Shown here: in pieces, positions 1 to 64,000 of the stretch
Position numbering within the stretch: the first letter of the stretch is position 1
Layout: the number at the start of each line of letters is the position of its first letter
Sequence record: LC680884.1
Direction: 5' to 3' (one strand)
Length of the DNA: 64,000 bases
Program-made: the position numbers and the translations under genes
Notes under the pieces: model-generated
The model's database searches: none
Seen by the model: only the letters and a program-made list of their open reading frames with translations
What the model was told of the DNA's origin: nothing

Positions 1-125
1 TATTTTTGTGGAATAATTAATTCCATATCTTTATTTCTGATAGTTAACTCTCCGAATGTCGCATTGGACATGATTGAATGTTTATAATATCTACTTCTAC
101 CACGCATTATAAATCTACCTCTCTA

Positions 126-935
126 TTATTCTGTAAATTGTTCTAACACTTTTGTACTTTCAGAGAGAATAGAAATACCTGCTGTAAGCAGTTGAGAGTA
201 TGAACTTATTGAAATGCTAATAAATTCTGCAAGAGAATTTATAGTTATATATAATTTACCTTGATCAATTCCAGAATTATTCATCCTAGTCAAAGTATGA
301 TAATATTCTTTCATAACTATAATTTGATTTTGAATCTGTTTATTACATTTTTTATTTAAATAATTTACTAAAATATTTTTATTTTTTATAATAGCATTAA
401 TATCGCTAGCTATATATGTTAAATTTGTTCTTTTAACTACAATATTTTCACAAGAATCTTTAATTGATTTTTTCTTATTATTAATTGTCTTTTTCATATT
501 TGGTATATTAACATTATTTAGCTTTGTATTATTAATACTAGCCGACAATAAAAGGTTGATTGAACTCAAATCAACACTTACATCCTCATAAGATCTAAGT
601 AAATTATTAATACTTAGTATAATATCAATTTCTGATATTACTCTTTTTTTACTATTTAAATTATAGTTGGGAGTATCATTCTTAATTTTTGTTATTACCT
701 TGCTAAATATATCTTTAAACCAAATAATAATTTTATTAATGAGTAATTTTATTTTTTGTAAAACTCTTAATATACTATCAGTTAAATTTTCATTTAATAT
801 AGCTGTATTATTAGAAATATCATTATATTCAGATAAAATTAAACTTCTTTCAATATAATATATTTCATTGATTAAATTTTGTATTTCTATAGACTCATAT
901 AAAAGATTATTTAGTTCATTCTCAATTTTTTGCAT
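126..935 (-). CDS. Putative virion head protein with an N-terminal propeptide; similar in architecture to 58811..59617
   Basis: 269 aa, SD AGGAGGGAG, late promoter upstream. LLYE/ILSE/ILNE motifs precede the amphipathic helix LQKIKLLINKIIIWFKDIFSK. Confidence 0.5.
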   Translation of the reverse strand: MQKIENELNNLLYESIEIQNLINEIYYIERSLILSEYNDISNNTAILNENLTDSILRVLQKIKLLINKIIIWFKDIFSKVITKIKNDTPNYNLNSKKRVISEIDIILSINNLLRSYEDVSVDLSSINLLLSASINNTKLNNVNIPNMKKTINNKKKSIKDSCENIVVKRTNLTYIASDINAIIKNKNILVNYLNKKCNKQIQNQIIVMKEYYHTLTRMNNSGIDQGKLYITINSLAEFISISISSYSQLLTAGISILSESTKVLEQFTE

Positions 936-974
936 TTCTTATTCTCCCTCCTTCTTATTTTATTTTTAAATCAC

Positions 975-986
975 TAATAGTATGTT
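975..986 (-). promoter_or_regulatory. Late (nvRNAP) promoter AACA-N6-TA
   Basis: Minus strand reads AACA-TACTAT-TA about 40 nt upstream of the 935 start; matches the known AR9 late consensus. Confidence 0.75.
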
Positions 987-1026
987 TCAACAAATGAATC
1001 AAAGTTTATCATGTAAATAATAACTG

Positions 1027-1038
1027 AACAAATGAATA
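1027..1038 (+). promoter_or_regulatory. Late promoter AACA-N6-TA
   Basis: AACA-AATGAA-TA upstream of 1073, divergent from the previous promoter. Confidence 0.75.
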
Positions 1039-1072
1039 TTGGCTTTATATTAATTTAAAGGAGGTTAAAATA

Positions 1073-2260
1073 ATGGGTCGATTTATTGAAGAAAAAGATG
1101 TAATCGAAAAATATATAAACAATTTTACGAGTACCACTAAAGATTTCTCTCGGTTCATAGAAGGTTCTCCAAACTTTGTCACTTATTATTCTAAAGATAT
1201 AATGAATTCTATGGAAGATCAAACACTACAAGGTGTTATGGAAGTTATTGGTGTAGAGTCTCCTATAAAATTTAATAAAATTGAAAATTTCCCTATTTAT
1301 AATATGGAGCAAATTGATCCTAATTTAGAATATGATACTGAAAATGGTCTAGATACATCAGTAGAAAGTACTGCAATCGTTCTACCTAATACTCTTAAAC
1401 CACTCCCAAATGACTATTTCCTAGTTAATTATCTAAATAAAGATTATCTATTTAGAATTAGTAATGTTGAGACTAGCAGTATTGATAATAAAGTATTCTA
1501 TAGAATTACTTATATACTATCAGGTGATAATCTTGGAATACTGGAAGAGAGACAATTAACTGAAGAATATAAAGTTGTTTATGAGAATATTGGTAAAGAA
1601 GCTAAGAGTATTCTTAAGACCACAGATTTTCTCCTGTTAGGTAAAATAGATGATGCATTTAATATCTTATCAAAACAGTATACAAAGTTATTTTATAATA
1701 AGTTCTATAATACTTTTCTTTTCAAGAATCAATTATACGATAATATGCTTATGAAATTTATCCAAAGTAATAATCTATTTATCAATTCTAAAACATTCTT
1801 GAAAAATATTAAAATAGAACCGCTACTAAATGAAAGCATGGATGAATTTTTCGCCTATGATAATAGTATCTACTCAGCCATTGAAGAAAAAAGTACAGAT
1901 AATTTAGAGAATTTAAACTATACTCTTGAAGAAATTAATGATAGTAAGAGCATATTTAATCTCTATAAAAACAAGTATAACATTCTTCATATTAGTTATT
2001 CTGAATCAGATTCTAGTGATTTATTACCTTTATTTACTAGTGATTTTATTAAAAGAATTAAAACAAATGAACCTTATGCTGATGATAATTATAAAATAAA
2101 TAATTTTATAATTAATTTTTTAAACAATGCTTTAGTAGAAGAAGAAATTGTTAATTTTATTACTAAGGAAAAAATAAAGGAGACATTGGATAATTATATG
2201 ATTATTCCATGTATTCTCTTCATACTAAAAGAAATAAAGAATACAATTTTAAACAATTAA
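1073..2260 (+). CDS. Virion structural protein, probably head-closure/neck (T4 gp14-like)
   Basis: 395 aa, SD AAAGGAGG, late promoter. The segment LKPLPNDYFLVNYLNKDYLFRISNV resembles head-closure beta-barrels. Function inferred. Confidence 0.5.
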   Translation: MGRFIEEKDVIEKYINNFTSTTKDFSRFIEGSPNFVTYYSKDIMNSMEDQTLQGVMEVIGVESPIKFNKIENFPIYNMEQIDPNLEYDTENGLDTSVESTAIVLPNTLKPLPNDYFLVNYLNKDYLFRISNVETSSIDNKVFYRITYILSGDNLGILEERQLTEEYKVVYENIGKEAKSILKTTDFLLLGKIDDAFNILSKQYTKLFYNKFYNTFLFKNQLYDNMLMKFIQSNNLFINSKTFLKNIKIEPLLNESMDEFFAYDNSIYSAIEEKSTDNLENLNYTLEEINDSKSIFNLYKNKYNILHISYSESDSSDLLPLFTSDFIKRIKTNEPYADDNYKINNFIINFLNNALVEEEIVNFITKEKIKETLDNYMIIPCILFILKEIKNTILNN

Positions 2261-2263
2261 ATA
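2252..2263 (+). promoter_or_regulatory. Late promoter AACA-N6-TA
   Basis: AACA-ATTAAA-TA overlaps the upstream stop codon, ahead of 2301. Confidence 0.7.
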
Positions 2264-2300
2264 AGTATAATTACCTTATTTAAGGAAGGAGCAGACTTAA

Positions 2301-2897
2301 ATGTTTAAAACTATTAAAAATAAGATGCTTAATGAAGATACTGAGTTGCTTAATATTGATGAGGAACTTGAGGGTTTAGAGGAAGAACTAGAAACAGTTG
2401 AGACAACTGAAGATGAAGTTCTTGATGAAGCAAAAATTGACGGTCAGGATTTATCAGTTGACATTGATGATCTTGATGTAGACTTAGATGTTAATGATCT
2501 TGATGACGAAGATGATGACACTTCAGGTTTATATATGGATGATGATGACGAAGATGATCTATTAGAAGGTGCAGAGTTATCTGAAGAACTATTAGATGAA
2601 GAAATCATCTCTGAAGATGAAGAGGTTGTCAAAGAAGAAGATGAAGTTACATTAGAAGAACTTGAATTAGAAGAAGCAACTTCTAATGAAGAAGTTCTTG
2701 ATTTTGAGGATGATGACGAAGATGATGACATTATTCTTGATGAAGCATTGGATGAACTTGAAGAAATTTTAATTAATGAAGAAAAAGAGACTATTGCTGA
2801 TGATAAAGAAATTGAAGAATTAGCAGATGAAGATGACGAAGATGATGAAGAATTAGAAGCCATCGGAGAGTCATTATTAGATCTAGACTTACTTTAA
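2301..2897 (+). CDS. Extremely acidic late protein (candidate prohead core/scaffold)
   Basis: 198 aa, roughly half D/E, SD AAGGAG, with recurring (L/I)(L/I)xE motifs. Confidence 0.6.
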   Translation: MFKTIKNKMLNEDTELLNIDEELEGLEEELETVETTEDEVLDEAKIDGQDLSVDIDDLDVDLDVNDLDDEDDDTSGLYMDDDDEDDLLEGAELSEELLDEEIISEDEEVVKEEDEVTLEELELEEATSNEEVLDFEDDDEDDDIILDEALDELEEILINEEKETIADDKEIEELADEDDEDDEELEAIGESLLDLDLL

Positions 2898-2912
2898 GGG
2901 AGGATACAGTAT

Positions 2913-3371
2913 ATGAGTAAACAAAGAATTCGTGTAACAATTACTGACTCTAAACTTATTCCTACTATTGGAAAAGGTCCAATTAACCGTCCTATTAGTA
3001 TTACTGTAGGTCAGTATGAATTGTTGACTAAACTAGGTTTTAATGTAGTTCGTTATGAAGAAGAAAAACCTCAAAAAATTCAGGAACAGCCAAAACCTCA
3101 AGTGGAAGAATCTGTTGAAGAACAAGAAGTTTCTGTAGAAGATCCTAAAGAGTCTCAAGAAGAAGAAACATTAGTTGAAGAACAAGAAGAAATTTCAGAA
3201 GAAGAACTAGAGGAAATTGATTCTGACATAGCATATACAATGGAAGATCTTGAAGAAGCAACTAAAAAAGAACTTAAAGAAATCTTGGACTCTCGTGGTG
3301 TAAATTATGGATATAATGATACACTCTCTAAATTAAAAGATGCTGTAATTGAATCAAATCCAGAAAAATAA
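2913..3371 (+). CDS. Protein with an acidic linker and a C-terminal HeH (SAP/LEM/Rho-N-like) domain
   Basis: C-terminal EEATKKELKEILDSRGVNYGYNDTLSKLKDAVI fits the helix-extended-helix pattern; SD GGGAGG. Confidence 0.65.
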   Translation: MSKQRIRVTITDSKLIPTIGKGPINRPISITVGQYELLTKLGFNVVRYEEEKPQKIQEQPKPQVEESVEEQEVSVEDPKESQEEETLVEEQEEISEEELEEIDSDIAYTMEDLEEATKKELKEILDSRGVNYGYNDTLSKLKDAVIESNPEK

Positions 3372-3375
3372 AAAA

Positions 3376-3410
3376 AAATAAGGATAGACATATTATGTCT
3401 ATCCTTATTT
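3376..3410. terminator. Bidirectional terminator hairpin
   Basis: AAATAAGGATAGACATA-T-TATGTCTATCCTTATTT between convergent genes. Confidence 0.85.
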
Positions 3411-3413
3411 ACA

Positions 3414-3752
3414 TTAATCAATTTTTGATAGAGTAATTTCTACCCTATATCCAATTATTTCACACCATTTCTTTACTCTTCCCCAACTAACACTACCCTT
3501 TCGTAGTCCATTAATTAGATTCCAACCTTCAACTCTTCCTAATACATTATATACATCTTGATTGGTAATCTGAGCTTTATTAACTATCTGTTTAACAAAT
3601 ACTGCTAACTCAGTGTCTTTTTCTTCATCAATTTCAAATTCCAATACTTCTACTTCAACCTTACGTCCTTTTCTAGAAGGTTTTTTCTTTTCTGTTTCTT
3701 TTGTATTACTAATTTGAGAGATTTTATCTAGGAAATCATTGCTGTTTGTCAT
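3414..3752 (-). CDS. Putative XRE/Cro-like HTH protein
   Basis: C-terminal ITNQDVYNVLGRVEGWNLINGLRKGSVSWGRVKKWCEIIGYRVEI resembles XRE HTH domains. Confidence 0.5.
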   Translation of the reverse strand: MTNSNDFLDKISQISNTKETEKKKPSRKGRKVEVEVLEFEIDEEKDTELAVFVKQIVNKAQITNQDVYNVLGRVEGWNLINGLRKGSVSWGRVKKWCEIIGYRVEITLSKID

Positions 3753-3781
3753 AGTTCTGTTTCACCCTTTGCTTTGTAATC

Positions 3782-4807
3782 TTAGAAATTAATGCCGCCG
3801 TCTTTATCATCAAGATCAGGAACTTCGATCTCTGTTGCTCCAGCCATTACATCATTAAAACTAATAGGAGAATCATTATTCTCTCTTCCAGTTTCAATAG
3901 GAGAATCATCTTCAATTCCACCAGTGAATGGGATATCGTCATCACTAGGAATAGGAGGATTTAGATCAGTTCCATTCTCAATGGCACTTTCTAACTCATC
4001 TGGAGTAACATTCTTTGTTTGCGGTTTAAATCCTGCATTACGTTTAGGGCTTGATTCTTCGCTCTTATTTCCACCGAATGTATTACCATTACCTCTAGAA
4101 GCACCATTATTCCCACCAAAGATTCCACGTTTAGGTTTAGCGTTAAAGCCAGCATTATTTTTAGGCGCAGAGCTAAATGTGTTGACAGATGGTTCAGAAC
4201 CTTCTACAGCTGAATCAAACATTAATCCTGTAAGGAACAAAGTAGAGCTTTCAGATAATAGGTTGAAATTATTTAAGATATAATAAAGAGCGCCTAGTTG
4301 AGAAGCATCTAATTCAATTGCATAATCTTCTGATCCAAGGAATAAAATAACACCATTAGTATATACTTGATCTCGTTGAATAATAGTAGGAATAAAAGCT
4401 AATTGTTTACCTCCACCAAGAGGATTTGTTGTCAAAGAAACATTTGCATATTTTGGATTAATATTATTTCCTTGATAAACCTCATCAGTATTAACCATAT
4501 TATAAGCAGATGTTAGGATTGTCATAAAGTTCATCATATGAGGATAGCTGATAAAAATATCCTCATTAATTTTATTTTGAAAATCATGATATGAAAATAC
4601 AAGGAAATCAGAAGTTCTGATTTGGATTTGATCTAACGTACTTCTATCTGAATATTTTTGTGAATCATATGAGCGTGTATAAATAGAATTTAATTTATTA
4701 TCGTTCTTTCCTTTATTTCCATTAAGAATTACATTTTTCACGGAGAATAGATTTCCTACTGAAAATAAAGTTTTTTCAATTCTTTCTACTGTGTCTAGTC
4801 TGCTCAT
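3782..4807 (-). CDS. Putative single-stranded DNA-binding protein (folded N-domain, G/N-rich linker, acidic tail with DDDIPF)
   Basis: Start moved to the ATG at 4807 (SD GGGGGA). Linker GIFGGNNGASRGNGNTFGGN, internal SDDDIPF, acidic tail ending GGINF. Confidence 0.55.
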   Translation of the reverse strand: MSRLDTVERIEKTLFSVGNLFSVKNVILNGNKGKNDNKLNSIYTRSYDSQKYSDRSTLDQIQIRTSDFLVFSYHDFQNKINEDIFISYPHMMNFMTILTSAYNMVNTDEVYQGNNINPKYANVSLTTNPLGGGKQLAFIPTIIQRDQVYTNGVILFLGSEDYAIELDASQLGALYYILNNFNLLSESSTLFLTGLMFDSAVEGSEPSVNTFSSAPKNNAGFNAKPKRGIFGGNNGASRGNGNTFGGNKSEESSPKRNAGFKPQTKNVTPDELESAIENGTDLNPPIPSDDDIPFTGGIEDDSPIETGRENNDSPISFNDVMAGATEIEVPDLDDKDGGINF

Positions 4808-4890
4808 TAAGTGTTCCCCCATATTTCTAATTATTTTTTTTTTGATACATTTTTATGTTTAATTTTTTCTAACTTTTTATGAAAATTAAT

Positions 4891-5178
4891 CTACAAAATA
4901 TATACTCTTAAGGATAAATTTTGTCCAAAATATGTACCATAATTAATACCTGCAACACTATCTGTCCAGCTATCTAATGGTACATTATCCATGTGATCCT
5001 GTAGACATTCTATACAGTTTCTCAATTCCCTAGTATTTATCTCTTTTTGCTCTTTATTATCAAATGCTATAAGATAATTTTTTTCATTTACATTTAGAAA
5101 CATTGTTTTAGTATTATCATGGAAATACTTTTTTAATCTTTTAATATTAAATTTACCTTGAATAAAAACATCTATCAT
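4891..5178 (-). CDS. Hypothetical protein
   Basis: 95-aa ORF coupled (ATGA overlap) to the upstream gene. Confidence 0.6.
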   Translation of the reverse strand: MIDVFIQGKFNIKRLKKYFHDNTKTMFLNVNEKNYLIAFDNKEQKEINTRELRNCIECLQDHMDNVPLDSWTDSVAGINYGTYFGQNLSLRVYIL

Positions 5179-5345
5179 TTAATGAACCCCAATCGTTTTG
5201 CAATTTCCCTCTGCTTCTTATCATAAAGCCTCCTTTCTCTTTCTTCTAGTTTTGCTAATTCCCTCCTTTCTTTCCTAGAGAGACTTCTTTCATTAGTTTT
5301 TAACGTCTTCTTAGTCTGATTTGAATAATCATAATAAGTATTCAT
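5175..5345 (-). CDS. Small basic hypothetical protein (56 aa)
   Basis: SD AAGGAGGAG places the start at 5345 (MNTYY); early-type motif at 5378..5390. Confidence 0.65.
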   Translation of the reverse strand: MNTYYDYSNQTKKTLKTNERSLSRKERRELAKLEERERRLYDKKQREIAKRLGFIK

Positions 5346-5388
5346 GCTACTCCTCCTTTTCATTTAAAGACACTATTATAATATAAAT

Positions 5389-5946
5389 TTATCTTTTATT
5401 TTGATATACATCAAATAGTTGCTTCCAAATACTAATGTTCCCTTTGGCGCTAATAATAGCATTGGATTTTTTCTCTAATGATGTTCCTGATAGATTAATA
5501 TTTAGGAACTCTAGAAGAGAATCTAAATCAATTGTATCATTGGATAACATAAATTTAGGAAAAATTTCATAATCAATTAATTCTGAAAAGAACAGCCAGC
5601 TAAATTGTTTATCATCAATAATAAACTTAATCTTCTTCTTATGTTTTAGATAATAGTTTGCCAGCCATTTTGAAACTTCTTTTCTTATTATATCACTATT
5701 AGATTTGATGTGAAAATGATTGTTACTCTCTATAATAAAATCATTTTTCTCATTAAATAATAAATTAGGAATGATATCATTCTTAGCATAATAATCTAAA
5801 AAGTGCTCAGAATAATCATTAAATTCTGCATAAAATAAGTTTTTACCTCCAAGATCAGAAATGCAAAGACTAATAATCTTTGCATTCTTATTTTTGTTTG
5901 TGATTTTAACACTTAATCCCAATGAAATTTCATTTTTACTTTGCAT
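5389..5946 (-). CDS. Degenerate DEDDh exonuclease-fold protein (paralog of 30277..30870)
   Basis: Shares KIISLCIS..G..FYAEFNDY and KSNAIISAK with the active paralog but lacks its catalytic residues. The ATG overlaps the end of the DHH gene. Confidence 0.6.
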   Translation of the reverse strand: MQSKNEISLGLSVKITNKNKNAKIISLCISDLGGKNLFYAEFNDYSEHFLDYYAKNDIIPNLLFNEKNDFIIESNNHFHIKSNSDIIRKEVSKWLANYYLKHKKKIKFIIDDKQFSWLFFSELIDYEIFPKFMLSNDTIDLDSLLEFLNINLSGTSLEKKSNAIISAKGNISIWKQLFDVYQNKR

Positions 5947-6826
5947 AATCTTTAGCACCATCCTTTAATAAAATATCAACAATTTTTAACATTGCGTCTT
6001 CGCTAATAGGACTACCACTAGTTGTTTTTCTTCCATCTCCACCATTCTCACTTGCTACCTTTGAAACATCATTTCTAGCATCTCTACTTCTATACGAGAT
6101 AGAATGATTCATTGGATTAATAGCAATAAGTACATCTACATTATCAAAATTCCCAAATATATGTTCTGTAATTTCAGTAACATATCTATCTACAAAAATA
6201 TAACATGTTTTACCTTTAATTATTGGTTTAACTTTTTGAATAGTTGCCTGAATATCATCTTGTCTCATTCCAAGAATAATCTTTTCTTTCTTACTCAATG
6301 TGAGAGATGGATTGATTAAGAATCTTGCCAAAAAGTCATGAGTCTTTAAGTTATAAGATAAATCATTAATAATCTTAGCATTCTCGTTATCATAATCCCA
6401 TGTTTCTAATGAATTAACAGAGTCAATTAGTTCATCATAGCTGTCATCATTCATATTGATTAAACCTTTTTGCTTTAAATATTGATATAATTCCTTAGAA
6501 GCACTGGTATTATCCTTAAATAGTAAGCACCACTCATATTTCTTGAGATAATAGTGATTTGCTGGATGATGGTCAATTAGCATAATAAAATTGAATAAGT
6601 GTTTTAAACTTTCAATTCTCTCTGCGGTTTCTTTAGAAATAGTAATATCTGTAATGACTAAAACTGAATCAGTGCATTGCCAGTTTTCAATAGCATCTAG
6701 ATAATCATTTACTACCTCATCCACATTTGAGTAGTCACAAATTCGATAACTACCTATTCCATTCATATATTTTTTGGCTAGAACTAAACATGTTTTTCCA
6801 TCTGCATCATAATGTGTGATGATCAT
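5936..6826 (-). CDS. DHH/DHHA1 family phosphoesterase
   Basis: Motifs THYDADG, VITDI, LIDHHP; DHHA1-like SISYRSR..DVSKVASENGGDG. Confidence 0.9.
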   Translation of the reverse strand: MIITHYDADGKTCLVLAKKYMNGIGSYRICDYSNVDEVVNDYLDAIENWQCTDSVLVITDITISKETAERIESLKHLFNFIMLIDHHPANHYYLKKYEWCLLFKDNTSASKELYQYLKQKGLINMNDDSYDELIDSVNSLETWDYDNENAKIINDLSYNLKTHDFLARFLINPSLTLSKKEKIILGMRQDDIQATIQKVKPIIKGKTCYIFVDRYVTEITEHIFGNFDNVDVLIAINPMNHSISYRSRDARNDVSKVASENGGDGRKTTSGSPISEDAMLKIVDILLKDGAKDYAK

Positions 6827-6914
6827 TTATCTTCCTTCTTTCCCCCATAATACTTTTAAAATGAATATTTTAAATGGTATAATCATATTTAGATATGATT
6901 ATACCATTTTTTAT

Positions 6915-8348
6915 CTATTTTGTCAAGTCTAATTCATAAATTCTCTTTGCTTTTTTATTATATATATTTTGTCTCTGTTTTAATTGTTTTTTACAACTAT
7001 CAAAACCAATATCTACAAGATCAATATACCATACTTCTTTTCCTTCAATCTCCCTTAATCTACCTAATAACTGCTCAGTTAGAACTTTTGATCCAAATGG
7101 AACCGTATTTATAAGTATCTCTAATCCTTTAACATCAATAGCTTTCCCAAATGATACATCTGTTGTTACTATTATATCTTTTTCTAATTCCTTTAAGCGT
7201 TTATCCTTGTCCTTAATACTGGAATTATATCTTCCAATTTCTATATTTGGGTAAGTTTCTTTAAGATCATTAATAATAACATCATTGCCAGCCATTGTAT
7301 GAAATAATAGTACTGTTTTTTTATCAAAATTCTTATTTACTCTTTCAATAATATTTTTTGTAATATGATTCATAAATTCTTCATATTTAATATTATCCAG
7401 AATATATTTACACCATCTATTTGTATCAAAACCGTATTTTGATTTCATCTTGGCTTGATCATCAATACTAGGTTTGCTGTTAAATTTCACAATAATTATA
7501 TTGTGATAATTAACAATTTCATCTTCTTTAACTTTATACATTGGAACATCATTGAAAATATTTTGATAAACTTTATTTTCAATTGGATCACTTCGGGATG
7601 GAGTAGCTGTTATATAAACACTTTCAGTATTAGTTAATGAATCAATATAGAATATATTTTTATATTCGACATGTGCTTCATCATACAATTTAACACCTAT
7701 GCCTAAGTGTTTCATTAACTTATCAATATTATCTGGATTATCGTCAATATAGTTACCAATAGTTTTATGAATAGCAATGAACCACTTATATTGCTTTAGC
7801 TCTTTCTTTTTCATTTTCATTAACTTATCAATACTATTTCTACCACTAATAAGAAATATCTCTTCCTCTTTTACTGACGTAAAATTTAGAATACTCTTCT
7901 TCCATTGCTCCATTAAGTTCTCTTGGTCTACAAATACCATTGGTAATTTCTTAGACTTAAATACGTAGTTAATAGAACAGTATGTCTTTCCTTTACCTGT
8001 TGGTAAACATAAGAATTTCTGTGAATCATTTGTTTGTAAAAGAAATTTAATTGCATCTTGTTGTATTGAATCTCTAGGAGGATATTTTAGTGAAAAGGTT
8101 ACTTTATTATAAGGATCAACATTTAATCTTTCATTAACTATCTTATCTCTTGGAAAACACTTTTTTAATTTAGTGTAATCATAACCTCCAGGAATTAATA
8201 ATTGATTTGTATCTTCATCAATTAAAAATGCTGAAAAGGTATATTGAAAAATAGTTTTATCCCATACAGATAGTGATTTCTCTAGTTTATCACTTTCACC
8301 AGCTTTATAATTTTCAACAAGAATTCTAGTTGGTTGTACTCTTATCAT
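6915..8348 (-). CDS. Superfamily 2 helicase (UvsW/XPB-like)
   Basis: Walker A LPTGKGKT, DEAH box, motif III TATPSR, motif VI QLLGRLRE. Confidence 0.92.
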   Translation of the reverse strand: MIRVQPTRILVENYKAGESDKLEKSLSVWDKTIFQYTFSAFLIDEDTNQLLIPGGYDYTKLKKCFPRDKIVNERLNVDPYNKVTFSLKYPPRDSIQQDAIKFLLQTNDSQKFLCLPTGKGKTYCSINYVFKSKKLPMVFVDQENLMEQWKKSILNFTSVKEEEIFLISGRNSIDKLMKMKKKELKQYKWFIAIHKTIGNYIDDNPDNIDKLMKHLGIGVKLYDEAHVEYKNIFYIDSLTNTESVYITATPSRSDPIENKVYQNIFNDVPMYKVKEDEIVNYHNIIIVKFNSKPSIDDQAKMKSKYGFDTNRWCKYILDNIKYEEFMNHITKNIIERVNKNFDKKTVLLFHTMAGNDVIINDLKETYPNIEIGRYNSSIKDKDKRLKELEKDIIVTTDVSFGKAIDVKGLEILINTVPFGSKVLTEQLLGRLREIEGKEVWYIDLVDIGFDSCKKQLKQRQNIYNKKAKRIYELDLTK

Positions 8349-8364
8349 ATATTATCCTCTCCTA

Positions 8365-8955
8365 TTAAGAACCAAGAAATTCATACTCTCTAGAGAATTT
8401 TAAAAATGGATATTTATCATTTTCTTCATTAAAATTGATTTGTATATCATAAGAAATTTGATTGACTAAATCATCTCTAGTATTAGTAAAATAAATATAG
8501 TCGTTTATATAGCCAATTACAATATCTGTCTGAATGATTTCATATTCAATTCTTTCTATTTGTTCATATCTTTTTTTAATTGGGAGTTTAATAGATTTTA
8601 AAAATGATAAACGTTTTGTAAGTCCTTTTTTAGCGTCATGCATATCTTTATACTGTTTTTCAATCATTTTTTTATGTTTCTTTAATAATCTAGGATCTAT
8701 TTTATAACCTGTAATAACCATACTAAAAATATCAATGCTACACATAAGTAATGAATCAACTTCCTCTAAGAAATAAATATCAATTTTACGCTCATCAGGT
8801 ACTAAAACTAATTTTTCACCAATAATATAATTAGTACATAAATATTCTTTTATATACTCGGTAATATCTATCATAAGTTCATCAATTTCTTCTTGTCTTT
8901 TTGTAAAATCATTAATATGATTTCTGAATTCTTTTTGATCTTGAAAGGCTAACAT
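8365..8955 (-). CDS. Hypothetical protein
   Basis: 196-aa ORF with SD GGGAGAG, in the same minus-strand run. Confidence 0.65.
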   Translation of the reverse strand: MLAFQDQKEFRNHINDFTKRQEEIDELMIDITEYIKEYLCTNYIIGEKLVLVPDERKIDIYFLEEVDSLLMCSIDIFSMVITGYKIDPRLLKKHKKMIEKQYKDMHDAKKGLTKRLSFLKSIKLPIKKRYEQIERIEYEIIQTDIVIGYINDYIYFTNTRDDLVNQISYDIQINFNEENDKYPFLKFSREYEFLGS

Positions 8956-9031
8956 AAAATCTCTCCCTAAATTTATTTCTGATATTTTGTTATCTATATT
9001 TTTATTTATTTATACATTAATATGTAAAAAT

Positions 9032-9070
9032 AAAACAGTATAAAGATCATATAGACCTTTATACTGTTTT
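9032..9070 (-). terminator. Terminator hairpin after the nvRNAP beta-prime C gene
   Basis: AAAACAGTATAAAG / CTTTATACTGTTTT inverted repeat. Confidence 0.75.
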
Positions 9071-9077
9071 TTATTAA

Positions 9078-10973
9078 TTAAAGTAGTTTATCTAAAATTG
9101 AAGATTTTGTTTTATTAAATGTATCATAATCTAGTGTAGTTAGCTGTTTCTTAACTTGCTCAAATAATAATGATCTTGATAGACTATCTCCCTTTAAATT
9201 AGCATCTGTAATACGGAAGATTTCATAATCCGGCATTTTATCATTTTTAAATTGTGTTCTATCTGAATCATCTAGTTTCATCATTTCTCTAATGATTAAC
9301 TCTGAATGAACAGACTGAATATTGATACCTGATTCATTTAAGAGGTAAATAAAATAGTTTACCACTTCATTAACATTATGATCTTTAATATATTTATTAG
9401 TTTCAATAAGATCTTTAATTTCCCTTAATGGTTTTGATAATTCGTTATTATCCATGATGAATGTTGCAAAACTATCGCCTTCATCAAGCTTATTTAATGG
9501 AATTTCAAATTGCATTTCTTCTATATTATAAAAGCTTTCATCAAGTTGTTTCTTAAGGTCTTTATTTAGGAATAATCTCATTGGTGAACTAATAGAAATA
9601 AATCTATTACCACTTTTTAAAGTAAATGTATCAAATACTTGTTCTTCTGTTTCCTCATCTTCTTTAAAATCATCTTCTTTAATAATAACCGTTCCATTAT
9701 AAACTTTAGGATAAATTAAGTTTCTGTTTACGATAAAGTTCTCTTCAAAATTAGTTCCCCAATCGATCTTAGAAGACCGAGTCTCTAGTAAGTGTTTTGC
9801 ACTTAATAAACGCTGAGTTAATGGATCTGTTAATAGTAGAACTGCAATCATGCCAATATTTAAATCTTTATTGATATCAAACAATTTACCATAACATTTA
9901 CGACAAACGCCTTCATTAGATGCACAAGTAGTTGGAGAAGGAATTTTTATTACCTGTCCAATTAGACTTTCATCATTAATATCAATTTCAACTAATTCAC
10001 CATTATTATTTAAATAACTTCTTTTAGAGAATCTTTTTAGAACATCTTTATTCTCAACATTAATTGAAAGATAGTTGTTTTCATGGCTTCCACAATCATC
10101 TAAATCAATTAATTTTGTATCCATCAATAACATACTAATTTTTCTTGTTAGATAGCCAGAGTTTCTTACTTGTTGATAGTTTGTGATTAAAGCTTTTCTT
10201 GCCCCTAAAGCATTAATATAGAAAGACCGTACATCTAATCCTCTTAGGAAACTAGTATTAATTGGATAAGGAATAATTTTACCAAATAAATCCGGTTTAG
10301 AACCTACTAATGATAATACTTGACCAAATTGTTTTGAGTTAATACCAGCACCTGAATCAATGTAATATCTTAGCATATTATCAGTTTCAGAAAGAATTTT
10401 CATAATTTCATCTAAATTCTTTTTAATAATAGCCTCAATATCATTAAACTCTAATGCCTCATCATTTGGTAAACGATAATGTAATAGTTCTCTAAATCTC
10501 TTTACTTTATTTCCCAAATCAATAAGTGATTTAATAGAAACTGTATTACCAAATGTTACGTTAATATCCCCAGAGAAAATTGCTAACTCACTAATAACAT
10601 CTTTAATAATAGATTTAATTTCATTACTGTAACTAAAATGTTCTAGCAATGTAGTATAATAATTTTGGTATTCTTTTAAATCAGATAGATCAAATAATAA
10701 ATCTTCAGTCATTGGTACTTTAAAGTGATTAAATGGTCTTGCAACAATTAATAATGTGATTAGATTTCCATATGTAATTTCATATGTTTCCCCATCAACA
10801 ACTAAATCAATGAATTCATCTTTAAGAAAGTCATTTTTAGCAAATTCAGAAGTATTACTATACTTTACTTTCTTAGATGCCATATCATTAATTATTTCTT
10901 CTTTGATATCCTCTTTAATTTTTTCATACTCATTTGATAATAGAATATCATTTAAATTATAAGTCTTTTCCAA
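9078..10973 (-). CDS. rpoC: Non-virion RNA polymerase beta-prime subunit, C-terminal half (AR9 gp154-like)
   Basis: Bridge helix GARKALITNYQQVRNSGYLTRK, zinc site DDCGS..SPTTC..VCRKCYG, trigger-loop region LTDPLTQRLLSAKH. 631 aa, TTG start with SD GGAGGG. Confidence 0.95.
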   Translation of the reverse strand: MEKTYNLNDILLSNEYEKIKEDIKEEIINDMASKKVKYSNTSEFAKNDFLKDEFIDLVVDGETYEITYGNLITLLIVARPFNHFKVPMTEDLLFDLSDLKEYQNYYTTLLEHFSYSNEIKSIIKDVISELAIFSGDINVTFGNTVSIKSLIDLGNKVKRFRELLHYRLPNDEALEFNDIEAIIKKNLDEIMKILSETDNMLRYYIDSGAGINSKQFGQVLSLVGSKPDLFGKIIPYPINTSFLRGLDVRSFYINALGARKALITNYQQVRNSGYLTRKISMLLMDTKLIDLDDCGSHENNYLSINVENKDVLKRFSKRSYLNNNGELVEIDINDESLIGQVIKIPSPTTCASNEGVCRKCYGKLFDINKDLNIGMIAVLLLTDPLTQRLLSAKHLLETRSSKIDWGTNFEENFIVNRNLIYPKVYNGTVIIKEDDFKEDEETEEQVFDTFTLKSGNRFISISSPMRLFLNKDLKKQLDESFYNIEEMQFEIPLNKLDEGDSFATFIMDNNELSKPLREIKDLIETNKYIKDHNVNEVVNYFIYLLNESGINIQSVHSELIIREMMKLDDSDRTQFKNDKMPDYEIFRITDANLKGDSLSRSLLFEQVKKQLTTLDYDTFNKTKSSILDKLL

Positions 10974-11027
10974 TGATGATCCCTCCGTTGATTAATTATA
11001 ACATGAAACATGGAAAAATACAAGTTA

Positions 11028-11040
11028 ATAATATATATTT
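11028..11040 (-). promoter_or_regulatory. Early (vRNAP-type) promoter motif AAATATATATTAT
   Basis: Identical 13-mer also at 28481, 55950 and 58745, each upstream of an early or replication gene. Confidence 0.7.
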
Positions 11041-11106
11041 ACATCACTTTTTATGTTTTTTAATATCTTAAAAATAACTAAGTATTATATGTAAACGGCA
11101 TATAAG

Positions 11107-11140
11107 TATCCTTAAGATCTTTAATAAGATCTTAAGGATA
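11107..11140. terminator. Terminator hairpin
   Basis: TATCCTTAAGATCTT-TAAT-AAGATCTTAAGGATA downstream of 11219..11518. Confidence 0.7.
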
Positions 11141-11218
11141 ATTTAAAATTATTCTTCACTTTCAAATCTGATTACATTAATAGTAATCTTTCTCATTCAT
11201 ATTTCTATGATCCGAAAA

Positions 11219-11518
11219 TTAACGAGATTGTTTAGCTTGTTGTTGCTGTTTAAGGAACTCACGGACTTTAGCTTGACCTTTAGCACCATATTTTTGTTGA
11301 ATTTGAGAACGGAAATGGCGTTTTTGTTTAGCCGCTTTAACATATTTTTGATAAATTGGATCGTTAGCATCTTTAGCCGCTAATAGTGTAGCCTGAGTAA
11401 GCAAACGTTTTTTAAGAGTTTGTTTATCCATACGAACTACGTTAGCTTCTTGAAAAGTTTGCTCAAGAATAATATCACTAGTATTTGACTCAGTGAGTAA
11501 GTTGAAGAATGATGACAT
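11219..11518 (-). CDS. Small late protein, probable head component
   Basis: 99 aa, SD AAAGGAAAGTGA, late promoter at 11547..11558, N-terminal LLTE/IILE motifs followed by a basic body. Confidence 0.6.
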   Translation of the reverse strand: MSSFFNLLTESNTSDIILEQTFQEANVVRMDKQTLKKRLLTQATLLAAKDANDPIYQKYVKAAKQKRHFRSQIQQKYGAKGQAKVREFLKQQQQAKQSR

Positions 11519-11546
11519 TAAAAATCACTTTCCTTTCAGATTAATA

Positions 11547-11558
11547 TAATTAAATGTT
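11547..11558 (-). promoter_or_regulatory. Late promoter AACA-N6-TA
   Basis: AACA-TTTAAT-TA on the minus strand. Confidence 0.75.
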
Positions 11559-11608
11559 TATTTGAAATAAATACTTTTATATTTAATTGTTTAAATAAAA
11601 ACCTTTTT

Positions 11609-11621
11609 AAAAATATATTAT
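11609..11621 (+). promoter_or_regulatory. Early-type promoter motif
   Basis: AAAAATATATTAT upstream of the PolB catalytic-half gene. Confidence 0.55.
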
Positions 11622-11705
11622 TATATTGATTAGTTATTTTTAATCTTAGATATTTTTAAGAGAAATAATAACTAAAAATTGATAAACACTTGGGAGGAGA
11701 AAAAT

Positions 11706-13631
11706 TTGCAGGAAACTAAAGATTATGTAAATTCATATCCAAATTTCTTAGAAAAATATAAAGAACAGGCAAAGAAACAATTACTTCTTTCATTTCCTGA
11801 TATTAGAGAAGAAGAGATTGAAGAATTTTTAGACAAGGAAATTAATAGTACTATTCAAGGTAAAAATGTTGTATTTAATGATGGTGAGCAAAAAAGTGTA
11901 AAAAATTTATTAAGTGTTACTGAATGGTTAGAAGAAAAGAAACCAATAATTACTGGTTACGGAGCATTCTATAGAAAACATAATGAAGGTGTAAATTTAC
12001 TTTCTGATATGGTTGATTACTTGCTGGTATCACGTAAGAAAGTAAAAAAAGAAATGTTTGAGCATGTTAATGATGAAGATAGAACGGAATATAATAATTT
12101 AGATTTAATGCAAAAAACCTTTAAACTTCTTGCTAACTCATTTTATGGAGCAACAGTTGAGAAAAATAGTATCTTCTTTAATCAAAACTTTGGTCCAAGT
12201 ATTACATATAGTGGTGTAATTATTATTACGACTGCTGTAAATGCATTTGAGAATTTTATGTCTAATAACTTTCACTTTGAAAATCTAAATGACGTTCTTC
12301 TATACATTAATAATATTCAAGAACAGAAATATGTATATACACACATTATTAATAGAAATATTGAAAGCGGAGAATTATTACAATATCTCCTACGTAAATG
12401 GAGAAATAGAAATGATTCAGATGTAAAGGTTCTTTCAGATATTATTGAGAGAATGGATCAACAAACACTTAACAAAATTTATTATAAAAATAATCTTTAT
12501 GAATTCTTAGGTAATAATGAGATCTCTAATCTTTTAGGAAAAGTAATTAATAAAGAATTTTTAGATCCAAATGATCCACCTAAAGATATTAAAGATTCAC
12601 TAGAAATGTTATGGACATATATTCAAGAATGGGTTTTATATAATCATTTAAGTTTCTATCGTTATGAAAATGCAGAGAATGAAAAGAGACAAACAGTATT
12701 AGTAGTAGATACTGACTCAAACTTCTTAATGTTAGATCCATTTTATAAATACTTAAAAGAAAATTACCCAGATAATGTAGACGAGACGGATGAAGGTAAA
12801 GTAAGTGTTGTTAATATTGCATCATATTTATTGGCAAAGGTAATTGAAAATGTTTATTGGAAAATGACATCTGAACTAAATATTCCTTCTGAAAAACGTC
12901 CTATTATCAATATGAAAAATGAATTTTTCTATAAACGTCTAATGCTTACTCGTAATAAGAAAAGTTATGCTGGTAAATTAATCATGCAAGAAGGTCGTAT
13001 GTTTGAAAAGCCTAAACTTGATATTAAGGGTTTAGCTATTAGAAAAGTAAGTGTAAACAAAAATGTAAGAGACTACTTTACTGAAATGCTGGATAAAAAT
13101 ATTTTATCTTCTGATAAAATTGATTTAAGTAAAGTATTTGGGAACTTTGTTCATTTACAAAATGAAATTGCTAATTCATTGATGAATGGAGAAATTACTT
13201 ATACACTTCCTTCCAAGGCTAATGAGATTGAATCATATGCTAATCCTTATGCAATGCAATCTATTAGAGGAACTATTATTTGGAATGAATTATTTCCTGA
13301 TAATGAAATTGTGTTACCTACCAAAGTAAATCTGATTAAATTGACAACTGAGAGTTTAAACGATTTAGCAGGTAAAATACCAATGGATGTCTATAAAACT
13401 ATTAAAGAAACTATTTATGATAATGAAAATCTTTCTAAGTATGGTTTTACAATCCTGTGTTTACCAAAATCAATCAAAAAATTACCTGAGTGGGTTACTC
13501 CATTTATTGATATTGAAACAATGGTTAACGACCATATTAAGAGTGGTATGATTATGTTAGAATCTTTAGGATTTAAAATACTAGAAACAACTAAACAGAC
13601 ACAATTTCCAACCAATATCTTAACATTCTAA
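11706..13631 (+). CDS. polB: Family B DNA polymerase, C-terminal catalytic part (motifs B and C, thumb)
   Basis: Motif B KLLANSFYG, motif C VVDTDSNF, KKSYAG, KLDIKGL. Start moved to the TTG at 11706 after SD GGGAGGAG. Confidence 0.93.
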   Translation: MQETKDYVNSYPNFLEKYKEQAKKQLLLSFPDIREEEIEEFLDKEINSTIQGKNVVFNDGEQKSVKNLLSVTEWLEEKKPIITGYGAFYRKHNEGVNLLSDMVDYLLVSRKKVKKEMFEHVNDEDRTEYNNLDLMQKTFKLLANSFYGATVEKNSIFFNQNFGPSITYSGVIIITTAVNAFENFMSNNFHFENLNDVLLYINNIQEQKYVYTHIINRNIESGELLQYLLRKWRNRNDSDVKVLSDIIERMDQQTLNKIYYKNNLYEFLGNNEISNLLGKVINKEFLDPNDPPKDIKDSLEMLWTYIQEWVLYNHLSFYRYENAENEKRQTVLVVDTDSNFLMLDPFYKYLKENYPDNVDETDEGKVSVVNIASYLLAKVIENVYWKMTSELNIPSEKRPIINMKNEFFYKRLMLTRNKKSYAGKLIMQEGRMFEKPKLDIKGLAIRKVSVNKNVRDYFTEMLDKNILSSDKIDLSKVFGNFVHLQNEIANSLMNGEITYTLPSKANEIESYANPYAMQSIRGTIIWNELFPDNEIVLPTKVNLIKLTTESLNDLAGKIPMDVYKTIKETIYDNENLSKYGFTILCLPKSIKKLPEWVTPFIDIETMVNDHIKSGMIMLESLGFKILETTKQTQFPTNILTF

Positions 13632-13710
13632 AAGCATTTATATTATTAGAATATAATGGTATTATTCTAATATTCCTTCGTGCATATTATAATTACAGGG
13701 AGAGGATTTA

Positions 13711-14436
13711 ATGTTTTCTATTAAAGAACCATTTTCAATTGTTACAGACTGCGATGAGGTATTAACTGACATTAGTCCTTTATGGGTTCATAAGATTCAG
13801 CAAAATGCTGATTATTTTGGAAAATACTTTGATTTAAGTAAACTAGAAGGATTGGAATTTGGTACATTTGAACATTATCAAACAGTACTATCACGACCAG
13901 AATTTCATTTAAATAAATGGCTAAGAAAAGAAAATCTTGTATTATCAGATGAAGAAGAAAAAGAATTATTTGAAAGATTTTATTCGTTATATGATAATGA
14001 TGAATTTTATGAAGATTGTATGCCAACTAAAATGTGTGAAGGAATTTATAAATTATCATTACAAAAATTCGTAGATAAAATCTATGTTGTAACAAGAACA
14101 AGTGAAGGAACCAAAGAAGGAAAAAGAAAATTTATTGAAACTTTCTTAAATTCTAATAAAGTAGAGATTATTTTTGTTGGGAAAAATGAAAAGAAATCAG
14201 ATTATATTAAGAATCTAAAGAATGTAAAAATGATTGTAGAAGATGAATTATCAAATATTAATGATATTGTAGAAAATTGTAATGATGGTTTTGAAGAAGT
14301 AGATATTTATATTCCATCAACTGGTTATAACAATAAAGATATTGATGGTTTTAATGAAAATCTAATGAAAAAAGGATTTAATGCCGTTCCATATGTAATT
14401 ATAGAAAGACCAGAAACAGAAGAGAAAGCAGTATAA
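13711..14436 (+). CDS. HAD-family 5'(3')-deoxyribonucleotidase (NT5C-like), candidate dTMP phosphatase
   Basis: HAD motif I TDCDEVLTD, motif II VVTR, motifs III/IV EKKSDY..MIVEDELSNI. Confidence 0.8.
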   Translation: MFSIKEPFSIVTDCDEVLTDISPLWVHKIQQNADYFGKYFDLSKLEGLEFGTFEHYQTVLSRPEFHLNKWLRKENLVLSDEEEKELFERFYSLYDNDEFYEDCMPTKMCEGIYKLSLQKFVDKIYVVTRTSEGTKEGKRKFIETFLNSNKVEIIFVGKNEKKSDYIKNLKNVKMIVEDELSNINDIVENCNDGFEEVDIYIPSTGYNNKDIDGFNENLMKKGFNAVPYVIIERPETEEKAV

Positions 14437-14440
14437 AATG

Positions 14441-14468
14441 ACATAAGAGACTTATAAGTCTCTTATGT
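14441..14468 (+). terminator. Perfect 28-bp palindrome, terminator
   Basis: ACATAAGAGACTTA|TAAGTCTCTTATGT followed by a T-run. Confidence 0.8.
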
Positions 14469-14500
14469 TTTTATTTTTTGTCTACAAAGGAGAGAATAAG

Positions 14501-14722
14501 ATGAATCCATCTAGTCAATTAAATCCTGCTAATCCAACAAGTCCTTTAAATCCTACCAGTCCAAATAATTTATTAAGTCCTACACATCCTGTTAACTACC
14601 TCTATGAAGATGATAAAAGTAGTACAATTCTTCATTTAAGTGATCCTATTATATACATTCCCTTTGGAATTATTTTAATAATCATTATTATTTTATTTTA
14701 TCTTTTATTTAAAGAATTATAA
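14501..14722 (+). CDS. Small membrane protein with N-terminal NPxSP repeats
   Basis: SD AAAGGAGAG gives a start at 14501. Contains LNPANPTSPLNPTSPNNLLSP and a C-terminal hydrophobic helix. Confidence 0.7.
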   Translation: MNPSSQLNPANPTSPLNPTSPNNLLSPTHPVNYLYEDDKSSTILHLSDPIIYIPFGIILIIIIILFYLLFKEL

Positions 14723-14772
14723 AATTTGAGAAACAAAACTATATAAATATTAAATAGAAATGGGGAAAAATA

Positions 14773-15234
14773 ATGGGAAGAGAGAATGGACAATATAATA
14801 TTGAAGAAGCAAAAAGATTAATTGGAGAGACTGATCTGTCTTATTCTGATATTTCTAAAAAGACTGGGGTAAAATATCAAACAGTACAATATCATGGTTC
14901 AAAAATTAGAGGTAAGAGACCACGAAAAGAAAGTATGCATGGTGAGGTAATCACTAGAAAAATGACTCCAGAAGAAGAAATTAGATATGGAGTTAGAAAA
15001 CCTTTAAATTATACAGAAGAAAAGGATAATGTAAAGGGAATTACACCAACTCACATAGTTAATGAATCTTTAAATAAACCAATTGAAAAGAAATTTGATA
15101 GTGGTTCTATAAGTTTAAACATCCAAGATATTAATATTGACAATATTGATGAACAATTTGAAAGAATTAAAAATACTATTAAAAGCTTTGGAATTAAAGA
15201 GATTTCAGTAACAATTGAATCATATAATCATTGA
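14773..15234 (+). CDS. HTH DNA-binding protein
   Basis: EEAKRLIGETDLSYSDISKKTGVKYQTVQYH. Confidence 0.7.
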   Translation: MGRENGQYNIEEAKRLIGETDLSYSDISKKTGVKYQTVQYHGSKIRGKRPRKESMHGEVITRKMTPEEEIRYGVRKPLNYTEEKDNVKGITPTHIVNESLNKPIEKKFDSGSISLNIQDINIDNIDEQFERIKNTIKSFGIKEISVTIESYNH

Positions 15235-15262
15235 TCAAAAATATAATAAAAAGGACTAATAT

Positions 15263-15526
15263 ATGAAATACTTAAATGAAAACTTTTATTTAACTATTGT
15301 TAAAGGATATAAAAAATCAGAATTATTATGCGGAGAAACTACTAAAGATGTAATAAATAAGCTTGATACATTAAATAAAATGTCTGATCCTAAAAAACCA
15401 ACTCTCATTAAAAGACTAATTTATTTAAAAGATAATAGATCAATTGATTGTATTATTGTAAACGACTCAGTTAGTAACAGTATTAGAATTATGCCATTGG
15501 GAAATGAAAAAATTGAATTTAAATAA
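15263..15526 (+). CDS. Hypothetical protein
   Basis: 87 aa, SD AAAGGA. Confidence 0.6.
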   Translation: MKYLNENFYLTIVKGYKKSELLCGETTKDVINKLDTLNKMSDPKKPTLIKRLIYLKDNRSIDCIIVNDSVSNSIRIMPLGNEKIEFK

Positions 15527-15554
15527 AATATGAAGGTTAATCCCTTCATATTTT
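15525..15554 (+). terminator. Terminator hairpin
   Basis: AAAATATGAAGG-TTAATC-CCTTCATATTTT plus a T-run. Confidence 0.8.
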
Positions 15555-15581
15555 TTTTTTGTTCATTTCTCTTAAACCGTT

Positions 15582-15593
15582 AACAAATTATTA
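15582..15593 (+). promoter_or_regulatory. Late promoter for the vRNAP beta-prime N gene
   Basis: AACA-AATTAT-TA. Confidence 0.75.
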
Positions 15594-15614
15594 TAATAGT
15601 AGGAGGGAAATTAA

Positions 15615-18600
15615 ATGAAAATAGATACATTAAATATAGATAAATTTATTACTTCTCATGCATGTAAAGAAGTAACAAATCCGGTTTACTTTAATATGGG
15701 AAATATACCAACTGAAGATGGATTATTTTCAACTAGTATTTTTGGTTATCCGGGAAGTAAAGAAAGAAAAATAATTTTTGGTTATATAGACTTAAAGAGA
15801 AAATTTCTCCATCCAGTAATTTATAAGCTTCTAACCTCTATGGATCGAAAAATTGCAGATTGTCTATCTGGAAAAAAATATTTTAAAGTTGAGGGCGGTA
15901 GGTTAGTTGAAGATAAAGATAATGGTAAAACTGGAGTTACCTATTTTTATACTATTTATGACCAATTAAAATTTAGTAATACTGGAACTGATAGAAGAAC
16001 AAGTTATCTTACATTATTAAATAAACTTGGTAAGGATGATATATTTATTGACAAATATTTAGTGATTCCGGCATTTTATAGAGATTATAATCCCTCAAAA
16101 TCTTCTAATGATACGATTAAAGCTGTTGATGAAGTGAATGACAAATATGCTAAATTAATTAGGTATAGCCAATCAATTTCTAAGGGTGAAGATTATGATT
16201 TTATGGGAGTAATAACAGAATCATCTATTCAGACTCTTTTATATGATATCTATGACTATTTTACATCCTCTTTAGCTGGTAAAAATGGTATGTTCCATCA
16301 AAACTCTTTAGGTAAATCTGTTGATTATGCAACTCGTAGTGTAATCTCAGCACCACGATTTAAGTCAAATAGCTGGAAGGATAACCCTATTAGATTTGGA
16401 TGGACTGGTATTCCCCTATCACAATTAGTGGTAGAATTTTATCCATTCTTTCTTAAATATATCCAAGATTATATTCTTGAACGTGAATCAGAACTTAGTA
16501 AATTTAAGCATAATGGAAAAGAGATAACTATCAGTAATATAAGAGAGCAGTTCTCTGAAGAAGCAGTAAAAAAGATGATCTCATTATACATTAAGTCTAT
16601 TGAAAGTCGTTTTAATAGTTTAATGATTAAAGATGATAAGGGGAATGAAATTCCTATTCCATTATATAGAGAAGAACTAGGGCGTAACTTTACATTAACT
16701 GATATTCTATTCATTGCGGCAGTTGATATTACCAAAGATAAACATGTATATGTAACAAGGTATCCAATAGAGCAGTATCGTATGTGACGTTCTCCTATAA
16801 GCATTTAATGTGAAATGGAGTAGATTTTATAATCTAAACTGTAAATGAGAACAAGTAAAAGATATGACCATTTTCATTGAAGACTTGTCGCTAATACTCC
16901 TACATGCATCTATTTTAAACTATATAAAATATTTGTATGAAGTTAGGTGAAGTCATCTGAATATTAGTAGTACTATAATACTAATAGATAGGGTGGGCGG
17001 TGCTATAATATGATGAGGAACACGAACCTTTTTATACTATATAAATTCAGGGTTTAGTAATACGGTACTGGTGAACGACCTGATTGTAAAGTGTGGTACA
17101 ATAGAAGTTTATATAGGGCAGAAGGCATCTAAGTTATAGCTATACTATCATTTACGGAACGTCAGAGATTCTATATAAGAGAAATTATAGTTGATACTCT
17201 TATATAGAAAGTCAGCAGACCATAGTAGTTATGAAGATGGGTAACTCCATTGGAGCGAAGGGTCATAGTCAGTTTAATAAAAATAATCGAACAATCACAA
17301 AACATAATAATAAATAGTTATGTGGAGTGATTTTAATGAGAAAATTGGATAATACTTCATTTGATTTAAGACTAAATCAAATACTAAAAGGTTACAAACG
17401 AATTGGTGAATATATTAATTCTAAAACAAAAATTTTAATATTACATGAAATTTGTAATAAAGAATTTGAGGCAAGACCTTGTAACTTATTACAGGGTTAT
17501 GGATGTCCTCATTGTAATTCAAAAGAAAAGTTAACTACAGAAAAATTTATCAATAAGGTTAAGGAATTAGTAAAAGATGAATATACTGTTTTGTCTAATT
17601 ATAAAAATTATCATTCTAAGGTAACAATGCGTCATAATAAATGTAAATTCATTTATGAAGTCAAAGCAGGAAATTTTACATCTCTAGGGAGACGTTGTCC
17701 TAACTGTTCAGGACTTATTAAGAAAAATAAAGAATATGTTCAAGAACAGTTAGACAAAATAAATCCTAATGAGTATAAAGTGATTGGTGAGTATATAAAT
17801 AATGTAACTCCATTAGAAATAATACATTTAGAGTGTAATACTATTAATAAATTTTCATTAAAAAATATTACATCTAATAAATTTTCATGTAAAAACTGTA
17901 AAATGAGTAGTGGGGAATTATTAATAAAAAATATTTTAAATAATATGGGAACAGAATATACCTATCAAAAAACTTTTAAAGAATGTAAAGATAGAAAACC
18001 CTTACCTTTTGATTTTTTTGTAGAGGAATTTAATGCTATAATAGAATATGATGGTAGACAACATTTTCTTCCTATCTTTGGTAACGATGAAAATGACCGT
18101 ATTAAAAAATTAGAATTAATACAAAAACATGATAATATTAAAAATGATTTTTGTAAGAAATATAATTTACCAATTCTTAGAATTAAATATGATACACCAA
18201 TCGATAGTATACCAATTCTTATTAAAAAATTTTTATTAAATTGATGGAACGCCTTATGCGATGAAAGTCGCACGTAGGGTGTGAAGTGGGGGAAAAAGAG
18301 GAGATAAAATCAAATCTTTACCTATCACTATAGAATATTTATCCAAGTAAAATAAGAATTCTTTCAACAAAGGAAACACGACCTCAAAAGCTGGAAGATA
18401 GATACTTACCTGATTATCCTGTTATATACCCTGACTATCCCGCAGAGGATGAACTTTTTGTTGATACAGTAATTCCTTATAATGGTTATTTAAAGGCTTT
18501 AGGCGGAGACTACGATAAAAATTAATATTATTTCTTTTTAAGGGAATACAGTGTCAAATAAACAAATAATTATTAATTATTTGGAGGTATTAATGTATGC

Positions 18601-20568
18601 CACATAAAAAGACACTGGACGAATTCAAAGAAGAAGTTAAATTACTAACTAACAATACCTATACAGTTTTATCCAATGAATATATTAACAATAAGACTAA
18701 AATCAAATTAAGGCATGAATTATGTGGAAATATATATGAGGTTAGACCTGATGTATTTCATAATGGTAGAAGATGTCCTCAGTGCGCTGATATTAATAAA
18801 GGTAAATCAAGATTAAAAAGCAATGATGAGTTTAAGAAGGAATTAAAAGAAAAGACTAATGGAAGACTTATAAGTCTTGAGAAATATATCAATATCGATA
18901 CCAAAATACTTTTCAGATGTAATGACTGTAATTATGAATGGAAGACTACTCCTTATTATGCTTTGAAAAATAGATGTCCTCAATGTTCTGGTAAAAGAAG
19001 ACTAACTACTGATGAGGTTAAAAGAAAAATTAGCTTAGTTACAAATAATGAGTATTCATTATTAGGTGAATATCGTAATAATAAAACGAAGATTAGATTG
19101 TTACATCATAGTTGTAATAAGGAGTATGAAGTTACAATTAAAAACTTTGATAATGGAAATAGATGTCCATATTGTGCATTTAAAAGTTCATCAAAAATGG
19201 AAAAAGAACTATCTTCTTTTATTAAAGGATTAGTTGTAGATAAAGTCATATGTAATGACAGGAAATTACTTGAAGGTAAAGAGATTGATATATTTATTCC
19301 TTCCAAAAAAATTGCTTTTGAATTTAATGGTTTATATTGGCATTCAGAGCAAATGGGGAAGAAAAGAAACTATCATTTAGAAAAATTAGAAAAATGTAAT
19401 AGTAAAGGGATTAGACTAATTCAAATTTTTGAAGACGAATGGGTTAACAAACCTCTCATAGTAAAAGAAAAAATAAAACACCTACTAAAATTAAATAATT
19501 CTACTAAAATATACGCTAGAAATTGTTATGTAGAAGTAATTGATAACAATTTTAAAAATGAATTCCTAGAAAGAAATCACATTCAGGGAAAAGATTTGTC
19601 ATCAATTAAATTAGGCTTATGGCTTCCAAAAGAAGATGGCGATGAACTTGTAGCGGTAATGACTTTTAGTAAACTTAGAAAAAGCCTAGGTAGAAATAGT
19701 GCTGATAATATTTTTGAACTATCAAGATTCGCTACCGATATGGACTATAGAGTAATAGGTGCTTTTAGTAAACTTCTCAAATACTTCGAGAGAAATTATG
19801 AGTGGAAAGAATTAATAACCTATGCAGATAAACGCTGGTCAGATGGCAATGTTTATATCAATAATAAATTTGAATTAAGTCATATTAGTAAACCCAACTA
19901 TTGGTATGTTAACGTTGAAAAAACTCAACGATTCCATAGATTTAATTATAGAAAGTCTAATCTCAAAAAGAAATTTCCAAAATTATATAGTGATGATAGT
20001 ACTGAATTTGAAATCATGGATAAAACTAGATTTAAAAGAATATGGGATTGTGGTAATTTAGTATTTACCTATAAAAGATAATAATCTACTGTCGTAGTAA
20101 AACCCTTTTAACTGCTGGAAAATCCTATATGGACAATCAGCATCCAAGCATCTTTAATTCATTTAAAGATGAAGGTTCAACGACTATCGAAACCACTCTA
20201 ACAGATCGTTGTGATAACGCTAGTTAGAAGGAAGGGAGTAGAGTACAGCCAAGCGGTAGAGGTATTCCGTAATAAGGTTATAATTCCTCTTTAAATGGAA
20301 ACGGAGGGCACAATTATATTGTGAAGATATAGTCTCATCTCTATAGTAATATAGAGCAGTTCATAAGAGAACGCAGTAGATGTAGCGAATCTACTGGAAG
20401 ATTTTGGGTGATACAGTATCTCTACGTGGAGTATTTAGTAAAGAAGCTAATGAAGAAGCAGAACGATTAATATGGGAAAAGAAGAATATGTTAGACCAAA
20501 TGGGACGAAACTCTCGTCAAATTGGGAATGAAGCAATACAAGCAATTTATTCTCTAACTAGAGAATAA
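15615..20568 (+). CDS. rpoC: Virion RNA polymerase beta-prime subunit, N-terminal half; spliced join(15615..16779,18332..18516,20407..20568), 503 aa
   Basis: Exon 1 carries DGLFSTSIFG, GKSVDYATRSVIS and VTRYP. Splicing restores YPIEQY-Q-NIYPSKI and the catalytic motif LGGDYD|GDTV (NADFDGD equivalent). The frame is continuous across both junctions. Confidence 0.93.
17301..17312 (+). promoter_or_regulatory. Intron-internal late promoter for the group II endonuclease
   Basis: AACA-TAATAA-TA, 24 nt upstream of the ATG at 17336. Confidence 0.65.
17336..18244 (+). CDS. Intron-encoded homing endonuclease: zinc-ribbon repeats plus EDxHD/Vsr-like PD-(D/E)xK domain
   Basis: Three H-x2-C..CPxC-type modules, then SSGELLI..LPFDFF..IIEYDGRQH. 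SD TGGAG. No RT motifs. Confidence 0.88.
   Translation: MRKLDNTSFDLRLNQILKGYKRIGEYINSKTKILILHEICNKEFEARPCNLLQGYGCPHCNSKEKLTTEKFINKVKELVKDEYTVLSNYKNYHSKVTMRHNKCKFIYEVKAGNFTSLGRRCPNCSGLIKKNKEYVQEQLDKINPNEYKVIGEYINNVTPLEIIHLECNTINKFSLKNITSNKFSCKNCKMSSGELLIKNILNNMGTEYTYQKTFKECKDRKPLPFDFFVEEFNAIIEYDGRQHFLPIFGNDENDRIKKLELIQKHDNIKNDFCKKYNLPILRIKYDTPIDSIPILIKKFLLN
18561..18572 (+). promoter_or_regulatory. Intron-internal late promoter for the group I endonuclease
   Basis: AACA-AATAAT-TA upstream of SD GGAGG and the ATG at 18597. Confidence 0.7.
18597..20081 (+). CDS. Intron-encoded endonuclease: zinc-ribbon repeats, EDxHD-like nuclease, C-terminal Hef/Mom-like GNAT-type domain
   Basis: Three CPxC modules; SKME..EIDIFI..IAFEFNGLYWH; C-terminal YAR..FLERNHIQG..ELSRF..GAFSKLLKYF..TYADKRWSDG..RIWDCG. 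Confidence 0.85.
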   Translation: MPHKKTLDEFKEEVKLLTNNTYTVLSNEYINNKTKIKLRHELCGNIYEVRPDVFHNGRRCPQCADINKGKSRLKSNDEFKKELKEKTNGRLISLEKYINIDTKILFRCNDCNYEWKTTPYYALKNRCPQCSGKRRLTTDEVKRKISLVTNNEYSLLGEYRNNKTKIRLLHHSCNKEYEVTIKNFDNGNRCPYCAFKSSSKMEKELSSFIKGLVVDKVICNDRKLLEGKEIDIFIPSKKIAFEFNGLYWHSEQMGKKRNYHLEKLEKCNSKGIRLIQIFEDEWVNKPLIVKEKIKHLLKLNNSTKIYARNCYVEVIDNNFKNEFLERNHIQGKDLSSIKLGLWLPKEDGDELVAVMTFSKLRKSLGRNSADNIFELSRFATDMDYRVIGAFSKLLKYFERNYEWKELITYADKRWSDGNVYINNKFELSHISKPNYWYVNVEKTQRFHRFNYRKSNLKKKFPKLYSDDSTEFEIMDKTRFKRIWDCGNLVFTYKR

Positions 20569-20579
20569 GGAGGATTTCT

Positions 20580-20759
20580 ATGTGGGGTTTTAAGATAAAT
20601 TTATTGGAAGGACTATTGTTAATTATACTAATTTTGTTAATGTTTATTATTTCTTTCCCTTGCTGGCTATTACAAAGATTTGGTTTTAAAGTAAAACAGT
20701 ATTCAAATTTTCTTTATAAAAATAATCAATACTTATTATTAGATATCAAACGTTATTAA
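20580..20759 (+). CDS. Small membrane protein (59 aa), absent from the ORF track
   Basis: SD AAGGAGG at the RNAP stop codon; MWGFKINLLEGLLLIILILLMFIISFPCWLLQRF. Confidence 0.65.
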   Translation: MWGFKINLLEGLLLIILILLMFIISFPCWLLQRFGFKVKQYSNFLYKNNQYLLLDIKRY

Positions 20760-20766
20760 CAAAAAA

Positions 20767-20797
20767 AAGAGTAAAGTCTTTTATAGACTTTACTCTT
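20767..20797. terminator. Bidirectional terminator
   Basis: AAGAGTAAAGTCT-TTTAT-AGACTTTACTCTT between convergent genes. Confidence 0.8.
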
Positions 20798-20803
20798 ATA
20801 GCA

Positions 20804-21577
20804 TTAAGTTTGATGAGGTACTACATATACTAGTCTAGATCTAATAGAACGTGTATATGCACTTGGTTCAACAAAACTAACTTCTTTTATTTTTGTTTTC
20901 ATCTCTTTATCTTTAAGTATATAATAACATTCTCTTCTTGAGTTAGCTAAGACATACTTGTACTTCTTACCAGTTACTTCATAAATCTTATTTGTCTGAA
21001 CACATGGAAAATTCAATATATCTAATTGGATATCCTTCTTAAATTTAGTAAGAAATTTGGTTCCTACAATGTCGGAACTTAGATTTTTTCCACCATTAAT
21101 ACTATAATATACATCATCTTCATCATTATCAATACTAATTCTTATAACATGATTGTTCCAAACAGTAGCAAATTCAACACTGGTCTTAGACAATTTAATC
21201 ATTTGTACAATTTTAAACATTAAGTCATCAGAATTAGAAAGAAGATCTATATTATGAGCAAGTGAAAAACGATTTTCAATTAGATTAAAACGATCTAGAT
21301 ATTTAGTTAAATAAGTAGAAACAACTTTTTGAGCATTTTGAATATATTCATATTCCCGCATCCTTTCTGATTCCAATTTCATTTGATCTTGATATTCTTT
21401 TTCTTCCTGAAGAGTTGCTGCTGATTCTTGTCTGGATTTAGTCATATTATCCTCTAATCTTTTTATGACACCATCCATGAGTTTAATAGTTTCATTACTC
21501 TGTTCAACCATCCTTCTTAGTGAATCAATTTCCTTATCCTTCTCCTTTGCCATAAACATTCTTTTAAACCAATTCAA
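20804..21577 (-). CDS. Hypothetical protein with an N-terminal coiled coil
   Basis: 257 aa, TTG start with SD GGGAGG. Confidence 0.7.
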   Translation of the reverse strand: MNWFKRMFMAKEKDKEIDSLRRMVEQSNETIKLMDGVIKRLEDNMTKSRQESAATLQEEKEYQDQMKLESERMREYEYIQNAQKVVSTYLTKYLDRFNLIENRFSLAHNIDLLSNSDDLMFKIVQMIKLSKTSVEFATVWNNHVIRISIDNDEDDVYYSINGGKNLSSDIVGTKFLTKFKKDIQLDILNFPCVQTNKIYEVTGKKYKYVLANSRRECYYILKDKEMKTKIKEVSFVEPSAYTRSIRSRLVYVVPHQT

Positions 21578-21626
21578 TCAAAAACCTCCCCATTAAGTAT
21601 TTTGACGAAATCTTTATACATTGACC

Positions 21627-21970
21627 AAAAAAAGCCCTATGGGTGGGGTTGCCCCCACCCATAGTAAAAGTAGTCGTCGTATATGTTTAAATAATAGAAC
21701 TTCTAATTCTTACTGCATCAATAGGGAATTTTCCCAGACAATCATTTTTCTCAACTGTGTTTGTCATAGCGTATTCTCCTCTCCATTTTAAAAAATCCTT
21801 TTTCTCTTTATAAGGATACGGAGAATGGTGAAAGATCTTGCTATAATCACTAGGTGGGTATTGTCATTCGTTCAATACACTTTTCGTGGTATGTAGCCTG
21901 ATGAATATTTTTGTCTTTCCAACCATTCTTTTATTACCTTATTTATTACTAGTTTTTGTGTTTCTTATTG
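21627..21970 (-). ncRNA. Candidate early structured transcript or small-ORF leader RNA
   Basis: Early-type motif at 21979..21991, about 340 nt without a long ORF, local hairpins, and a 12-bp GC-rich GCAA-tetraloop stem (21637..21664) followed by a U7 tract. Confidence 0.45.
21687..21767 (-). CDS. Possible 26-aa peptide MTNTVEKNDCLGKFPIDAVRIRSSII
   Basis: Strong SD GGAGAGGAG upstream of the ATG, inside the candidate transcript. Confidence 0.45.
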   Translation of the reverse strand: MTNTVEKNDCLGKFPIDAVRIRSSII

Positions 21971-22010
21971 TTACAGTAATAATATATACTTGAAAATCTT
22001 TTTGATACGG

Positions 22011-22022
22011 AACATTATATTA
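22011..22022 (+). promoter_or_regulatory. Late promoter
   Basis: AACA-TTATAT-TA upstream of 22051. Confidence 0.75.
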
Positions 22023-22050
22023 GTATTAAATATTATAGGAGTGATAGAAA

Positions 22051-22737
22051 ATGGCTGATAATATTAATATCGATATTTCTAAAGAATTAAGTATTCTCCA
22101 GAATGAATTAGAAAAAATCGATGAATTATATGATGAAACAAAAGAGCATTATGATAAAGTTAAAAATAGTGGCAGTAATGGAACTCTTACATTTATAGAA
22201 AAACAAACCTCTAATTTAATTTCACTTAAAACTGGTAAGATATCTATTATTCAGCAAATCGTAAATGCTAAGAAAACTGAAGCTGATATTGCACTTAAAA
22301 ATCAAAGAAATCAAGAGGGTGGCGATAACTCTGATATTAGAGAAATTGTTGCTGGTGTTCATGATTATATTCTTAATAATAAAAAAGATAAAAAATTTAG
22401 TGAAATTATAAATAAACAAGAATCTGAAGATATTTCTGGATCACAGAAAAATGATGAAGAAGTAGATGCATTATTAGAAGCAAGATTGAAAGAAGAACAA
22501 AATGAAAGCAATTCTGAAAAGGAAGAGACAGTAATAGAGGAAAAAATAAATGACTATCAATATGTAGTAGATATGGAGAAAAATATCTATTGTCTGGATG
22601 GCGACTATAATATTATAGAAGATGCTGAAATACCAGATCTGCAAATAGAGATTACAGAAGAAAATGGGGAATACATTGCAAAAGATGAAAATGGAAAAAT
22701 TTATGATGTAGTAGAATTTACTGAAGATGAAGAATAA
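22051..22737 (+). CDS. Acidic late hypothetical protein with an N-terminal coiled coil
   Basis: 228 aa, SD AGGAGTGA, late promoter, followed by a hairpin. Confidence 0.7.
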   Translation: MADNINIDISKELSILQNELEKIDELYDETKEHYDKVKNSGSNGTLTFIEKQTSNLISLKTGKISIIQQIVNAKKTEADIALKNQRNQEGGDNSDIREIVAGVHDYILNNKKDKKFSEIINKQESEDISGSQKNDEEVDALLEARLKEEQNESNSEKEETVIEEKINDYQYVVDMEKNIYCLDGDYNIIEDAEIPDLQIEITEENGEYIAKDENGKIYDVVEFTEDEE

Positions 22738-22740
22738 AAT

Positions 22741-22773
22741 AACCAAGGATATCAAATAATGATATCCTTGGTT
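22741..22773 (+). terminator. Terminator hairpin
   Basis: AACCAAGGATATCA-AATAA-TGATATCCTTGGTT. Confidence 0.75.
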
Positions 22774-22867
22774 TAATTAAATAATATTGTTCTGCTTTTA
22801 TTGAGGGGTTTATTTTATTATAATTATGTTTTATTGTAATTAATTCTCTAAAAATAAAAAAAGATTA

Positions 22868-22880
22868 AAGAATATATTAT
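22868..22880 (+). promoter_or_regulatory. Early-type promoter motif
   Basis: AAGAATATATTAT upstream of the zinc-ribbon/NADAR/SbcC run. Confidence 0.55.
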
Positions 22881-22921
22881 AAATAAGTTAATAAAATAAA
22901 AGAAAAAATGGAGTGATTTAA

Positions 22922-23065
22922 ATGAGTTTTACTATTAGATGCGATGAATGTGGATCAAACAATATTAGTTTTATAGTAGACGATGATGAATTTGGTTCAT
23001 TACTTGTAATACAATGTGAAGAATGTGATAATTTTGAAGAATATAATCAAGCAGATATATACTAA
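22922..23065 (+). CDS. Acidic zinc-ribbon microprotein (47 aa), absent from the ORF track
   Basis: SD TGGAGTGA; MSFTIRCDECGSNNISFIVDDDEFGSLLVIQCEECDNFEEYNQADIY (CxxC-x21-CxxC). Confidence 0.75.
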   Translation: MSFTIRCDECGSNNISFIVDDDEFGSLLVIQCEECDNFEEYNQADIY

Positions 23066-23143
23066 ATAATTTATATTCTTGTAACTAAAAAAATTATTTA
23101 AAAACATGAAAATGAAGAATATTAAACTAAGGTGGGGATGTTG

Positions 23144-23563
23144 ATGAATAAGATTGATAGTTTTTCAGGTAAATATTATTTTTTAAGTAATTTTTATCCT
23201 GCAAAAGTAAAATTTGCTGACTTAGAGTTTAATAATAACGAAGCCGCCTTTCAAGCTATGAAGGTTACTTCAAGCTTTATTCGTAAACAATTTACAATTC
23301 TTCCTCCAAATCTAGCCAAAAGAAAAGGTCGTAGTGTTCGTCTAAGACCAGATTGGGAGAATATTAAAGAGGATATTATGTATAGAATTGTTTATGCTAA
23401 ATTCTCACAAAATGAAGGACTCAAAAGAAAATTAATTGCTACAGGAAATCTTGAATTAATTGAAGGAAATACATGGAATGATACAACTTGGGGAGTATGC
23501 AATGGGAAAGGACAAAATAAATTAGGTAAGATTCTCATGAAAGTTAGAGAAGAGCTTAAATAG
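23144..23563 (+). CDS. NADAR (YbiA-like) family protein
   Basis: FLSNFY, EAAFQAMK, AKRKGR..RPDWE, KFSQN, LIEGN.WNDTTWG, GQNKLGKILMKVR. Confidence 0.93.
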   Translation: MNKIDSFSGKYYFLSNFYPAKVKFADLEFNNNEAAFQAMKVTSSFIRKQFTILPPNLAKRKGRSVRLRPDWENIKEDIMYRIVYAKFSQNEGLKRKLIATGNLELIEGNTWNDTTWGVCNGKGQNKLGKILMKVREELK

Positions 23564-23586
23564 AGACATATGGGAGAGTTGAGAGA

Positions 23587-26322
23587 ATGAAAATCACTTA
23601 TGCAAGATTTGTTAACTTTGCTGGAATTTATGCTGGATTAGGTAAAACAGAACTAGAGCTTGATTTCTCAAAATCTACTAATAAAATTATTGCTTTAATC
23701 GGTGATAATGGTTCTGGTAAAACGACTATTTTAAGTTTATTAACTCCTTATAGAGATACTAATGATGAGAGAAAATCTATCATTCTTGATGGCAAGAAAG
23801 GTGAAAAAGAAATTCATCTCTCTAGTGAAAAAAATAGCTACATTATTAGACATTACTATGCAAAAGTGGTAGATGGTAAATTTAATAGTAGTGGTAATAA
23901 ATCATTTATTTCAAAGAATGGTGAAGAACTGAATGAAAATGGCGGTATTAGAACATTTGAAAAAATTCTTCAAGAAGAATTTAATCTAACAAGGGATTAT
24001 TTTAGAGTAGCAAGACTTGGGAGTAATGTAACTACATTTGTAGATTTAAAAACTGCTGATAGGAAGAAATATATAAACAATTTTCTTCCAGATATTGATG
24101 ATTATTTAGAAGCATTTGAGATAGTCAATGAAAAATTTAAGAATGTTACAAGTACTATTAAAAGCATTAGAAGTCAATTAGAAAAATTAGATTCCAAGGA
24201 TAACTTGGAAAAATTAAATGAAACATTGACCAAAAGAATTAATGAATTAAATAAAGAGATTGAGAATATTGATAAGAATATTAACCGAACTGAGGGAAAG
24301 ATAGACGAATTAAAAGTAAGTCTAGATACTGAGGGCTTTGATGATTATGATCATTATATTAACCATCTAAGCAATACTATTAAACAGATGCAAGTAGAAA
24401 TTATAAAAGGTGAAAAGATTTTGGATACTTATTATGACAAATATCCAAACCTTAAAAATTATGAGATTGATAGAATTAATAATTCAATTATGGAATGTAA
24501 TAAGTTAGAAGTTGAGCTAAATGGAGAATTAAATTTAATCAATAGTCAGATTGATAATCTTGAAAAAGATATTGTTCGTCTAGGAAACGAAATCACTTCT
24601 AAAAATAGTATTATTGAAAATAAAGCTGATACTGACTATATAGAGGAACAAATAAAGAATAAAGATTCATTAATTGAACAGTATGAAAAGAAAATTTTAA
24701 ATAGTCCTTATTCAGATCTAGATATAACGGTTCAAATGGCAACACAATATCAATATATCTTAGATGGAATTGTTGAAACAATTGAATCAATTAAGTCTGA
24801 TCATACTAGCCATATCATTGAATCATTTAATGTTTCTGAAATAATTACTATACCTAATGAGATTAAGAGACTTGATGAAAAATTACAAGTTGATCTAAAT
24901 AGAAAAAATACTATTGAAAAAGAGACTAATAAGATTGAGTCAAATTCTTATTTACTTGAAACACTTGAGAAAAGACCAAGTAATTGTATAATTGATACAT
25001 GTCCTTTTATTGTTAAAGCTTTAGATTATAGAAATAATGATTATTCTAGGTTAGAACCCTTACTTAGCGAATTAATAGATATTGAAAATAGTATTATTGA
25101 AGATCAGAAAAATCTTGAAGAATTAAGAAATAGATGGAACTATGCTCAAGATATTATGAGATTGAATAAGAAAATTAATTCTAATAAAGAAGTAATTTCA
25201 TTAATTTATGATAATGCTATAACAGAGGAAAATGTAATTGATATTCTAAAAAGTAGCATTAGCGACATCCAAGAAAAGTTTTCAATTAAGGATATTATTG
25301 AAATAGCTAGTGTAAAAGTGGATATTATAATTGAAAAAGATAAAAAAGAAAATTTATTATCTCATCTTAAAACAGCACAAAAGCAAAATGAAATTGTTGA
25401 ACAGGCTAAAAAGGAATTATTGGAAATTAAGGAAAAGTATCTTCAGTGTAAGAGTGAAATTGATACTCTAATTTCTAGTAAAAAATCAACAGACAAGAAA
25501 ATTAAAAATAATAAAACAAAATTAGCAATTTTAGAAACTATTAAAAATCAAAAAAGTATTATTGAGAATAATACTAATGAATTAAATAAAAAAGAAGCAG
25601 ATTACCAAAAGAAACTAAACATCTATAATTCTATTAAAGCAAATGAGAAAATCATTAATGATAATCTTCTTCTATTAAGAAGCAAAAGATCTGAACTTGA
25701 ACCGTTAGAAATTAAATTAAAAGAAGTTCAAAGAGACTTAATCATTATTGATGATTGCACTGAAAGATTAAAAGAAATTGAGGAAAATTATAATAATTAT
25801 AAAATTATTAAAGAAGCACTTGATCCAAAGAAAGGAATTCCATTATTCTTTATCGATAACTATCTTAAAGATATAGCAATGAGAGCTAATAACTTATTAG
25901 ATATTGCATATGGTGATCAATTTAAGATTAAATTTGATATAAGTGCATCTGATTTCTTTATCAATGTTTTTAAATCTGATGGTACTTCTCTAGAAGATAT
26001 TAAAGAAGCTTCTCAAGGGGAAACATCATTAACAATTATCTCTCTATCACTAGGAATGATAGAAAGAATGATGGAATCAACTAAGTATAATATTCTTTAT
26101 TTAGATGAGGTTGATAGTACGTTATCTGCAAGAAATAGAAGACTATATACATCATTGCTTGAGTCTCAAATTCAAGAATTAGGTATCGAGCAAGTATTTG
26201 TGATCAGCCATAATAATGAATTTGATTCTAGTCCAGTTGATCTAATTTTATTAAATGGTCATAATATAGATACAGATAATGAAGAGTTCATGCAAAATAA
26301 AGGAATTATTTATAAGTACTAG
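23587..26322 (+). CDS. sbcC: SbcC/Rad50/gp46-like SMC-family ATPase
   Basis: Walker A GDNGSGKTT, long coiled coils, central hook-like CIIDTCP, signature ASQGE, Walker B ILYLDEVD, H-loop VISH. Confidence 0.93.
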   Translation: MKITYARFVNFAGIYAGLGKTELELDFSKSTNKIIALIGDNGSGKTTILSLLTPYRDTNDERKSIILDGKKGEKEIHLSSEKNSYIIRHYYAKVVDGKFNSSGNKSFISKNGEELNENGGIRTFEKILQEEFNLTRDYFRVARLGSNVTTFVDLKTADRKKYINNFLPDIDDYLEAFEIVNEKFKNVTSTIKSIRSQLEKLDSKDNLEKLNETLTKRINELNKEIENIDKNINRTEGKIDELKVSLDTEGFDDYDHYINHLSNTIKQMQVEIIKGEKILDTYYDKYPNLKNYEIDRINNSIMECNKLEVELNGELNLINSQIDNLEKDIVRLGNEITSKNSIIENKADTDYIEEQIKNKDSLIEQYEKKILNSPYSDLDITVQMATQYQYILDGIVETIESIKSDHTSHIIESFNVSEIITIPNEIKRLDEKLQVDLNRKNTIEKETNKIESNSYLLETLEKRPSNCIIDTCPFIVKALDYRNNDYSRLEPLLSELIDIENSIIEDQKNLEELRNRWNYAQDIMRLNKKINSNKEVISLIYDNAITEENVIDILKSSISDIQEKFSIKDIIEIASVKVDIIIEKDKKENLLSHLKTAQKQNEIVEQAKKELLEIKEKYLQCKSEIDTLISSKKSTDKKIKNNKTKLAILETIKNQKSIIENNTNELNKKEADYQKKLNIYNSIKANEKIINDNLLLLRSKRSELEPLEIKLKEVQRDLIIIDDCTERLKEIEENYNNYKIIKEALDPKKGIPLFFIDNYLKDIAMRANNLLDIAYGDQFKIKFDISASDFFINVFKSDGTSLEDIKEASQGETSLTIISLSLGMIERMMESTKYNILYLDEVDSTLSARNRRLYTSLLESQIQELGIEQVFVISHNNEFDSSPVDLILLNGHNIDTDNEEFMQNKGIIYKY

Positions 26323-26334
26323 GGGGGAATTTAA

Positions 26335-26835
26335 TTGAGTCACATACCAAAAAGAATCAATAAAGAAAAAAGAAAGAAAAAATATAAAAAGTTGTACTAT
26401 AGTATACTTTTATTTCTCATTGAAAAGCCTTGTAACTTCTTCTATAAGAAGTTTCAGGCTTTTGAAAGAAAAAGATATAATAAAAATAAACACAAGTATT
26501 ATAAGCTTGCAGTCAATGAAGTAATATCATATATTGAAAATGTATTAGTAAAATATCCATCACAAGGTGTTGAATTAGCAATATCTGAATCTAATGTTGA
26601 TATATCTTTAGATGAATTCTTTAGATTTGATTTCTGGAGAAAGAAAAACAAAGTAAGTCGCAAAGTATATAAATATATCATTGATAAGAATAAGAGTTTT
26701 AATGATTATGGAAATGATTTAATTCATATGGTTGTATCTTATTTTAATAATAATCCGTATACAAATATTGAGTTTGATAATAAATATAATTATTGGTATA
26801 TAACTATGAAAAAAGAGGTGGTTAAAAATGCGTAA
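26335..26835 (+). CDS. Hypothetical basic protein
   Basis: 166 aa, TTG start with SD GGGGGA, within the operon. Confidence 0.6.
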   Translation: MSHIPKRINKEKRKKKYKKLYYSILLFLIEKPCNFFYKKFQAFERKRYNKNKHKYYKLAVNEVISYIENVLVKYPSQGVELAISESNVDISLDEFFRFDFWRKKNKVSRKVYKYIIDKNKSFNDYGNDLIHMVVSYFNNNPYTNIEFDNKYNYWYITMKKEVVKNA

Positions 26836-27298
26836 AATAGAAAGAATTTCTGATGAAGAAATGAATATGTTTATTGAATTATATTGGAAAATATTGAATA
26901 ATGCTGAAGCAATGGCTGAACTCGATTATCATAGAAAAGTAAATATTATTTATAATGAAGGCGTTAGAGGTATTATTGATATAGATGAAAATAAAAAACA
27001 AATTTGGTTCCGAAATGATGCTAATGATATAGAGTTTCGACAAGAATTTTATTATACTTATGAAGAATTAAAGGGTGAAAAATATGCACAATTACAGAAA
27101 GAGTATATTTTGAAAAAATTATCTTCAAAACAAATTGAGGCTCTAAATAAACTTCTTAACAATATTAAAGCATTAAATATTCCAGATACCATTGTTTTAA
27201 AAGAAAGAGGTAATTGGACTGGTGAATTTGAAATATTAAATGATATTTCTTATGGGGATATTTGGAATTTTATTAATCTATTCAAGAATAATGAGTGA
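26828..27298 (+). CDS. Hypothetical protein
   Basis: 156 aa, SD GAGGTG, overlaps the upstream stop. Confidence 0.7.
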   Translation: MRKIERISDEEMNMFIELYWKILNNAEAMAELDYHRKVNIIYNEGVRGIIDIDENKKQIWFRNDANDIEFRQEFYYTYEELKGEKYAQLQKEYILKKLSSKQIEALNKLLNNIKALNIPDTIVLKERGNWTGEFEILNDISYGDIWNFINLFKNNE

Positions 27299-27506
27299 AT
27301 TTTATAATAATGATGAGAGGTTAGGAAGAATCCCCACCTATCCTCCATTCATGAAAATTAGACAAGTTAGAGAATCAAGAAAAAATTTTATATGTGAATT
27401 CTGTAATGAGATGATACAAAAGGGAAATAGTTGTCAATATTGGGTAGGAACTGATTTAGGCAAATTTTATTATTATAGAGTATGTAAAAAATGTAGTGAA
27501 TGTTAG
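27291..27506 (+). CDS. Small zinc-finger protein
   Basis: Start taken at MSEF (27291); CEFC..VCKKC. Confidence 0.6.
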   Translation: MSEFYNNDERLGRIPTYPPFMKIRQVRESRKNFICEFCNEMIQKGNSCQYWVGTDLGKFYYYRVCKKCSEC

Positions 27507-27516
27507 GAGACTAATA

Positions 27517-27771
27517 ATGAAAGAAGTATATAATTTAAAAGATCTTGCAGGTCAATTTTTCTTTGGAAATATTAAAAATAAAGAAGATTTAGAACAAGCT
27601 ATTGAAGGAAAATATTTATTCAGAAAAAATAAAGGAATTTCAGATGTAAATAATGCAATTCGTAAAAGTATTAAAAATGGAAGAGGGAAAACAGAATTGG
27701 AATTAGACTGGCTTGCCCTTTATCTAAATGATGTCTTTAAATTAGATAGACGTAAAAATAAGGAGGTGTAA
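27517..27771 (+). CDS. Hypothetical protein
   Basis: SD AGGAG before the ATG at 27517. Confidence 0.65.
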   Translation: MKEVYNLKDLAGQFFFGNIKNKEDLEQAIEGKYLFRKNKGISDVNNAIRKSIKNGRGKTELELDWLALYLNDVFKLDRRKNKEV

Positions 27772-27775
27772 TAGT

Positions 27776-28156
27776 ATGTATTTTATCGATGATACTAATG
27801 ATTTAGAAGGAAAAGTAATTGGCTTTGTTTCAGCAAATCAATTTGCCGACTATACTACTATTGCTACTAAAGATGGTGGAGTTTGTTTGATTCAGCAAAA
27901 GACTGATGAATTTGGGGACACTGAAATTAGAGTATATCCAAAAATACAAGCACAATATAGTCTATATAATGACAAATATGTTAGAGATGAACTTAATAAG
28001 AGAGGAATTATTACTGAAAAAGATTGGGAAGAGTATGATAAAGAAGTTAAGAGAAAGCAAGAGCAAGTTAGAAAAGATCATCTAAGAAGAAAAGAAGAAG
28101 CAGATAGAAAAAGATATGAAGAACTAAAAAAGAAATTTGGATCTGAGAGTAATTAA
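27776..28156 (+). CDS. Hypothetical phage protein with a C-terminal coiled coil
   Basis: 126 aa, SD AAGGAGGTG. Confidence 0.75.
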   Translation: MYFIDDTNDLEGKVIGFVSANQFADYTTIATKDGGVCLIQQKTDEFGDTEIRVYPKIQAQYSLYNDKYVRDELNKRGIITEKDWEEYDKEVKRKQEQVRKDHLRRKEEADRKRYEELKKKFGSESN

Positions 28157-28183
28157 AATAATTTATCAAAGGATGAAGATAAA

Positions 28184-28438
28184 ATGAATAAAGAAAAAAT
28201 TGAAAAGAATAGCTTTATAGTAATTAGTAAAGATGAAAATGATGAAATATACTTCAACCAAGCAAAATCAGAGGAAGAGGTAATTAATGAAGTAAGTAAT
28301 GCTACTACTTATGGATATAGTATTAAAAATATTATTAAAGTCAACAGTAATGGTGAAACTGATAAGATGACTGTAGAATTTTCAGACGGAAAATTAAAAT
28401 TAATTAAACTAAAGGCTAATAAAGTAAATACTAGATAA
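28184..28438 (+). CDS. Hypothetical protein
   Basis: 84 aa, SD AAGGA. Confidence 0.65.
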   Translation: MNKEKIEKNSFIVISKDENDEIYFNQAKSEEEVINEVSNATTYGYSIKNIIKVNSNGETDKMTVEFSDGKLKLIKLKANKVNTR

Positions 28439-28441
28439 TAA

Positions 28442-28480
28442 AAAGTGGTTATGTGGATATTAAATTCACATAACCACTTT
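28442..28480 (+). terminator. Terminator hairpin
   Basis: AAAGTGGTTATGTG..CACATAACCACTTT. Confidence 0.75.
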
Positions 28481-28493
28481 AAATATATATTAT
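28481..28493 (+). promoter_or_regulatory. Early promoter motif AAATATATATTAT
   Basis: Exact 13-mer upstream of the PolB N-half operon. Confidence 0.7.
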
Positions 28494-28598
28494 ATAAATG
28501 ATTACATAAATAGAAAGGAAGAATATAGTGATTTAGCCTAACTTTTTATAAAAATGGAAAACTAAATTATTGATGAATATTGAGGAGGTTATAAATTT

Positions 28599-30263
28599 AT
28601 GGTTCAGATGATTAACACACATTATTTTTATCCAGATAGAAAAAGTAAAGATGGTTTTGATAAGGTACTATTTATTGTTAAAGATGAAAATGGTAATAAG
28701 CGTTGTGAAACAATTGAAAAACCAGTCATTGAATATTACATTACAAAACCACAATATTGGGATGGAAAACTAAGAAACTACATTGAAAAAGATAAGGTAC
28801 TTCCAATCAAATGTTATGCGAAAGATTTATATAAGTCAATTATCACTACATTAAATGATCAGAATCTTACAAATTATTTCTGGGATACAATAAAATCTGG
28901 CGGCTATGGAATTGGAAAGAAATTAAATCGAATTCATTTAGACTATCGTTTACATGGTTCAGATGTAAACATTCAAGATTATTATATTTCTCAATTTTTA
29001 AAGAAACACCCAGTCGATAAAAATAACTTCGGTTTAACTAAAGTGGTATACGATATAGAGGTTGATATTGAGAAAATTGTTGGATTCCCTGAACCAGAAG
29101 AAGCTGAAGCACCAGTAAATATTATGACACTTATTGATATGGATAATCTTAATTGTTATACACTTTGCTTAAAATATAATCATGATACTTATGTAGAAAC
29201 AATGAGTAACCTAGATAGTATTAAGAGTGAACTAGAAGAAAGATATAAAAAGATCTTAAAAGGTAGAAAGATGAATTTTATCATTGAAGAATGGGAAAGT
29301 GAGATTCATATGATAAAACGATTCTACGATCTTATTAATATTGAAATTAAACCTGATTTTGTATTAGCTTGGAATGGACATGGATTCGATAATCCTTATT
29401 TAATGAATAGAATTATGAGATTAGGATATAATCCAGAAGATATTATGTGTCCAAAAGAATTTAAATATAAGAGAGTTAGCTATAGAAAAGATACATTTAA
29501 CCAAGATCCATCTGATAATGGTAATGAAATGAATGTTACATCTTATTCAGTATATCTAGATGCAATGAACCTCTATGCTAACTTAAGAAAAGGTATGGGT
29601 AAAGAAGAGTCTTATAGTTTGGACTATATTGGGGAAAAAGAAGTAGGTCTAACAAAAGATGTAATGGAAGAAGGATTTAAAACTTTCCATATTACCGATT
29701 ATAAGAAATTTATGTTTTATAATATTCAAGATACTGTTATGATGATGATGATGGAAGAAAAGAATAGAGATGTTGATGCAATCTATTCAGTAGCAATGTT
29801 AACTGAAACACGTATTGAGAAAGCAATGAAGAAAACAATTTGTTTACGAAATCTTGCTTCTAAATTCTATCGTGAAAAAGGAGTTTATATCTCTAATAAT
29901 AGAGCAAAAATTAGAGAGCAAACTGAGGGAAAAATTAAAGGTGCGTTTGTAGCTAATCCAAATAATATTGATAATATTGGTATTGAGTTATTAGGGGAAA
30001 AATCTAAATTCCTATTTGAGAATTGTATCGACTTTGATTTAAGCTCTCTATATCCATCAATTATTCAAGCATTTAATATCTCTCCTGAAACATGTTATGG
30101 AAGAGTCATTATTGAAGAAGATGGCAATGATATATCAAAAGAATATGTTGATGATTATTCAAGTAAGGACTATATTAATTTTGGTAATAAATGGCATAAT
30201 TTGCCAACAACAAGTGATTTAATTCAAAAATTAAAACAGCAAAAACAATTACAAGTATCTTAA
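28599..30263 (+). CDS. polB: Family B DNA polymerase, N-terminal part (3'-5' exonuclease plus motif A)
   Basis: ExoI YDIEVD, ExoII AWNGHGFDNPYL, ExoIII YNIQD, motif A DFDLSSLYPSIIQAFNISPET. Confidence 0.94.
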   Translation: MVQMINTHYFYPDRKSKDGFDKVLFIVKDENGNKRCETIEKPVIEYYITKPQYWDGKLRNYIEKDKVLPIKCYAKDLYKSIITTLNDQNLTNYFWDTIKSGGYGIGKKLNRIHLDYRLHGSDVNIQDYYISQFLKKHPVDKNNFGLTKVVYDIEVDIEKIVGFPEPEEAEAPVNIMTLIDMDNLNCYTLCLKYNHDTYVETMSNLDSIKSELEERYKKILKGRKMNFIIEEWESEIHMIKRFYDLINIEIKPDFVLAWNGHGFDNPYLMNRIMRLGYNPEDIMCPKEFKYKRVSYRKDTFNQDPSDNGNEMNVTSYSVYLDAMNLYANLRKGMGKEESYSLDYIGEKEVGLTKDVMEEGFKTFHITDYKKFMFYNIQDTVMMMMMEEKNRDVDAIYSVAMLTETRIEKAMKKTICLRNLASKFYREKGVYISNNRAKIREQTEGKIKGAFVANPNNIDNIGIELLGEKSKFLFENCIDFDLSSLYPSIIQAFNISPETCYGRVIIEEDGNDISKEYVDDYSSKDYINFGNKWHNLPTTSDLIQKLKQQKQLQVS

Positions 30264-30276
30264 GGGAGAGATATAA

Positions 30277-30870
30277 ATGGCAAAAATTTTCTTTGATACA
30301 GAATTTACTGGTCTTCATCAGGAGACCAGTCTTATTAGTATTGGATTAGTTGCTGAAAATGGAAGATCTTTTTATGCTGAATTTAATGATTATAACAAAG
30401 ATCAAGTAGATGAATGGTTACAGGAAAATGTTATTGATAAATTACTATACAATGATTATAATCAATTTAATAATTTTAAGTCTAATAGAGATGATTACAC
30501 TGTAACAATGAAAGGAAATTCTAAAGAAATTAAAGAAGCATTAGAAACATGGTTAGAACAGTTTGATTACATTGACATGTGGTCTGATTGTTTATCTTAT
30601 GATTGGATATTATTTAATAATTTATTTGGTAGTGCTTTCGACATTCCAGATAATATTAATTATATTCCTTTCGATATTTGTACTCTATTTAAAATCCTAG
30701 ACATTGATCCTGATATTAATCGAGAAGAATATATTGGATTACCATTTAGTGAAAATAAACATAATGCACTCCATGATGCTAAAGTAATTAAAGAATGTTA
30801 TTACAAACTTAATAGTGCTTATCATAGAAAGGTAATTAATAAGAGAGCATTAGTTAGTAAAAAACACTAA
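30277..30870 (+). CDS. DEDDh 3'-5' exonuclease (Rv2179c-like)
   Basis: FFDTEFTG, LISIGLV, SFYAEF, YDW, HNALHDAK. Confidence 0.9.
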   Translation: MAKIFFDTEFTGLHQETSLISIGLVAENGRSFYAEFNDYNKDQVDEWLQENVIDKLLYNDYNQFNNFKSNRDDYTVTMKGNSKEIKEALETWLEQFDYIDMWSDCLSYDWILFNNLFGSAFDIPDNINYIPFDICTLFKILDIDPDINREEYIGLPFSENKHNALHDAKVIKECYYKLNSAYHRKVINKRALVSKKH

Positions 30871-30883
30871 AGGGGATATAATA

Positions 30884-31120
30884 TTGGATATTATTAAGGT
30901 ATTTCTAGGAGTGGAATTTGTGATAGTTAATATTGCTGCTTTTTCGTTATTATATAAATATCGAAGTTTAATGGATAAATATAATGAAGAACGGACAAAA
31001 ACTGAATACTTATCAAATGAGAACATTAGGATTAACAGTTATAATAACTTATTAGAACACCAAAATAAGCGTCTAAAGAAATCTCAAGTTAAAAATAAAG
31101 AACAGATAACAAGTAAATGA
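30884..31120 (+). CDS. Small protein with an N-terminal transmembrane helix and a coiled coil
   Basis: 78 aa, TTG start, SD AAGGGGA. Confidence 0.6.
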   Translation: MDIIKVFLGVEFVIVNIAAFSLLYKYRSLMDKYNEERTKTEYLSNENIRINSYNNLLEHQNKRLKKSQVKNKEQITSK

Positions 31121-31176
31121 GGGATATATTATGAAAAAGGGAAATTGTTATTAAATCAGTGGAAAGATAAATAAAT

Positions 31177-31944
31177 GTGATTCCAGTAGATAAATTCTAC
31201 TGGAATCATTATAATAGGAGTGATAATATGATTGTATTATCTGATGCGAATGAGGTTAAAGAATTTTGTAAACTGCTTAATGATCTTAATCAATATATGA
31301 AAAAGGTACATAATAGCAGGGAACATTATAACTACATTAATGGAGTTATAATTGCTAATGGTCATGAACAACTAACTCCTTATATTACTGCTTATCCTGT
31401 CTATTCTAAAAAGAATGCATTTTTAGAAGATATAATTAATAATTGTAGATTTTCCATTAGGGGATCTGATTATTATGCCTTTTTTAAAGAATATAAGAAT
31501 AATATAACTGAAGTAAGAATAGATAATAATTATATTGAATTTAACACTGACGTTCCTTTAGTAGAACAAAAATATGAATTCATTGATGATTCTAATAGAT
31601 TTAAGATAGAAAACTATAAGTTATTAGGAGAATTTCAATTAAATAGTGATCAAACCGAGGTAATAAAAGAATATAAGAATTCACCATTTTCTATTTATTT
31701 CTACCCTAATACTGGTAATTGTACTATAGATGAAAAATTAGAAGATGATGATAGCTATATTAGAATAATTTATAATAAGAAATTTTTAGTTGGATTCAAA
31801 GGTACTAAGACATCTAAACAAGATATCTATTTTAAATTATATGATTATAATTCAGATGAAAATCTCTATATTATCGAGATTATTGTTCCTTCAAATAATA
31901 TTGAGGTAAAACAGTATATACTTATTACTGATATAGCAGAATAA
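31177..31944 (+). CDS. Hypothetical protein, candidate sliding-clamp fold
   Basis: 255 aa, last gene of the PolB-N operon, two-domain alternating helix/strand pattern (see findings). Confidence 0.45.
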   Translation: MIPVDKFYWNHYNRSDNMIVLSDANEVKEFCKLLNDLNQYMKKVHNSREHYNYINGVIIANGHEQLTPYITAYPVYSKKNAFLEDIINNCRFSIRGSDYYAFFKEYKNNITEVRIDNNYIEFNTDVPLVEQKYEFIDDSNRFKIENYKLLGEFQLNSDQTEVIKEYKNSPFSIYFYPNTGNCTIDEKLEDDDSYIRIIYNKKFLVGFKGTKTSKQDIYFKLYDYNSDENLYIIEIIVPSNNIEVKQYILITDIAE

Positions 31945-31964
31945 AGCATGTTTACATGCTTTAT
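31941..31964 (+). terminator. Terminator hairpin
   Basis: ATAAAGCATGT-TT-ACATGCTTTAT plus a T-run. Confidence 0.8.
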
Positions 31965-31990
31965 TTTTTTTTATTTTTTTCATAAAGAAA

Positions 31991-32002
31991 AACATTTAAT
32001 TA
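31991..32002 (+). promoter_or_regulatory. Late promoter for the portal gene
   Basis: AACA-TTTAAT-TA. Confidence 0.75.
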
Positions 32003-32030
32003 TAATGTTGAAATAGAAAAAGGTGATGAA

Positions 32031-34226
32031 ATGGCAGATCCAAGAGGAAAAATTGATGGTTTAGAACATAAGATAAATAATCAGATCTTTGGTACTGATA
32101 CATCTGATAATTTCGAGAACGATACAAAAGAAATATCTAACTCTATTAATAAGATTATAGATCAAAATAAATCTTATACTACTCCAAATATGATGGACTT
32201 TCTAAATGCATCTGAATTTAATAATGATGCTAATATGAGTGGAGAAAAACCTAAGAAGAAATTTGATAAAGGTCAGTTAGAAAAAGTCTTATCCAAAGAG
32301 AATTTATCACAATTAATGGGTTTTGAAAAAGAAAGAATCTCTAGATATAGTGATTATAGTATTATCTACTCTTATATTCCTCAATTAGCTGAGTGTATTA
32401 ATGTTTATAGAGATAGTATCATGTCACCAGATGATTTGACTAAAGACTCTTTAAATATCCGTTATAAATCAGATAAAGTAAAAGATGAATTAAGTAACGA
32501 TGTTATAAAGAATACTAACTTCCTCGTTAAAAAGTATAAATTAAATAAGAGAGCAAAGAATATTATAAGAAAAACATTAACGCTTGGTGATTATTTTGTT
32601 GCAGTATTAAAGTATGATGAAGAATTTAATAAAATGCTATTAACAGAAGATAATAAGGATTTATTTAATTCAAATAATGAGGAACAGCAAAATTCTAGAT
32701 TTATCATGAAAGAAGATATTGATGATAAAGATTTAAAAATGCTATTCGAAACTAATTTGAATGAGAAATCAGAGTATAATTATAATCAGATTAAATCAGA
32801 AATCTCAAGTGTTATAAATAATAATATTGATTATGAAGATGATCCAAGAAAATCTTTACTTAACTTATCTGCGGATGGATTATCTCAATTAAATAAAAAG
32901 AAAAATAAGGAAAATGATGAGGATGAGTTTACACATTTTGGTATTAAGGGTTCTATTATAAGAATGCTTTCACCTGAGAATGTTATTAAACTCGAAGTAG
33001 ATGGAATAAATTTTGGTTATATTCATATTGAAAAGACTGATGAGATTGCAACACAGGGTTCAGGTACAACAGCAATTAGTGATTTCTTCAATTCAAGAGT
33101 AGATATTGAGCAATCAAATCATAAGGATAGAGAAGAAATTATTGCCAATGTGTTTATTAAAGGGATTTCAAAAAAGATAGATAATGAATTCATTAAAGAT
33201 AATAAAGAATTCAAAGACTATATCTATGCGTTATTAAAGGAAAAATATATCACTGAAAAGAAAGTTAAGATTACCTACCTAGCACCAGATGAGGTAGTAC
33301 ATTTTATGACTGATAGTGATGAATTATATGGACAATCAAAATTAGCAAGAAGTCTGTTCTTTGCTAAATTATATCTTGCTACTTTGATTACAGAATTAAT
33401 GCAAAAGATCTCTCGTGGTAGGGATAAACGTTTGGTGTATGTTGAAACTGGATTAGACGCAGATATTGAAGGTGCTATTCAAGGAGTAGTTAAAGATATT
33501 AAGTCAAAAGAAATTCAGACAGATATTTTAAAAAGTGTTTCTACAATTCTAAATAGTATTGGAGTATTTGATGACTACTATATTCCTCTTATAGATGGAG
33601 AAAAACCTTTAGACTTTGATACATTGAGTGGTATGGATGTGGACGCAGATAGTGATTTCCTTCAATTCTTATTAAAGTCAGCAGTAAATGGTACAGGAGT
33701 ACCTGCTAACTATATTGATGCTTCTCAAGATGTTGATTTTGCTAGATCACTTGTTATGCAAAACTCTACATTTGTAAGAACTATTGTATCAGATCAAGCA
33801 TCATTCTCTGAGAGCTTTTCAGAATTAATTAGAATATTATATCGCAATGAATATCATTTAAATGATAATAGAAAAGATAAAGATAATGAAAAGAAGAAAA
33901 AAGATAGTCAAGATTATATTGATGTTAATGATATTGAAGTACTATTTCCACCCCCAATATCCCTTAATCTGACTAATATTAATGATCAGATTTCTAATGC
34001 TAGTCAAACGGTTGATTTTATTACATCTTCCTATATAGACGAAACAGATGCAGATACATCTAAAAAGACTAGTTTTAAGAAGAAAATTGTTAGACAAATG
34101 ATTCCAAATATTGATTGGGATCTAATGGATAGATTATACGAAGATGCTCTAATGGATTCTACTGAAAGTGCCCTTAAGACAAATAATTCTGAAGGTGATG
34201 GAGGAGACTTAGGAGGAGGATTCTAA
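32031..34226 (+). CDS. Portal protein (phiKZ-like)
   Basis: 731 aa, late promoter. Segments YSYIPQLAECINVYRDSIMSPD and GQSKLARSLF..RGRDKRLVYVETG, plus an acidic Gly-rich tail, resemble jumbo-phage portals. Confidence 0.82.
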   Translation: MADPRGKIDGLEHKINNQIFGTDTSDNFENDTKEISNSINKIIDQNKSYTTPNMMDFLNASEFNNDANMSGEKPKKKFDKGQLEKVLSKENLSQLMGFEKERISRYSDYSIIYSYIPQLAECINVYRDSIMSPDDLTKDSLNIRYKSDKVKDELSNDVIKNTNFLVKKYKLNKRAKNIIRKTLTLGDYFVAVLKYDEEFNKMLLTEDNKDLFNSNNEEQQNSRFIMKEDIDDKDLKMLFETNLNEKSEYNYNQIKSEISSVINNNIDYEDDPRKSLLNLSADGLSQLNKKKNKENDEDEFTHFGIKGSIIRMLSPENVIKLEVDGINFGYIHIEKTDEIATQGSGTTAISDFFNSRVDIEQSNHKDREEIIANVFIKGISKKIDNEFIKDNKEFKDYIYALLKEKYITEKKVKITYLAPDEVVHFMTDSDELYGQSKLARSLFFAKLYLATLITELMQKISRGRDKRLVYVETGLDADIEGAIQGVVKDIKSKEIQTDILKSVSTILNSIGVFDDYYIPLIDGEKPLDFDTLSGMDVDADSDFLQFLLKSAVNGTGVPANYIDASQDVDFARSLVMQNSTFVRTIVSDQASFSESFSELIRILYRNEYHLNDNRKDKDNEKKKKDSQDYIDVNDIEVLFPPPISLNLTNINDQISNASQTVDFITSSYIDETDADTSKKTSFKKKIVRQMIPNIDWDLMDRLYEDALMDSTESALKTNNSEGDGGDLGGGF

Positions 34227-34233
34227 TTTAAAG

Positions 34234-34271
34234 AATAAAAGCATATATCAATTAAGATATATGCTTTTATT
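34234..34271. terminator. Bidirectional terminator between the portal and tail tube genes
   Basis: AATAAAAGCATATATC-AATTAA-GATATATGCTTTTATT. Confidence 0.85.
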
Positions 34272-34277
34272 TTATTA

Positions 34278-35075
34278 TTAAATATCACCAAGACCTTGTT
34301 GTACGCTACCAGCACTATTATTAAATTCAGAAAGATAACGTCCACCAACATTAGCTTTTTCTGGATCAAATAGACCAGCAGTAACAAAGGAGTAAGTAGT
34401 AGCAAGAAGTTTCTTAGCATAGTTATCTACTTTAGAAGAAATATGCATATTACCACTAAATGGAATTTCAAGCTCAACTAGGTTATGTTCACCTTGAGTA
34501 TAATCAAAATGAGATAATGGAATACGTTTAGGCATTACATTAGTATAATAAACAGCCTGTTCAATATTTCTCTTTTCAGTATTATTAACGTCAGGACGTG
34601 TAACAATATACATTAACTCACCAGTATGGTTTTTAGCCGCATACTCCATACCATATACTTTTGGATATGTTGCAATACCTGTCTCTGGATCTGAAATAGA
34701 AGAAACCCAGAACTGATACATATTTTTAATAGGACTACCAGAATACTCTTGATGACGAAGAGTGAATTCAGTGTTATTTTTAGTAATACCAGCCGCAACG
34801 TTATAATCATTGTTAGCAAAACCATATTGGTATTGTTGTGTCTGAAGTTCCATATCTTCTAGACCAGTGAATCCTTTAAAGTTCTTCTCTGTCATAGCTT
34901 TGAATCCCGGATATTCTTGGACAATCCATTTTGGTAATTTAGTCCAAACAATAAACGCATAACCAGTAACCAATGGGTCAAAAGCTAGTTGTTTGAGATT
35001 TAAGCCACCAGTGAAGAATGATTGCTGTTGCGCCAGTGAAGAGTCAAAAACTCTAACGTTACCTTGTTTAATCAT
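34278..35075 (-). CDS. Tail tube protein
   Basis: 265 aa directly downstream of the sheath gene. Strand-rich, with EFTLRHQEYSGSPI..WVSSISDPETG; own late promoter at 35113..35124. Confidence 0.8.
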   Translation of the reverse strand: MIKQGNVRVFDSSLAQQQSFFTGGLNLKQLAFDPLVTGYAFIVWTKLPKWIVQEYPGFKAMTEKNFKGFTGLEDMELQTQQYQYGFANNDYNVAAGITKNNTEFTLRHQEYSGSPIKNMYQFWVSSISDPETGIATYPKVYGMEYAAKNHTGELMYIVTRPDVNNTEKRNIEQAVYYTNVMPKRIPLSHFDYTQGEHNLVELEIPFSGNMHISSKVDNYAKKLLATTYSFVTAGLFDPEKANVGGRYLSEFNNSAGSVQQGLGDI

Positions 35076-35112
35076 TAATCATTCACCTTTCTCTCATAAT
35101 ATAAAAGTTCTA

Positions 35113-35124
35113 TATCAATATGTT
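35113..35124 (-). promoter_or_regulatory. Late promoter
   Basis: AACA-TATTGA-TA. Confidence 0.75.
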
Positions 35125-35139
35125 TAATTATTATAAATA

Positions 35140-35172
35140 GTATAGTGTGAGGCAATTATCCTCACACTATAC
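35140..35172 (-). terminator. Terminator hairpin after the sheath gene
   Basis: GTATAGTGTGAGG-CAATTAT-CCTCACACTATAC. Confidence 0.8.
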
Positions 35173-35184
35173 ATTATTACTGTA

Positions 35185-38148
35185 TTACTTAACTACATCA
35201 ATACTAATTACGATGCGTTCAACAACCGCTTTAAACTTAACTGTGATTTTAACACGAAGAATCTGTTGAGTTTTATCATAATCAGATGCATATACGGTTG
35301 CAGAAATTTCATCACAACTTCTATTAGAAATGTAGGTAGATAGATAATCATTAAGATTGTACTGGAATGTTCTGATAGTTTCATCATCTTCAAACTCGAA
35401 TTGATAATCTTCAGCCATTTCCTCAACATTACGTTTAATATCAAGAGCAATGATAGCGTTATTGATATTAGATAATGGAGTTCTTTGCATATCAGCTGTT
35501 AATTGACTGCCAAACTTAGTACGTTTACTATCATGTTCTACATAGTTCAATTGACGAGTATATAATTGTTCCTTATAGGATTCATTTGGTACATAACTAA
35601 TAGACTTAAATCCATCAATTGTACCACGTTTGTTACCTGCAATTGGATATTGTAATCCATATTGAGATGCAACACTAGGAATCTTAGTAGCCAAGAAATA
35701 AGTTGGTGTTACTTTAATATCTCTTCCATTATACTCATCATAAACTACGAAGTCTTGAGTATAAATTCCAAGGAATTGGGAAGATACATTGAAAGAAGCA
35801 TTTCTCCAACTAATAGCATCTGCTGGACTAGCTTGAATACCAGAATCCGCATAGAAGAAAATATCTTTACGGATATCTCTTGCTAATGTAACAATTGCAT
35901 TCTTAACATCCGTTGGATAATTAGCATCTAATACAAATTGGAAAGGGGCAACTCTACGATTAGTAACACTATCATCAATTAATCCTTGATATCCTTTAAC
36001 TAGAAGACTTAACATAGTCTTACTCTTAAGTGAAGGATTACTTTCATCAAGATCACCATCACTACCATTCATAAAAATGGCAGGGGAATTAAAGTCTTGA
36101 AGCTGAGTAGTATAAACAATAGATTTCATCACAGTTACAACAGCTGTAGAGTTATCAATATTCTTACGAATACTAGATAATAGTTCAGCTTTTCCTTCTG
36201 TTGTAGAAACCTTTTGTGCATACAATTCAGTATTAGTATATGTTACAGGAACAATACCAGATACAATATTTGCAATTTTCTTACTAATAATATCATCAAT
36301 AATAAGTAAATCAATATTAACGATAGCAAGTTCACAAATATTATAAAGATCTGCAACTAATTCATCTAGACTGTTATAAATATTAGCAAGAATAGTTTTA
36401 GCCGCATCATTAGATACAATTGGATCAAAGATAGCATTATACATATCAATGATTGCATTATAACGAGTTACTGCTTGGTTAATATCTGTAGCAGATAGAG
36501 AATTTTCATTGATGATCATAAGAAGATAATCAATAGTTGTTTTAACATCAGAAAGAATAGAGGTTAAAGCACTTGCTTGTTCATCTTCATCACCAGTTCC
36601 TTTTAAAGTAAGAATAGTGTCAGAAATTTCATTAATCTTATCTTTTTTAGAAACTGCACGGATATCAATAATCTCTTTAAGATTTAACTTATTGTAAACA
36701 GAATTAACTTTCTCATCTAGATCAAGAACTGTTGAACTCATTTCTAATGCTTTATGATAACTTAGAAGTTGACCAATCAGACTCATAATATCTTTAATGC
36801 CTTGTTCAACAAGAGTATTCTCAGTGACAATCCGATTGAAATCTGATTCTAAATGACTACTATTAAATACTGTTACAAGGTTTTGAATAGTAGTATGATA
36901 ACCATTTAGCTTTTCAACCATTTCTGGGATTAAACCAGATTCAGGAGTTACACCATCAGGAGTATAAAGCAATTTAGTAATGATTGTATTATAATCATTA
37001 TTCTCAATACTATTGAACACTTGTTTCATATAATCGATACCAGCAAGATATCTTTCATACATACGTTTACGATAAGTGTTATCTGCCAATAGAATTGATT
37101 GCTCAATTAGATCACCAGCATCAATAATATTCAAGATTGGATTATCGTTAGAATCAGTCATAACATTTCCATTAGTATCATAGCGGTGTAAAGAAATATG
37201 TGTATCTTCAAATTTCTTAGTAATGTTACTATAGAAAGTATCAACTACACCTCGAACAGTTCTTGTCTTACCTGTTAGTGGATCAATCTTAGATGGAGAA
37301 ACATCTGGATTAATAGTACGACAAAGATCAAGGAAAGCATCTTCATTAAACATACATCTTAAATGAGTAGAATATTTATTAACTACATCCTCAATAAACA
37401 TACTTTCATTAGATGAAGAAAGAGCATCTGGACTCAAAGATACGTAAAATGGTCCTTCAATAATATTAGCGGTATTATATTCATCATATCTAATTACTTC
37501 AAAGTTATAAACACGGAAATCGTGTTGTTCATCATAAGAAGTATTTAGAGTGATTCGGAATCCCAAGTTATTATATGCACTTCCTCGTCCTGTAGGATAG
37601 ACTGCAAATAATAAGTGATTCTTAAATCCATCAATAGTCTCATCAGATGATCTATCTTTATTTAATTCATAATTTAATAGTGTTTCAGATACATTATTTA
37701 CATCTGAATAAGCAACTGCTGGTTTCAATGTAACATTTTTATAGGAAACAGCATTACCGTCCTTATCCTTGACTTTTTTAGTATCAACTTTAGAAAGAAC
37801 ATTTAAGAATGCATGAGCAAAACCTGCATTATCAGGCATTACACGCATACCATAAACTTCACCACCAGCCTTTAACCAGTTAATGATGTTATAAGCTGAT
37901 TGACCATATTTTTTAAGATTTGGATTACCAGTTTTGGCAATAAATTCATCAGGATCAGTATATAGTACTAGTTTATTATCTTCACCTTTTTCAGAAGTAA
38001 AGATAGAAAGCATTTTTTGTTGTCCAGAGCCACTTTGATAAGTGATCTCTTCACTATTGATTACACTTGTAACGCTTGGGTGTAACCAAGTAGGACTTAC
38101 TTCAGTACCAGTAGAAATTGATTGTGATGTACTAGCTTCAGTAGCCAT
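35185..38148 (-). CDS. Contractile tail sheath protein
   Basis: 987 aa. Sheath-type N-terminus (DPDEFIAKTGNP) and C-terminal LSNINN..FEFED..LRVKITVKFKAVVERIVISIDV. Confidence 0.88.
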   Translation of the reverse strand: MATEASTSQSISTGTEVSPTWLHPSVTSVINSEEITYQSGSGQQKMLSIFTSEKGEDNKLVLYTDPDEFIAKTGNPNLKKYGQSAYNIINWLKAGGEVYGMRVMPDNAGFAHAFLNVLSKVDTKKVKDKDGNAVSYKNVTLKPAVAYSDVNNVSETLLNYELNKDRSSDETIDGFKNHLLFAVYPTGRGSAYNNLGFRITLNTSYDEQHDFRVYNFEVIRYDEYNTANIIEGPFYVSLSPDALSSSNESMFIEDVVNKYSTHLRCMFNEDAFLDLCRTINPDVSPSKIDPLTGKTRTVRGVVDTFYSNITKKFEDTHISLHRYDTNGNVMTDSNDNPILNIIDAGDLIEQSILLADNTYRKRMYERYLAGIDYMKQVFNSIENNDYNTIITKLLYTPDGVTPESGLIPEMVEKLNGYHTTIQNLVTVFNSSHLESDFNRIVTENTLVEQGIKDIMSLIGQLLSYHKALEMSSTVLDLDEKVNSVYNKLNLKEIIDIRAVSKKDKINEISDTILTLKGTGDEDEQASALTSILSDVKTTIDYLLMIINENSLSATDINQAVTRYNAIIDMYNAIFDPIVSNDAAKTILANIYNSLDELVADLYNICELAIVNIDLLIIDDIISKKIANIVSGIVPVTYTNTELYAQKVSTTEGKAELLSSIRKNIDNSTAVVTVMKSIVYTTQLQDFNSPAIFMNGSDGDLDESNPSLKSKTMLSLLVKGYQGLIDDSVTNRRVAPFQFVLDANYPTDVKNAIVTLARDIRKDIFFYADSGIQASPADAISWRNASFNVSSQFLGIYTQDFVVYDEYNGRDIKVTPTYFLATKIPSVASQYGLQYPIAGNKRGTIDGFKSISYVPNESYKEQLYTRQLNYVEHDSKRTKFGSQLTADMQRTPLSNINNAIIALDIKRNVEEMAEDYQFEFEDDETIRTFQYNLNDYLSTYISNRSCDEISATVYASDYDKTQQILRVKITVKFKAVVERIVISIDVVK

Positions 38149-38181
38149 TTTATCTCTCCTTTACAGAAATCTTTATTTCAT

Positions 38182-38193
38182 TAATTAAATGTT
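38182..38193 (-). promoter_or_regulatory. Late promoter for the sheath gene
   Basis: AACA-TTTAAT-TA. Confidence 0.75.
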
Positions 38194-38213
38194 CTTTTAC
38201 AAATAAGAAAATT

Positions 38214-38960
38214 TTAGTACTTAATTATTCTTTCTACAGGTGATGGATTTTCATTCTCATTATTACGAGTTTTACGAATTGAAGATATAATGGCTTGGTT
38301 AATATCTTCAAATGTCATTGCATTAAATGTTGAGTTAATAGCAGGTAATTTCTTAAGAGCTATATTATTATAGTCATAGTCGGATACTTTAGCATTCTCT
38401 TTACCAATCATCATTCTAAATGGAACTTCTGTATTATTTCTATAGCGACATAGTTCAGCAATGATTAATTCAAATATTACTGATGGGTTATTTAATTTTA
38501 CTTTATTTAAAGAGATACTTTCATGATATAAGTCAATTATATCACTGTACTTTAGTGATTTAGGTAATTTTCCACCATGAAGTAGGTAAATAAATTTTTT
38601 ACTGTTTTCAGCAGATTGTTCTTTAATAACATTATCAATGAATACAGAGCCTTTTTCCAATTGAAAAACTCTATAATCGTCCTTATCTAAGTCTGCTCTT
38701 AATTTAGTAGATATATCATGGTATGTTGTAAATTCAAACTTTATTTCCATAGGAAGCTTTAATAGATGAATCTCACCTTTATTTTTGGATTCTTTTGGTT
38801 GAGTGTAAACCATAAAGTTAAAAACCCCTAATGTATTCACCATATCACCATGATAACTAGCAATTCCTTTTGAAAAATAGTCTTTAGGAATATAAACTTC
38901 CATATATTCACCATCAAAAATTATTTTATTATCAACTTTCTTTAAAAAATTATATTTCAA
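38214..38960 (-). CDS. Probable extreme C-terminal beta-prime fragment of the virion RNAP
   Basis: PSVIFELIIAELCR, STFNAMTFEDINQAI and SPVERII align by eye with QSVHSELIIREMMK, SLSRSLLFEQVKKQL and SILDKLL at the end of 9078..10973. Late promoter at 38991..39002. Confidence 0.65.
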   Translation of the reverse strand: MKYNFLKKVDNKIIFDGEYMEVYIPKDYFSKGIASYHGDMVNTLGVFNFMVYTQPKESKNKGEIHLLKLPMEIKFEFTTYHDISTKLRADLDKDDYRVFQLEKGSVFIDNVIKEQSAENSKKFIYLLHGGKLPKSLKYSDIIDLYHESISLNKVKLNNPSVIFELIIAELCRYRNNTEVPFRMMIGKENAKVSDYDYNNIALKKLPAINSTFNAMTFEDINQAIISSIRKTRNNENENPSPVERIIKY

Positions 38961-38990
38961 TTGTTAAACTCCTTTCATGACTTAGTAGTT

Positions 38991-39002
38991 CAATATTATG
39001 TT
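38991..39002 (-). promoter_or_regulatory. Late promoter AACA-N6-TG
   Basis: AACA-TAATAT-TG. Confidence 0.65.
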
Positions 39003-39007
39003 TTAAT

Positions 39008-39051
39008 AATAAGTAAACCTATATATAATTTAATATATAGGTTTACTTATT
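39008..39051 (-). terminator. Terminator hairpin
   Basis: 19-bp stem AATAAGTAAACCTATATAT / ATATATAGGTTTACTTATT. Confidence 0.8.
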
Positions 39052-39054
39052 TAT

Positions 39055-39771
39055 TTACTTTGTTTTAGCACTACCAATTAATTCATCTTTTAGTAACTGA
39101 GTTAATTTGATAAGATTATTAATCAATTCTTCTTTTTCTGGATATTCTTTATCTAAATTATTAATATTGTTAATTAAGAATCCAACAAAGATAGCATAAC
39201 CGCCTCGCTTAAGAGAAGCAGTATTAATAAAAGCATAAATATATGACGCTGTCATTCTAGAATAAGATTTCAAATCATCTGGTAATACTCCTTTAATCAT
39301 TTTTTCTAAATAAAAGGATGTATTAAATGTAAAAGTATTATTATTCTTTAATTTATTTTCAGCTTTATTTCGTAATGCTTTATAATTATTAAGTAAAGTT
39401 TTAGGCTTTAAAGTAGGTTGTAATTCACTAAATGCTTTAAAATTATAACTACTTTTAATCATAAAAATCTGTCTCTTAATTTTTTCTTTTAATTCTTCAC
39501 TCTGTGAATCATCTTCAAGAACCTCTTCTAGCTGTTTAATAAAAGCACTACAGCCAGAATATTTCTTAACTTCTTCCTCAATCGTAGCAATAGTATCAAA
39601 TTCTTGCTTAATTTCATTAGCAGACTTTTCTAATACCTCAAAATCTTCTTTATTTTCTTTATCTAAACCTAGATCTTTAAAAGTTTTTAATAGTGATTCT
39701 GAACTTTCTTGAAGTCCTTTCATTGTTTTAATCATGTCATTATTTTTACTGTCGATAACTGCCATCTTCAT
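39055..39771 (-). CDS. Hypothetical late protein (terminase-sheath cluster)
   Basis: 238 aa, SD TGGAGG. Confidence 0.7.
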   Translation of the reverse strand: MKMAVIDSKNNDMIKTMKGLQESSESLLKTFKDLGLDKENKEDFEVLEKSANEIKQEFDTIATIEEEVKKYSGCSAFIKQLEEVLEDDSQSEELKEKIKRQIFMIKSSYNFKAFSELQPTLKPKTLLNNYKALRNKAENKLKNNNTFTFNTSFYLEKMIKGVLPDDLKSYSRMTASYIYAFINTASLKRGGYAIFVGFLINNINNLDKEYPEKEELINNLIKLTQLLKDELIGSAKTK

Positions 39772-39785
39772 AGTCCTCCAATAAT

Positions 39786-40556
39786 TTATTTTTTATCTGA
39801 ATATTTATTTACTAATTGAGTTCTAGCCTGCAAGTAATATACTTCATTTTTCTTAATAGCATTAAGAATATTATCAATAAAGCTTTCTCCAATATTAATA
39901 TATTCAGTATTCTCATCAAATAAAGTACCAATAACCATATTCGTAATTTCTTGTTCATCATCTATCATTAGCTGTACTAGATCAAACCCAGACTCCACTG
40001 TCAGGTTTGAAATAATGTCAGGTAATTTACAAATAATTACTGCAATATCTTTATTAATAGTCTTCTTGATGTTATTGTAGGTAAGGTCTTTTTTATCAAT
40101 TAAAGGCTTATAATATTTAATAAGATCTTTAATTTCTCTGTCAATATATCCAGAGATAACATTAACTGAATTTACTTTATTTCTAATTATGAAGAAATCA
40201 TAAAGGTTCCCAATAATATTAAACTTCTCTTCATCATCAAAGAATGCAGGTAAATTTAATGTAAAATCAAATTTTTCTTCAATTAGTGTTTTAAGTTTTT
40301 CATAAAATTCTTCTCTAATTTCTTTTATTTTTTCACATACTTCTTCATACTCTGAATATTTATTCATAATATAATTATATTTACCAGTAAAATAAGTAAT
40401 ATAGTATACTGGATTACTATCAGATTGTACAAATACATTGCTAATCTGTTCTTTCAAACTATCAAAAATAATATCATCTGATAAAGATGTAATTACATGA
40501 TCAATATCCTCATCTGTTAAAAATTTTGCTTCTTGTTCATCCATCATTTCAGCCAT
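39786..40556 (-). CDS. Hypothetical late protein, probably virion-associated
   Basis: SD AGGAGG gives a start at 40556 (MAEMMD); late promoter AACA-AATTCA-TA at 40600..40611. Confidence 0.7.
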   Translation of the reverse strand: MAEMMDEQEAKFLTDEDIDHVITSLSDDIIFDSLKEQISNVFVQSDSNPVYYITYFTGKYNYIMNKYSEYEEVCEKIKEIREEFYEKLKTLIEEKFDFTLNLPAFFDDEEKFNIIGNLYDFFIIRNKVNSVNVISGYIDREIKDLIKYYKPLIDKKDLTYNNIKKTINKDIAVIICKLPDIISNLTVESGFDLVQLMIDDEQEITNMVIGTLFDENTEYINIGESFIDNILNAIKKNEVYYLQARTQLVNKYSDKK

Positions 40557-40632
40557 TAGACTTCCTCCTATATATGTCAACTAATTTTAATTAAATTCAT
40601 ATGAATTTGTTAGTAATTCTCTTCAATATAAA

Positions 40633-40662
40633 AAAGAATGTAGATTTTCATCTACATTCTTT
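40633..40662 (-). terminator. Terminator hairpin after the terminase gene
   Basis: AAAGAATGTAGAT-TTTC-ATCTACATTCTTT. Confidence 0.8.
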
Positions 40663-40665
40663 CAT

Positions 40666-43600
40666 TTATCTATTTAAACTAGTAATAAAATTTAGGCTTT
40701 TCATTCTTTTTTGCTTTCTAATATTATTATCATTCTCATTATGATCTTCAAAAAATCTACTTTCATTCTTATACATTTCTAATAATATTTCACTCTGTGA
40801 TTTTTCACCACTATTAATTTTAGACAATGCATGAATGTTTCTAGCTCTATCTTTATTATTTTCTTCATTCTCATTATTATCGCCATCACTGATGACTTTA
40901 ACAAATTTATTTATATTATTTCCATATAAGAAAGCATAGCATGCCACTAGCCATGAGAATAATGTATCATCATGACCTCCATCCCTATGCTCAATCTTTC
41001 CTTTCTTATTTCTTTCTAATGTTCTTAATTCTTCAAAAATATATTTACTTGTAAACACATATGGAGTATCATTAACTGCATTACTAAGAATCTCATTGAT
41101 CATTATATCCCGACTATCTTTACTAGTAGTAACCCCATAAACTCTTGTTTTAGTCTTAACTGTCTTTTTAGATGATCTTTTTGGATCATCAACTTTCTTT
41201 TCTCCTTTTACTTCTCTAACTTCATAATATAAGTTATTAGCTACTTCTGAACGTAGTAGATCTTGTATTAAAGAGATACCTAAGTTATTTCGTTCTGGAA
41301 TAATGACACCATTAGGACAAAATTCTAATACTAGGTGTATAACCAAATCTTTTAAATCAGGTAAAGATATATTATTACTTCTAAATACTGCTTTTTGAAC
41401 CATATCTTTAGGATCAATAATAGATATCACTGTAAAATCTCGATTCAAACCTGCTCCAATATCTATACCGATTAGCCATGATTTTTTAAATATATTTCGC
41501 ATTTCACTGAAAATTTCAAATTTATATCTTTTCATTACATAAAACTTACCAATAGGTTCACCTGCATGTTGTCCAATTTCTGCTAATTGTTCCTCTGAAA
41601 AAGGCGAAGTATCGTTAGCCAATGTCCATTCCAATAATATTTCACGTTTAATTTTTAATAAGTCATTATTGAGCTGACGACATTGTTTTTGATACCATTT
41701 CTCATCATGTCCTAACTCTTTATAATTAAATACTAAATAAACAAAGTCATTTCGAGAGTTCTGTTCAATATATTTTTTAATTTCATCAATATCCCAATCA
41801 TACCAAGCTTCATCAAATGGACATGCATCATCAATCATACCCTTACAATATTTACCCATTTCTGTATCAAGATCATTCATTTATCTTCCATTAGATTCGC
41901 TACATCTAATGCGTTCTCTTATGAACTGCTCCATGTTACCATGAAGATGAGACTATATCTTCATCTCATTGAGATGCTTCCCTTTTCCAACCTCAATCAC
42001 TTAGGTTGTACTCTACTCCCTTCCTTCTAACTAGCGTTATCACAACGATCTGTTAGAGTGGTTTCGATAGTCGTTGAACCTTCATTGTTATAAACAACAA
42101 TGCTTGGATGCTGATTGTCCATATAGGATTTTCCAGCAATTAAGGAAGATTCAATTACATTATTACTAATGTATTGCCCAATAGTTTAGGAGTTGTTGTA
42201 ATTAATTTTCCGTAAGGAGTACCATTACGCTGTGCGGCTTCTGATGCTTTTGATAGTGCTGGTGCAGCACTCATAATTACCTTCCATTAGATTCGCTACG
42301 TCTAATGCGTTCTCTTATGAACTGCTCTATGTTTCCATAGAGATGAGACTATATCTTCACTCCAGTATTTAATACCTTCATCATGCTCTCCTTTTCCTTT
42401 CGCTTGAAAGTACTCTACTCAATATAATACAAATTATATTTTTCGATAGTCGTTGAACCTTCATTGTTATTTATAACAATGCTTGGATGCTGATTGTCCA
42501 TATATCCTTTAGATTATTACACTTTGGTACTAAAGACTTTAGGAGTTTCCAGCAGTTAAGAGAGTTTTAATACGCCAGTTACACCAGTTTAGCGTATACC
42601 GTATCATTATATTTTAAAAATGCAAATTCATCATCATTTATCTTCATATAGATTCGCTACGCCTATACCGTTCTCTTATGAACTGCTCCATGTTACCATG
42701 AAGATGAGACTATATCTTCATCTCATTGAGATGCCTTCCATTTCCAACTCCAATCGCTTGAGTTGTACTCTACTCCCTTATCCTTATCTAGCATTATCAC
42801 AACGATCTGATAAGTCGGTTTCGATAGTCGTTGAACCTTCATTGTTATTTATATAACAATGCTTGGATGCTGATTGTCCTAAAAGGATGTTCCAGCAGTT
42901 AAGAAGGATTCATTATAATATCACTATTATAATGGGCTAAAAATTTAACCATATAATTGGTACTGTACAACCACGCAAGTTACCTTCATATAGGTTCGCT
43001 ACGCCTATACCGTTCTCTTATGAACTGCTCTATGTTACCATAGAGATGAGACTATATCTTCACCTAAATACGGCGCTCCCCTTTTTGAATACCTATAGCT
43101 TGTATTCTACTCTACTCCCTTATCCCTATCTAGCGTTATCACAACGATCTGATAAGTCGGTTTCGATAGTCGTTGAACTTTACTTTTAAAAGTCTTAGCT
43201 TCTGATTATCCTTGGAAGGACGTTCCAGAAATTAAAGGAGTTTATACTGAGCCATAGTTAGTTAACCCAGTTTGTCAGCGTCAGTAACAGTCCTAGCAGT
43301 ACTCATTGCATCAATTTTATTATTATTCTTTGCACATGAAATTTGAGCTAAGTTATTTGTATCTTTTTTAGGATCTAAATGCGTTTTTAAATAACTTGGT
43401 AATAATTCTGTTATATCATTGAAACGTTTAATATTTAATTGGGAATCGGCGTATTGTTTATTACTAAAAATCATATGAGTATTTTTGGTAGCCCAATGAT
43501 ATACCCATATATATCGACATACAGCCCCAATTGTTTTTCCATTCTGACGAGGTAGTATCTCAATCATATCAATATTATTTTCCATAAGAAACATTTGACC

Positions 43601-43867
43601 AAGATTAGCTCTGTGTAGCATGAAATGAATAGAACCACCCGATTCAGGAATTCGCACTACTTCCCTCAAGAAATACCAAAAGTTAGTCATTACTTCAACC
43701 TGTATTCTTACCTTTTGTTCATCAGTTAAATTTGGATCATATGGATCAACACCTTGTAATGTTTCATCATTCAATTTTAAAAAGAATTTATTATTTTTTA
43801 TACCTTGATCTTTTAGAAACTTCCAGATCTTAATAAAACTTAGGTTTCTAGTAGAATAATCATACAT
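40666..43867 (-). CDS. terL: Terminase large subunit; spliced complement(join(40666..41877,42188..42271,42591..42634,42948..42975,43265..43867)), 656 aa
   Basis: Walker A PRQNGKT. Splicing restores KLG|RGCTVPIIW-Y-DEFAF (Walker B), VYA|SAAPAL and TTTP|NDLD. RNase H nuclease IGIDIGAG..DDTLFS. The frame is continuous over all four junctions. Confidence 0.94.
41878..42187 (-). mobile_element. Group IA intron, ORF-less (terL intron 4, 310 nt)
   Basis: Exon ends CCT, intron ends AAATG. P, Q, R (GTTCAACGACTA) and S (AAGATATAGTCT) present. Confidence 0.92.
42272..42590 (-). mobile_element. Group IA intron, ORF-less (terL intron 3, 319 nt)
   Basis: IGS GGCGTAT pairs with the exon end ATACGCT; the preceding ACT pairs with the 3' exon AGT; R and S conserved. 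Confidence 0.93.
42635..42947 (-). mobile_element. Group IA intron, ORF-less (terL intron 2, 313 nt), inside the Walker B strand
   Basis: TGGT|..AAATG|ATGATGAA restores W-Y-D-E; R and S conserved. Confidence 0.93.
42976..43264 (-). mobile_element. Group IA intron, ORF-less (terL intron 1, 289 nt)
   Basis: Starts with TAA. IGS GCTCAGT pairs with ACTGGGT, and ACTATG pairs with the 3' exon CGTGGT; R and S conserved. Confidence 0.94.
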
Positions 43868-43893
43868 TTAATCAACCTCCTATTATGATATAT

Positions 43894-43905
43894 TAATAGA
43901 ATGTT
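43894..43905 (-). promoter_or_regulatory. Late promoter for terL
   Basis: AACA-TTCTAT-TA. Confidence 0.75.
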
Positions 43906-43929
43906 TGTACCGTATTAAAATATAAAACT

Positions 43930-43942
43930 AAGTATATATTAT
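43930..43942 (+). promoter_or_regulatory. Early-type promoter motif
   Basis: AAGTATATATTAT; the same 13-mer occurs on the minus strand at 21979..21991. Confidence 0.65.
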
Positions 43943-43973
43943 ATATGAGAAAGAGTGAAAGGAGAGAAAGTCA

Positions 43974-44687
43974 TTGGTACGAAAAGAGAGAAGAAATATT
44001 GACAAGGAAATAATAGAATACTTTGGAATCAATTATGAATTAGAGGATGTAATTAAATTCTTTAAAAGAAACAAAGATGTGATTACGAATAATGAATTAC
44101 AGACAGTAATTATAAAATTTGGTGGAGATAGAATACTTTCTAATGAAGAAGTAGGACAGATCGTAAATCTATCATCAGCAAGAGTAAATCAGTTAGTATG
44201 GACAGCATTTGAAAAATGTAAAAATGAAGAAATACAAGAAGGTAAAAGAAAGAAAAATTTAACATATCAAATTGATAAAGATTTACTAGATTTAAGAACG
44301 TTTAACTTATTAAGACGGAATGGTTTAGATAATCTAAGTAAATTAATAGATTATATGAGTAAGAAAAGATTAAAGAGTATTGATAAACTTGGTGATCTTT
44401 CTGAAAAAATGATATTAACTGCTTTAGAAACAATGGGAATATCCGATAAGATAATTACTGAATATAAGAAAACTCATGGAATAGAAGGATTTGAGTATAA
44501 ATTATATGGTGCTTTTATAACATTTGAAAATAGTGATAACTCCATTTTGGATTATTTTGCTATACCTGAAAATGAAGAAACTGAGAGTTATATAAGAAAC
44601 CAATTTCCAGATAAAAATATAACTAGTATTCAATATTCCCCTGTTAGTGTAAATGGATTTAGAATCCTACTAACTAAACTAACATAA
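43974..44687 (+). CDS. Sigma70 region 4-like HTH fused to an RNAP alpha-CTD-like domain
   Basis: ITNNELQTVIIKFGGDRILSNEEVGQIVNLSSARVNQLVWTAFEK (sigma4-like) and LDLRTFNLLRRNGLDNLSKL..IDKLGDLSEKMILTALETMGI (alpha-CTD-like). Confidence 0.8.
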   Translation: MVRKERRNIDKEIIEYFGINYELEDVIKFFKRNKDVITNNELQTVIIKFGGDRILSNEEVGQIVNLSSARVNQLVWTAFEKCKNEEIQEGKRKKNLTYQIDKDLLDLRTFNLLRRNGLDNLSKLIDYMSKKRLKSIDKLGDLSEKMILTALETMGISDKIITEYKKTHGIEGFEYKLYGAFITFENSDNSILDYFAIPENEETESYIRNQFPDKNITSIQYSPVSVNGFRILLTKLT

Positions 44688-44820
44688 GACATCTTAGAGA
44701 TTCACCTGCATAAACTAGTTCAGGTGAATTTTTTTTTTCTTTTTTGAGTTTCAAGATGAAGTTTTCTGGTTAAAATAAAACATCTAGAAATACCAACTCT
44801 CACTCAAGGAGGAATTTGAA

Positions 44821-45009
44821 ATGAGCAAAGCGGAGGTCAAAGAACTACTTGATGGTATTGATGAAATTAGTTTTGATTTTGTAGAATTAGATGATGATAG
44901 CAATAGCGAATTTATCGGAGAACTAAATGATATGGAAGATGAATTGTATGATATTGGACCATTTGCTACTTATATAGTTGATAATCTTGGACAATTAATA
45001 ACTGAATAG
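44821..45009 (+). CDS. Small highly acidic protein (62 aa)
   Basis: SD AAGGAGG; 19 D/E versus 2 K. Confidence 0.75.
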   Translation: MSKAEVKELLDGIDEISFDFVELDDDSNSEFIGELNDMEDELYDIGPFATYIVDNLGQLITE

Positions 45010-45013
45010 TTAC

Positions 45014-45048
45014 AATAAAGAAGGACAGATACTTTGCCCTTCTTTATT
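45014..45048. terminator. Bidirectional terminator
   Basis: AATAAAGAAGG..CCTTCTTTATT between convergent genes. Confidence 0.7.
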
Positions 45049-46015
45049 TTTTTAATAAAAGAGTATTATCCTCACCAAAATCTTTATTCTGCTTATTATT
45101 TAAATCAATTAGTACTTTCTTAATCAACTCTTTCTCTAATTCTGTTTCAGCAGTTTGATATTCTTTCTTGAGAACATCAATAACTCCTTTTCTTCTTAAA
45201 TAATAGAAGTTTAAATTTTTCCTTATCCAATTAATAAATACATTCGTACTAATTTTATGAGTTGAGTTAGTATGATTTTGAAGCATTGAGAGTGTCTGAT
45301 ACATCTCATCAGCATATCCATATTTAACTGCTAAACTATCACTATATATTTCTCTCTCTGAATAATATTTATTTGCAACAAAATCCATAAGAGAACTTGT
45401 ACCCATTACAATCATAACCAAACCTACAAAACCTATAATTGGGCTCATTACAGTTAATGGAACTGATAAAGTTCTCTTACCCATTCTAACGGTCATAGAG
45501 AGTACTGCCATAGCTAATCCCATGCCATAACCAATATTAGCCATATTCTTAGAATTTTCTTCATCCCTAAGAGCATTTTGAACTTTAACATATACTTTAT
45601 GTCCAATTTCATGAATTAAAATTGCAGTTAGCATTCTAGCTGTTGCTCCTTCTCTTTTAAATAGGTTTAAAAGAGATCCTTCAATTTCAATTGATACATT
45701 ATGACAATCGATTAACTGATAACCTTTTTTCTTAGATTCAATGGCTTCTAAATATTGTCCTTTCATTTCTTCATAAGAAGGGAAAATTCTCATACCATAA
45801 CTTACTTTATTACTCAATGTTGGATGAAGAAAAATTTTACAATCTATATTAAAAGTACTCTTCAAGAGTTTTTCTATTTTTGATATATTCCTTTTAAAAC
45901 CAGCATCTTTAAAATTCTTCGATGGTAGTAGATTAAGTATTTCTTCAAAGCAGTCATCTAATTGATCCAATTCTGTTCTATGATAAATTTTTTCTAGTAA
46001 AATAGTATCTACCAT
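45044..46015 (-). CDS. Zincin (HExxH) metallopeptidase-like protein downstream of the capsid gene
   Basis: AILIHEIGH, then a hydrophobic segment, then EREIYSDSLAVKYGY (M48-like ExxAD pattern). SD AGAGGTG gives a start at 46015. Confidence 0.7.
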   Translation of the reverse strand: MVDTILLEKIYHRTELDQLDDCFEEILNLLPSKNFKDAGFKRNISKIEKLLKSTFNIDCKIFLHPTLSNKVSYGMRIFPSYEEMKGQYLEAIESKKKGYQLIDCHNVSIEIEGSLLNLFKREGATARMLTAILIHEIGHKVYVKVQNALRDEENSKNMANIGYGMGLAMAVLSMTVRMGKRTLSVPLTVMSPIIGFVGLVMIVMGTSSLMDFVANKYYSEREIYSDSLAVKYGYADEMYQTLSMLQNHTNSTHKISTNVFINWIRKNLNFYYLRRKGVIDVLKKEYQTAETELEKELIKKVLIDLNNKQNKDFGEDNTLLLKK

Positions 46016-46081
46016 ACATCTACACCTCTTAAAATAAATATCAGTTGTAACCGTTATGGTCACAACTGATATTTTTATTTA

Positions 46082-47677
46082 TTATCCATTATATTGAGAA
46101 ACAAGAGTACCATCATTGTTCTCAATTTTGATTTTGCATACCATTGGAAGGAACTCTTCAAGGGTATGACGTTTAGTCATCATAATGGAAGGAATATTAG
46201 GATTACGAGTGTTCAGGTAGTTGTGTACAACATTGAAAGTGTACGGATAGTACTTGAACGTCATAAATTTATTAGTAAGTGGAACCATGAACATTGTCAA
46301 TTCGCCTTGAGGAATCAAGTCAGAAGAAACAATTGTGTAACGGCTTGCACCAGAAACAGCTCCAATACTGTAATCTACTTCAATACCATTTTGAGCATCT
46401 GATACTCGGTTAAATGTCCAAGTAACATTTGGAATCAAAGCAGTATCAAGTGGGTTCCCAACAATTACAAAGTAACCTTGGTAGTAGTAAGTTTCAGATT
46501 TAATTTTTTGAGCAAAGTAATCAATTACTCGTTTGATACCATCCAACCAGTCTCTAGGATTTCCAGCAAACTGAGGTGCAGGATGAACGTTAAATTTACC
46601 CATATAAGTAGGGTTAGATTGGAAAGCCGCATCAATGAAATTATAAATTTCTTGGTCAACTTTTTGAGCTGTAACGTTAGACATTGTGTCTACCACTTCA
46701 TTAGCACCATCAATTTGATAAAGTGCCATTGTATCAGTTAGCATTTCAAGTGGTAGAGAAGCCTCTAAGTGTTCGCCAGTTCCGATAGTGATATCTCTAC
46801 GTTCAATATCGAAAGATACGTTAGTTGCTCTGTTATGAGCCTCAGAAGATACATAACCAAGGAATACAACTTTTTTAACTGCTTGACGAAGAGATACTAA
46901 GCTAACAGTACCTTTTTCTGGATCAACAGCACCCATAAGTACGTCAGAAGTTACAGTACCATCAGAGTGTTTAGCTTTAACTTCAGCATATAGTTTGTTG
47001 TTAATATCAATTTTAGAGTTAACTTTTACTTTAACTGTTTCAGCAGTCTCAGCTGTTCCAGTCGCACTTGCCGCAGAAACTTCAACTTCAACAATATGGA
47101 AACGGCGATCAATTGCATCTCCAGCTTGTGCAGAAGCACCTACATCAGCAAGAAGATCTTTGTTATCCAAAGGTAGCTCATAAGCTTGAGAAGAAAGTTT
47201 TGTTTTTTCAGCAAGTCCATTATCTAAAGAACGAAGAGATTCTGGAAGATAATGTTTTTCACCTGATACTGAATCAATGATATAAGGTTTAGAGAATGAT
47301 ACAGAGAAAGCAGGTGTTTTAACAGGTTCAGTAGGAATAGCATATTTCAATGCAATCTTAGCCCACATTTTACGAATAGTTGGCATAGATAGAGACGCAA
47401 TTGGAGGGATACCTGCAACTACGGACTCTTGAAGGATTGCTTGACGGTTGTTTGCAAGTAATTGACGCATATCTGCTTCTTCAGTTGCATCTAAGCCTTC
47501 TACTAATTTATCTACATAAGCACTAAAAGTGGATGCTTCAGAAAGAACATCACTGAAGCCTTCTCCAAGGATGTTTACTTGTTGAGTTTGTAAGAAATAT
47601 TGATGACTTTCTTTTAATGTTTGACTGAATTCATCAGTTGTTCCAGTTGAATGATTAGTTCGATATTCTACGGACAT
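46082..47677 (-). CDS. Major capsid protein precursor
   Basis: 531 aa, two tandem late promoters, CGT/GCT-rich codon usage, N-terminal propeptide ending near AILQE|S, directly downstream of scaffold-like genes. Confidence 0.88.
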   Translation of the reverse strand: MSVEYRTNHSTGTTDEFSQTLKESHQYFLQTQQVNILGEGFSDVLSEASTFSAYVDKLVEGLDATEEADMRQLLANNRQAILQESVVAGIPPIASLSMPTIRKMWAKIALKYAIPTEPVKTPAFSVSFSKPYIIDSVSGEKHYLPESLRSLDNGLAEKTKLSSQAYELPLDNKDLLADVGASAQAGDAIDRRFHIVEVEVSAASATGTAETAETVKVKVNSKIDINNKLYAEVKAKHSDGTVTSDVLMGAVDPEKGTVSLVSLRQAVKKVVFLGYVSSEAHNRATNVSFDIERRDITIGTGEHLEASLPLEMLTDTMALYQIDGANEVVDTMSNVTAQKVDQEIYNFIDAAFQSNPTYMGKFNVHPAPQFAGNPRDWLDGIKRVIDYFAQKIKSETYYYQGYFVIVGNPLDTALIPNVTWTFNRVSDAQNGIEVDYSIGAVSGASRYTIVSSDLIPQGELTMFMVPLTNKFMTFKYYPYTFNVVHNYLNTRNPNIPSIMMTKRHTLEEFLPMVCKIKIENNDGTLVSQYNG

Positions 47678-47713
47678 TGATCATTACTCCTTTTCTTAAT
47701 TATTAGATTTTAA

Positions 47714-47786
47714 TAATTTTTTGTTTAGATCTCTCTAATATAAAATCTAATAAATTGATTTATAATTTTTTTACTATTAAATTGTT
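47714..47786 (-). promoter_or_regulatory. Two tandem late promoters for the capsid gene
   Basis: AACA-ATTTAA-TA (47775..47786) and AACA-AAAAAT-TA (47714..47725). Confidence 0.7.
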
Positions 47787-47788
47787 TA

Positions 47789-48430
47789 TTACTTGGAAGA
47801 AGAAAATTTGTTAAATAGGTTGACCAGTAAGTTAATTTCACTTTTTGTATATACGAAAACAGTTTTTACTTTTTCATAATCCATTGTCTTAATTTTGTCA
47901 GTTAACATAATTTTGGTACTATCTTTTAGATTATATAATTTATCTTCGATATATTCAACAAGTTCATAATTCTTACTCTTATTTTCTTCTGTATCTAAAT
48001 ATTCCTTATAAGATGAAACTTTATCTAAAAAATTATCGATAGAAGTGTAGATTGTCTTATATGACTTATACAATTGTAATTTTTTATCATTATCAGTAGG
48101 ACTATCATCTTGTTCATTATCCAAATCTCCTGAATCAGCATCCCCTTGATCATCTGAATCGCCAGTATCTCCATCTGAAGGATTTGAATTATCATCTCCT
48201 CCATCTAAAGATTCCGGTGAATTACCATCATTAGTTTCTTCAGATTTACTATCTGTTTCATCTTCTGGATGAGCAGGGTCATTAGAATGTCCAACAGATA
48301 AGTCTTCAAGACTATCCATACCTACATCATCATCGTCTTCATCTTCTTTAAGGAAAAAATTATTATTATGTTTTGTATCTTCCATTAATTTTTTATTAAA
48401 ATCAATTAGAAGGGTATCAAAATCTGTCAC
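47789..48430 (-). CDS. Acidic-linker protein, candidate prohead scaffold/core
   Basis: 213 aa, GTG start, D/S/G-rich disordered N-half after FFLKE, helical C-half; lies between protease and capsid. Confidence 0.6.
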   Translation of the reverse strand: MTDFDTLLIDFNKKLMEDTKHNNNFFLKEDEDDDDVGMDSLEDLSVGHSNDPAHPEDETDSKSEETNDGNSPESLDGGDDNSNPSDGDTGDSDDQGDADSGDLDNEQDDSPTDNDKKLQLYKSYKTIYTSIDNFLDKVSSYKEYLDTEENKSKNYELVEYIEDKLYNLKDSTKIMLTDKIKTMDYEKVKTVFVYTKSEINLLVNLFNKFSSSK

Positions 48431-48449
48431 ATATATACACTCCCTTCAT

Positions 48450-48908
48450 TTAATCTTTAATGACTTTTAGTTTATCTAAGTCACTTTTTAATTTATTTTT
48501 CATTTTAATCATATTTTGTCTTTTCTTTTCATCTGATTCTCTAGTTAATCGGTCTTCAATATATTCTAATTTACTAGAATAAAGATGAATTAATTTTTCT
48601 CTTCTATTAGCATCATTACGTCTTCTAATAACTGAACTAGTATATAAAGTAATAAGACCGATAACAGGACTGATAACGGCAATACTTCCAATAATGATAC
48701 AACGTGTTAATAGTCTAGAAAAATCTGGCATATTTTCAATTAATCTATCATCACTAGAGGAATGGAGTTTTTTAATTATATTAAATATACCTTTAGTAGT
48801 CTTATCGACATCAGTTGCTAAACCTTCTTTTAATAGAAAATATTCTTCTCTATATGAATCAAATTCTTCATGTTCAACTAATAATAATGACTCATATTTG
48901 GATAACAT
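48450..48908 (-). CDS. Putative head protein with a hydrophobic hairpin
   Basis: SD AGGAGG gives a start at 48908 (MLSKY); LLVE and LLKE motifs; CIIIGSIAVISPVIGLITLY. Confidence 0.6.
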   Translation of the reverse strand: MLSKYESLLLVEHEEFDSYREEYFLLKEGLATDVDKTTKGIFNIIKKLHSSSDDRLIENMPDFSRLLTRCIIIGSIAVISPVIGLITLYTSSVIRRRNDANRREKLIHLYSSKLEYIEDRLTRESDEKKRQNMIKMKNKLKSDLDKLKVIKD

Positions 48909-48943
48909 TTTGATGTACCTCCTTTTAATATTATGATTTAACT

Positions 48944-48978
48944 TAATTATATGTTTTTTATTAGAAAACATATAATTA
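48944..48978. promoter_or_regulatory. Back-to-back identical late promoters forming an inverted repeat
   Basis: AACATATAATTA on the minus strand (48944..48955) and on the plus strand (48967..48978). Confidence 0.8.
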
Positions 48979-49015
48979 ATAAATTTAATTAAGTTATTAG
49001 AAAGGCGGCTAAATA

Positions 49016-50167
49016 ATGGATCAAAATTGTGGTTTTCTAATTATTGAATCTACATCAGAACCAGTTAAACCTAATATTATTGAGCATAATAAAGATAATG
49101 TTGTAATTGAAGCTATTCTTCAAGAGGCAGAAGCTGGTAATAGAAATAGAAGGGAATATGCATTTGAAGCATTAGATGGTGCTATTCGTTCTCCTCAAAT
49201 TCAAGAAAAGTTAAGACGTAAATCATTGTTCGGAGAGGCTGGTAGGGTTGCCATTCATAGTAGAAATACTATGTCTAAACTCTCTTAATTGCTGGAAACT
49301 CCTTAGAGCTTATTAGACCACAACGTGACTGGTAACAGTGAGCGTGAAGGTTATAAGAACTAATAAGATTGGACAATCAGCAGCTTTATTGGTTAATAAT
49401 ATTTGTACATATATTTACCAATGGAGTTCAACGACTATCCCAAATGGGAGTACACTATAAGCATAGTGGAAATAGAGAGGTTCTTAACAGTAATGCTGAA
49501 GAACTTGATATAGTCTCAACTCTAGGGAAACTTAGAGCAGTTCATAAGAGAACGGTATGGAAGTAGCGAATCCATATGAAGATATTTGCACCCTCTTTCG
49601 GATAAAATGGAAAGACAAACGTACATTGATCAAACTAGAATGTCTCATGTTATTGAGAAATTATGGTGGGAACAAAAATTACTAAAAGGTGTGGTAGCAA
49701 CTACTAACACTGCTGTTGGTAAAGATATGGAAGGTTTAATTAGACAAGGTACTGAAGTAGCATTTTCAATGAGAGGTCTTGGTGGTGTTACTCGTAAAGT
49801 GAATGGACTAACACGAGTTGAAAAACCTCTTCACATTGTTACTTGGGATTGGGTAATCTTCCCTTCTCATTCTAATGCTTATCAGACAAATATTATTAAA
49901 GAAGATGCTATTCATCCTATGAATAAGAGAATTCTTAATGAAGGTCTAATGGTGTCAGTGGCTCAAGATGAAATCCTTAATTACATTAAGGAAGAGAGTC
50001 AAAATATTAAAACAACAGTTGATCATCTTGGTTTAGATGAAAGAACTGCCAAATTAGGTGAAGATGGTAAAACAGTTAGCTTCAATACTGAAGATGGTAA
50101 AGCTGTTTTATTTATTGAAGATGAAATTAAAAAAGAAATTGATAATTTCCTTTTAATTCAATTTTAA
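49016..50167 (+). CDS. Prohead maturation protease (T4 gp21-like); spliced join(49016..49243,49589..50167), 268 aa
   Basis: NRNRREY, GEAG|HP restored by splicing, FSMRG, TWDWVIFPSHSNA. Confidence 0.93.
49244..49588 (+). mobile_element. Group IA intron, ORF-less (345 nt), immediately before the catalytic His codon
   Basis: GCTGGT|AGGGTTGCCA..TTTG|CACCCT; P AATTGCTGGAA, Q AATCAGCAG, R GTTCAACGACTA, S GATATAGTCT. Confidence 0.93.
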
Positions 50168-50173
50168 AATAAG

Positions 50174-50199
50174 TGGTTACTCTAATTATAGAGTAACCA
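50174..50199 (+). terminator. Terminator hairpin
   Basis: TGGTTACTCTA-ATTA-TAGAGTAACCA. Confidence 0.75.
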
Positions 50200-50221
50200 T
50201 ATTAAATTATAGGAGGGCATT

Positions 50222-50465
50222 ATGAATAAAAAGTATAAGATGATTTGTGAAAGTTTATTATTAATTGAAGCAATTCAGCATATTCCTTTGACTCCAAAAG
50301 AGAAGGAATATATTGAAAATAAATTTGGAAAAACTGAATGTAGTTTTGCTAAAAATAAAGATGGAGAATATTATTGTTATACTCATAGAGCTATGAGTAA
50401 ACGTTATTCAAAAAATTGAAGATATTCCTAAGAAGGATGTAGACTTTATTAGTTCTACCAGTTAA
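50222..50465 (+). pseudogene. Small gene apparently frameshifted at an A6 run (65 aa as read, 80 aa if one A is removed)
   Basis: YCYTHRAMSKRYS continues in the shifted frame as KIEDIPKKDVDFISSTS-stop; the A6 run is at 50410..50415. Confidence 0.6.
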
Positions 50466-50485
50466 TAATAGAGAGGGTTGATAAT

Positions 50486-51178
50486 ATGTTATCTAGTACC
50501 TATATCCTTCGGTTCATAGAAAAAAAATTAGGTTATAAGTTTAATGAACTTGAAATGGATCCAGATGAAATTATTGATAATATTAAAGAAGAAACATTAG
50601 TTACATTTAGTAATTTTTTCCCTTATCAAGTTGAAGCTATTATATCAAATGAAGATAAAGTTGAAGGAACTGGAAATCAATATTATATTAATACTGATTA
50701 TAATATATTAAACGTAGCAAGAATGTATGATAATACAACTAGATACTTTGGTGCAGAATTAGTACCTTATAGTAATAATATGATTGATCCTGTAAGTAGG
50801 CAGATTCAAGCTGACTTATCATCTATGAATAGGAATCCAATGACTTACCAATTTACTTATCCAAATATTATTACTATAACCCCTGCTTTATATACTATTA
50901 GAAAAACAAAGCTTTTATTAAATGTTGTCCATCCAGATCATTTTGGTACAATTCCAACTAACCTTCAAACTGAATTTCTAAAATTAGCATTATACGACAC
51001 GAAAGAAGTATTATATCAAATTAGAAAACGGTTTGCAAACCTCCAAACTGCATTTGGTAATATTGAATTATTTGTGGATGAATTACAAGAAGCAACAGAT
51101 AGAAAACAAGAGTTATTAGATAAGTGGAGACAGAATGTAGCAAAACAAGCAAATAGAAAAAAATTATATATCTATTAG
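50486..51178 (+). CDS. Neck/head-tail adaptor (T4 gp13-like)
   Basis: N-terminal ILRFIEKKLGYKFNELEMDPDEIIDNIKEETLVTFSNFFP resembles the gp13 start; located in the head cluster. Confidence 0.7.
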   Translation: MLSSTYILRFIEKKLGYKFNELEMDPDEIIDNIKEETLVTFSNFFPYQVEAIISNEDKVEGTGNQYYINTDYNILNVARMYDNTTRYFGAELVPYSNNMIDPVSRQIQADLSSMNRNPMTYQFTYPNIITITPALYTIRKTKLLLNVVHPDHFGTIPTNLQTEFLKLALYDTKEVLYQIRKRFANLQTAFGNIELFVDELQEATDRKQELLDKWRQNVAKQANRKKLYIY

Positions 51179-51179
51179 G

Positions 51180-51217
51180 AAAAGACATTATAAGGGAATT
51201 CCCTTATAATGTCTTTT
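51180..51217. terminator. Perfect 38-bp palindrome, bidirectional terminator
   Basis: AAAAGACATTATAAGGGAA|TTCCCTTATAATGTCTTTT. Confidence 0.85.
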
Positions 51218-51220
51218 AAT

Positions 51221-51517
51221 TTATTGCCAAGAGACCGTGATAGAATTTGATGTTGAATCATCTATAAAGGTTAAACCAAATTCAGAAAGTTTCTCTTTAA
51301 ATAATTTTTGATTTTCAAAAATTAATTGAAATTTTTCATAATCATCACTGTCTTTTAAGAAATCATAGTAATTATTTTTAGAAAACTTTATTGACATTTT
51401 TCCTTTATCAGCGGCATCATTCAAAGCAGGAAAAATAAATTCATCAATAATCTCATTCAATCTTAAGTCTAATTTTTTGAGTGCTACTGCTCTTAGATCT
51501 TTTGCGTTTTTGTACAT
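51221..51517 (-). CDS. Hypothetical phage protein
   Basis: 98 aa, SD GAGGAG. Confidence 0.7.
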   Translation of the reverse strand: MYKNAKDLRAVALKKLDLRLNEIIDEFIFPALNDAADKGKMSIKFSKNNYYDFLKDSDDYEKFQLIFENQKLFKEKLSEFGLTFIDDSTSNSITVSWQ

Positions 51518-51586
51518 CTAAATCTCCTCTTTCTATAATTATTAAAATTTATATTAAAAACCATAGTGAGATTATGGTTTTTAATT

Positions 51587-52297
51587 TCACCTAGTATATT
51601 CCCAAATAACATAGTCCAGTAATCTTGGACTCAGATTTGGATATTCTTTTGATAGTATTAATGATGCCTCTTTAAGTAATATCTGTGATTCATCTATATT
51701 AATCTTTCTTTGAAGGATCTCTTCAAGAAAGCGAATTATCATTCTATCTGGTTTTATTTTATCTTCTTCACCAGAAAGCATAAGGAAGTATAATAACGAA
51801 ACCCCTTTTCCTTGACCCTTAATACGTCTAATATCTTTTTCAAATTCCTTATTACCATATATGTTTTTTACATCTTGAAAATAATTAATATTATACTTAT
51901 TTAGAACTTTACAAAACTCATAAACAGCTTCAGATTTTAATATTCCATTAACTGCTGAAGTTCGTTGTCTATTATTAAAGATTTTTTGAGTGTAAAAATC
52001 TACCCCTATTTTTTCATAAGAATCAATAAAACTTTTTACAGATAACTGATTAGATGTACTAGGGAATGAACTACTTTCTCTTAATGGGTTAATATTAAAA
52101 TAAGTGCAATAACGCTTAATTACATTCTTTACACTAGTATAATTAGAATTAATAGAAAAGATAGAATCAATTACACATAAAGGAAGACTGGAATAATAAT
52201 ATTCATCTGGGAGCTTAGCATCTTTTAGATTAAGTAATTCTTTGCATTTTTCAACCAATATAATTTTATCTTCTTTTTTAATTTCTGTTAATTTCAT
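51587..52297 (-). CDS. HhH-GPD superfamily DNA glycosylase-like protein
   Basis: YSSLPLCVIDSIFSI; HhH segment IRRIKGQGKGVSLLYFLML; conserved-Asp segment IKPDRMIIRFL; C-terminal PRLLDYVIW. Confidence 0.75.
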   Translation of the reverse strand: MKLTEIKKEDKIILVEKCKELLNLKDAKLPDEYYYSSLPLCVIDSIFSINSNYTSVKNVIKRYCTYFNINPLRESSSFPSTSNQLSVKSFIDSYEKIGVDFYTQKIFNNRQRTSAVNGILKSEAVYEFCKVLNKYNINYFQDVKNIYGNKEFEKDIRRIKGQGKGVSLLYFLMLSGEEDKIKPDRMIIRFLEEILQRKINIDESQILLKEASLILSKEYPNLSPRLLDYVIWEYTR

Positions 52298-52299
52298 TT

Positions 52300-52626
52300 T
52301 TATTTCTCCTTTAATTTTTCTAATTCTTCTCTTAGTTTTAGATTTTCTTCCTCTAGTTTTAATCTTTCTTTTAATCTTAGGTTTTCTTCTTCTAGGTTTA
52401 ACTGTTCTCTAAGTTTTAAATTCTCTTCTTCTAATTTTATATAATACTCTTGTTCTTGGTTGTATTGTTGAATTTGTTCATCCCTTCTAGGAAGAATCCA
52501 AGGTATTACAGCTCCTATTATACATGCAATAATTATAAAGCTTGAGAAAGGTATTATACTAATTAATACTGTACCTCCCACAATAACCGCAATTGCGGCT
52601 AATATTACTCTACCATTAATATCCAT
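52300..52626 (-). CDS. Membrane-anchored coiled-coil protein with three 13-aa repeats
   Basis: Hydrophobic N-terminal 45 aa; LEEENLKLREQLN / LEEENLRLKERLK / LEEENLKLREELE. Confidence 0.75.
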   Translation of the reverse strand: MDINGRVILAAIAVIVGGTVLISIIPFSSFIIIACIIGAVIPWILPRRDEQIQQYNQEQEYYIKLEEENLKLREQLNLEEENLRLKERLKLEEENLKLREELEKLKEK

Positions 52627-52693
52627 TCCAATATTCCCCCATTAAAATCTTTGAATATGTAAAAAGGATAATCACTAAGATTATCCTTTTATT

Positions 52694-53038
52694 TTAAATT
52701 ATATTAAATTTATCATTATGAAATTCTAGAAGCTTGAATGATGGAGTAGTTTTTGTGGTTCTTTGAAGAGTTAGTGGTTTTGAGGAAACTGAGTCTAGAA
52801 TTTTTTCATTTATATTACTACCAGTATCAAATATTACCAAATCGTATTTATTAACCCCCTTTCTATCAAGAAATTCTAATGGATCATTATCGATTTCATT
52901 AATAAGTTCAGAGCTACTTAGGATACTATAATCTTCACCAAGCGTCTTTCTTAGAAAAATTCGTTTTTCTTTTGTGAAATGATTCGTGACCAGTAGAGGA
53001 TCTTTGAATTCTGTCAGTTCTGATTTGGTGTTAGGCAT
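52694..53038 (-). CDS. Hypothetical early protein
   Basis: 114 aa, SD GAGGAGG, early-type motif AAGCATATATTAT at 53083..53095. Confidence 0.7.
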   Translation of the reverse strand: MPNTKSELTEFKDPLLVTNHFTKEKRIFLRKTLGEDYSILSSSELINEIDNDPLEFLDRKGVNKYDLVIFDTGSNINEKILDSVSSKPLTLQRTTKTTPSFKLLEFHNDKFNII

Positions 53039-53122
53039 ATATTATATTCCTCCTCTTTTAAATAGTCTGGTATTACAGGAATATAATATATGCTTGAAAA
53101 ATATTTTTAATACGGTAAATAA

Positions 53123-53518
53123 CTATTCACTAATTTTTTCTTGAATTTCTAATGTTTCTTCAAATAAGTTATTTAAGAAACCATTCATCCATTCAATTTC
53201 ATAACCTAATTTTCCAAAACTAATTTCTTTCATTTCAAACTTATTTATTTCATATAATTTTATTATATTTAGAGGATAATTTTTACTATTAGTAATAAGA
53301 ATGTTATTAAGAATACTAATAGCAACATCACTATTAATTATTAAAAGAATTTCTGAACCATTTTTAATGCTCTCAAGTATATCTAATAAACATTCTTTAA
53401 ATTGCAAAGGATGAAATGAATTTAAATCAATAATATTATTAAATGCGGGAAATAAAGAATAAGCAGATCTATAAGTTAAATCACCAGTTATAATAATAAG
53501 TTTTCCTTCTTTTTTCAT
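53123..53518 (-). CDS. Hypothetical protein resembling the C-terminal half of AAA_21/ABC-type ATPases
   Basis: IIDLNSFHPLQ..EILLIINSDVAISILNN resembles IIEEPE.HLHP.Q..QIIITTHS..IL; no Walker A. Confidence 0.5.
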   Translation of the reverse strand: MKKEGKLIIITGDLTYRSAYSLFPAFNNIIDLNSFHPLQFKECLLDILESIKNGSEILLIINSDVAISILNNILITNSKNYPLNIIKLYEINKFEMKEISFGKLGYEIEWMNGFLNNLFEETLEIQEKISE

Positions 53519-53544
53519 TTTTAATGCTCTCCCTTTAAAAAAAT

Positions 53545-53570
53545 AAAGCCATACTAATTAGTATGGCTTT
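53545..53570 (-). terminator. Perfect 26-bp palindrome, terminator
   Basis: AAAGCCATACTAA|TTAGTATGGCTTT. Confidence 0.8.
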
Positions 53571-53579
53571 TTGTATTAT

Positions 53580-53798
53580 CTAGTTTCTCATCTTAGATAG
53601 AAGATCATTTATAACTAATTCTACTGACCAATTATCCAATTTTCCTTCATCAGAATATTTAACAATGTCAGAAGCGGCTTTACGAATAAGTTCTCTATTT
53701 AATTTATTCGTAATATTTTTAACATGATCTTTTTGTTTACTCAGTTCATTTTCAGCCGACCATTTTTCACTATATAACTCATCAATAAGATCTTTCAT
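53580..53798 (-). CDS. Small coiled-coil protein
   Basis: SD GGGAGG gives a start at 53798. Confidence 0.7.
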   Translation of the reverse strand: MKDLIDELYSEKWSAENELSKQKDHVKNITNKLNRELIRKAASDIVKYSDEGKLDNWSVELVINDLLSKMRN

Positions 53799-53822
53799 TA
53801 TTTTTCCTCCCAAATATTATAA

Positions 53823-55313
53823 TTAAGATTCAATAACTTCATCAATTGAGATATCATCAATATTCAAATTAATTTCTGGTTCTTCTGTAAAATGCATATA
53901 ACTATTCTCAGGAAGTTCTAAGAAAGGAGTCAAAGAACCACTGGCTCCCGGATCACCAGCAGAAGTAGAAGTTAAACCTAATCTCCCTAAGTAAGATGGA
54001 TGAAGTCCTCTAAGTTTATTGTTTGTACTATTAGAACTAAAAGGACTTTGTGGACCAGATTGTGTATATCTTAGAATCAGCGTGAAAAGACTAATGCTAT
54101 TTACACTATTATCATAACGTAATAATTCATTATTGATAATTTTCTTTACTAGGAAACCTTCTTGGATGTTACTAAAAATCGTTTTAATCTTCTCAAACTT
54201 ATTAGAATTACGATTATTTAAAACACGATAAGTACCTTTACTGAATTTGATTAGTAATGGATGTAAGAGATACTCATATAGTCTGATTCTCTTATTAGCC
54301 AAGTTCATGTTATCTTGTTTTACTAAAGCAAGATAATTATTAATCATCCATCTAACTACTGAATAAATATCTTCCTTATTCTTTTCCTCTGTACGCAAAA
54401 TTTTCTTAGTCCATTCATCAAGAATACGTTCAAATGAAAGAATAATTCCTTCTCCTTTTTCTTGCTTATTACTATTATTAGTAGTAAAGTAACCACCGAG
54501 TTTCTTCACCCAATAATCTTTTTCATAAATCTTATCAATTTTAATTCTAGTATTAAAGCAGTTAAGTAATGTGGCAATAATAATCTGATTATTTTTATTA
54601 CTAAAGAAATTCTTATCAACAACTAAGGAAATATTTTTAGTAATCATAAAAATTACATTATCATTAATTTCATCTTCATCCAATTGATCTAAATCTTCTT
54701 TCATTAAGACATGAATTAAATCTTGTAAACCAAAATATTCAAGAGTTCCTTCAAATCCAAATTTAGAGAAGAAGTATATTAAGAATGGAACTTTACTCTT
54801 AAATAAATCAAGATCAACATTTAACATTGTATGTGTTTCACCATTAATATCATCAAATGTCTCTTTCTTTTCTCTTAGAACAATTGGCATAAGTAATGTT
54901 TTAAGTGTGAGAGCCTTATTAGTACGATAAGTACCACTATCAAGTAATTGATAGATTGGATAATATCTATTACCATTAATAATAAAGTACTGTGAATCAA
55001 TTAATTTTGGAAAGTAAATAAATTTATTTATTTCTTCTTTCTTATCATCTTTTTCAATAAGGAAGGACATTTTAATTAATTGCAATTCTGAACGTTCAAT
55101 ATCAGATGTCTTCTCTTCTTTATTAAATTTATATACTTTATTAATTGGTTCTACAGATGATCCAAGATATGTAATCTCTGGGATGATCTCTAACGTCTTA
55201 CAAATAGGATCTAAATAATTTAAAATACTTTCATTCTCTTTATTAAGAATAAGATTTTCATTAAATTTTTCTTGATTCTTATTACCATGAAACTTTCTAA
55301 AATTACTGATCAC
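53823..55313 (-). CDS. rpoB: Non-virion RNA polymerase beta subunit, N-terminal half (AR9 gp105-like)
   Basis: 496 aa; FIINGNRYYPIYQL (FIINGxERV..QL), LRGLHPSYLGRL (RDVHPTHYGRV), SAGDPGASGSL. Confidence 0.95.
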   Translation of the reverse strand: MISNFRKFHGNKNQEKFNENLILNKENESILNYLDPICKTLEIIPEITYLGSSVEPINKVYKFNKEEKTSDIERSELQLIKMSFLIEKDDKKEEINKFIYFPKLIDSQYFIINGNRYYPIYQLLDSGTYRTNKALTLKTLLMPIVLREKKETFDDINGETHTMLNVDLDLFKSKVPFLIYFFSKFGFEGTLEYFGLQDLIHVLMKEDLDQLDEDEINDNVIFMITKNISLVVDKNFFSNKNNQIIIATLLNCFNTRIKIDKIYEKDYWVKKLGGYFTTNNSNKQEKGEGIILSFERILDEWTKKILRTEEKNKEDIYSVVRWMINNYLALVKQDNMNLANKRIRLYEYLLHPLLIKFSKGTYRVLNNRNSNKFEKIKTIFSNIQEGFLVKKIINNELLRYDNSVNSISLFTLILRYTQSGPQSPFSSNSTNNKLRGLHPSYLGRLGLTSTSAGDPGASGSLTPFLELPENSYMHFTEEPEINLNIDDISIDEVIES

Positions 55314-55526
55314 AAATGTTTTCCTCCTATAATATTATTATATAATTATTTTATTAAAATTTAATATATAATAATATTAATTTTATATTATTACCTATCA
55401 AAACCTATATTATATTTTTATGAGTTTACATAAAAAGTTAGGAGAATAATTTATAATTCTCTACTTATTATAACATAAAATTCAATGAAATGGAAATAAA
55501 AATAAATTTTTTTTTAATAAAAGAAT

Positions 55527-55560
55527 TATTAGTGTATAGGAATATTCCTATACACTAATA
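55527..55560 (-). terminator. Perfect 34-bp palindrome after ugi
   Basis: TATTAGTGTATAGGAAT|ATTCCTATACACTAATA. Confidence 0.8.
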
Positions 55561-55567
55561 TTTATAC

Positions 55568-55822
55568 TTATAACATTTTAATTTTATTTTCTCCATTACT
55601 GTCTTGAATTACTAAAGCCCAAGGTTTATATTCTGGAGCATCTGAAGTTAATAGCATTACATTTTCATCTGTACTTTCATCATAAGCAGTATGAACTAAA
55701 ATATCACTTTCTGGTTTATTCCCAATTACTTCCTCTACTTCTTCTGGTAACATTAGAATTGATTCTTGAATCACTAGTTGTTTTCCTGTTTCTTTTTCAA
55801 TGATGTCAGATAAATTTGTCAT
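55568..55822 (-). CDS. ugi: Uracil-DNA glycosylase inhibitor (DNA mimic)
   Basis: Recognised as the 84-aa PBS1/PBS2 Ugi, MTNLSDIIEKETGKQLVIQESILML..NGENKIKML; SD AGGAGG. Confidence 0.99.
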   Translation of the reverse strand: MTNLSDIIEKETGKQLVIQESILMLPEEVEEVIGNKPESDILVHTAYDESTDENVMLLTSDAPEYKPWALVIQDSNGENKIKML

Positions 55823-55949
55823 GTTGAAATTCCTCCTAATTTTTGTATTACTTGTATATTCCCAATTTAAATTCTCTCTTTCTATTATACCGATTTTAAT
55901 ATAATTTACATTTTAAACACCTCCTTTAATTACTTATTTTATCTTATAA

Positions 55950-55962
55950 ATAATATATATTT
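55950..55962 (-). promoter_or_regulatory. Early promoter motif upstream of ugi
   Basis: AAATATATATTAT. Confidence 0.7.
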
Positions 55963-56072
55963 TCATAACTTTTTAAATATTATAATTTGCATGTAACAAA
56001 TATATAAATAAATTTCTATAGTTCTCCCCTATATATTTTTCGAAAAAATTAAAAAATATATGTGGGTTCTAG

Positions 56073-56084
56073 AACAAATTTATA
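56073..56084 (+). promoter_or_regulatory. Late-type promoter upstream of HU (a second copy lies at 55995..56006)
   Basis: AACA-AATTTA-TA and AACA-AATATA-TA. Confidence 0.55.
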
Positions 56085-56167
56085 GAAAAATTCTTAATCA
56101 GAATCTTGTTTATAAGATATTGATTTAGGATAAAATAAAAATTATAAATTCTAAGGAGGACATTATA

Positions 56168-56464
56168 ATGAATGTCAATCAAATCGCACAACATATTAAA
56201 GAAGAAGTACCGGGAGTTACTAAAAAACAAGCTGAGGAAATGTTTAATGCTTTTGTAGGATTGATCTACAAAGAAGTTAACAAAGAACAAGAAACAACTG
56301 TTTCTATTCCTAAACTTGGTAAATTCACTGTAACTTATCGTGAATCTTATGAAGGACATAACCCTAGTACTCGTGAACCAATGACAATTCCTGCTTCACG
56401 CCGAGCTTCATTTAAAACTTTTGATACACTTAAAAAGCACCTTCAAGAACCTTTAAAAAAATAA
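56168..56464 (+). CDS. hup: HU/IHF-family histone-like DNA-binding protein
   Basis: TKKQAEEMFNAF, VSIPKLGKF, EGHNPSTREPMTIPASRRASFK; SD AAGGAGG. Confidence 0.93.
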   Translation: MNVNQIAQHIKEEVPGVTKKQAEEMFNAFVGLIYKEVNKEQETTVSIPKLGKFTVTYRESYEGHNPSTREPMTIPASRRASFKTFDTLKKHLQEPLKK

Positions 56465-56473
56465 ATTTAAAAT

Positions 56474-56513
56474 GAAGTAATCATAGTAGATATAGGTCTA
56501 CTATGATTACTTC
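56474..56513. terminator. Bidirectional terminator
   Basis: 17-bp stem GAAGTAATCATAGTAGA / TCTACTATGATTACTTC. Confidence 0.85.
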
Positions 56514-56517
56514 TTGA

Positions 56518-56763
56518 TTATGCTTTCTTATATGCATATTTACTTAATATCTTTACTAACTTTTTTTCATTTGTAATTTTTTCATCAAAGTATTTTATTT
56601 CCTGACCATCCCTCCAAATTTCTACATGTGGATAATTTATCCAATCATCTTCTAATAATAAAATTACATATTCCCTTGCAACTTTTCTCACATCGGTAGT
56701 TACTAGTATATTCTTTCTACGGTGATACTCACCTTCTAGAAGTACTAAAATTGGTTTTTCCAT
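56518..56763 (-). CDS. Hypothetical protein
   Basis: SD GGGAG gives a start at 56763. Confidence 0.6.
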   Translation of the reverse strand: MEKPILVLLEGEYHRRKNILVTTDVRKVAREYVILLLEDDWINYPHVEIWRDGQEIKYFDEKITNEKKLVKILSKYAYKKA

Positions 56764-56878
56764 ATTTTTCTCCCGCAATATAATTTACAATTATTTCCAC
56801 TACATTATAACCAGATTGCATTCCTAAAATGATATCTCTAAATAATACATAACTATTGATTAACAAATATTAAGCCTC

Positions 56879-57682
56879 CTAGCTAATATTATAATCTTTG
56901 TTTGTTTTCTCTTCTAAATGTTTACCCTTTACATAACCTCTTCTCCAATATTTAGTTCCATCTTTACGGTGTACCCAATGACCTCTGACTTCAAATTGCT
57001 TGGTGATTTTACTACCTCTTTTATTTGATTCTTTTTCCCTAATATATCTTTTAATTAATTCTTTTGAGTTTAAATTAATAGTGCCACTTGCTTTTTGATA
57101 TTCCCTTTTAACACGTCTTCTTTCTTCTCTTGGAAGACTCTTATTATCAATAATTTTTACACTGTAACTTCCATTGATATAATCTAGCCATACCATTAGA
57201 TTTACAAATAAATCAAATGATGCTAAATTATCAGATAACATTCCTTCACCATGAATTCCTCCAAGAATACCATTTTCTAAAGTAATATAATTATTGTATA
57301 ATTTCTTTTCTTCATTATCAAGAATATGTGAAGTAATATAAATAGTTCCTTTAATCTTTGTAATGAAGATCCTAATAATCTCATATCTTTCTTTCTTACC
57401 TAGTGGAACTAAACCATCTCCATTATTAAAGATAATTTCCATATTATCAAAAGGTAGATATAATTCTAATGTATCATCTTTAAAATCTTTTTTAAACTTT
57501 CTGAATGCTTTTTCATACATTTTATTATCTAAATTCTTTGCAAAATTTTCAAAATCAGAAAAGTTAAATGTTTTAAAATGCCCTTTATAACTTCTTGCAA
57601 TTTCTCTTATGTAATCATTTTTCTTTCCTTGTTCTTGTAAAGCAACTTTGAATACCCTTTCAACTTGTCTTTTAGTAATCAT
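56879..57682 (-). CDS. Hypothetical protein with a C-terminal VRGHW motif
   Basis: 267 aa; KQFEVRGHWVHRKDGTKYWRRGYVKG is a basic motif of a type recurrent in phage proteins. Confidence 0.7.
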   Translation of the reverse strand: MITKRQVERVFKVALQEQGKKNDYIREIARSYKGHFKTFNFSDFENFAKNLDNKMYEKAFRKFKKDFKDDTLELYLPFDNMEIIFNNGDGLVPLGKKERYEIIRIFITKIKGTIYITSHILDNEEKKLYNNYITLENGILGGIHGEGMLSDNLASFDLFVNLMVWLDYINGSYSVKIIDNKSLPREERRRVKREYQKASGTINLNSKELIKRYIREKESNKRGSKITKQFEVRGHWVHRKDGTKYWRRGYVKGKHLEEKTNKDYNIS

Positions 57683-57710
57683 CTAATCCTCTCTCCTTTA
57701 AATAAATATA

Positions 57711-57736
57711 ACAGAAGGTTTATTTAAACCTTCTGT
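57711..57736 (-). terminator. Terminator hairpin
   Basis: ACAGAAGGTTTA-TT-TAAACCTTCTGT. Confidence 0.75.
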
Positions 57737-58272
57737 CATTCTTCATCTTCATCTGGATTTAACTCTAAATCTCCACCTGCTAAAATATTGGTAATATCAG
57801 CATAGTTTACGGGGAGTAAATCATAATCATCTGAATCAACAAATTCTGCCATTAAATCTACCATTTCATCTGATTCTCTTGTAAAGTTTACATAATAAGA
57901 TGGATCAAAATAATGTACTACTAAACGATCAAATATTAGAAAATCAAATACATGTCCTTTATCTGTTTCAATAGCCTTTTCTTGAATTTCTTCATCTGCC
58001 AATTGAAGTTTATTCTTAAAATAATCTCTTAAGACTTTTACACCAGCTTCATGCTGAGTATTAGGTTGACAAATAGGACATGTAATACTTCTTTCAAGTA
58101 AATGCTGTAATTTAAATTCAACATCATGAAGATCTTTTTCAAAAATTTGATGACGGTGCGTTACTTTTACTATTTCATCAAGCTCAAATTCTTCTCTATC
58201 ATCTTTAAGCACATAATCATTTGATCTTCTTTCCCATAGTTGGTCAATTACATCTTGTCTATTAATAGACAT
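57736..58272 (-). CDS. Zinc-ribbon plus degenerate PD-(D/E)xK-like protein
   Basis: CPIC followed by QHEAGVKVL..HVFDFLIF..VVHYFD, which parallels the intron endonucleases; acidic tail. Confidence 0.5.
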   Translation of the reverse strand: MSINRQDVIDQLWERRSNDYVLKDDREEFELDEIVKVTHRHQIFEKDLHDVEFKLQHLLERSITCPICQPNTQHEAGVKVLRDYFKNKLQLADEEIQEKAIETDKGHVFDFLIFDRLVVHYFDPSYYVNFTRESDEMVDLMAEFVDSDDYDLLPVNYADITNILAGGDLELNPDEDEE

Positions 58273-58303
58273 ATATTAACCTCCTTTTTATATTAGTATA
58301 AAC

Positions 58304-58333
58304 AAATTAGGGAAGAATATTCTTCCCTAATTT
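58304..58333 (-). terminator. Perfect 30-bp palindrome
   Basis: AAATTAGGGAAGAAT|ATTCTTCCCTAATTT. Confidence 0.8.
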
Positions 58334-58345
58334 TTCATTTCCCAA

Positions 58346-58492
58346 TTATTTATTCTCTAATTTCTTTTGTTCCTTCTTAGCAACATTTAATTTAAATCCT
58401 TCTTCATTAATAACTATATTTACACCGCCATGATTAAAGTTGATGTTCATGTCTTTAATCTTCTCTAAAAGTATACCGATTTTTTCTTTCAC
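58346..58492 (-). CDS. Small protein (48 aa), absent from the ORF track
   Basis: SD AAAGGAG, GTG start, MKEKIGILLEKIKDMNINFNHGGVNIVINEEGFKLNVAKKEQKKLENK. Confidence 0.65.
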   Translation of the reverse strand: MKEKIGILLEKIKDMNINFNHGGVNIVINEEGFKLNVAKKEQKKLENK

Positions 58493-58507
58493 TTTATTCT
58501 CTCCTTT

Positions 58508-58711
58508 TTATCGAATAAGATCAATTAAATCATCATAATAAAAATCCACTTCATGACTACCATGACCGTGTCCATATTCCCAAGCAAGTTCAAATAATTT
58601 TTCTCTTTTAGGATGATTAGAAGTATTATAGAATTTTTCAAGTTCTCTTTTTAATTCATCCTTATCCAATTTTGTTACTCTTCCAACTCCAATAGAATCA
58701 GATAAACTCAT
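58508..58711 (-). CDS. Small hypothetical phage protein
   Basis: 67 aa, AWEYGHGHG..EVDFYYDDLIDLI; SD AAAGGAG. Confidence 0.75.
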   Translation of the reverse strand: MSLSDSIGVGRVTKLDKDELKRELEKFYNTSNHPKREKLFELAWEYGHGHGSHEVDFYYDDLIDLIR

Positions 58712-58744
58712 TGAAATTCTCTCCTTTACAAATTGATCAGTATA

Positions 58745-58782
58745 ATAATATATATTTATATTTCTATTAGAACAATTTAATA
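58745..58782. promoter_or_regulatory. Divergent early (minus strand) and late (plus strand) promoters
   Basis: AAATATATATTAT on the minus strand at 58745..58757; AACA-ATTTAA-TA on the plus strand at 58771..58782. Confidence 0.7.
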
Positions 58783-58810
58783 AAAAGTATAAAATTGGAG
58801 GTTTATATTT

Positions 58811-59617
58811 ATGGACTTAACAACCGACTTTCTTATTAGTCTAAATGAAGAGAACATTTTCTTAATGAACTTAATTAATGAAATGAATCTTGAAGAAAGA
58901 AATTTAATTATCAAGCATCACAATAACCTACTTAAAGAAAATACTGAATTACTTAATGAGGGTTTATCTAATGGATTAAAAAAGATCATCAAAAAATTGT
59001 CTGAATTGATCCAGAGGATAAAAGAATGGATTAATACACAGCTTAAGAAATTTGCTTCTAAATTAGCCAAAAAGACATCAGAATTAGAAAAGAAGATTCA
59101 CGAAAGTGACTTTACAAGTGGAAAGAAAGTTACAATTGAAATTGATCCAGACAAAATATTAAAAACTATTAGTTCATTTTCAGATGATCCTTATTACAAA
59201 AAACTAATGGATAGTCATAATCGAATGTCTACCATTACTGATCCATCTCAATTTAGTATTCTTAAAACATCTATGGATGTATCTTTAGATGGCTTAAGTC
59301 GATCAATTGGTGAAAAACTTGATAATAAAAGTAGTTCATCTTATACTACAAAAGATATTGATAAACTATTAACATTCTTAAAATTATCTTATAAAAATAT
59401 TGCTGAAGTGGAAGGAACAATGAAAGAATTAAAAGATAATCTTTCTGTAATTAAAGAAAGAATTTCAAGAATGGATAACTATGAATTAAGTTATCTCATT
59501 GGATCAAGTTCCATTCATGTTCACTCAGAATTAATTAAACTTAATTCTAAAATACTAGCATCTCTATCTAAAGTTGTATCATCTATTAATGGTGCTATTA
59601 TATCCATGGTAAATTGA
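58811..59617 (+). CDS. Putative virion head protein with a propeptide (similar to 126..935)
   Basis: 268 aa, late promoter, LLKE/LLNE motifs then LKKIIKKLSELIQRIKEWINTQLKKF. Confidence 0.55.
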   Translation: MDLTTDFLISLNEENIFLMNLINEMNLEERNLIIKHHNNLLKENTELLNEGLSNGLKKIIKKLSELIQRIKEWINTQLKKFASKLAKKTSELEKKIHESDFTSGKKVTIEIDPDKILKTISSFSDDPYYKKLMDSHNRMSTITDPSQFSILKTSMDVSLDGLSRSIGEKLDNKSSSSYTTKDIDKLLTFLKLSYKNIAEVEGTMKELKDNLSVIKERISRMDNYELSYLIGSSSIHVHSELIKLNSKILASLSKVVSSINGAIISMVN

Positions 59618-59623
59618 AAAAAA

Positions 59624-59660
59624 AAAATAAAGAGATTCTATAATAGAATCTCTTTATTTT
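59624..59660. terminator. Bidirectional terminator (18-bp stem, 1-nt centre)
   Basis: AAAATAAAGAGATTCTAT-A-ATAGAATCTCTTTATTTT. Confidence 0.85.
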
Positions 59661-59663
59661 ATA

Positions 59664-61709
59664 TTAGCTAATTCCCATTTCTTCTTTAAACTCATCTACA
59701 CTTACAATTCGAATTCCATATTCTCTTGCTTTCTTTAATTTAACTGTATTTCCGTTTGGATTAGGGGTTACAACAATATTAGTTTTTCTTGAGACTGCAC
59801 TTGTAATTTTATGACCAGCCATCTCTAATTGAATTTGCATTGCTTCGTCACGGAAGTTAGTAAAAACAATCTTCATAGCTTGTACTCCAGCCATTTTTTC
59901 ATATTCTGTTTTAAAGACTTTATGTTCTCTTTTTAATAAAAATTCAATTGTCTCTTTATTCTTTTGTAAACCCTCTACAATATAGTTAGCAGTAATATCA
60001 GAAAATCCTTCTTGCTGAGTGATACTGTTAATTAAATTTTCAGGATAATAACTCTCAAGTATATCAAGCATTTCTTGAACAGAAAATACTTTACAAAGTT
60101 CTTTAGCTTTGGATGTGGAAAAACTACTAATACCTAATGCACCAATAATTTCATAGTCATATGGAATTTTACTATTAATAGCACCACTAATATTAATTGA
60201 AGCAATTGCTCCTAAACCGTCTACTTCAGCAATCTTTCCATAATCCATTGTATAAAGATCAGTGATACTTTTTACTAATCCTGCATTATGAAGTTTGACA
60301 ATAGTTGATTCTTTAATTCCTTTAATATCCATCTTAGTCAAATAGTTCTGAATTTTGCCTACTGTTTTACCCTCACATGTTTCATTCTTACAATATGCAA
60401 ATGCTCCAGTTTTAGTAATTCCAACTTCACCGCCACATACTGGACATTTATCAGTATAAGGATGAGGAGAAATATTTTTATTGTGTTCATTTAAAATTGG
60501 AACGACATAGCTGAGACAATCATTGCGATACTGAACTAGAATTTGGCTACCAATTCCTAAACCTAACTCTTTAAATCTTTTATAGTTCTGAAGAGATTGT
60601 TTTCGGTGTTCAGTTCCATTAAAAGTTACTGGTTCATACCAGACTCTTGCAGTAATAATTCCTGAGTCACCTAATGTAAAATCAAAATCAGTTACAGTAG
60701 TAGTTTTTTCCATATAAGGGAATTTTAAAGCAGTCGCCCAGTTAGGTTCATCATTTACATACCCTAATGTATTTCTAATATCTTCTTCTAATACTTCAAT
60801 AACTAAACCATCTATCATAAATGGAAGATTATATCTTTCAATATTATATTTTTCATACATATCTTCTAATTCTTCCATAAAAGGAGTTAAATTATTTCCT
60901 GTTACTCCTTCAATCAATCTATAATCACTGAATAAACTATTATCTTCCCCAAATGCTTCTTCAATAAATTCTAGCTGTTCAGTTCTTTCCATTGTTGAAT
61001 TGTAAGGTTTTACCCATAATGGAACTAATTCCATATATTTATAATACTCATAAGCATTATCGTCACCTAATTTACCAGATACTAATGATCTAGGATTAGC
61101 ATATGATACACCAGTATCTTTCATTAAGTCTTCATAACGTTTCCAAGGAATAATGATTTCATATTTGATTCCTACATGATCTTTTCTTTTAATAGTATGA
61201 TCTTTAAAGACATGAGTTAAATCCATTCCTAGACCATTTCTACCTCTTGTTAATGCTCTAACTACTTTTCCATCTTTATATTCAATAACAACCGAATTAC
61301 CATCAAATTTAAAACTGATACCTAGACTAAATTCTTTATCATTCCCTAACTTTTTGATAATATTGTTTAGCCATTCTTCTACACTCTTCTTGCTTGGATC
61401 ATCAACGTTCTTTTCATAAATAAAATTTGTTTTATCTAATGTACCAACTAACTCAGCAAATGTATGAGATACATCTACTGTTCCTTTTCCTTTAGGTGGA
61501 TTAGCACCTACATCTAATTTACCACCTAAACGTTTAAATTCTCTGGCAATGGCATCAAATTCATCATCAGATAAGATTTCTTGCCCAGTGTTATAATAGG
61601 CTTCTGAAGCCTTATCTAGAAATGATTTGACCTCTTCTAATTTTTCTGCACTCAAATTTTTCTTTTGTTTAAGACTTATAATGAATTTCTGAATTTTAAG
61701 TTTATCCAA
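59664..61709 (-). CDS. ligA: NAD+-dependent DNA ligase
   Basis: KFDG adenylation motif, ALTRGRNGLG, IDGLVI, WATALKF, OB fold, CPVC zinc finger, HhH repeats, C-terminal BRCT. Confidence 0.96.
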   Translation of the reverse strand: MDKLKIQKFIISLKQKKNLSAEKLEEVKSFLDKASEAYYNTGQEILSDDEFDAIAREFKRLGGKLDVGANPPKGKGTVDVSHTFAELVGTLDKTNFIYEKNVDDPSKKSVEEWLNNIIKKLGNDKEFSLGISFKFDGNSVVIEYKDGKVVRALTRGRNGLGMDLTHVFKDHTIKRKDHVGIKYEIIIPWKRYEDLMKDTGVSYANPRSLVSGKLGDDNAYEYYKYMELVPLWVKPYNSTMERTEQLEFIEEAFGEDNSLFSDYRLIEGVTGNNLTPFMEELEDMYEKYNIERYNLPFMIDGLVIEVLEEDIRNTLGYVNDEPNWATALKFPYMEKTTTVTDFDFTLGDSGIITARVWYEPVTFNGTEHRKQSLQNYKRFKELGLGIGSQILVQYRNDCLSYVVPILNEHNKNISPHPYTDKCPVCGGEVGITKTGAFAYCKNETCEGKTVGKIQNYLTKMDIKGIKESTIVKLHNAGLVKSITDLYTMDYGKIAEVDGLGAIASINISGAINSKIPYDYEIIGALGISSFSTSKAKELCKVFSVQEMLDILESYYPENLINSITQQEGFSDITANYIVEGLQKNKETIEFLLKREHKVFKTEYEKMAGVQAMKIVFTNFRDEAMQIQLEMAGHKITSAVSRKTNIVVTPNPNGNTVKLKKAREYGIRIVSVDEFKEEMGIS

Positions 61710-61773
61710 TGTTGATTCCTCCTTTAAAATTTTTTGTTGCTATATTTCATTTATATTGAAATTATTTCCTATA

Positions 61774-62055
61774 TTATACATCTAATTCTTCTACAAAAGC
61801 AGTACCTTGGAAGGCAGAACTATTTTTCAGTACTTTCTTAATGGCAGTATGATTAGCTGGGCGACTATTTAATTTTTTCTCGCTCAACATATCATATGCC
61901 ATTACTAATGCATATTCAGCATCATTTCTTTTTTGTCTTTCTTCTTCTAATGATCTTTTAAGACCATCCTGCATATAAAGAACTGCCTCTCCCAACCAAT
62001 CAGGATTTTCTTTAATAGTGTTATGAACGAATTCTAAGAAATATTGTTTTTCCAT
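61774..62055 (-). CDS. Hypothetical protein
   Basis: 93 aa, SD GGGGGA. Confidence 0.7.
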   Translation of the reverse strand: MEKQYFLEFVHNTIKENPDWLGEAVLYMQDGLKRSLEEERQKRNDAEYALVMAYDMLSEKKLNSRPANHTAIKKVLKNSSAFQGTAFVEELDV

Positions 62056-62100
62056 TTTTAATTATCCCCCTAATTATGTAATAAGAGATCTTGATATCAA

Positions 62101-62337
62101 TTAGATATCAAGATCATCTTTACAATCTTCTAAAATGTCAAATAATAATTGAACATCATCATAATTCAATGTAATTCCTTTACCCATCTTGCTTCGGTCT
62201 TCATTCCAATCCCGAATATCTAATTTAGGTTTTCCATTATTCCATTTAACAATATTAACCTGCTTTGTCCAACCATTTTTACCTTCTGAAAGTACTCCTA
62301 ATTCTTTTACTATCTCAAATGTTACTTCTTTTCCCAT
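62101..62337 (-). CDS. PC4/YdbC-family ssDNA-binding protein
   Basis: GVLSEGKNGWTKQVNIVKWN..KLDIRDWNEDRSKMGKGITL. Confidence 0.92.
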   Translation of the reverse strand: MGKEVTFEIVKELGVLSEGKNGWTKQVNIVKWNNGKPKLDIRDWNEDRSKMGKGITLNYDDVQLLFDILEDCKDDLDI

Positions 62338-62339
62338 AG

Positions 62340-62504
62340 TTAATTCCCCTCTAATTTCTTAATTTTTAATTTTAACTCTTTAATAGTGTTATCTCGTCTT
62401 TCAATTATTTCTTCATAATGAAATAATCTCTGTACAGCATATAAAGGATTCTTCTTTACCCACCTAAATGTTTTAATCCATTCTCTTAGATTATCTTTTT
62501 CCAT
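62340..62504 (-). CDS. Small basic protein (54 aa), absent from the ORF track
   Basis: MEKDNLREWIKTFRWVKKNPLYAVQRLFHYEEIIERRDNTIKELKLKIKKLEGN fills the gap between the macrodomain and PC4 genes. Confidence 0.6.
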   Translation of the reverse strand: MEKDNLREWIKTFRWVKKNPLYAVQRLFHYEEIIERRDNTIKELKLKIKKLEGN

Positions 62505-63018
62505 ATTGAGACTCTAACTTTCTTTCATCAAATTTATATAATGTCACATCATAATCATCAAAAACATCATTAATTATTTTTCTAACTTTTATCCAATCTC
62601 CTCCACCTCTTCCACAACCAATTTTATATGGAAGTGCTATAGATAAATTATGAGGTTTTGCAAATTCCTTTAGCGTTATTAAGCATTCTTTTAAATAAGA
62701 ATATCGTGTATATCTCCCCTTATTACCATATCCAAATTGTGAAAATAGATTTACAAAATATTTTGTACTATTATAAGTAAATAAATCATCTTCTTCACTA
62801 AAAGGAGACTTACGAGATACAAGAATAATTTGACATTCACCAAGTAGATTTTCCGGCTTTGTTGACTTACAAATTTCTTTATATTTTTTAAGAATAAGAG
62901 GATGTTTTTTAGCAATCTGTAACGCAATACCAGATCTCATAACTCCCTGACAATTTACTTGGTGCGCAATTATATTTTTCTCAGCTTCAAGCAAGTTACC
63001 TTCTTTCTCAATTATCAT
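62491..63018 (-). CDS. Macrodomain protein (DarG/TARG1-like ADP-ribose hydrolase)
   Basis: EGNLL..IIAHQVNCQGVMRSGIA, FVNLFSQ, IALPYKIGCGRGGGDW. Confidence 0.9.
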   Translation of the reverse strand: MIIEKEGNLLEAEKNIIAHQVNCQGVMRSGIALQIAKKHPLILKKYKEICKSTKPENLLGECQIILVSRKSPFSEEDDLFTYNSTKYFVNLFSQFGYGNKGRYTRYSYLKECLITLKEFAKPHNLSIALPYKIGCGRGGGDWIKVRKIINDVFDDYDVTLYKFDERKLESQYGKR

Positions 63019-63100
63019 TTTTCTTCCTCCTATTTTAAAGAATATAAGTGTAATGATTTCTAATAAATATTAATGTGAACCCTTCCTAGTTCATGTAATA

Positions 63101-63508
63101 TTATAAAATTTCATTGATATTTCTATAGTGAATAGATGGAACAAATTTATCTTCTGATGGAAAGATATACTTTTTATTAGAATTCTTCATTACAGGTTCT
63201 AGTTCATAAAACATTGAAAGTCGTGAAATATTAGGAGTAACTTTAAAATGTGAAATATCTTTAAATTCTGGATGATTAATTACAATATTAGCAAATGATA
63301 AAGCATCTTCACTACTTGAGAAGACCATTACCTCTCCTTTTTCTAGATGATCTAAATATACTTTAACCATCTCATCAACTTCCATAATATCTTTTTCTTC
63401 TAATTCATATGTATCTAAAATTTTCTTTTTAACATATTCTAACTGAATTTCTTCTACGGTTACTTCTTCATTTTCTGTTTTTCTTTTAAATTCTACTACA
63501 TTCCCCAT
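63101..63508 (-). CDS. Hypothetical protein
   Basis: 135 aa, SD GAGAGG. Confidence 0.7.
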   Translation of the reverse strand: MGNVVEFKRKTENEEVTVEEIQLEYVKKKILDTYELEEKDIMEVDEMVKVYLDHLEKGEVMVFSSSEDALSFANIVINHPEFKDISHFKVTPNISRLSMFYELEPVMKNSNKKYIFPSEDKFVPSIHYRNINEIL

Positions 63509-63644
63509 AAAATATCTCTTCCTCTCAAAATTATGTCTTTTTTATTACAGGAAATAAACATATTAATAATGTCCTCCTGTAATTTTAATAGCGTATAATA
63601 GATGTGAAACTGGCACACATCTATTATACGTCTCTTATTATGAT

Positions 63645-63830
63645 TTATATTTGTTCATTATAAATTTCTCTAGTTATATCTTGAACTAATTTTGTGTCAT
63701 ATTGACCATCTAACTTAATTAAAACAGCTTCTAGAATCTTCTTAAAATTACGAATACCAAAAGTAAAATGGGTAAAGATAGTATTATCAGCAACCCATCT
63801 AATTTCTTTTTCTATTTCATTCACTCCCAT
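63645..63830 (-). CDS. Hypothetical protein
   Basis: 61 aa, coupled to the upstream stop codon. Confidence 0.65.
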   Translation of the reverse strand: MGVNEIEKEIRWVADNTIFTHFTFGIRNFKKILEAVLIKLDGQYDTKLVQDITREIYNEQI

Positions 63831-64000
63831 TATTTTTCATCCTCTACTTTTCCATTTAGTTTATTTTCCCATTCTTCTTCTACATCATCAATAGAAAGAC
63901 CGAGACATGTAAATAAAGATTTAAGAATCTTACTTGTACCTGACTCTACATCTGAAAGATCAATATTGGTATCAAATGGATTTCCAGTTAATAATTGCAT
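63830..64000 (-). CDS. rpoB: 3' end of the non-virion RNAP beta subunit C-terminal half (partial, AR9 gp089-like)
   Basis: Open frame from the window edge: QLLTGNPFDTNIDLSDVESGTSKILKSLFTCLGLSIDD..EDEK-stop, resembling the beta C-terminal PESFxVLxKELxSLGL. Gene count back from the gp105-like gene also fits. Confidence 0.75.
   Translation of the reverse strand: MQLLTGNPFDTNIDLSDVESGTSKILKSLFTCLGLSIDDVEEEWENKLNGKVEDEK

Follow-up and report, generated by a model that had tools for sequence, protein, structure and literature searches.

Group II introns were, to our knowledge, long considered absent from phages and bound to mobility by reverse transcriptase (RT). The group II intron of phage AR9 was reportedly first mentioned by Lavysh et al. 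in 2016. A description of the corresponding element of phage PBS1 is provided by Merk, Jones & Eddy (NAR 2025; PMC12350094), whose Table S1 lists an intron at NC_043027 32192..30641 as class IIB, group-II-D1D4-5, with a CGC triad, the ends GTATG...AT and a homing endonuclease gene (HEG) as its ORF. The same authors described the ORF product as CapR-like repeats plus an EDxHD/Vsr-like nuclease, recognized an ORF-less copy of the intron in phage Internexus, proposed HEG-based homing, and stated that splicing was not confirmed experimentally. The PBS1 element and its interpretation are therefore already known, and the present analysis of this locus adds no new kind of system to what was printed in 2025. 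It adds the link to a transcription start at position 17312, the covariation counts, six metagenomic copies at the same codon, the concentration of sequence differences around the intron borders, and the sharing of sequence between the 3' end of the ORF and the domain IV stem. A literature search for experimental data on splicing (junction, lariat) or homing of the PBS1/AR9 intron found none.

The window analyzed here, a 64,000-nt stretch of record LC680884.1, is a 100% match to Bacillus phage PBS1 and a 99.6% match to AR9; all features described below lie on its plus strand. The host gene encodes the beta'-like N-terminal subunit of the virion RNA polymerase (vRNAP) and is the homologue of AR9 g145, which is annotated as a join of three pieces. 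Exon 1 (15615-16779) is collinear with the intronless rpoC1 gene of phage Goe21, has a weak match to Pfam RNA_pol_Rpb1_1, and carries at its 3' end the IBS1 sequence CAGTATC (16773-16779). Exon 2 (18332-18516; 185 nt, 61 codons), also collinear with Goe21, has neither a start codon nor a ribosome-binding site of its own; it closes with GAT from the catalytic motif DYD|GD, which is divided between it and exon 3 (20407-20568). When these three segments are joined, they yield an ORF of 1512 nt, equal in length to Goe21 rpoC1 and differing from it by three amino acids. The group II intron is inserted within the conserved sequence RYPIEQY|QNIYPS; the catalytic DYDGD lies 61 codons downstream. Because exon 2 has no start codon and the catalytic motif is split, a functional subunit needs splicing. 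The reading frame of exon 1 meets a stop three codons inside the intron, and homologues without the intron are single continuous proteins of 503 aa.

A second intron interrupts the same gene at 18517-20406. It belongs to group I (Rfam Intron_gpI at 20045-20356, 84 bits) and contains a 494-aa endonuclease ORF (18597-20081; CapR, 50.3 bits). The product of this ORF resembles the 302-aa product of the group II intron in its zinc-finger repeats and in a portion of the nuclease (31% identity over 244 aa).

An earlier note on this DNA proposed a group II intron at 16780-18331, and comparison with Goe21 makes these ends exact to the base. Window positions 15501-16779 align with positions 2903-4180 of the Goe21 locus (L002) and positions 18332-18516 with 4181-4365. 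Goe21 thus joins 16779 directly to 18332, so that the 1552 nt between them are a discrete insert. The Rfam search for Intron_gpII that the note had suggested returned both parts of the ribozyme: D1-D4 (RF02004, group-II-D1D4-5) at 16834-17007 with 80.7 bits (E 1.4e-15), and DV/DVI (RF00029, Intron_gpII) at 18247-18331 with 55.2 bits (E 4.1e-8; gathering score 40). The proposed 5' end GTATG, a variant of GUGYG, and the 3' end AT are read directly in the sequence; the introns of relatives begin with GUCCG and GUACG, that of PBS1 with GUAUG, its 3' end being AU.

Domain I (16785-17164) was delineated from the RNAalifold consensus and contains many compensated pairs. The proposed EBS1, GGTACTG (17064-17070), forms seven of seven pairs with the exon end CAGTATC in all four sequences compared. 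It is the sole 7-nt site of domain I that pairs in four of four, and in relatives the interaction is preserved by a compensatory change (GGTATTG with CAATATC). The position of EBS2 is tentative: the candidate UUUUAU (17030-17035) is paired in 22 of 24 cells, is AU-rich and has an equally good alternative elsewhere, and the search of domain I for EBS2 gave no unique solution. Merk et al. scored the pseudoknot interactions of the PBS1 intron as '+' and defined class IIB by a 4-nt lambda/epsilon' bulge with the consensus AARC, pairing with intron nucleotides 3-4 (PMC12350094). In PBS1, this bulge is AAGU (16940-16943). No other site in domain I pairs with nucleotides 3-4 in every sequence, and the pairing (epsilon-epsilon') covaries, the bulge being AAGG in the relative L004. 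Assignment to class IIB is supported by the 4-nt AAGU bulge together with the published classification.

The other ribozyme domains are also recognizable. Domain II (17165-17213) is a hairpin of 15 pairs, 4 of them changed on both sides, and domain III (17218-17264) comprises helices 21-23, with 5 pairs changed on both sides. The 34-nt domain V (18249-18282), delineated with RF00029, has all the elements named in the earlier note: the CGC triad (18250-18252), the GAAA tetraloop and the two-nucleotide bulge. Domain VI (18285-18329) follows from RF00029 and the predicted fold. Its predicted branch point is the bulged adenosine A18324, which precedes the 3' splice site by seven nucleotides; the single-nucleotide bulge comes from a manual reading of the helix, whereas RNAalifold leaves two nucleotides bulged here. 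The consensus fold of all six domains has 176 pairs with 98.1% of cells paired among four distinct sequences. The number of pairs changed on both sides is 53, compared with 23 +/- 3 in shuffled alignments and 4-10 when the partners are slid, in a test based on four sequences and on a structure predicted from the same alignment. Judged by its sequence, this class IIB group II intron is structurally intact, and it sits in an essential gene.

Domain IV (17268-18245) has a basal stem formed by 17268-17284 and 18229-18245, which encloses the endonuclease cassette and is retained through compensatory changes in two relatives, L004 and L005. The homing endonuclease ORF (17336-18244; 302 aa), a homologue of AR9 g147, is preceded by the Shine-Dalgarno sequence GGAG (17325-17328), and its last codons and TGA stop (18242-18244) are at the same time the 3' strand of the stem. 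Inside domain IV, the ORF also has a late-promoter motif, AACATAATAATA (AACA-N6-TA; 17301-17312), with transcription beginning at A17312 and a leader of 24 nt before the ORF. A primary transcription start for g147 is listed in the supplementary table of AR9 dRNA-seq data (PMC5312081); the sequence upstream of it is identical in the PBS1 window, where the start maps to 17312. In six of seven related introns, the late motif recurs at a distance of 33-46 nt ahead of the ORF; its background frequency is 0.00084 per nt per strand.

The product of this ORF has two parts. Three HCCC zinc-finger (CapR/DUF4379-like) repeats occupy residues 1-190, and a nuclease domain with a predicted Vsr fold occupies residues ~190-302 (17903-18241); both the zinc repeats and the IIEYDGRQH motif reported in the earlier note are thus present. 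In the alignment of 40 homologues, the three H-C-C-C sets show little or no variation. The nuclease motifs GE193-194, PFDF, IEYDGRQH (residues 236-243) and D266..K269 form invariant columns, with E237, D239 and H243 conserved within I-E-Y-D-G-R-Q-H. The Pfam scores of the 302-aa protein fall just under the cut-offs (22.9 vs 24.5 for DUF4379; 21.1 vs 24.2 for CapR), which many homologues and the HEG of the neighboring group I intron pass; the match to PHROG 559 has an E-value of 1.5e-75. No RT or maturase was matched by the ORF in Pfam, PHROGs or NCBIfam, as the note had proposed, and the predicted fold consists of the zinc fingers and the Vsr-like nuclease.

AF2 models of the ORF and of its nuclease domain have pLDDT values of 92-96, with 95.7 for the nuclease domain alone. 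Foldseek with the whole three-finger protein was weak, the best meaningful match being Vsr (3.6e-3), and the nuclease domain was therefore modeled alone. This model matched the Vsr structures 1cw0_A (E 5.3e-4) and 1vsr (E 6.0e-4) with a probability of 1.00, and, at rank 4, I-Bth0305I (3r3p_B; E 5.2e-3, probability 1.00, TM 0.66 on the target). Searches of PDB sequences with phmmer and with the family profile matched neither Vsr nor I-Bth0305I; the matches obtained there, diol dehydratase, Myb and TRIM32, were discarded as noise. On the evidence of these models, the link of the ORF to Vsr and I-Bth0305I is at the fold level only. The EDxHD family takes its name from a literal E-D-x-H-D sequence motif. 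Of the 'EDxHD-type' label given to the ORF in the note, the Vsr/I-Bth0305I fold stands; the literal motif is absent and there is no match at the sequence level. Merk et al., who cite Dassa et al. 2009 for EDxHD, call the ORF 'distantly related' and an 'outgroup' with respect to EDxHD/Vsr (PMC12350094).

All three possible allele states are observed at the same codon. The intronless allele is found in Goe21 and two other loci (L071, L072); the allele with the intron and the HEG in PBS1, AR9 and six further loci (L004, L005, L076-L079); and the intron without an ORF in Internexus. Six metagenomic relatives carry the intron and the HEG at the identical codon of host genes that are 42-66% identical. 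The distribution of the intron at this single site is patchy. The identity of the HEGs across relatives (46-61%) tracks that of the host genes, which fits long vertical co-descent and repeated homing equally well. A search of IMG/VR with a 16-nt domain I pattern, GTGAAGTCRTCTGAAT, gave 64 loci. By BLAST, AR9 alone is a true relative, the others being chance occurrences; one of these loci, L023, has a marginal 49-nt BLAST match.

Comparison of closely related alleles reveals an uneven pattern of differences. Between PBS1 and Goe21, 30 of 185 positions differ in exon 2 (16%), compared with 14 of 1165 in exon 1 (1.2%); the insertion site itself is identical over 16773-16779 and 18332-18371. Between PBS1 and AR9, there are no differences across the intron and exon 2, and the differences are concentrated at 16529-16682. 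The differences between near-identical phages accumulate around the intron borders, the pattern that conversion tracts would produce. Outgroups were uninformative for polarizing the divergence in exon 2, all of them being 64-72% identical to both haplotypes. The foreign tract may be carried by Goe21 rather than by PBS1, and the exon 2 mosaic could stem from the neighboring group I intron.

Based on these observations, we infer that the PBS1 intron probably splices as a group II intron and homes by way of a double-strand break. Such a chimera of a group II ribozyme and a DNA endonuclease was proposed in the earlier note, and every available computational test agrees with it. Production of the polymerase subunit would require removal of the intron by group II splicing: A18324 would serve as the branch point, EBS1-IBS1 pairing would identify the exon, and domain V with its CGC triad would carry out catalysis. 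As the intron encodes no maturase, splicing would proceed unaided or with the aid of host or phage factors. Domain IV would supply the 302-aa protein as a site-specific DNA endonuclease in place of an RT, and this gene is transcribed from its own late promoter inside domain IV, independently of the precursor RNA. During co-infection with an intronless phage, the endonuclease is expected to cleave the uracil-containing DNA of the intronless allele close to CAGTATC|AGAATATT. The break would then be repaired with the intron-bearing genome as template, which would transfer the complete intron and adjoining exon sequence and amount to DNA-level homing in the manner of a group I intron.

Another possible reason for the persistence of the HEG, which can coexist with homing and which we hold as a tentative suggestion, is interference competition: the enzyme might be kept mainly as an aid to the phage by damaging the vRNAP gene of co-infecting intronless relatives. 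Its target belongs to the same class, a vRNAP subunit, as that of PhiPA3 gp210 acting against PhiKZ (Birkholz et al., 2024; PMC11620839). In addition, susceptible-looking intronless relatives exist, such as Goe21 with its identical site, and all lineages examined, even at 46% identity, have kept the HEG intact at the same codon and in the same intron, although such persistence is also explained by continued homing; the gene also has its own late promoter. By analogy, the HEG might then act as a weapon in addition to driving homing, cutting the vRNAP gene of Goe21-type phages in uracil-DNA and reducing their yield; we consider this conceivable rather than likely. In a less likely variant, the endonuclease would also act as a maturase of a new type and assist in splicing.

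The HEG could also be a parasite separate from the intron, one that invades an ORF-less domain IV or acts as a free-standing element and spreads only itself, the ribozyme having reached the site by other means, for example by ancient retrohoming. We consider this unlikely, and the evidence is mixed. The Internexus intron lacks the ORF and is otherwise 99% identical to that of PBS1, with a 19-nt hairpin in place of the domain IV cassette (the comparison relies on BLAST coordinates and manual inspection, global MAFFT having misplaced the deletion). The sequence of this hairpin does not occur within the PBS1 domain IV stem, which suggests cassette exchange over simple deletion. A cassette with its own promoter and Shine-Dalgarno sequence, and the presence in the same genome of homologous HEGs within group I introns, point in the same direction. 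On the other hand, six of the six examined relatives of the ~300-aa HEG subfamily reside in the same type of intron at the same exon site, and the divergence tracts are found in the exons, beyond the surroundings of domain IV.

It is very improbable that the intron is still a retroelement that obtains an RT/maturase in trans from the host or another element, the HEG being irrelevant to its mobility. The closest RT-bearing relative found, the DNA-polymerase intron of LPJP1, is 85.6% identical to the PBS1 intron in DV/DVI, and trans-mobilization was raised for ORF-less phage introns by Merk et al. (PMC12350094). However, the RT search beyond the ORF that the earlier note had suggested, performed by tblastn of one query, the LPJP1 RT, against 50,697 phage records (E<=10), gave no match in the records of PBS1, AR9, Internexus or Goe21. 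Nor was any remnant of an RT ORF seen in domain IV of the HEG-bearing and ORF-less forms. Moreover, conversion-like tracts in the flanking exons are not expected from retrohoming. Finally, the natural splitting of RNAP genes in jumbo phages (PMC7598289) and the stop codon met by the exon 1 frame would suit a dead, non-splicing relic in a gene expressed as separate pieces, but this is barely credible given a ribozyme core that is intact and evolves by compensatory change, an exon 2 lacking both a start codon and a ribosome-binding site, a DYDGD motif divided between exons, and continuous proteins in intronless homologues.

If the preferred reading, group II splicing with DNA-level homing, is correct, the locus pairs a group II ribozyme with a DNA-level homing endonuclease, the homing being predicted, in a uracil-DNA jumbo phage. 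Within the same essential gene, this intron stands beside a group I intron with a related enzyme. If interference also proves true, this would be the first known case in which a group II ribozyme carries an intron-mediated form of such competition. A natural trio of phages infecting laboratory B. subtilis, PBS1 (intron and HEG), Internexus (intron only) and Goe21 (no intron), makes splicing, cleavage, activity on U-DNA and competitive advantage directly testable.

Several known systems share individual features with the PBS1 element. Canonical mobile group II introns of bacteria, for example Ll.LtrB with its LtrA protein, have the same ribozyme architecture, EBS-IBS recognition of exons and an ORF housed in domain IV. 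The PBS1 ORF, in contrast, lacks the RT, maturase (X) and En domains, and target-primed reverse transcription by the intron-encoded protein is therefore not possible. The C-terminal domain of this ORF matches both I-Bth0305I and E. coli Vsr in predicted fold, and I-Bth0305I, like the PBS1 ORF, is named as a homing endonuclease; the PBS1 protein differs from both in having E-Y-D-G-x-Q-H and three HCCC zinc fingers for DNA binding. An intron-borne endonuclease in a jumbo-phage vRNAP gene, beside the catalytic aspartates, is likewise provided by PhiPA3 gp210 (Birkholz et al., Science 2024; PMC11620839). That system serves as a model for the effects such an element can have during co-infection. 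There, a group I intron of a nucleus-forming Pseudomonas phage encodes an HNH nickase, whereas PBS1 combines a group II intron with a Vsr-fold nuclease in a Bacillus phage. Endonuclease-encoding group II introns, for which Merk et al. cite Mullineux et al. (PMC12350094), have the same layout as the PBS1 intron. In the LAGLIDADG introns, found in fungal mitochondrial rRNA genes, and in the GIY-YIG introns, the domain IV ORF is a group I-type homing endonuclease without an RT. The PBS1 intron differs from them in its predicted nuclease, which combines a Vsr fold with zinc-finger repeats, and in its setting, a protein-coding gene of a uracil-DNA phage.

Over 5 kb around the intron, the sequence matches Bacillus phage PBS1 (MF360957, NC_043027, LC680884) at 100% identity and phage AR9 at 99.6%; in AR9, the two intervening ORFs are named g147 ("homing endonuclease, group I intron VSR") and g146 ("Hef-like homing endonuclease"). 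Two phages serve as natural controls: Goe21, in which the homologous gene is uninterrupted (1512 nt), and Internexus, which has an ORF-less intron. Window positions 15501-16779 align with 2903-4180 of the Goe21 sequence (L002), and 18332-18516 resumes at L002 4181. Because this alignment runs on from 16779 to 18332, the insert is exactly 16780-18331. When 15615-16779, 18332-18516, and 20407-20568 are joined, a 1512-nt ORF is obtained that differs from Goe21 in three residues. Thus, the group II intron placed at 16780-18331 by the earlier note is confirmed, both by the exact insert and by Rfam matches to group-II-D1D4-5 (16834-17007, 80.7 bits) and to the DV/DVI model (18247-18331, 55.2 bits), each far over the gathering score. 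The features it listed were also found: the intron ends 5' GTATG and 3' AT, a canonical 34-nt domain V with the CGC triad and GAAA loop, and EBS1 GGTACTG (17064-17070) opposite the exon end CAGTATC.

For comparison of the RNA fold, four distinct intron sequences were aligned with the ORF swapped for a tetraloop: PBS1, Internexus, and the metagenomic contigs L004 and L005, located via their endonuclease. The RNAalifold consensus of these four sequences has six domains and 174 pairs, 52 of them with both sides changed. An explicit count with two epsilon-epsilon' pairs added gives 176 pairs, 98.1% of cells paired, and 53 compensated pairs, versus 23 +/- 3 after column shuffles and 4-10 after partner sliding; these counts are biased towards the fold, which was predicted from the same four sequences, but the margin is still large. 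EBS1/IBS1 and epsilon-epsilon' are tertiary pairings invisible to the folding program, and both covary. The former reads GGUACUG/CAGUAUC in PBS1, against GGUAUUG/CAAUAUC in L004 and L005, EBS1 being the sole D1 7-mer that pairs in full. In the latter, intron nucleotides 3-4 (AU, CC, or AC) pair with the final two bases of a 4-nt bulge (AAGU or AAGG, 16940-16943), the sole D1 site that fits them in all sequences. A 4-nt bulge in D1 is the class IIB criterion of Merk et al. (PMC12350094). The D1 search gave no confident placement of EBS2. As judged from these alignments, the ribozyme is an intact, covarying IIB intron in an essential gene.

We infer splicing of the intron from the lack of a start codon in exon 2 and from the division of the catalytic DYDGD motif over exons 2 and 3. 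No intron-encoded maturase would be needed, since Internexus retains the intron in this essential gene with no ORF inside it. The domain IV ORF of PBS1 (17336-18244, 302 aa, GGAG eight bases upstream) had been described as free of reverse transcriptase and maturase, and indeed no RT, maturase, or En domain was found in Pfam, NCBIfam, or PHROGs. It is assigned to PHROG 559 and several "homing/intron-encoded endonuclease" PHROGs, and a search of 5.8 billion proteins yielded 887 relatives of its product. Across 40 relatives, three H...C...C..C sets, G193-E194, D226-F227, E237/G240/H243, and D266/K269 vary little or not at all. AlphaFold gave confident models of the whole protein (pLDDT 92.4) and of its C-terminal 117 residues (95.7). 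The C-terminal domain matches, each with probability 1.0, E. coli Vsr (1cw0, 1vsr; E about 5e-4) and, at rank 4, the I-Bth0305I catalytic domain (3r3p_B). The "EDxHD-type" label therefore holds as fold-level kinship only and is loose as a family name, because sequence-only searches of PDB recovered neither protein and the product lacks EDxHD in its literal form. Domain content and the model indicate a product incapable of reverse transcription and with a nuclease fold.

A tblastn search (E<=10) of 50,697 phage records with the RT of the related DNA-polymerase intron of Listeria phage LPJP1 matched 116 records, the only Bacillus phages being BUCT083 and three B. alcalophilus phages; PBS1, AR9, Internexus, and Goe21 were not matched. 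The LPJP1 DV/DVI (L006 210-299, minus strand) is 85.6% identical to that of PBS1. This intron is the closest RT-bearing relative seen and gives a hint of where the lineage with the HEG came from.

The Internexus intron is 99% identical outside DIV and lacks window ~17280-18240. Its DIV (L003 3170-3190) is a 19-nt hairpin, TCAAAAT-AATAT-ATTTTGA. In PBS1, a stem of 16 bp (17269-17284 with 18229-18244) surrounds the HEG cassette, its 3' strand being the final codons and TGA stop of the ORF; L004 and L005 retain the stem by compensatory changes. The hairpin sequence of Internexus does not occur within the PBS1 stem and differs from the base of that stem (17268-17284/18229-18245); therefore, no single simple deletion links the two forms. 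HEG-plus and HEG-minus introns appear to differ by cassette replacement rather than clean deletion.

A supplementary table of AR9 dRNA-seq (Lavysh et al., mBio 2017, PMC5312081) gives a primary transcription start for g147, whose expression climbs late, like that of g145 and g146. The 50-nt upstream sequence of this start is identical to window 17262-17312, with A17312 as the last base, preceded by the late motif AACA-N6-TA (17301-17312). In six of seven related group II introns (PBS1, L005, L076, L077, L078, and L079; not in L004), this motif precedes the HEG ORF by 33-46 nt, whereas its background frequency is 0.00084 per nucleotide per strand. With its own start and a conserved late motif inside DIV, the endonuclease is therefore expressed from an intron-internal late promoter, known experimentally from the literature, and not from the precursor or lariat.

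Six further metagenomic relatives of the HEG (46-61% identity) all have the same setting: an intron of this kind, in which D1D4-5 precedes the ORF and DV/DVI comes immediately past the stop codon, inserted after residue 389 of a homologue of this polymerase gene (42-66% identity). Intronless homologues are found in Goe21, L071 (74%), and L072 (70%). Homing elements typically show such patchy occupancy of a single conserved site; long co-descent of the HEG and host gene is equally possible, because HEG identity tracks host-gene identity. The polymerase protein alignment also has a gap of ~410 nt at the DYD/GD position in L077 (2111-2521) and of ~200 nt after residue 236 in L079 (914-1119), neither with an Rfam match; these may be undetected introns or assembly/frameshift artefacts.

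In homing, the endonuclease would cut the intronless site in U-DNA, and repair would copy the intron into the intronless allele. Three allele states exist in nature (intronless, intron with HEG, and ORF-less intron), and in the main rival explanation the target of the HEG would be the ORF-less intron, not the exon junction. By analogy with PhiPA3 gp210, for which it was demonstrated (PMC11620839), a non-exclusive role in competition between co-infecting phages may also be considered.

Traces of recombination are also seen. Of 45 differences from Goe21, 30 lie in exon 2 (185 positions, 16%), 14 in exon 1 (1165 positions; four within the last 23 nt), and 1 in exon 3 (162 positions); 39 of the 45 are synonymous, and all intron-bearing phages have one common exon 2 haplotype. 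PBS1 and AR9 differ at 23 positions in 7.4 kb; the group II intron and exon 2 are identical in the two, and the differences form clusters at 16529-16682 and, covering both group I intron ends and early exon 3, at 18517-18620 and 20345-20467. These clusters and the diverged exon 2 look like conversion tracts, as repeated double-strand-break repair near introns would leave; transfer may have run in either direction, and either intron may have contributed.

That group I intron (18517-20406, plus strand) lies in the same polymerase gene between DYD and GD of the DYDGD motif. Its ORF (18597-20081) encodes a 494-aa endonuclease that has zinc-finger repeats and part of the nuclease in common with the group II HEG, and has its own late start in AR9 dRNA-seq (PMC5312081). 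At 41929-43274 (minus strand), 1.35 kb of sequence holds four group I introns (72-93.5 bits) that lack ORFs, with short exons between; in AR9 this region corresponds to g121, the gene for the terminase large subunit, whose annotation is a five-piece join.

Overall, the reading of a group II intron with a homing endonuclease is supported, with a caveat on "EDxHD". It is correct and already known, because Merk, Jones & Eddy (Nucleic Acids Res 2025; bioRxiv May 2025; PMC12350094) report this very intron. Their Table S1 gives PBS1 NC_043027 32192..30641 and AR9 NC_031039 121998..120447 (class B, D1D4-5, CGC, GTATG/AT, ORF = HEG) and the Internexus copy as ORF-less, 594 nt; their text describes CapR-like repeats and an EDxHD/Vsr-like domain and credits a passing mention of the AR9 intron in 2016. 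Our additions are incremental: the link of the published start to DIV, the ORF/stem overlap, covariation statistics, six more intron copies at the same codon, and clustered divergence. The biology is attractive, though unsurprising to a specialist familiar with the 2025 paper, and splicing and homing are so far what we infer. Merk et al. also point to previously known group II introns that carry LAGLIDADG or GIY-YIG endonucleases (PMC12350094).

Follow-up and report, generated by a model that had tools for sequence, protein, structure and literature searches.

How did six introns at unrelated sites come to share a catalytic core? The virion RNA polymerase (RNAP) beta' gene, terL and the prohead protease gene, three essential genes of the Bacillus jumbo phage PBS1, are interrupted by group I introns, all of which lie in a 64,000-nucleotide stretch of sequence record LC680884.1 (the window). 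A preliminary description of this DNA had proposed that one core was recently copied into all six sites, by transposition within the genome or ongoing gene conversion between cores, rather than by allele-to-allele homing.

Six group I introns in three late genes

Exact intron bounds were set by comparison with the intron-less alleles of the sister phage Goe21, and they agree with the outer coordinates given in the preliminary description. All six introns gave full-length matches to the Rfam model RF00028 at 66–93.5 bits (gathering score 50 bits); five were detected at the gathering cutoff, at 72–93.5 bits, and the sixth, in the protease gene, was detected at 66 bits with laxer filters. In every case a U precedes the 5' splice site, a G is the last intron base, and the spliced exon products have the same length as the Goe21 alleles. 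The P, Q, R and S blocks described previously were found in all six. The Rfam scores, the splice ends and the joined exons together confirm that the six introns are real.

Helices P9 and P9.2 covary: 97.8% of cells are paired, both sides change in 13 of 18 pairs, and none of 500 shuffles scored as high, in a test confined to these 3' helices. The Rfam alignment of terL intron 4 contains an insertion of 87 nt precisely between P7 and P3', with hairpins visible by eye; the insert of terL intron 3 and the protease intron differs from that of the other introns. From these features the six are predicted to be functional group I ribozymes, probably of IA type, with a putative P7.1/P7.2 region inserted between P7 and P3'. 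Later papers, among them a published comparison (bioRxiv 10.1101/2020.12.14.422802), cite the related phage AR9 for introns that split RNAP, protease, terminase and gyrase genes and for spliced mRNAs determined by experiment; according to that comparison, self-splicing of the AR9 introns was reported by Lavysh et al. 2016.

Each intron had been thought to carry its own guide sequence, matched to its own exons. This holds for the RNAP intron (8 contiguous P1 pairs), terL introns 1 and 3 (7 each) and the protease intron (4, with the guide conserved in the distant phage BpSp), but the guides of terL introns 2 and 4 are weak, with just three contiguous exon pairs each; P1 of terL intron 4 consists of three exon pairs and two intron pairs. 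Five of the six introns are without a credible open reading frame (ORF), as reported earlier. A 65-aa ORF with a TTG start in the protease intron had no family match, and the RNAP intron alone has a credible ORF, with a family match.

The RNAP beta' gene and its intron-encoded endonuclease

The RNAP beta' gene is arranged as follows.

15615..20568, + strand: virion RNAP beta' N-terminal gene, exons 15615-16779, 18332-18516 and 20407-20568 (g145, a three-piece join, in AR9)
16780-18331, + strand: group II intron between exons 1 and 2
18517..20406, + strand: group I intron, core 20045-20356 (Rfam 84 bits), bounds from the intron-less Goe21 rpoC1
18597..20081, + strand: intron-encoded homing endonuclease ORF, 494 aa (phrog_559 HNH endonuclease, E 2.8e-154)
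20091..20098, + strand: guide (IGS), pairing with the last 8 exon bases as an 8-bp P1 in which the splice-site U.G pair is included

After splicing, the tail of the gene product is continuous through the GGDYDGD motif. The endonuclease ORF occupies the region between the 5' splice site and the guide; its product matched Pfam CapR (2.7e-13) together with a treble-clef zinc finger, and its AR9 counterpart, g146, is annotated as a 'Hef-like homing endonuclease'. That the ORF might be an RNAP exon was ruled out, as the AR9 annotation, Pfam and PHROGs all identify it as an intron endonuclease. The group II intron also encodes an endonuclease and not a reverse transcriptase, and the endonucleases of the two introns are homologous (PMC12350094).

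Two candidate relatives of the RNAP intron were considered. Contig L038 has a similar-looking 3' exon and was searched for an intron at the same site, but its exon context does not resemble an RNAP gene, and it was discarded. The RNAP intron of the Staphylococcus jumbo phage Madawaska, compared as a possible orthologue, is inserted one codon downstream and carries a homologous endonuclease (27% identical to the 494-aa protein). Its 5' module is 72% identical to that of the PBS1 intron, compared with 80% for terL intron 3; being no nearer than this paralogue, it does not decide orthology.

The terL and protease genes

The intron-bearing terL gene and its features are listed below.

40666..43867, - strand: terL, five exons (43867-43265, 42975-42948, 42634-42591, 42271-42188 and 41877-40666)
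42976..43264, - strand: terL intron 1, 289 nt, at ADKLG/RG; Rfam 82.3 bits (43028-43274); guide 43246-43252, P1 of 7 pairs
42635..42947, - strand: terL intron 2, 313 nt, in the Walker B motif at IIW/YDE; Rfam 93.5 bits (42686-42956); guide 42935-42937, weak
42272..42590, - strand: terL intron 3, 319 nt, at VYA/SAAP; Rfam 72 bits (42325-42605); guide 42570-42576, P1 of 7 pairs
41878..42187, - strand: terL intron 4, 310 nt, at TTTP/ND; Rfam 85.2 bits (41929-42198); guide 42177-42179, weak

Joining the exons gives 1971 nt encoding 656 aa with no internal stop, equal in length to Goe21 terL and with two codon-changing differences from it. AR9 annotates terL as a five-piece join. Its four introns are packed within 160 nt of coding sequence, which explains why automatic annotation breaks the gene up into 'hypothetical proteins' in several records, those of PBS1 and Internexus among them.

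The protease gene has a single intron.

49016..50167, + strand: prohead protease gene, two exons (49016-49243 and 49589-50167)
49244..49588, + strand: group I intron in the prohead protease/scaffold gene, 345 nt, at GEAG/HP; Rfam 66 bits (49231-49537); guide 49250-49253; bounds from Goe21

Its joined exons form an uninterrupted frame of 807 nt (268 aa), equal in length to the Goe21 allele and with no codon-changing differences.

Class-wide and lineage-specific sequence in the introns

An exact 18-mer, in P9.1, occurs six times in the window, against 0.02 occurrences expected by chance, and 12 times in PBS1; the six copies outside the window are located in a virion protein gene, an RNAP beta gene and a locus that has endonuclease genes on both sides. 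The six introns belong to a lineage-specific family of 12 copies in the PBS1 genome, whose members occupy conserved motifs in virion and late genes.

The shared P9 block had been listed among the signs of copying. The 18-mer is indeed exact in all six introns, but the block is constant across the whole intron class: more than 109 unrelated IMG/VR viral contigs have the same R and S blocks, 18-mer and P9.2 loop. The exact 18-mer therefore says nothing about recent copying and was rejected as a sign of it. Part of the similarity among the introns is functional constraint and not exchange.

Other shared sequence has a different distribution. The reported 79-nt identity between the RNAP intron and terL intron 4 was reproduced as a maximal exact match.

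20169..20247, + strand: tract in the RNAP intron, 100% identical to 42007-42085 on the - strand (terL intron 4), spanning the 3' strand of P6, J6/7, the 5' strand of P7 and the P7.1 hairpin module

Elements were assigned by aligning terL intron 4 to the Rfam model. Outside the window, an intron in an RNAP beta-subunit gene holds a third, near-identical copy (78 and 76 nt exact). Within IMG/VR, a 22-mer from P7.1 occurs only in the AR9 contig, in five copies; it was absent from the genome and metagenome collections searched.

Class-wide constancy might explain all of the likeness, if each site had been invaded independently from other phages and purifying selection acted on a common ribozyme class. 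Blast matches to many unrelated phages, which are limited to the conserved 3' part or to P4-P6, are in keeping with this, as are the invariant blocks. The exact tracts of 57–79 nt described below, however, cross helices that are freely variable elsewhere (P7.1, the P6 loop, P8 and the P9/P9.2 stems), the P7.1 variant is unique to the PBS1/AR9 lineage, and the differences between AR9 and PBS1 are clustered and copy paralogues. Such a history without exchange has in part been refuted already, and we regard it as improbable.

Evidence for module exchange among intron copies

A single recently copied core is at odds with whole-intron pairwise identities of just 56–84% and with copies built from mixed modules. 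In a segment-wise comparison, the closest relative of one and the same copy depends on the module compared. The copy rpoB_4, for example, is 95% identical to terL intron 3 in P3-P6 and 58% in P7-P8, where it is instead 89% identical to another copy. Exact tracts of 57–79 nt link different intron pairs in different modules:

RNAP and terL4: 79 nt
terL4 and rpoB_2: 78 nt
terL3 and rpoB_4: 71 nt
terL2 and terL4: 66 nt
terL3 and vsp_a: 60 nt
rpoB_3 and rpoB_4: 58 nt
terL1 and rpoB_3: 57 nt

For the RNAP-terL4 pair, a run test gave a global P of 0.0002–0.009, a value that rate variation along the alignment can inflate in significance.

Comparison of orthologues points the same way. The AR9 RNAP intron differs from those of PBS1 and Internexus at six sites within 50 columns (P9 to P9.2), and terL intron 3 is the only copy that carries all six AR9 states together. 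AR9 terL intron 4 has three differing sites in seven columns of the P6 loop, matching terL introns 2 and 3. The overall difference rate was discarded as evidence: AR9 and PBS1 differ at 17 of 1231 nt in the terL introns, 14 of 1815 nt in the exons and 4 of 156 nt in the mini-exons, so that the density in the introns is not clearly above that in the exons, and the signal lies in clustering and paralogue matching, not in rate. Together with the mosaic tracts and the run test, these clustered differences uphold the part of the preliminary description that proposed exchange between cores.

Repeats collapsed during assembly, or consensus sequence copied between introns by polishing, might produce such patterns, since exact stretches of 36–79 nt between copies can mislead short-read polishing. 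The AR9-specific tracts come from one assembly of repeated sequence, in which read cross-mapping could in principle create them. Yet the window agrees at 100% with two PBS1 records throughout the two query regions, which contain the RNAP and terL introns; AR9 and Internexus independently have the same introns at the same sites, and the joined exons are intact. The 79-nt tract itself is shorter than an ordinary read and has unique flanks; it is exact in AR9, and the Internexus copies differ at two positions. A collapse is thus an unlikely source of the 79-nt identity, and we give an artefact of either kind very little credence.

The protease intron is the outlier of the set, at 56–61% identity to the other introns, and it too speaks against a single recent copying event. 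BpSp has an intron at the identical protease site with the same guide, and the 5' module of the PBS1 intron is 85% identical to it, compared with 52–64% to the PBS1 paralogues. The 3' 78 nt show the reverse, with 80–87% identity to paralogues and 71% to BpSp, an argument weakened by the class-wide constancy of the R/S blocks, the 18-mer and the P9.2 loop.

Intron occupancy and exon divergence in related phages

AR9 and Internexus have the same introns at the same sites as PBS1, with AR9 98.9–99.6% identical here, and in Goe21 all six sites are empty. The exons flanking the introns, and those between them, diverge from Goe21 by 10–16%, compared with about 1% elsewhere, which contradicts the earlier proposal that allele-to-allele homing was not involved. 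Most of this divergence is synonymous. In terL, 19 of the 33 differences fall within 30 nt of either side of a junction (P 6e-12), and the protease gene has 11 of its 16 differences within 20 nt (P 4e-12). In the RNAP gene, exon 2 carries 30 differences in 185 nt (16%), and exon 3 just one in 162 nt. The U preceding the 5' splice site is missing from the Goe21 allele at three of the six sites.

Read from sequence comparison, these patches are the footprint of allele-level recombination between diverged phages. With four close genomes to compare, either intron gain in the PBS1 lineage or loss in Goe21 may account for them. Introns would be gained or erased between phages by allele-to-allele recombination that drags along flanking and inter-intron exon sequence. 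The RNAP intron would bring its own endonuclease for this transfer; the five introns without an ORF would need endonucleases supplied in trans, or else simple recombination when phages infect together.

A proposed module-exchange model and possible routes to new sites

Taken together, we consider it probable (roughly 0.7) that the intron copies are chimeras whose modules have been swapped by recombination, combined with gain or erasure of whole alleles between phages. Each copy would keep a 5' module specific to its site, made up of the guide, the 5' strand of P3 and, in copies that have it, P2; this module must match its own exon. The P3-P6, P6-P7-P7.1, P7.2-P8 and P7'-P9-P9.2 modules would be exchanged among the dispersed copies during phage replication, by homologous recombination or gene conversion, with the invariant ribozyme blocks probably serving as homology anchors. 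Convertants in which the guide is replaced would leave an essential gene unspliced and be eliminated; we propose that guides thereby stay 'tailored' while cores look alike.

How new positions arise is a separate question. Core recombination, in which a short guide module fitted to its site joins catalytic modules from a common genome-wide pool, is a possible route that we put forward only tentatively. Recent transposition within the genome seems to us unlikely. It would require reverse splicing followed by reverse transcription, or off-target endonuclease cuts, with guides re-tailored by point mutation. The lineage-specific, multi-copy P7.1 module suits this route, as do the 80% identical 5' modules of the RNAP intron and terL intron 3, whose P1 helices are distinguished by two base pairs in which both strands have changed and whose target 7-mers share five of seven bases. 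Likewise, a TGG(G)T-type target precedes terL introns 1 and 2 as well as the protease intron. By our own estimate, however, about 0.4 such pairs are expected among 15, so the likeness of the targets is within chance and was set aside as support for reverse splicing. Whole-intron identities of 56–84% in a mosaic arrangement, and a protease site common to BpSp, also weigh against transposition. The intron ORFs examined showed no reverse-transcriptase domain, that of the group II intron coding for an endonuclease instead, and AR9 is reported to be without a reverse transcriptase (bioRxiv 10.1101/2020.12.14.422802). Reverse splicing is listed as a proposed route to ectopic sites, but the same source notes that there is no direct evidence for the pathway (PMC3984707).

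Relation to known systems

Phage T4 offers a precedent for chimeric cores. Bryk and Belfort reportedly described in 1990 domain shuffling among its td, nrdB and nrdD (sunY) introns, in which recombination of core blocks yields chimeric introns. Both genomes have several introns with common core blocks, of IA type in T4 and probably so in PBS1; T4 has three, in nucleotide-metabolism genes, and PBS1 has 12, in virion and late genes, four of them within 160 nt of coding sequence. The T4 exchange was reportedly obtained by laboratory selection, whereas the evidence for PBS1 is natural. The Staphylococcus phage Twort has three introns in one gene. It resembles PBS1 in having several closely spaced, related and mostly ORF-less group I introns in a single gene, but it belongs to another phage group, the genes are different, and exchange between genes is not the point of the Twort case. 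For Twort nrdE, two introns are recorded (PMC113830, as cited in PMC12908238).

The jumbo phage PhiPA3 likewise has a group I intron with an endonuclease in a multisubunit RNAP gene (Birkholz et al., 2024; PMC11620839). The PBS1 endonuclease differs in belonging to a CapR-repeat and zinc finger family, and five of the six PBS1 introns have no endonuclease. Since close relatives with and without the intron exist, a role in competition between co-infecting phages is plausible by analogy with PhiPA3. Collaborative homing in trans (PMC3984707; T4 mobE, PMC2790892) also involves ORF-less polymorphic introns and co-converted exon flanks; for the terL and protease sites, no partner endonuclease was identified.

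The introns themselves are already known. They are annotated in AR9 (GenBank KU878088; Lavysh et al. 2016, Virology 495:185), where they are the same elements as in PBS1; the annotation includes a three-piece RNAP beta' join with two intron endonucleases and an intron-bearing prohead protease gene. Figure 5A of PMC12350094 treats the same vRNAP beta' gene in AR9 and PBS1 and describes the group II intron (16780-18331) and the downstream group I intron; its focus is on group II introns and the endonuclease family, and it does not deal with how the group I core relates to the introns of terL and the protease gene. The module-swapping pattern between copies appears not to have been described previously: in the accessible literature, which did not include Lavysh et al. 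2016, we found no recombining-module pool, AR9/PBS1 conversion tracts or Goe21 exon patches, and that study may describe part of this.

The route of group I introns to new sites is an acknowledged open question (PMC3984707). The Bacillus subtilis phage group provides a rare natural data set for it, with a single genome that holds 12 related introns, four sequenced phages that are nearly identical yet unlike in intron occupancy at each of the sites examined, and the more distant BpSp with its same-site protease intron. These data separate class-wide constraint, as in the 18-mer, from module exchange within a genome and allele-level transfer between phages, and they suggest why guides stay site-specific while cores look copied. 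If new positions do arise by core recombination, ORF-less group I introns could establish and maintain themselves in many essential genes with neither reverse splicing nor an endonuclease of their own, and the uniformity of the pool would be maintained by continuing exchange.

Group I introns at conserved motifs of three phage genes

In the two regions queried by megablast, the window was 100% identical to both PBS1 records (MF360957 and LC680884, base 62001 of the latter being window base 1), 98.9–99.6% identical to AR9 and ~98.5% to Internexus; the sister phage Goe21 gave only piecewise matches. The Goe21 terL, virion RNA polymerase (vRNAP) β′ and prohead protease genes are uninterrupted, with no Rfam match at these three loci, and aligning these alleles to the window set all intron boundaries.

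Window introns, with boundaries from alignment to the Goe21 alleles
18517–20406, + strand: RNAP β′ intron
43264–42976, − strand: terL intron 1
42947–42635, − strand: terL intron 2
42590–42272, − strand: terL intron 3
42187–41878, − strand: terL intron 4
49244–49588, + strand: protease intron

All six introns were recovered with the Rfam group I model (66–93.5 bits), five at the gathering score and the protease intron with laxer filters, and in 6/6 a U precedes the 5′ splice site and the last intron base is G. When joined unedited, the predicted exons yield a TerL of 656 aa and a protease of 268 aa, both free of internal stops and as long as their Goe21 counterparts. The insertions fall in conserved motifs (slash, insertion point): the catalytic GGDYD/GD of RNAP β′, GEAG/HP of the protease and, in TerL, Walker B (IIW/YDE), TTTP/ND and two neighbouring positions, so closely spaced that the exons between the introns measure just 28, 44 and 84 nt. 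An exon-matching guide for every copy had been proposed. The predicted guide–exon pairing (P1) is strong for the RNAP intron (8 bp), terL introns 1 and 3 (7 bp each) and the protease intron (4 bp), but minimal in terL introns 2 and 4 (3 exon pairs per intron).

The introns themselves are already known. The AR9 GenBank record gives terL as a five-piece join and β′ as a three-piece join with two intron endonucleases. According to a later preprint (bioRxiv 10.1101/2020.12.14.422802), Lavysh et al. (2016) found the AR9 RNAP, protease, terminase and gyrase genes to be split by introns and determined the spliced mRNAs experimentally; the idea of heightened intron mobility in an ancestor is also credited to Lavysh et al. 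(2016) in a later paper.

A class-wide block and lineage-specific likeness

The preliminary description regarded a shared 18-mer, its P9 block, as a sign of recent copying. The 18-mer occurs exactly six times in the window, against 0.02 expected, but also in more than 109 unrelated IMG/VR viral contigs of all sizes. In an alignment of 14 of these contigs with the six PBS1 window copies, no variation is seen in the S block, the 18-mer or the P9.2 loop, while free covariation marks the P9 and P9.2 stems (97.8% of cells paired, 13/18 pairs compensatory). The block thus characterizes the class as a whole and is uninformative on recent copying. Located at 20356–20373 and equivalent window positions, it adjoins the Rfam model end on the 3′ side, with a 4-bp hairpin, named P9.1 here, between P9 and P9.2; judged from sequence, it is a conserved element of this phage intron class, outside the coverage of RF00028. 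One intron of the class, with an AT-rich insert in P6, lies at 6500–6890 of a 103-kb IMG/VR contig (L038) and splits an ORF at ...VDVGRKG/DTVI..., an unrelated site in an unrelated phage.

The variable intron parts carry a different signal. A 22-mer from P7.1 had an AR9 contig, with five copies, as its sole IMG/VR match, and no match in genome or metagenome collections. Family likeness in these parts is both real and lineage-specific.

A mosaic family of twelve copies

A search of the remaining PBS1 genome brought the exact 18-mer copies to 12. Of the six outside the window, a gene for a virion structural protein holds two and the RNAP β-subunit gene three, plus a fourth intron in which the exact block is absent; the sixth is flanked by two annotated endonuclease genes. 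This last copy is at ~11357–11825 of locus L012 (LC680884 ~137357–137825), a locus with just 58–64% coverage in AR9 and Internexus. The family is thus larger and more mixed than the single core in six sites initially described; whole-intron identity among the six window copies is 56–84%, with the protease intron as the outlier.

When the introns were cut at invariant blocks, the nearest neighbour of an intron shifted segment by segment. The RNAP β-subunit copy rpoB_4 shares 95% identity with terL intron 3 in P3–P6 versus 58% in P7–P8, a segment in which it matches the copy flanked by endonuclease genes at 89% identity, and the RNAP intron is closest to terL intron 4 across P3–P8 and to yet another copy at its 3′ end. 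Long exact tracts (79, 78, 76, 71, 66, 60, 58 and 57 nt) tie different pairs in different modules. The 79-nt identity between the RNAP intron and terL intron 4 proved exact and a maximal exact match, which by the Rfam alignment spans the P6 3′ strand, J6/7, the P7 5′ strand and the P7.1 hairpin; a third intron, in the RNAP β gene, shares it almost exactly. P3, outside this tract, differs between the two introns and is internally consistent in each. A Sawyer-type test, in which the polymorphic sites were permuted, put the global P value of the run shared by the RNAP intron and terL intron 4 at 0.0002–0.009, varying with the set of sequences included.

Probable recent exchange between copies

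Orthologous introns of PBS1, AR9 and Internexus were aligned and each difference listed. The RNAP introns of AR9 and PBS1 are set apart by just six changes, all inside 50 columns from P9 to P9.2, and all six AR9 states are found only in terL intron 3. AR9 terL intron 4 has three differences in seven columns of the P6 loop, 3/3 matching terL introns 2 and 3. Such clusters and paralogue matches are not what independent point mutation would yield, with the caveat that each state comes from one assembly of repeated sequence; the PBS1 state has the backing of two deposited records. Together with the mosaic tracts, the clusters and matches support gene conversion between cores.

The 5′ module (guide sequence, P2 where present and the 5′ strand of P3) may behave differently. 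BpSp, a more distant relative with ~71% DNA identity to PBS1, has intron-less terL and β′ genes and a protease intron at exactly the PBS1 site, with the same 4-nt guide. From the 5′ end through P4, identity of the PBS1 protease intron is 85% with its BpSp counterpart and 52–64% with the paralogues in PBS1; over the final 78 nt the values are 71% with BpSp and 80–87% with the paralogues. The comparison is supportive, though not decisive, of a 5′ module that stays with its insertion site, because class constraint explains part of the 3′ identity. The BpSp intron (L006 1434–2163, 752 nt) has an annotated opposite-strand ORF, gp190 (372 nt), inside its P5/P6 region.

Recent transposition of whole copies by reverse splicing may be the historical origin of some positions. 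The 5′ modules of the RNAP intron and terL intron 3 are 80% identical and their P1 helices two compensated pairs apart, but this likeness is within chance. Moreover, AR9 is reported to be without a reverse transcriptase (bioRxiv 10.1101/2020.12.14.422802), and a review describes the reverse-splicing route as being without direct evidence (PMC3984707).

Intron-encoded endonucleases

The RNAP intron carries one long ORF, placed after its 5′ splice site and ahead of the guide sequence.

18597–20081, + strand: 494-aa ORF of the RNAP intron

Its CapR repeats and zinc finger (Pfam) and its match to phrog_559 (E 2.8e-154) identify it as a phage homing endonuclease; it is not an RNAP exon. As previously described, the other five window introns lack such a gene: none has an ORF with any family match. 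A 65-aa TTG ORF within the protease intron (49369–49566, +; no PHROG match) and a 78-aa ORF antisense to terL intron 2 (42620–42856, +; no Pfam or PHROG match) are probably not genes, given the lack of family matches.

The same β′ gene contains a group II intron (16780–18331, +; RF02004 80.7 bits, RF00029 55.2 bits), which has been published together with its pairing with the RNAP group I intron (NAR 2025, PMC12350094). Its 305-aa ORF (17327–18244) has weak CapR and zinc-finger matches, which mark it as an endonuclease rather than a reverse transcriptase. MarsHill and LY01 have RNAP β′ interrupted at residue 389, the PBS1 group II intron site. In the Staphylococcus phage Madawaska (L129, 110700–114700), the β′ intron site is shifted downstream by one codon relative to PBS1, and the endonuclease ORF likewise has the uncommon placement between 5′ splice site and guide; the two endonucleases share 27% identity (E 5e-11).

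Probable allele-level transfer between phages

Exon differences were scored between PBS1 and Goe21. In terL, 33 differences in 1971 nt (two codon-changing) include 19 at coding positions 598–759, a stretch that starts 5 nt ahead of intron 1 and closes with the final base preceding intron 4. Within ±30 nt of a junction 10% of positions differ, versus 0.8% outside (Fisher P 6e-12). The protease has 11 of its 16 differences, none codon-changing, within 20 nt either side of the junction (P 4e-12). In RNAP β′, the exon that separates the group II intron from the group I intron (18332–18516, +) has 30 differences in 185 nt (16%); the next exon, downstream of the group I intron, has 1 in 162 nt. The 427-nt RNAP β′ region compared has 2 amino-acid changes, and here as in terL the last intron marks the exact end of the divergent patch. 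At 3/6 sites the Goe21 allele lacks the splice-site U. The patches read as the trace of recombination with a diverged allele in which introns were gained or erased, and contradict the earlier exclusion of allele-to-allele homing.

Differences also exist between the two PBS1 records. In the four-intron RNAP β-subunit gene, LC680884 45300–50000 (L010) and MF360957 60504–65673 differ by ~470 nt, with an HNH endonuclease annotated in one record only; the virion-protein intron locus differs by ~60 nt. Laboratory stocks of PBS1 therefore seem to vary in their introns and endonucleases, and turnover would be continuing in them.

A proposed pool of exchangeable modules

The observation behind the preliminary description is confirmed; the gene-conversion half of its interpretation stands, and the half favouring recent copying over homing does not. 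The best reading is that the six introns draw on a shared pool of ribozyme modules that can be interchanged. The modules would be kept similar through homologous recombination among the dispersed copies, and selection would hold the guide module of each copy because every host gene is essential. On top of this exchange, introns would be transferred or erased between co-infecting relatives. Anatomy, mosaicism, clustered differences and exon patches are observed; from there we infer the recombination pathway, the invariant blocks as its anchors and the endonuclease source for ORF-less copies. The pattern of module exchange, combined with natural occupancy polymorphism, makes these phages useful as a descriptive system for the spread of group I introns.

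Follow-up and report, generated by a model that had tools for sequence, protein, structure and literature searches.

The large terminase gene (TerL) of Bacillus phage PBS1, which corresponds to AR9 g121, is very probably interrupted by four self-splicing group I introns, selfish mobile elements that contain no open reading frame (ORF), and yields one 656-aa large terminase of the T4 type. The gene lies on the minus strand at 40666–43867 of the window, by which we mean the whole 64,000-nucleotide stretch of record LC680884.1 that was analysed, and it consists of five exons of 603, 28, 44, 84 and 1212 nt separated by introns of 289, 313, 319 and 310 nt.

Gene structure and annotation

The 3.3-kb region containing the TerL introns was 100% identical to the PBS1 records MF360957, NC_043027 and LC680884, 98.9% identical to AR9 and 98.5% identical to Internexus; PBS1, AR9 and Internexus are jumbo phages of the genus Takahashivirus. 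Read without splicing, the PBS1 minus strand has a 201-codon ORF that closes with ...DADKLG and a stop codon, and a 404-codon ORF that restarts with ...NDLDTEMGK, with three short coding pieces between them. Joining the exons gives 1971 nt and a 656-aa ORF. AR9 and Internexus share the four introns and the exon lengths, and their exons too join into an intact ORF of 1971 nt; introns 1 to 4 (I1–I4) measure 289, 312, 320 and 310 nt in AR9 and 289, 313, 320 and 310 nt in Internexus. AR9 g121, from the same species (Takahashivirus PBS1), thus has its four introns at the same junctions as PBS1 TerL at 98.9% identity, but its intron 2 is shorter by 1 nt and its intron 3 longer by 1 nt.

The five-exon TerL is already known for this phage species: in the AR9 record KU878088, g121 (‘terminase large subunit’) is a five-piece join whose ends coincide with those given here, and reviews cite the AR9 genome paper (Lavysh et al. 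2016) for AR9 introns. The GenBank records of PBS1 and Internexus instead hold separate ‘truncated’ terminase coding sequences (CDS) and no join, the PBS1 record having two ‘terminase’ CDS and a spurious 39-aa ORF. This ORF, at 42155–42274 and annotated as a ‘hypothetical protein’ for PBS1, AR9 and Internexus, arises when exon 4 is translated on into I4.

Exon 1 (E1; 43867–43265, minus strand, as are all features that follow) is 603 nt long and encodes 201 aa, including the Walker A motif PRQNGKT, ending in ...KLG; it is represented by record 7 of RNA run X1, described below. I1 (43264–42976; 289 nt) is in phase 0 at G201↓R202, where the arrow marks the insertion site, and is followed by micro-exon 2 (E2; 42975–42948), whose 28 nt encode RGCTVPIIW and the first base of a Tyr codon. 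I2 (42947–42635; 313 nt) is in phase 1, within the codon for Tyr211 directly before the Walker B residues D212-E213, and leads into micro-exon 3 (E3; 42634–42591; 44 nt), encoding (Y)DEFAFLKYNDTVYA. I3 (42590–42272; 319 nt) is in phase 0 at A225↓S226, exon 4 (E4; 42271–42188) adds 84 nt or 28 codons, SAAPALSKASEAAQRNGTPYGKLITTTP, and I4 (42187–41878; 310 nt) is in phase 0 at P253↓N254, after an invariant TTT. The 1212 nt of exon 5 (E5; 41877–40666), stop codon included, encode the remaining ATPase domain and the nuclease domain (X1 records 1 and 2).

The original prediction had placed four ORF-less introns inside 156 coding nt, leaving exons of 28, 44 and 84 nt, and its coordinates and lengths proved right to the base when set against Rfam matches, colinearity with the intron-less phage Goe21 and joints in RNA. 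Its further point that all four introns must be removed for an intact TerL ATPase is likewise supported. It had put I2 in the Walker B strand, which is the correct site, the exact position being phase 1 with the Tyr codon cut as T↓AT. The description of the introns as near-identical holds for the catalytic core only, the overall identity among them being 69–84%.

The introns have complete group I cores

The Rfam model RF00028 matched all four introns over its full length (model positions 1–253 of 253) with 82.3, 93.5, 72.0 and 85.2 bits for I1 to I4, against a cutoff of 50 bits and with E values of 1e-16 to 1e-23 computed for the whole window. All four exons that precede an intron end in U and every intron ends in G, the intron 3′ ends immediately before the next exon being ...CTTG, ...AATG, ...TATG and ...AATG (terminal omega-G). 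In short computed folds the final exon U lies opposite G in the P1 hairpin of I1 (9-bp P1), I2 (GGU↓UAA/UUAGCC, with U.G) and I4 (CCUAA/UUGGG, with U.G). For I3 the exon end UACGCU can be paired by eye with intron GGCGUA, while the computed minimum-free-energy fold picked another pairing; the U is opposite G either way. By manual pairing, P10 complementarity to the downstream exon amounts to 5 bp in I1, 0 in I2, 3 in I3 and 4 in I4.

A consensus fold with 65 pairs was derived from six family members, the four TerL introns and two paralogues, and 26 of the 65 pairs stay paired despite changes on both sides, a covariation count that is somewhat inflated because the members are paralogues. Two additional covarying hairpins lie between P7 and P3′, as in subgroup IA. 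The introns are of the same ribozyme class as the subgroup IA2 introns of T4 td, nrdB and sunY and, like them, interrupt conserved catalytic regions of essential genes. In T4 each such gene has a single intron, which has or formerly had an ORF for a homing endonuclease. By comparison, the longest sense-strand ORF inside any of the four TerL introns is 39 aa, so that none encodes a homing endonuclease of its own (LAGLIDADG, GIY-YIG, HNH or His-Cys box).

From these features, each TerL intron would fold the conserved core, pair the last U of its upstream exon with a G of the guide sequence in P1, end in the terminal G and leave the pre-mRNA of the late TerL gene through the usual two transesterification steps, probably without the help of proteins. 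The product would be a single 1971-nt mRNA, translated into the 656-aa T4-type TerL.

The exons are ligated in RNA from infected cells

At this locus the sister phage vB_BsuM-Goe21 carries a TerL CDS of 1971 nt without interruption. Spliced PBS1 TerL aligns to it without gaps, with 33 nt and 2 aa differences, and a shift of any PBS1 junction by one base would alter conserved residues.

Contigs of X1, a 2017 single-end RNA-seq run, contain all four joints, skipping 289, 313, 319 and 310 nt exactly where predicted. As they carry AR9-specific bases, X1 comes from an AR9 infection of B. subtilis, and it fits a published AR9 infection sampled at 5, 20 and 40 min (PMC5312081). Three of the four joints occurred in X6, a run of the same study, in which one contig of 188 nt (record 25) runs from E1 through E2 and E3 to E4. 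Joint by joint, that of I1 (42975→43265) was present in X1, X2 and X6, that of I2 (42634→42948; unambiguous, both = 0) in the same three runs, that of I3 (319 nt skipped) in X1 and X6, and that of I4 (310 nt skipped) in X1, X2 and X3. The same joints were found in two food-fermentation metatranscriptomes. Intron sequence is present in the same RNA runs, so the template has introns and the joints reflect splicing. This evidence consists of assembled contigs rather than reads, and paralogous intron copies at other places in the genome artificially raise the figures for intron depth.

Other joints in the RNA contigs, such as 42077→42883 and 42765→43108, were considered as mis-splicing and rejected, as they connect homologous positions of different introns, share up to 27 identical bases and fall where AR9 differs from PBS1. 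They are explained by repeat collapse or by contigs from paralogues.

The introns interrupt the ATPase centre

Single-sequence searches of the terminase were weak: the individual exon pieces had no match in Pfam or the PDB, and the full Goe21 TerL reached Pfam Terminase_6N with only 18.6 bits (cutoff 22) and nothing in the PDB. A profile of seven homologues was therefore needed, and it matched T4 gp17 (3EZK) with E = 2.7e-15, the nuclease domain aligning as well. PBS1 TerL is thus a gp17 homologue of the T4 type, with an N-terminal ATPase bearing Walker A and B and a C-terminal RNase H-like nuclease. In the alignment PRQNGKT corresponds to the gp17 Walker A SRQLGKT, and GRG-CTVPIIWYDE to VRG-NSFAMIYIDE, which contains the gp17 Walker B D255-E256.

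Against this frame, I1 cuts the invariant G201↓R202-G203 and I2 cuts the Tyr211 codon (T↓AT) just before D212-E213 (IIWY-DE). I3 (YA↓SA, A225↓S226) lies in a variable stretch, and I4 follows T250-T251-T252 and P253 (TTTP↓N), the TTT being invariant in the seven homologues. By its position and conservation the TTT is a probable coupling motif. The motif assignments made beforehand for the insertion sites thus hold, Walker A and B by alignment to gp17 and TTT by its invariance.

TerL is essential for tailed phages. That introns occupy its best-conserved ATPase stretches (at G↓RG, in Walker B and behind TTT) would be expected of selfish elements, because conserved sequence offers conserved homing targets and because imprecise deletion there is lethal.

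One intron family and an insertion hot spot

RF00028 matches numbered 16 in the PBS1 genome (13 above cutoff), 14 in AR9 and 5 in Goe21, only one of the latter above cutoff. The four TerL introns are 69–84% identical to one another and are not mutual closest relatives: I4 is equally close to an intron of an RNA polymerase-beta gene (84%) and to I2, I3 falls, with strong support, into a different clade, to which the sole strong Goe21 intron also belongs, and on the tree the TerL introns interleave with those of RNA polymerase genes. These relationships indicate that one ORF-less family of about 13 copies has spread in the genome and that four of its members came to lodge in the ATPase centre of TerL; the TerL introns would be selfish mobile members of this PBS1/AR9 family. 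AR9 g189, which encodes the N-terminal part of the virion RNA polymerase beta subunit, contains introns of the same family in the same genome; as a join of six pieces it shows that TerL is not the most interrupted gene of the phage. One g189 intron has an HNH endonuclease gene under its own early promoter, whereas the TerL introns are ORF-less.

Interruptions also occur at or near these sites in distant phages. The IMG/VR locus L027, with a TerL 43% identical to that of PBS1, has two group I introns around a 72-nt micro-exon. The second lies exactly at TTTP↓N, the I4 site; the 15 exon bases before it are identical and its 3′ tail is homologous. The first lies 12 nt downstream of the PBS1 I3 site. 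In locus L028 an insertion of 1.1 kb, weakly matched by the group I model, directly follows the DE of Walker B, and in L030 there is an insertion at TTTP. In Staphylococcus jumbo phage AH12 the TerL gene is interrupted at KAG↓RGG, which is the PBS1 I1 site, and the Staphylococcus phages Madawaska and MarsHill have an apparent 14-nt micro-exon at that site. Rfam gave no match for the Staphylococcus phage TerL insertions even at E ≤ 0.01; motifs typical of group I introns are visible in them by eye. On these comparisons the TerL ATPase centre is an insertion hot spot across related jumbo phages. Klebsiella phage Eowyn has about 320 extra residues in frame behind the GK of Walker A, an insertion that resembles an intein.

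TerL is uninterrupted in Goe21, BpSp, S6 and the IMG/VR locus L029, which means that the introns are dispensable.

Two pairs of introns are preceded by matching exon bases: I1 and I2 both follow GGU, and PBS1 I4 and the first L027 intron both follow CCU, with nearly the same P1, at different sites. It is conceivable, at rather long odds, that ORF-less introns spread locally by ectopic insertion directed by the guide sequence, which would make the ATPase centre a self-reinforcing hot spot, and that low-level skipping of exon 2, caused by the better match of the I2 guide to exon 1, is a by-product with some effect on late packaging. In that case skipping could yield a truncated protein whose sole Walker motif is A, or isoforms that stay in frame but are without Walker B. 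The group II intron of the window was considered as a source of reverse transcriptase for cDNA-mediated spread of introns and rejected: its 305-aa ORF had zinc-finger and CapR-like matches below cutoffs and no reverse transcriptase.

Alternatives to selfish introns

The split annotation of PBS1 and Internexus, with its separate CDS pieces, would suit a broken gene, in which TerL is a fragmented pseudogene or two ‘truncated’ proteins and the intron-like matches are dead relics. This is almost certainly wrong, as the ligated exons in RNA contradict it, the micro-exons are conserved exactly in frame, and the intron cores are full-length with covariation. A regulatory use of splicing, by which the order of intron removal or the skipping of exons delays or tunes TerL, or gives ATPase-dead or truncated isoforms that time packaging, is very unlikely, even though several observations lean towards it. 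Exon skipping has precedents in Twort orf142 and an SIOphi gene (PMC11878797; PMC3073962). The frame would be kept after loss of E4, of E2+E3 or of E2–E4; E4 is, as had been noted, the sole exon whose loss by itself is frame-neutral, but joint losses of E2+E3 (72 nt) and E2+E3+E4 (156 nt) are in frame too. By manual count the I2 guide GCCCA pairs with the end of exon 1, UGGGU, by 5 bp, against 3 bp with GGU of its own exon 2, and in this better match to exon 1 a mechanistic route to skipping does exist. Two contigs appear to be partly spliced, X3 record 17 with I4 removed and I3 kept and X1 record 5 with E2 running into I2, but such forms are expected as kinetic intermediates, or as strain variants in a metatranscriptome.

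Six exon-skipping joints are possible, and the contigs of the four RNA runs contained none of them; contigs drop rare variants, so that low-level skipping could escape. One further joint, 42634→43296, was rejected as exon skipping: the lengths in record 15 can be accounted for by 59 bases that did not align (31 from E1 and 28 from E2), as in a diverged allele, on contig-length arithmetic only. The absence of introns here in Goe21, BpSp, S6 and L029 argues that the life cycle does not require them. Transcripts of AR9 g121 appear only from 20 min after infection, and it is treated as a late gene with a non-early promoter (PMC5312081), so that the timing of TerL is already explained by its late transcription. 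The suggestion in the original prediction that splicing order or exon skipping times packaging or yields ATPase-dead isoforms is accordingly not supported, given zero of six skip joints in the contigs, intron-less relatives and late transcription, and the TerL introns probably have no regulatory role.

Two known systems bear on this comparison. Staphylococcus phage Twort orf142 (Landthaler & Shub 1999) resembles TerL in that a single late gene holds a cluster of similar group I introns without ORFs, three in what is reported to be a tail tube protein gene against four in PBS1 TerL; exon skipping is reported for orf142 and has been raised as a possible means of regulation, whereas no skipping joint was seen in PBS1/AR9 TerL contigs. 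Among the Bastillevirinae (for example SIOphi), which have introns in TerL and polymerase genes, terminase genes of Bacillus phages have two or three group I introns and small internal exons (Weglewska et al. 2025, PMC11878797), with exon skipping in vitro and only spliced transcripts in vivo (PMC11878797). These phages belong to the Herelleviridae, and their introns are mostly longer, many with endonuclease genes, at two or three per gene, whereas PBS1 TerL has four in 156 nt.

Possible homing and the exon footprint

Because the TerL introns are ORF-less, their presumed mobility would probably depend on endonucleases acting in trans. The exons around them bear a possible footprint of this: of the 33 nucleotide differences between PBS1 and Goe21, 19, all of them synonymous, are concentrated in the 176 nt that surround the insertion sites (Fisher p = 1e-12). 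BpSp, the outgroup without introns, has the PBS1 rather than the Goe21 bases next to sites 1 and 4. The pattern fits either a co-conversion tract or recoded homing sites in Goe21, with an outgroup tally (10:5:4) too weak to tell the two apart.

One reading of the footprint is competition, in which introns mobilized by endonucleases in trans convert the intron-less TerL of co-infecting relatives, and intron-less phages escape by recoding the targets. We regard this as possible yet doubtful; it is compatible with selfish introns and does not exclude them. The clustered synonymous differences and the agreement of BpSp with PBS1 at the splice sites favour it, as do the I4 site that PBS1 and L027 share with 15 identical exon bases despite only 43% TerL identity, the HNH and Hef-like endonucleases encoded by PBS1 and AR9, and the published precedent of intron-endonuclease competition in jumbo phages (PMC11620839). 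Weighing against it, no endonuclease is linked to the sites of the four ORF-less introns, the outgroup tally counts for little, and the spike of divergence would be explained just as well by co-conversion or by import of a segment. A search for GIY-YIG endonucleases in PBS1 and Goe21 found none and HNH_3 matches were just 2 in PBS1 against 1 in Goe21, so there is no clear candidate for homing in trans.

Implications

Reading the TerL interruptions as selfish self-splicing introns adds little as a discovery, because the five-exon annotation of AR9 dates from 2016 and ideas of exon skipping in clustered phage introns from 1999. The structure does correct the PBS1 and Internexus GenBank entries, with their ‘truncated’ terminases and spurious ORF. 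The locus is a compact and well-documented case of an essential phage gene colonized by introns, with four self-splicing introns in 156 coding bases and exons of 28 and 44 nt. It is also a natural test system: with near-identical phages that have four TerL introns (PBS1 and AR9) or none (Goe21), homing, co-conversion and fitness cost are directly testable.

Annotation of the TerL locus

The five-exon join that encodes TerL is missing from the PBS1 and Internexus records. A 39-aa open reading frame on the minus strand at 42155-42274, annotated as a ‘hypothetical protein’ (gene 8 in PBS1, g122 in AR9 and gene 2 in Internexus), is an annotation artefact, because it consists of TerL exon 4 reading through into intron 4. 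Transcribed divergently from TerL, on the plus strand at 43974-44687, is the equivalent of the AR9 early gene g120, for which an early promoter is annotated. The two records disagree on this neighbour: that of PBS1 calls it ‘RNA polymerase subunit A’, that of AR9 a ‘hypothetical protein’.

Within the locus, the 5′ end of PBS1 intron 3 (42565-42590, minus strand) carries a tandem pair of candidate guide sequences, GGUGUA and GGCGUA, and the last bases of exon 3 can base-pair with either. In AR9 and Internexus, a substitution plus a 1-nt insertion disrupt the first of these candidates.

Interrupted TerL genes in other phages

A pair of group I introns, scoring 75 and 71 bits and separated by a 72-nt micro-exon, was found at positions 3380-4010 of L027 (IMGVR_UViG_3300036942_000123), in a TerL gene whose product is only 43% identical to that of PBS1. 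The second of these introns occupies exactly the site of PBS1 intron 4, with 15 identical bases in the upstream exon. The first is inserted at SAAP|A, which differs from the intron-4 site of PBS1, and its P1 pairing of exon end with guide sequence (CCU|AAA..UUGGG) almost matches that of PBS1 intron 4.

In the Staphylococcus phages Madawaska and MarsHill, the first TerL intervening sequence lies at the G|RG position of PBS1 intron 1, and two intervening sequences flank a predicted TerL micro-exon of 14 nt (2160-2173 of the Madawaska locus L006; 1034-1047 of the MarsHill locus L007), encoding the peptide R-G-S-T-V. GenBank annotation gives only two TerL coding sequences in each phage, together with a homing endonuclease in Madawaska; an Rfam search of the TerL intervening sequences of both phages returned no group I match, even at E <= 0.01. 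The 979-aa TerL of Klebsiella phage vB_KvM-Eowyn (L009, 250-3189) carries ~320 aa inserted in frame immediately after the Walker A GK and ending ...THN|T, which looks like a putative intein in the P-loop.

Intron content and divergence from Goe21

In PBS1, 13 group I matches exceed the Rfam cutoff, compared with one in Goe21, its sister phage with an uninterrupted TerL. Two further plus-strand introns in the window, a group II intron with D1-D4 and D5/D6 matches (16834-18331) and a group I intron (20045-20356), are both already in the literature (PMC12350094). The former contains a 305-aa open reading frame in which no reverse transcriptase was found, its only matches, zinc-finger and CapR-like, falling below their cutoffs; an open reading frame upstream of the latter weakly matched RNA polymerase Rpb1. 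In AR9 (KU878088, 149146-155764), the annotation of g189, which encodes the virion RNA polymerase beta subunit, joins six pieces, and one of the introns of this gene houses an HNH/AP2 endonuclease gene; the stretch of the PBS1 record considered alongside it is 60454-62844.

Synonymous differences between PBS1 and Goe21, whose TerL has no introns, were ~15 times denser near the four TerL insertion sites (41878-43300), where 19 of the 33 differences fell within 176 nt. Because the intron-less outgroup BpSp agrees with PBS1 directly at the splice sites, this pattern suggests co-conversion in Goe21, leaving a tract there, or recoding of its homing sites.

Follow-up and report, generated by a model that had tools for sequence, protein, structure and literature searches.

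The gene considered here raises the question of what a jumbo phage, from a group whose RNA polymerases (RNAPs) are held to work without alpha or sigma subunits, would do with a protein that resembles parts of both. Reviews (to 2026) and primary papers describe RNAP-encoding jumbo phages as lacking alpha and sigma homologues as well as recognisable initiation factors, and the absence of an alpha or sigma subunit from AR9-type RNAPs, which was a premise of the original prediction for this gene, is stated in the reviews. The gene lies in a window of 64,000 nucleotides (the whole stretch of DNA analysed, from sequence record LC680884.1), to which coordinates refer unless another sequence is named:

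43974..44687, + strand: gp6 coding sequence (equivalent to AR9 gp120/g120), 237 aa, 27.7 kDa, pI 6.7

The coding sequence starts with a TTG codon, and its product is 100% identical to that of gene 6 of PBS1 (MF360957) and 99.6% identical to AR9 g120; the window is DNA of the giant Bacillus phage PBS1, and over positions 43000-46000 it shares 100% identity with MF360957 and 99.3% with AR9. The product is named 'RNA polymerase subunit A' in MF360957, 'RNA polymerase' in RefSeq and PHROG 28674, and 'hypothetical protein' in AR9 (KU878088), where an early promoter is annotated just 5' of g120. The alpha-CTD portion described below has already been hinted at in one GenBank record, via the product name only. 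A literature search found no paper describing g120/gp6, and a PADLOC scan returned nothing meaningful. A 140-aa fragment with 99% identity to gp6 (P0003) is deposited as a B. subtilis protein on a 1,261-bp contig, and probably stems from a PBS1-like phage present in the B. subtilis culture or assembly.

The protein is divided into the following domains, the first two of which are connected by a flexible linker (residues 89-99):

44073..44237, + strand: sigma70-family region 4-like helix-turn-helix (HTH) domain, residues 34-88 (Pfam, profile against PDB, Foldseek)
44271..44444, + strand: RNAP alpha-CTD-like helix-hairpin-helix (HhH) domain, residues 100-157 (Pfam, NCBIfam, profile, hhalign, model)
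44445..44684, + strand: orphan C-terminal helix plus beta-beta-alpha-beta domain, residues 158-237 (AlphaFold2 model; conserved in the orthologue P0004)

Alone, gp6 matches Pfam Sigma70_r4 under the gathering score (E 0.011, 15.7 bits, residues 55-83), and its distant orthologue P0004 passes (42.8 bits, GA 24.1). When a family profile built from gp6, the Goe21 allele and P0004 was compared with all PDB sequences, the 60 listed of 81 matches were sigma70-family region 4 or RNAP alpha; among the former, S. aureus sigmaA matched best (E 3.7e-6, residues 34-83), and Firmicute sigmaA region 4 (S. aureus, B. subtilis) supplied the best solved-structure matches of this part of gp6. An AlphaFold2 model computed with a 12-row alignment (mean pLDDT 76.7; confident blocks at residues 30-90, 100-155 and 180-220) superposes on sigmaA region 4, with Foldseek matching its first block to 4g6d_A, 1ku7_A, 1ku3 and 1rio_H (probability 0.98-1.00) at a target TM of 0.72-0.79 and an rmsd of 1.1-2.7 Å. 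The predicted alignment of residues of about 37-83 with sigma70 region 4 is thus upheld by the profile, by the orthologue's Pfam match and by the modelled fold, and the replacement of the sigma70 sequence TRERIRQ by SSARVNQ, also part of the original prediction, is read at the same helix residues in our alignments.

Compared with Sigma70_r4 (PF04545; PDB 4g6d/4g8x, 7ckq_F, 1ku7), gp6 has the same helical HTH fold with a conserved hydrophobic core and keeps the equivalents of R586, Q589, K597 and R599, whereas those of R584, E585, R588, K593 and R596 are replaced. The recognition helix reads S67-S68-A69-R70-V71-N72-Q73 against T-R-E-R-I-R-Q in sigma70, so that the -35 readout positions (R584, E585, R586, R588, Q589) are occupied by S68, A69, R70, N72 and Q73, with two of the five kept, and the domain as a whole carries a net charge of -2. 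Neither gp6 nor P0004 has a Pfam match to Sigma70_r2 or Sigma70_r3, and only 33 residues precede region 4. Unlike sigma70 sigma factors, gp6 is therefore a protein without regions 1-3, which means that it cannot be a sigma factor, and its HTH is joined C-terminally to an alpha-CTD.

The evidence for this second domain is of a similar kind. The match of gp6 alone to Pfam RNA_pol_A_CTD is sub-threshold (E 0.017, residues 91-152), as is, by a narrow margin, that of P0004 to the Pfam alpha-CTD (21.7 bits, threshold 23.8); a single-sequence PDB search places RNAP alpha CTDs on top (E 0.03-1), and NCBIfam rpoA matches residues 78-156 with an E of 6e-6. The best RNAP alpha match of the family profile in the PDB has an E of 3.8e-5 (residues 95-157), hhalign aligns the gp6 domain with cellular alpha-CTD copies at a probability of 95.6% (E 1e-8), and Foldseek matches the model, which has a pLDDT of 83-90 over residues 100-155, to RNAP alpha chains (probability 0.84-0.89). 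Relative to the bacterial alpha CTD (PF03118; PDB 3gfk_B, 1z3e_B, 8syi_A), gp6 spans the whole domain. In E. coli alpha numbering, gp6 retains the equivalents of R265, N268, G296 and S299 (R108, N111, G140 and S143), whereas those of N294 and K298 are K138 and L142. Of the DNA-binding '265 determinant' of alpha (R265, N268, N294, G296, K298, S299), gp6 consequently keeps four of six residues and P0004, by alignment, three of six. The predicted alpha-CTD alignment over residues of about 98-156, with its four retained residues, finds profile, hhalign and alignment in agreement.

It is at this point that the database names have to be weighed. GenBank MF360957, RefSeq and PHROG 28674 would make gp6 the alpha subunit of a phage RNA polymerase, a view that rests on those names and on local similarity to rpoA models. 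However, the rpoA models match gp6 at positions 216-293 of 298 only (25.7 bits, cutoff 227.8), that is, over their last ~80 positions; the N-terminal dimerisation/assembly domain of bacterial alpha has no Pfam match in gp6, where the CTD is instead placed after sigma4 and before the orphan domain; and phage RNAPs assemble without alpha. An alpha-subunit role is, in our estimation, next to impossible. Since it lacks both the N-terminal domain of alpha and regions 1-3 of sigma, gp6 is, as judged from its predicted domain content, no alpha subunit and equally no sigma factor, and because it is not an alpha subunit the label 'RNA polymerase subunit A' is misleading. At the level of sequence, gp6 is an exception to the rule that these phages have no alpha or sigma homologue, one that has been masked by the 'hypothetical' and 'RNA polymerase subunit A' labels.

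The C-terminal domain, which like the cellular fusion relatives and the GenBank label did not feature in the original prediction, is modelled with confidence (pLDDT 84-92 over residues 180-220), and residues 158-237 have no match in Pfam or among PDB sequences. Lrp/AsnC, Y-family polymerases and the phage p56 UDG inhibitor were considered as structural relatives and rejected (Foldseek probability 0.35 or less). The model has a pTM of 0.40 and inter-domain geometry of low confidence, and the Foldseek E-values for the whole model, which consists of three domains with flexible linkers, are poor, only domain-level matches being meaningful. AlphaFold from the gp6 sequence alone gave a pLDDT of 41.5 and an unusable model.

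Searched exhaustively with phmmer, 1.84 billion representative proteins yielded one distant full-length orthologue, P0004 (232 aa, 27% identity to gp6, E 5e-14), and word-index homologue searches together with an IMG/VR scan found no gp6 homologue beyond the PBS1 group and P0004. The orthologous family is made up of the PBS1/AR9/Internexus/Goe21 group and P0004, and the orthologue alignment has a depth of three lineages. P0004 is encoded on L003 (Logan SRR12632060_494, metagenomic, 260,603 bp), a PBS1-like jumbo phage whose major capsid protein and terminase exon are 77% and 83% identical to those of PBS1 and which has the same early-promoter consensus as PBS1 and a UDI-family (Ugi-like) gene. 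The location of the orthologue in the L003 genome differs from that in PBS1; a 236-aa ORF at the L003 orthologue's place (51587-52297, - strand) was examined as a gp6 paralogue and rejected (hhalign probability 0.5%, no Pfam match).

Beyond the orthologues, the nearest relatives of gp6 among the 1.84 billion representatives are not RpoD and not RpoA; the best matches are P0005 and two proteins with alpha-CTDs as their only recognised domains. P0005, which is matched by the sigma4 part of gp6 (phmmer E 2.2e-5), is a cellular protein with Sigma70_r4 and two alpha-CTD copies. A search from P0005 yielded eight more clusters, from uncultured Clostridia, in which sigma4 is followed by one to three alpha-CTDs. 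Genes of this kind, annotated as hypothetical, are found at:

L004, 8001-9296: Clostridia fusion gene, Sigma70_r4 then one to three alpha-CTDs
L006, 8001-8795: the same arrangement
L008, 8001-10019: the same arrangement

The chromosomal neighbours of the cellular fusions are housekeeping genes, namely ftsY/ffh, aspS/glmU and nrdD/addB (three loci), one of the genes lying between ftsY and ylxM-ffh, and the R and N at the R108 and N111 positions are kept in 6/7 and 7/7 cellular alpha-CTD copies, respectively. Because Clostridia chromosomes also carry proteins with sigma4 followed by alpha-CTDs, the predicted fusion is a rare but recurrent, uncharacterised architecture. The sigma4 and alpha-CTD domains are known; the fusion architecture, the phage context and the promoter subclass described below are new.

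HTH and HhH folds are common across DNA transactions, and gp6 could accordingly be a DNA-binding protein with a non-transcriptional job, such as genome organisation, replication/recombination or uracil-DNA protection. Weak HHH_5 matches among the relatives of gp6 and a C-terminal domain without an assigned function are compatible with such a role, but the 60 listed of 81 PDB matches belong to sigma region 4 and the RNAP alpha CTD, not to generic HhH or HTH families, and we regard it as quite improbable.

The expression signals of the gene are as follows:

43930..43942, + strand: early (virion RNAP) promoter 13-mer AAGTATATATTAT, one mismatch to AAATATATATTAT-(6N)-G, annotated in AR9 KU878088
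43947, + strand: transcription start (AR9 coordinate 94722, Table S2 of PMC5312081, converted through L001), giving a 27-nt leader
43958..43966, + strand: ribosome-binding site AAAGGAGAG, 7 nt before the TTG, read from the sequence
44697..44738, + strand: terminator-like hairpin followed by T10 (MFE -15.4 kcal/mol, z -4.5, 0/200 shuffles as stable)

Another G, at 43949, agrees with the 6-nt spacing of the early-promoter consensus. The window contains 8 matches to the AR9-type early 13-mer against 0.6 expected, while Sigma70-type promoter matches around the gp6 gene are not in excess over shuffles, and a perfect early promoter lies 23 nt ahead of the ATG of the L003 orthologue. The one-mismatch 13-mer, the AR9 annotation, the published start site and the 5-min transcript establish that an early-type promoter precedes the gene, as had been predicted, and the gp6 gene is a self-contained cassette amid late structural genes. 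Directly downstream of the gp6 terminator lies a 62-aa acidic ORF (44821-45009, + strand; AR9 g119), with 77, 330 and 10,727 FPKM at 5, 20 and 40 min; as these kinetics are opposite to those of g120, g119 is a separately driven, strong late gene.

In published AR9 data, the g120 transcript is present at 5 min by primer extension, the mRNA amounts to 313, 237 and 167 FPKM at 5, 20 and 40 min, and g120 is among the eight 'pre-early' genes. At 5 min its mRNA is about ten times as abundant as the mRNAs of the subunits of the non-virion RNAP (nvRNAP), and it later falls while those rise. Gp6/gp120 would be a very early, non-virion regulatory protein and a subunit of neither phage RNA polymerase, its absence from the virion being read from AR9 annotation labels only.

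These kinetics bear on the idea, in outline already part of the original prediction, that gp6 is a dissociable accessory factor, the sigma4-like domain of which docks on the flap of the virion or non-virion RNAP so that an enzyme without alpha and sigma gains upstream-promoter contacts, with gp6 acting as activator or class-switch factor. Jumbo-phage RNAPs do have a flap-like region and no alpha or sigma, some early promoters form a subclass with an element precisely at the position that a -35 box would take (see below), and T4 gp33 shows that a sigma4-like phage factor can stand alone. Set against this, the AR9 nvRNAP, both as purified and in its solved structures, consists of five subunits other than gp6, among which gp226 confers specificity and contacts the upstream DNA; new protein synthesis is dispensable for early transcription; and AR9 annotates other virion components as 'virion protein' but g120 as hypothetical. 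Given also that g120 mRNA declines as the nvRNAP mRNAs increase and that gp6 is diverging much more rapidly than the late machinery, which is conserved, an accessory role is distinctly unlikely.

Also significant is a sequence element that precedes the early promoter of gp6 and recurs before others:

43910..43919, + strand: upstream element CCGTATTAAA, exact match, 10 bp before the 13-mer, at about -39 to -30 from the consensus +1
53106-53115, - strand: CCGTATTAAA before the early promoter of the PBS1 g108 homologue, with the same 10-bp spacing
L003, 9939-9948, + strand: CCGTATTAAA before the early promoter of the gp6 orthologue, with the same 10-bp gap
L003, 19160-19169, - strand: CCGTATTAAA before a second early promoter, with the same 10-bp gap

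The element sits where a -35 box would be expected. A further exact copy, at 18097, has no early promoter behind it and is considered unrelated. The element, or a one- or two-base variant of it, is found at the same position in 9/41 published AR9 early promoters (g047, g048, g069, g108, g120, g169, g190, g234 and g253), as assigned by eye from the published table (PMC5312081, Table S2), and it is not mentioned in the source paper. From the published FPKM values, the median ratio of first-gene expression at 5 min to that at 20 min is 1.13 for promoters with the element (n=9) and 0.21 for those without (n=28; Mann-Whitney p = 8e-5); between 5 and 20 min the element-bearing promoters are flat or falling, whereas the others rise about five-fold. 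The CCGTATTAAA subclass matches the 'pre-early' kinetic class. Promoter strength or RNA stability could explain this correlation equally well, and the source paper of the 41 promoters ascribed the pre-early pattern to the stability of the RNA or the affinity of the promoter. Three promoters that combine the element with an imperfect 13-mer, P120 included, are active before any gp120 can exist, whereas P057, which has an imperfect 13-mer and no element, is silent; because of this difference the element is probably read first by the virion RNAP.

The gene is a hotspot of divergence. Gp6 is the most diverged of the 14 genes common to the L003 locus and the window (26.5% identity, compared with 36% for the Ugi-like gene and 45-83% for the remainder). 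Next in divergence comes the 84-aa ORF at 55568-55822 (- strand), which has 36% identity to the L003 gene of the UDI family (uracil-DNA glycosylase inhibitor). Between the otherwise near-identical phages PBS1 and Goe21, the divergence is concentrated in an island:

44079..44618, no strand: PBS1-Goe21 divergence island, 80-87% nt identity, with flanks at 97-100%

The dS value between the two phages is 0.40 in the gp6 gene and 0.03-0.07 in its neighbours, and the raised dS indicates that a divergent allele was swapped in by recombination. The dN/dS ratio is 0.21 overall, 0.15 in the sigma4 part, 0.10 in the alpha-CTD and 0.50 in the C-terminal domain; the low overall value implies that the protein is functional, and those of the first two domains imply that both are under purifying selection. 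Despite an overall identity of 27%, R108, N111, G140, R70 and Q73 are invariant between gp6 and P0004. The recognition helix is SSARVNQ in gp6 and TYTRIRQ in P0004, yet the upstream element is identical in both phages.

Goe21 is unlike PBS1 in the terminase-intron stretch, the alignment breaking down below 43268, and the terminase large-subunit gene just upstream of gp6 contains four group I introns (Rfam RF00028, 72-94 bits). Introns in the window are located at:

41929-42198, 42325-42605, 42686-42956 and 43028-43274, - strand: group I introns in the terminase gene (RF00028)
20045-20356, + strand: a further group I intron
16834-17007 and 18247-18331, + strand: the two ends of a group II intron (RF02004 and RF00029)

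Rapid divergence is what might be expected if gp6 were a protein decoy or competitor (the main functional idea of the original prediction), a look-alike that binds host docking proteins (candidates being the beta flap tip, Spo0A- or Spx-type regulators, or sigma4 and alpha-CTD themselves) and so disables host initiation early. Gp6 diverges faster than every other gene shared with L003, including the Ugi-like binder of a host protein, in the manner of an arms race, and a divergent allele has been exchanged between near-identical phages; its timing is pre-early, as for Ugi. The best structural match of the sigma4 part is a Firmicute sigmaA region 4, and the domain, which is mildly acidic, no longer has arginines used for DNA readout. 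Phages are, moreover, known to target the sigma4/alpha-CTD junction, as do T4 AsiA, T4 Alt and phage G1 gp67 (PDB 4g6d), which counts for a decoy. On the other hand, the DNA-contact residues R265 and N268 of alpha are invariant in gp6. The tyrosine of B. subtilis alpha that is presumably the Spx contact corresponds to F in gp6 and C in P0004, and the position is thus not conserved; sigmaA has no known anti-sigma in B. subtilis; and the existence of cellular fusion homologues makes an origin as a decoy less natural. DNA binding is somewhat favoured over a pure protein decoy because the minor-groove residues R108 and N111 are invariant and the closest relatives are cellular proteins with multiple alpha-CTDs, and we regard the decoy as rather unlikely.

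The explanation ranked first, held tentatively and at somewhat less than even confidence, is that gp6/gp120 acts early, as a regulator, by occupying promoter DNA. Both modules are readers of DNA in their parent proteins, and the order of sigma4 followed by alpha-CTD matches their arrangement on -35/UP promoters. Gp6 would in this case unite on one polypeptide copies of both modules by which bacteria recognise the upstream half of a promoter: a sigmaA region-4 HTH for the -35 major groove, a flexible linker of ~11 residues and an alpha-CTD for the A/T-rich minor groove just upstream, while the orphan C-terminal domain may serve oligomerisation or partner binding. Starting from the domain architecture, early expression and conservation pattern documented above, we infer that gp6 would be found on duplex DNA at promoter-upstream regions, in competition with an RNA polymerase. 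One candidate target is the phage's own pre-early CCGTATTAAA promoters, that of gp6 included, in which case the class would shut itself off in a self-limiting manner; another is the host sigmaA promoters, where gp6 may form part of host shut-off.

A DNA-occupying regulator is ranked first because the domain order and the short linker fit adjacent major- and minor-groove sites and R108/N111 are invariant. It is further favoured by the element in the -35 position and with identical spacing that the promoters of gp6 and its orthologue share, by the flat or falling kinetics of the element-bearing promoters together with high g120 mRNA at 5 min, and by purifying selection on sigma4 and alpha-CTD. 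Counting against it are the loss of the R584, E585 and R588 equivalents along with the net charge of -2, the loss of the N294/K298 equivalents in the alpha-CTD, the difference between the gp6 and P0004 recognition helices in the face of an identical element, and the firing of element-bearing promoters before gp120 is made. The more specific proposal that gp6 is a covalent sigma4·alpha-CTD mimic working as a trans-acting switch, either as a competitor of the virion RNAP at CCGTATTAAA promoters or as a plug of host -35/UP sites or partners, is considered possible, if doubtful.

If the switch reading is true, a phage lineage believed to have no transcription factor derived from sigma or alpha would have its first in gp6. 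Gp6 may offer a handle on the sub-programming and shut-off of early (virion-RNAP) transcription in AR9/PBS1, and also on the shut-down of host transcripts by a phage that is independent of host RNAP, while the -35-positioned element that marks the pre-early class provides a second testable lead. The cellular sigma4-alpha-CTD proteins, for their part, suggest by their predicted domains an unstudied family of promoter-region binders.

Among known systems, the Clostridia proteins with sigma4 and one to three alpha-CTDs (P0005, P0010-P0016, P0087) share the domain order of gp6. In contrast to gp6, which has one alpha-CTD and an orphan domain of 80 residues, the Clostridia fusions are chromosomal, carry 1-3 alpha-CTD copies on long linkers and are without the C-terminal beta domain. 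Like gp6, T4 gp33, a stand-alone sigma4-like co-activator on the beta flap, is a phage-encoded substitute for sigma region 4 and not a sigma factor. However, gp33 has no alpha-CTD and acts with the host RNAP, which T4 needs, whereas AR9 is independent of host RNAP; the gp33 family was not listed for gp6 in PHROG and Pfam scans, and no sequence similarity between the two was found. A functional analogy is possible with T4 AsiA, T4 Alt/ModA and phage G1 gp67, early disablers of the host's upstream-promoter recognition, the difference being that AsiA, Alt/ModA and gp67 bind or modify sigma4 or the alpha-CTD, whereas gp6, as far as is known, resembles those modules themselves instead.
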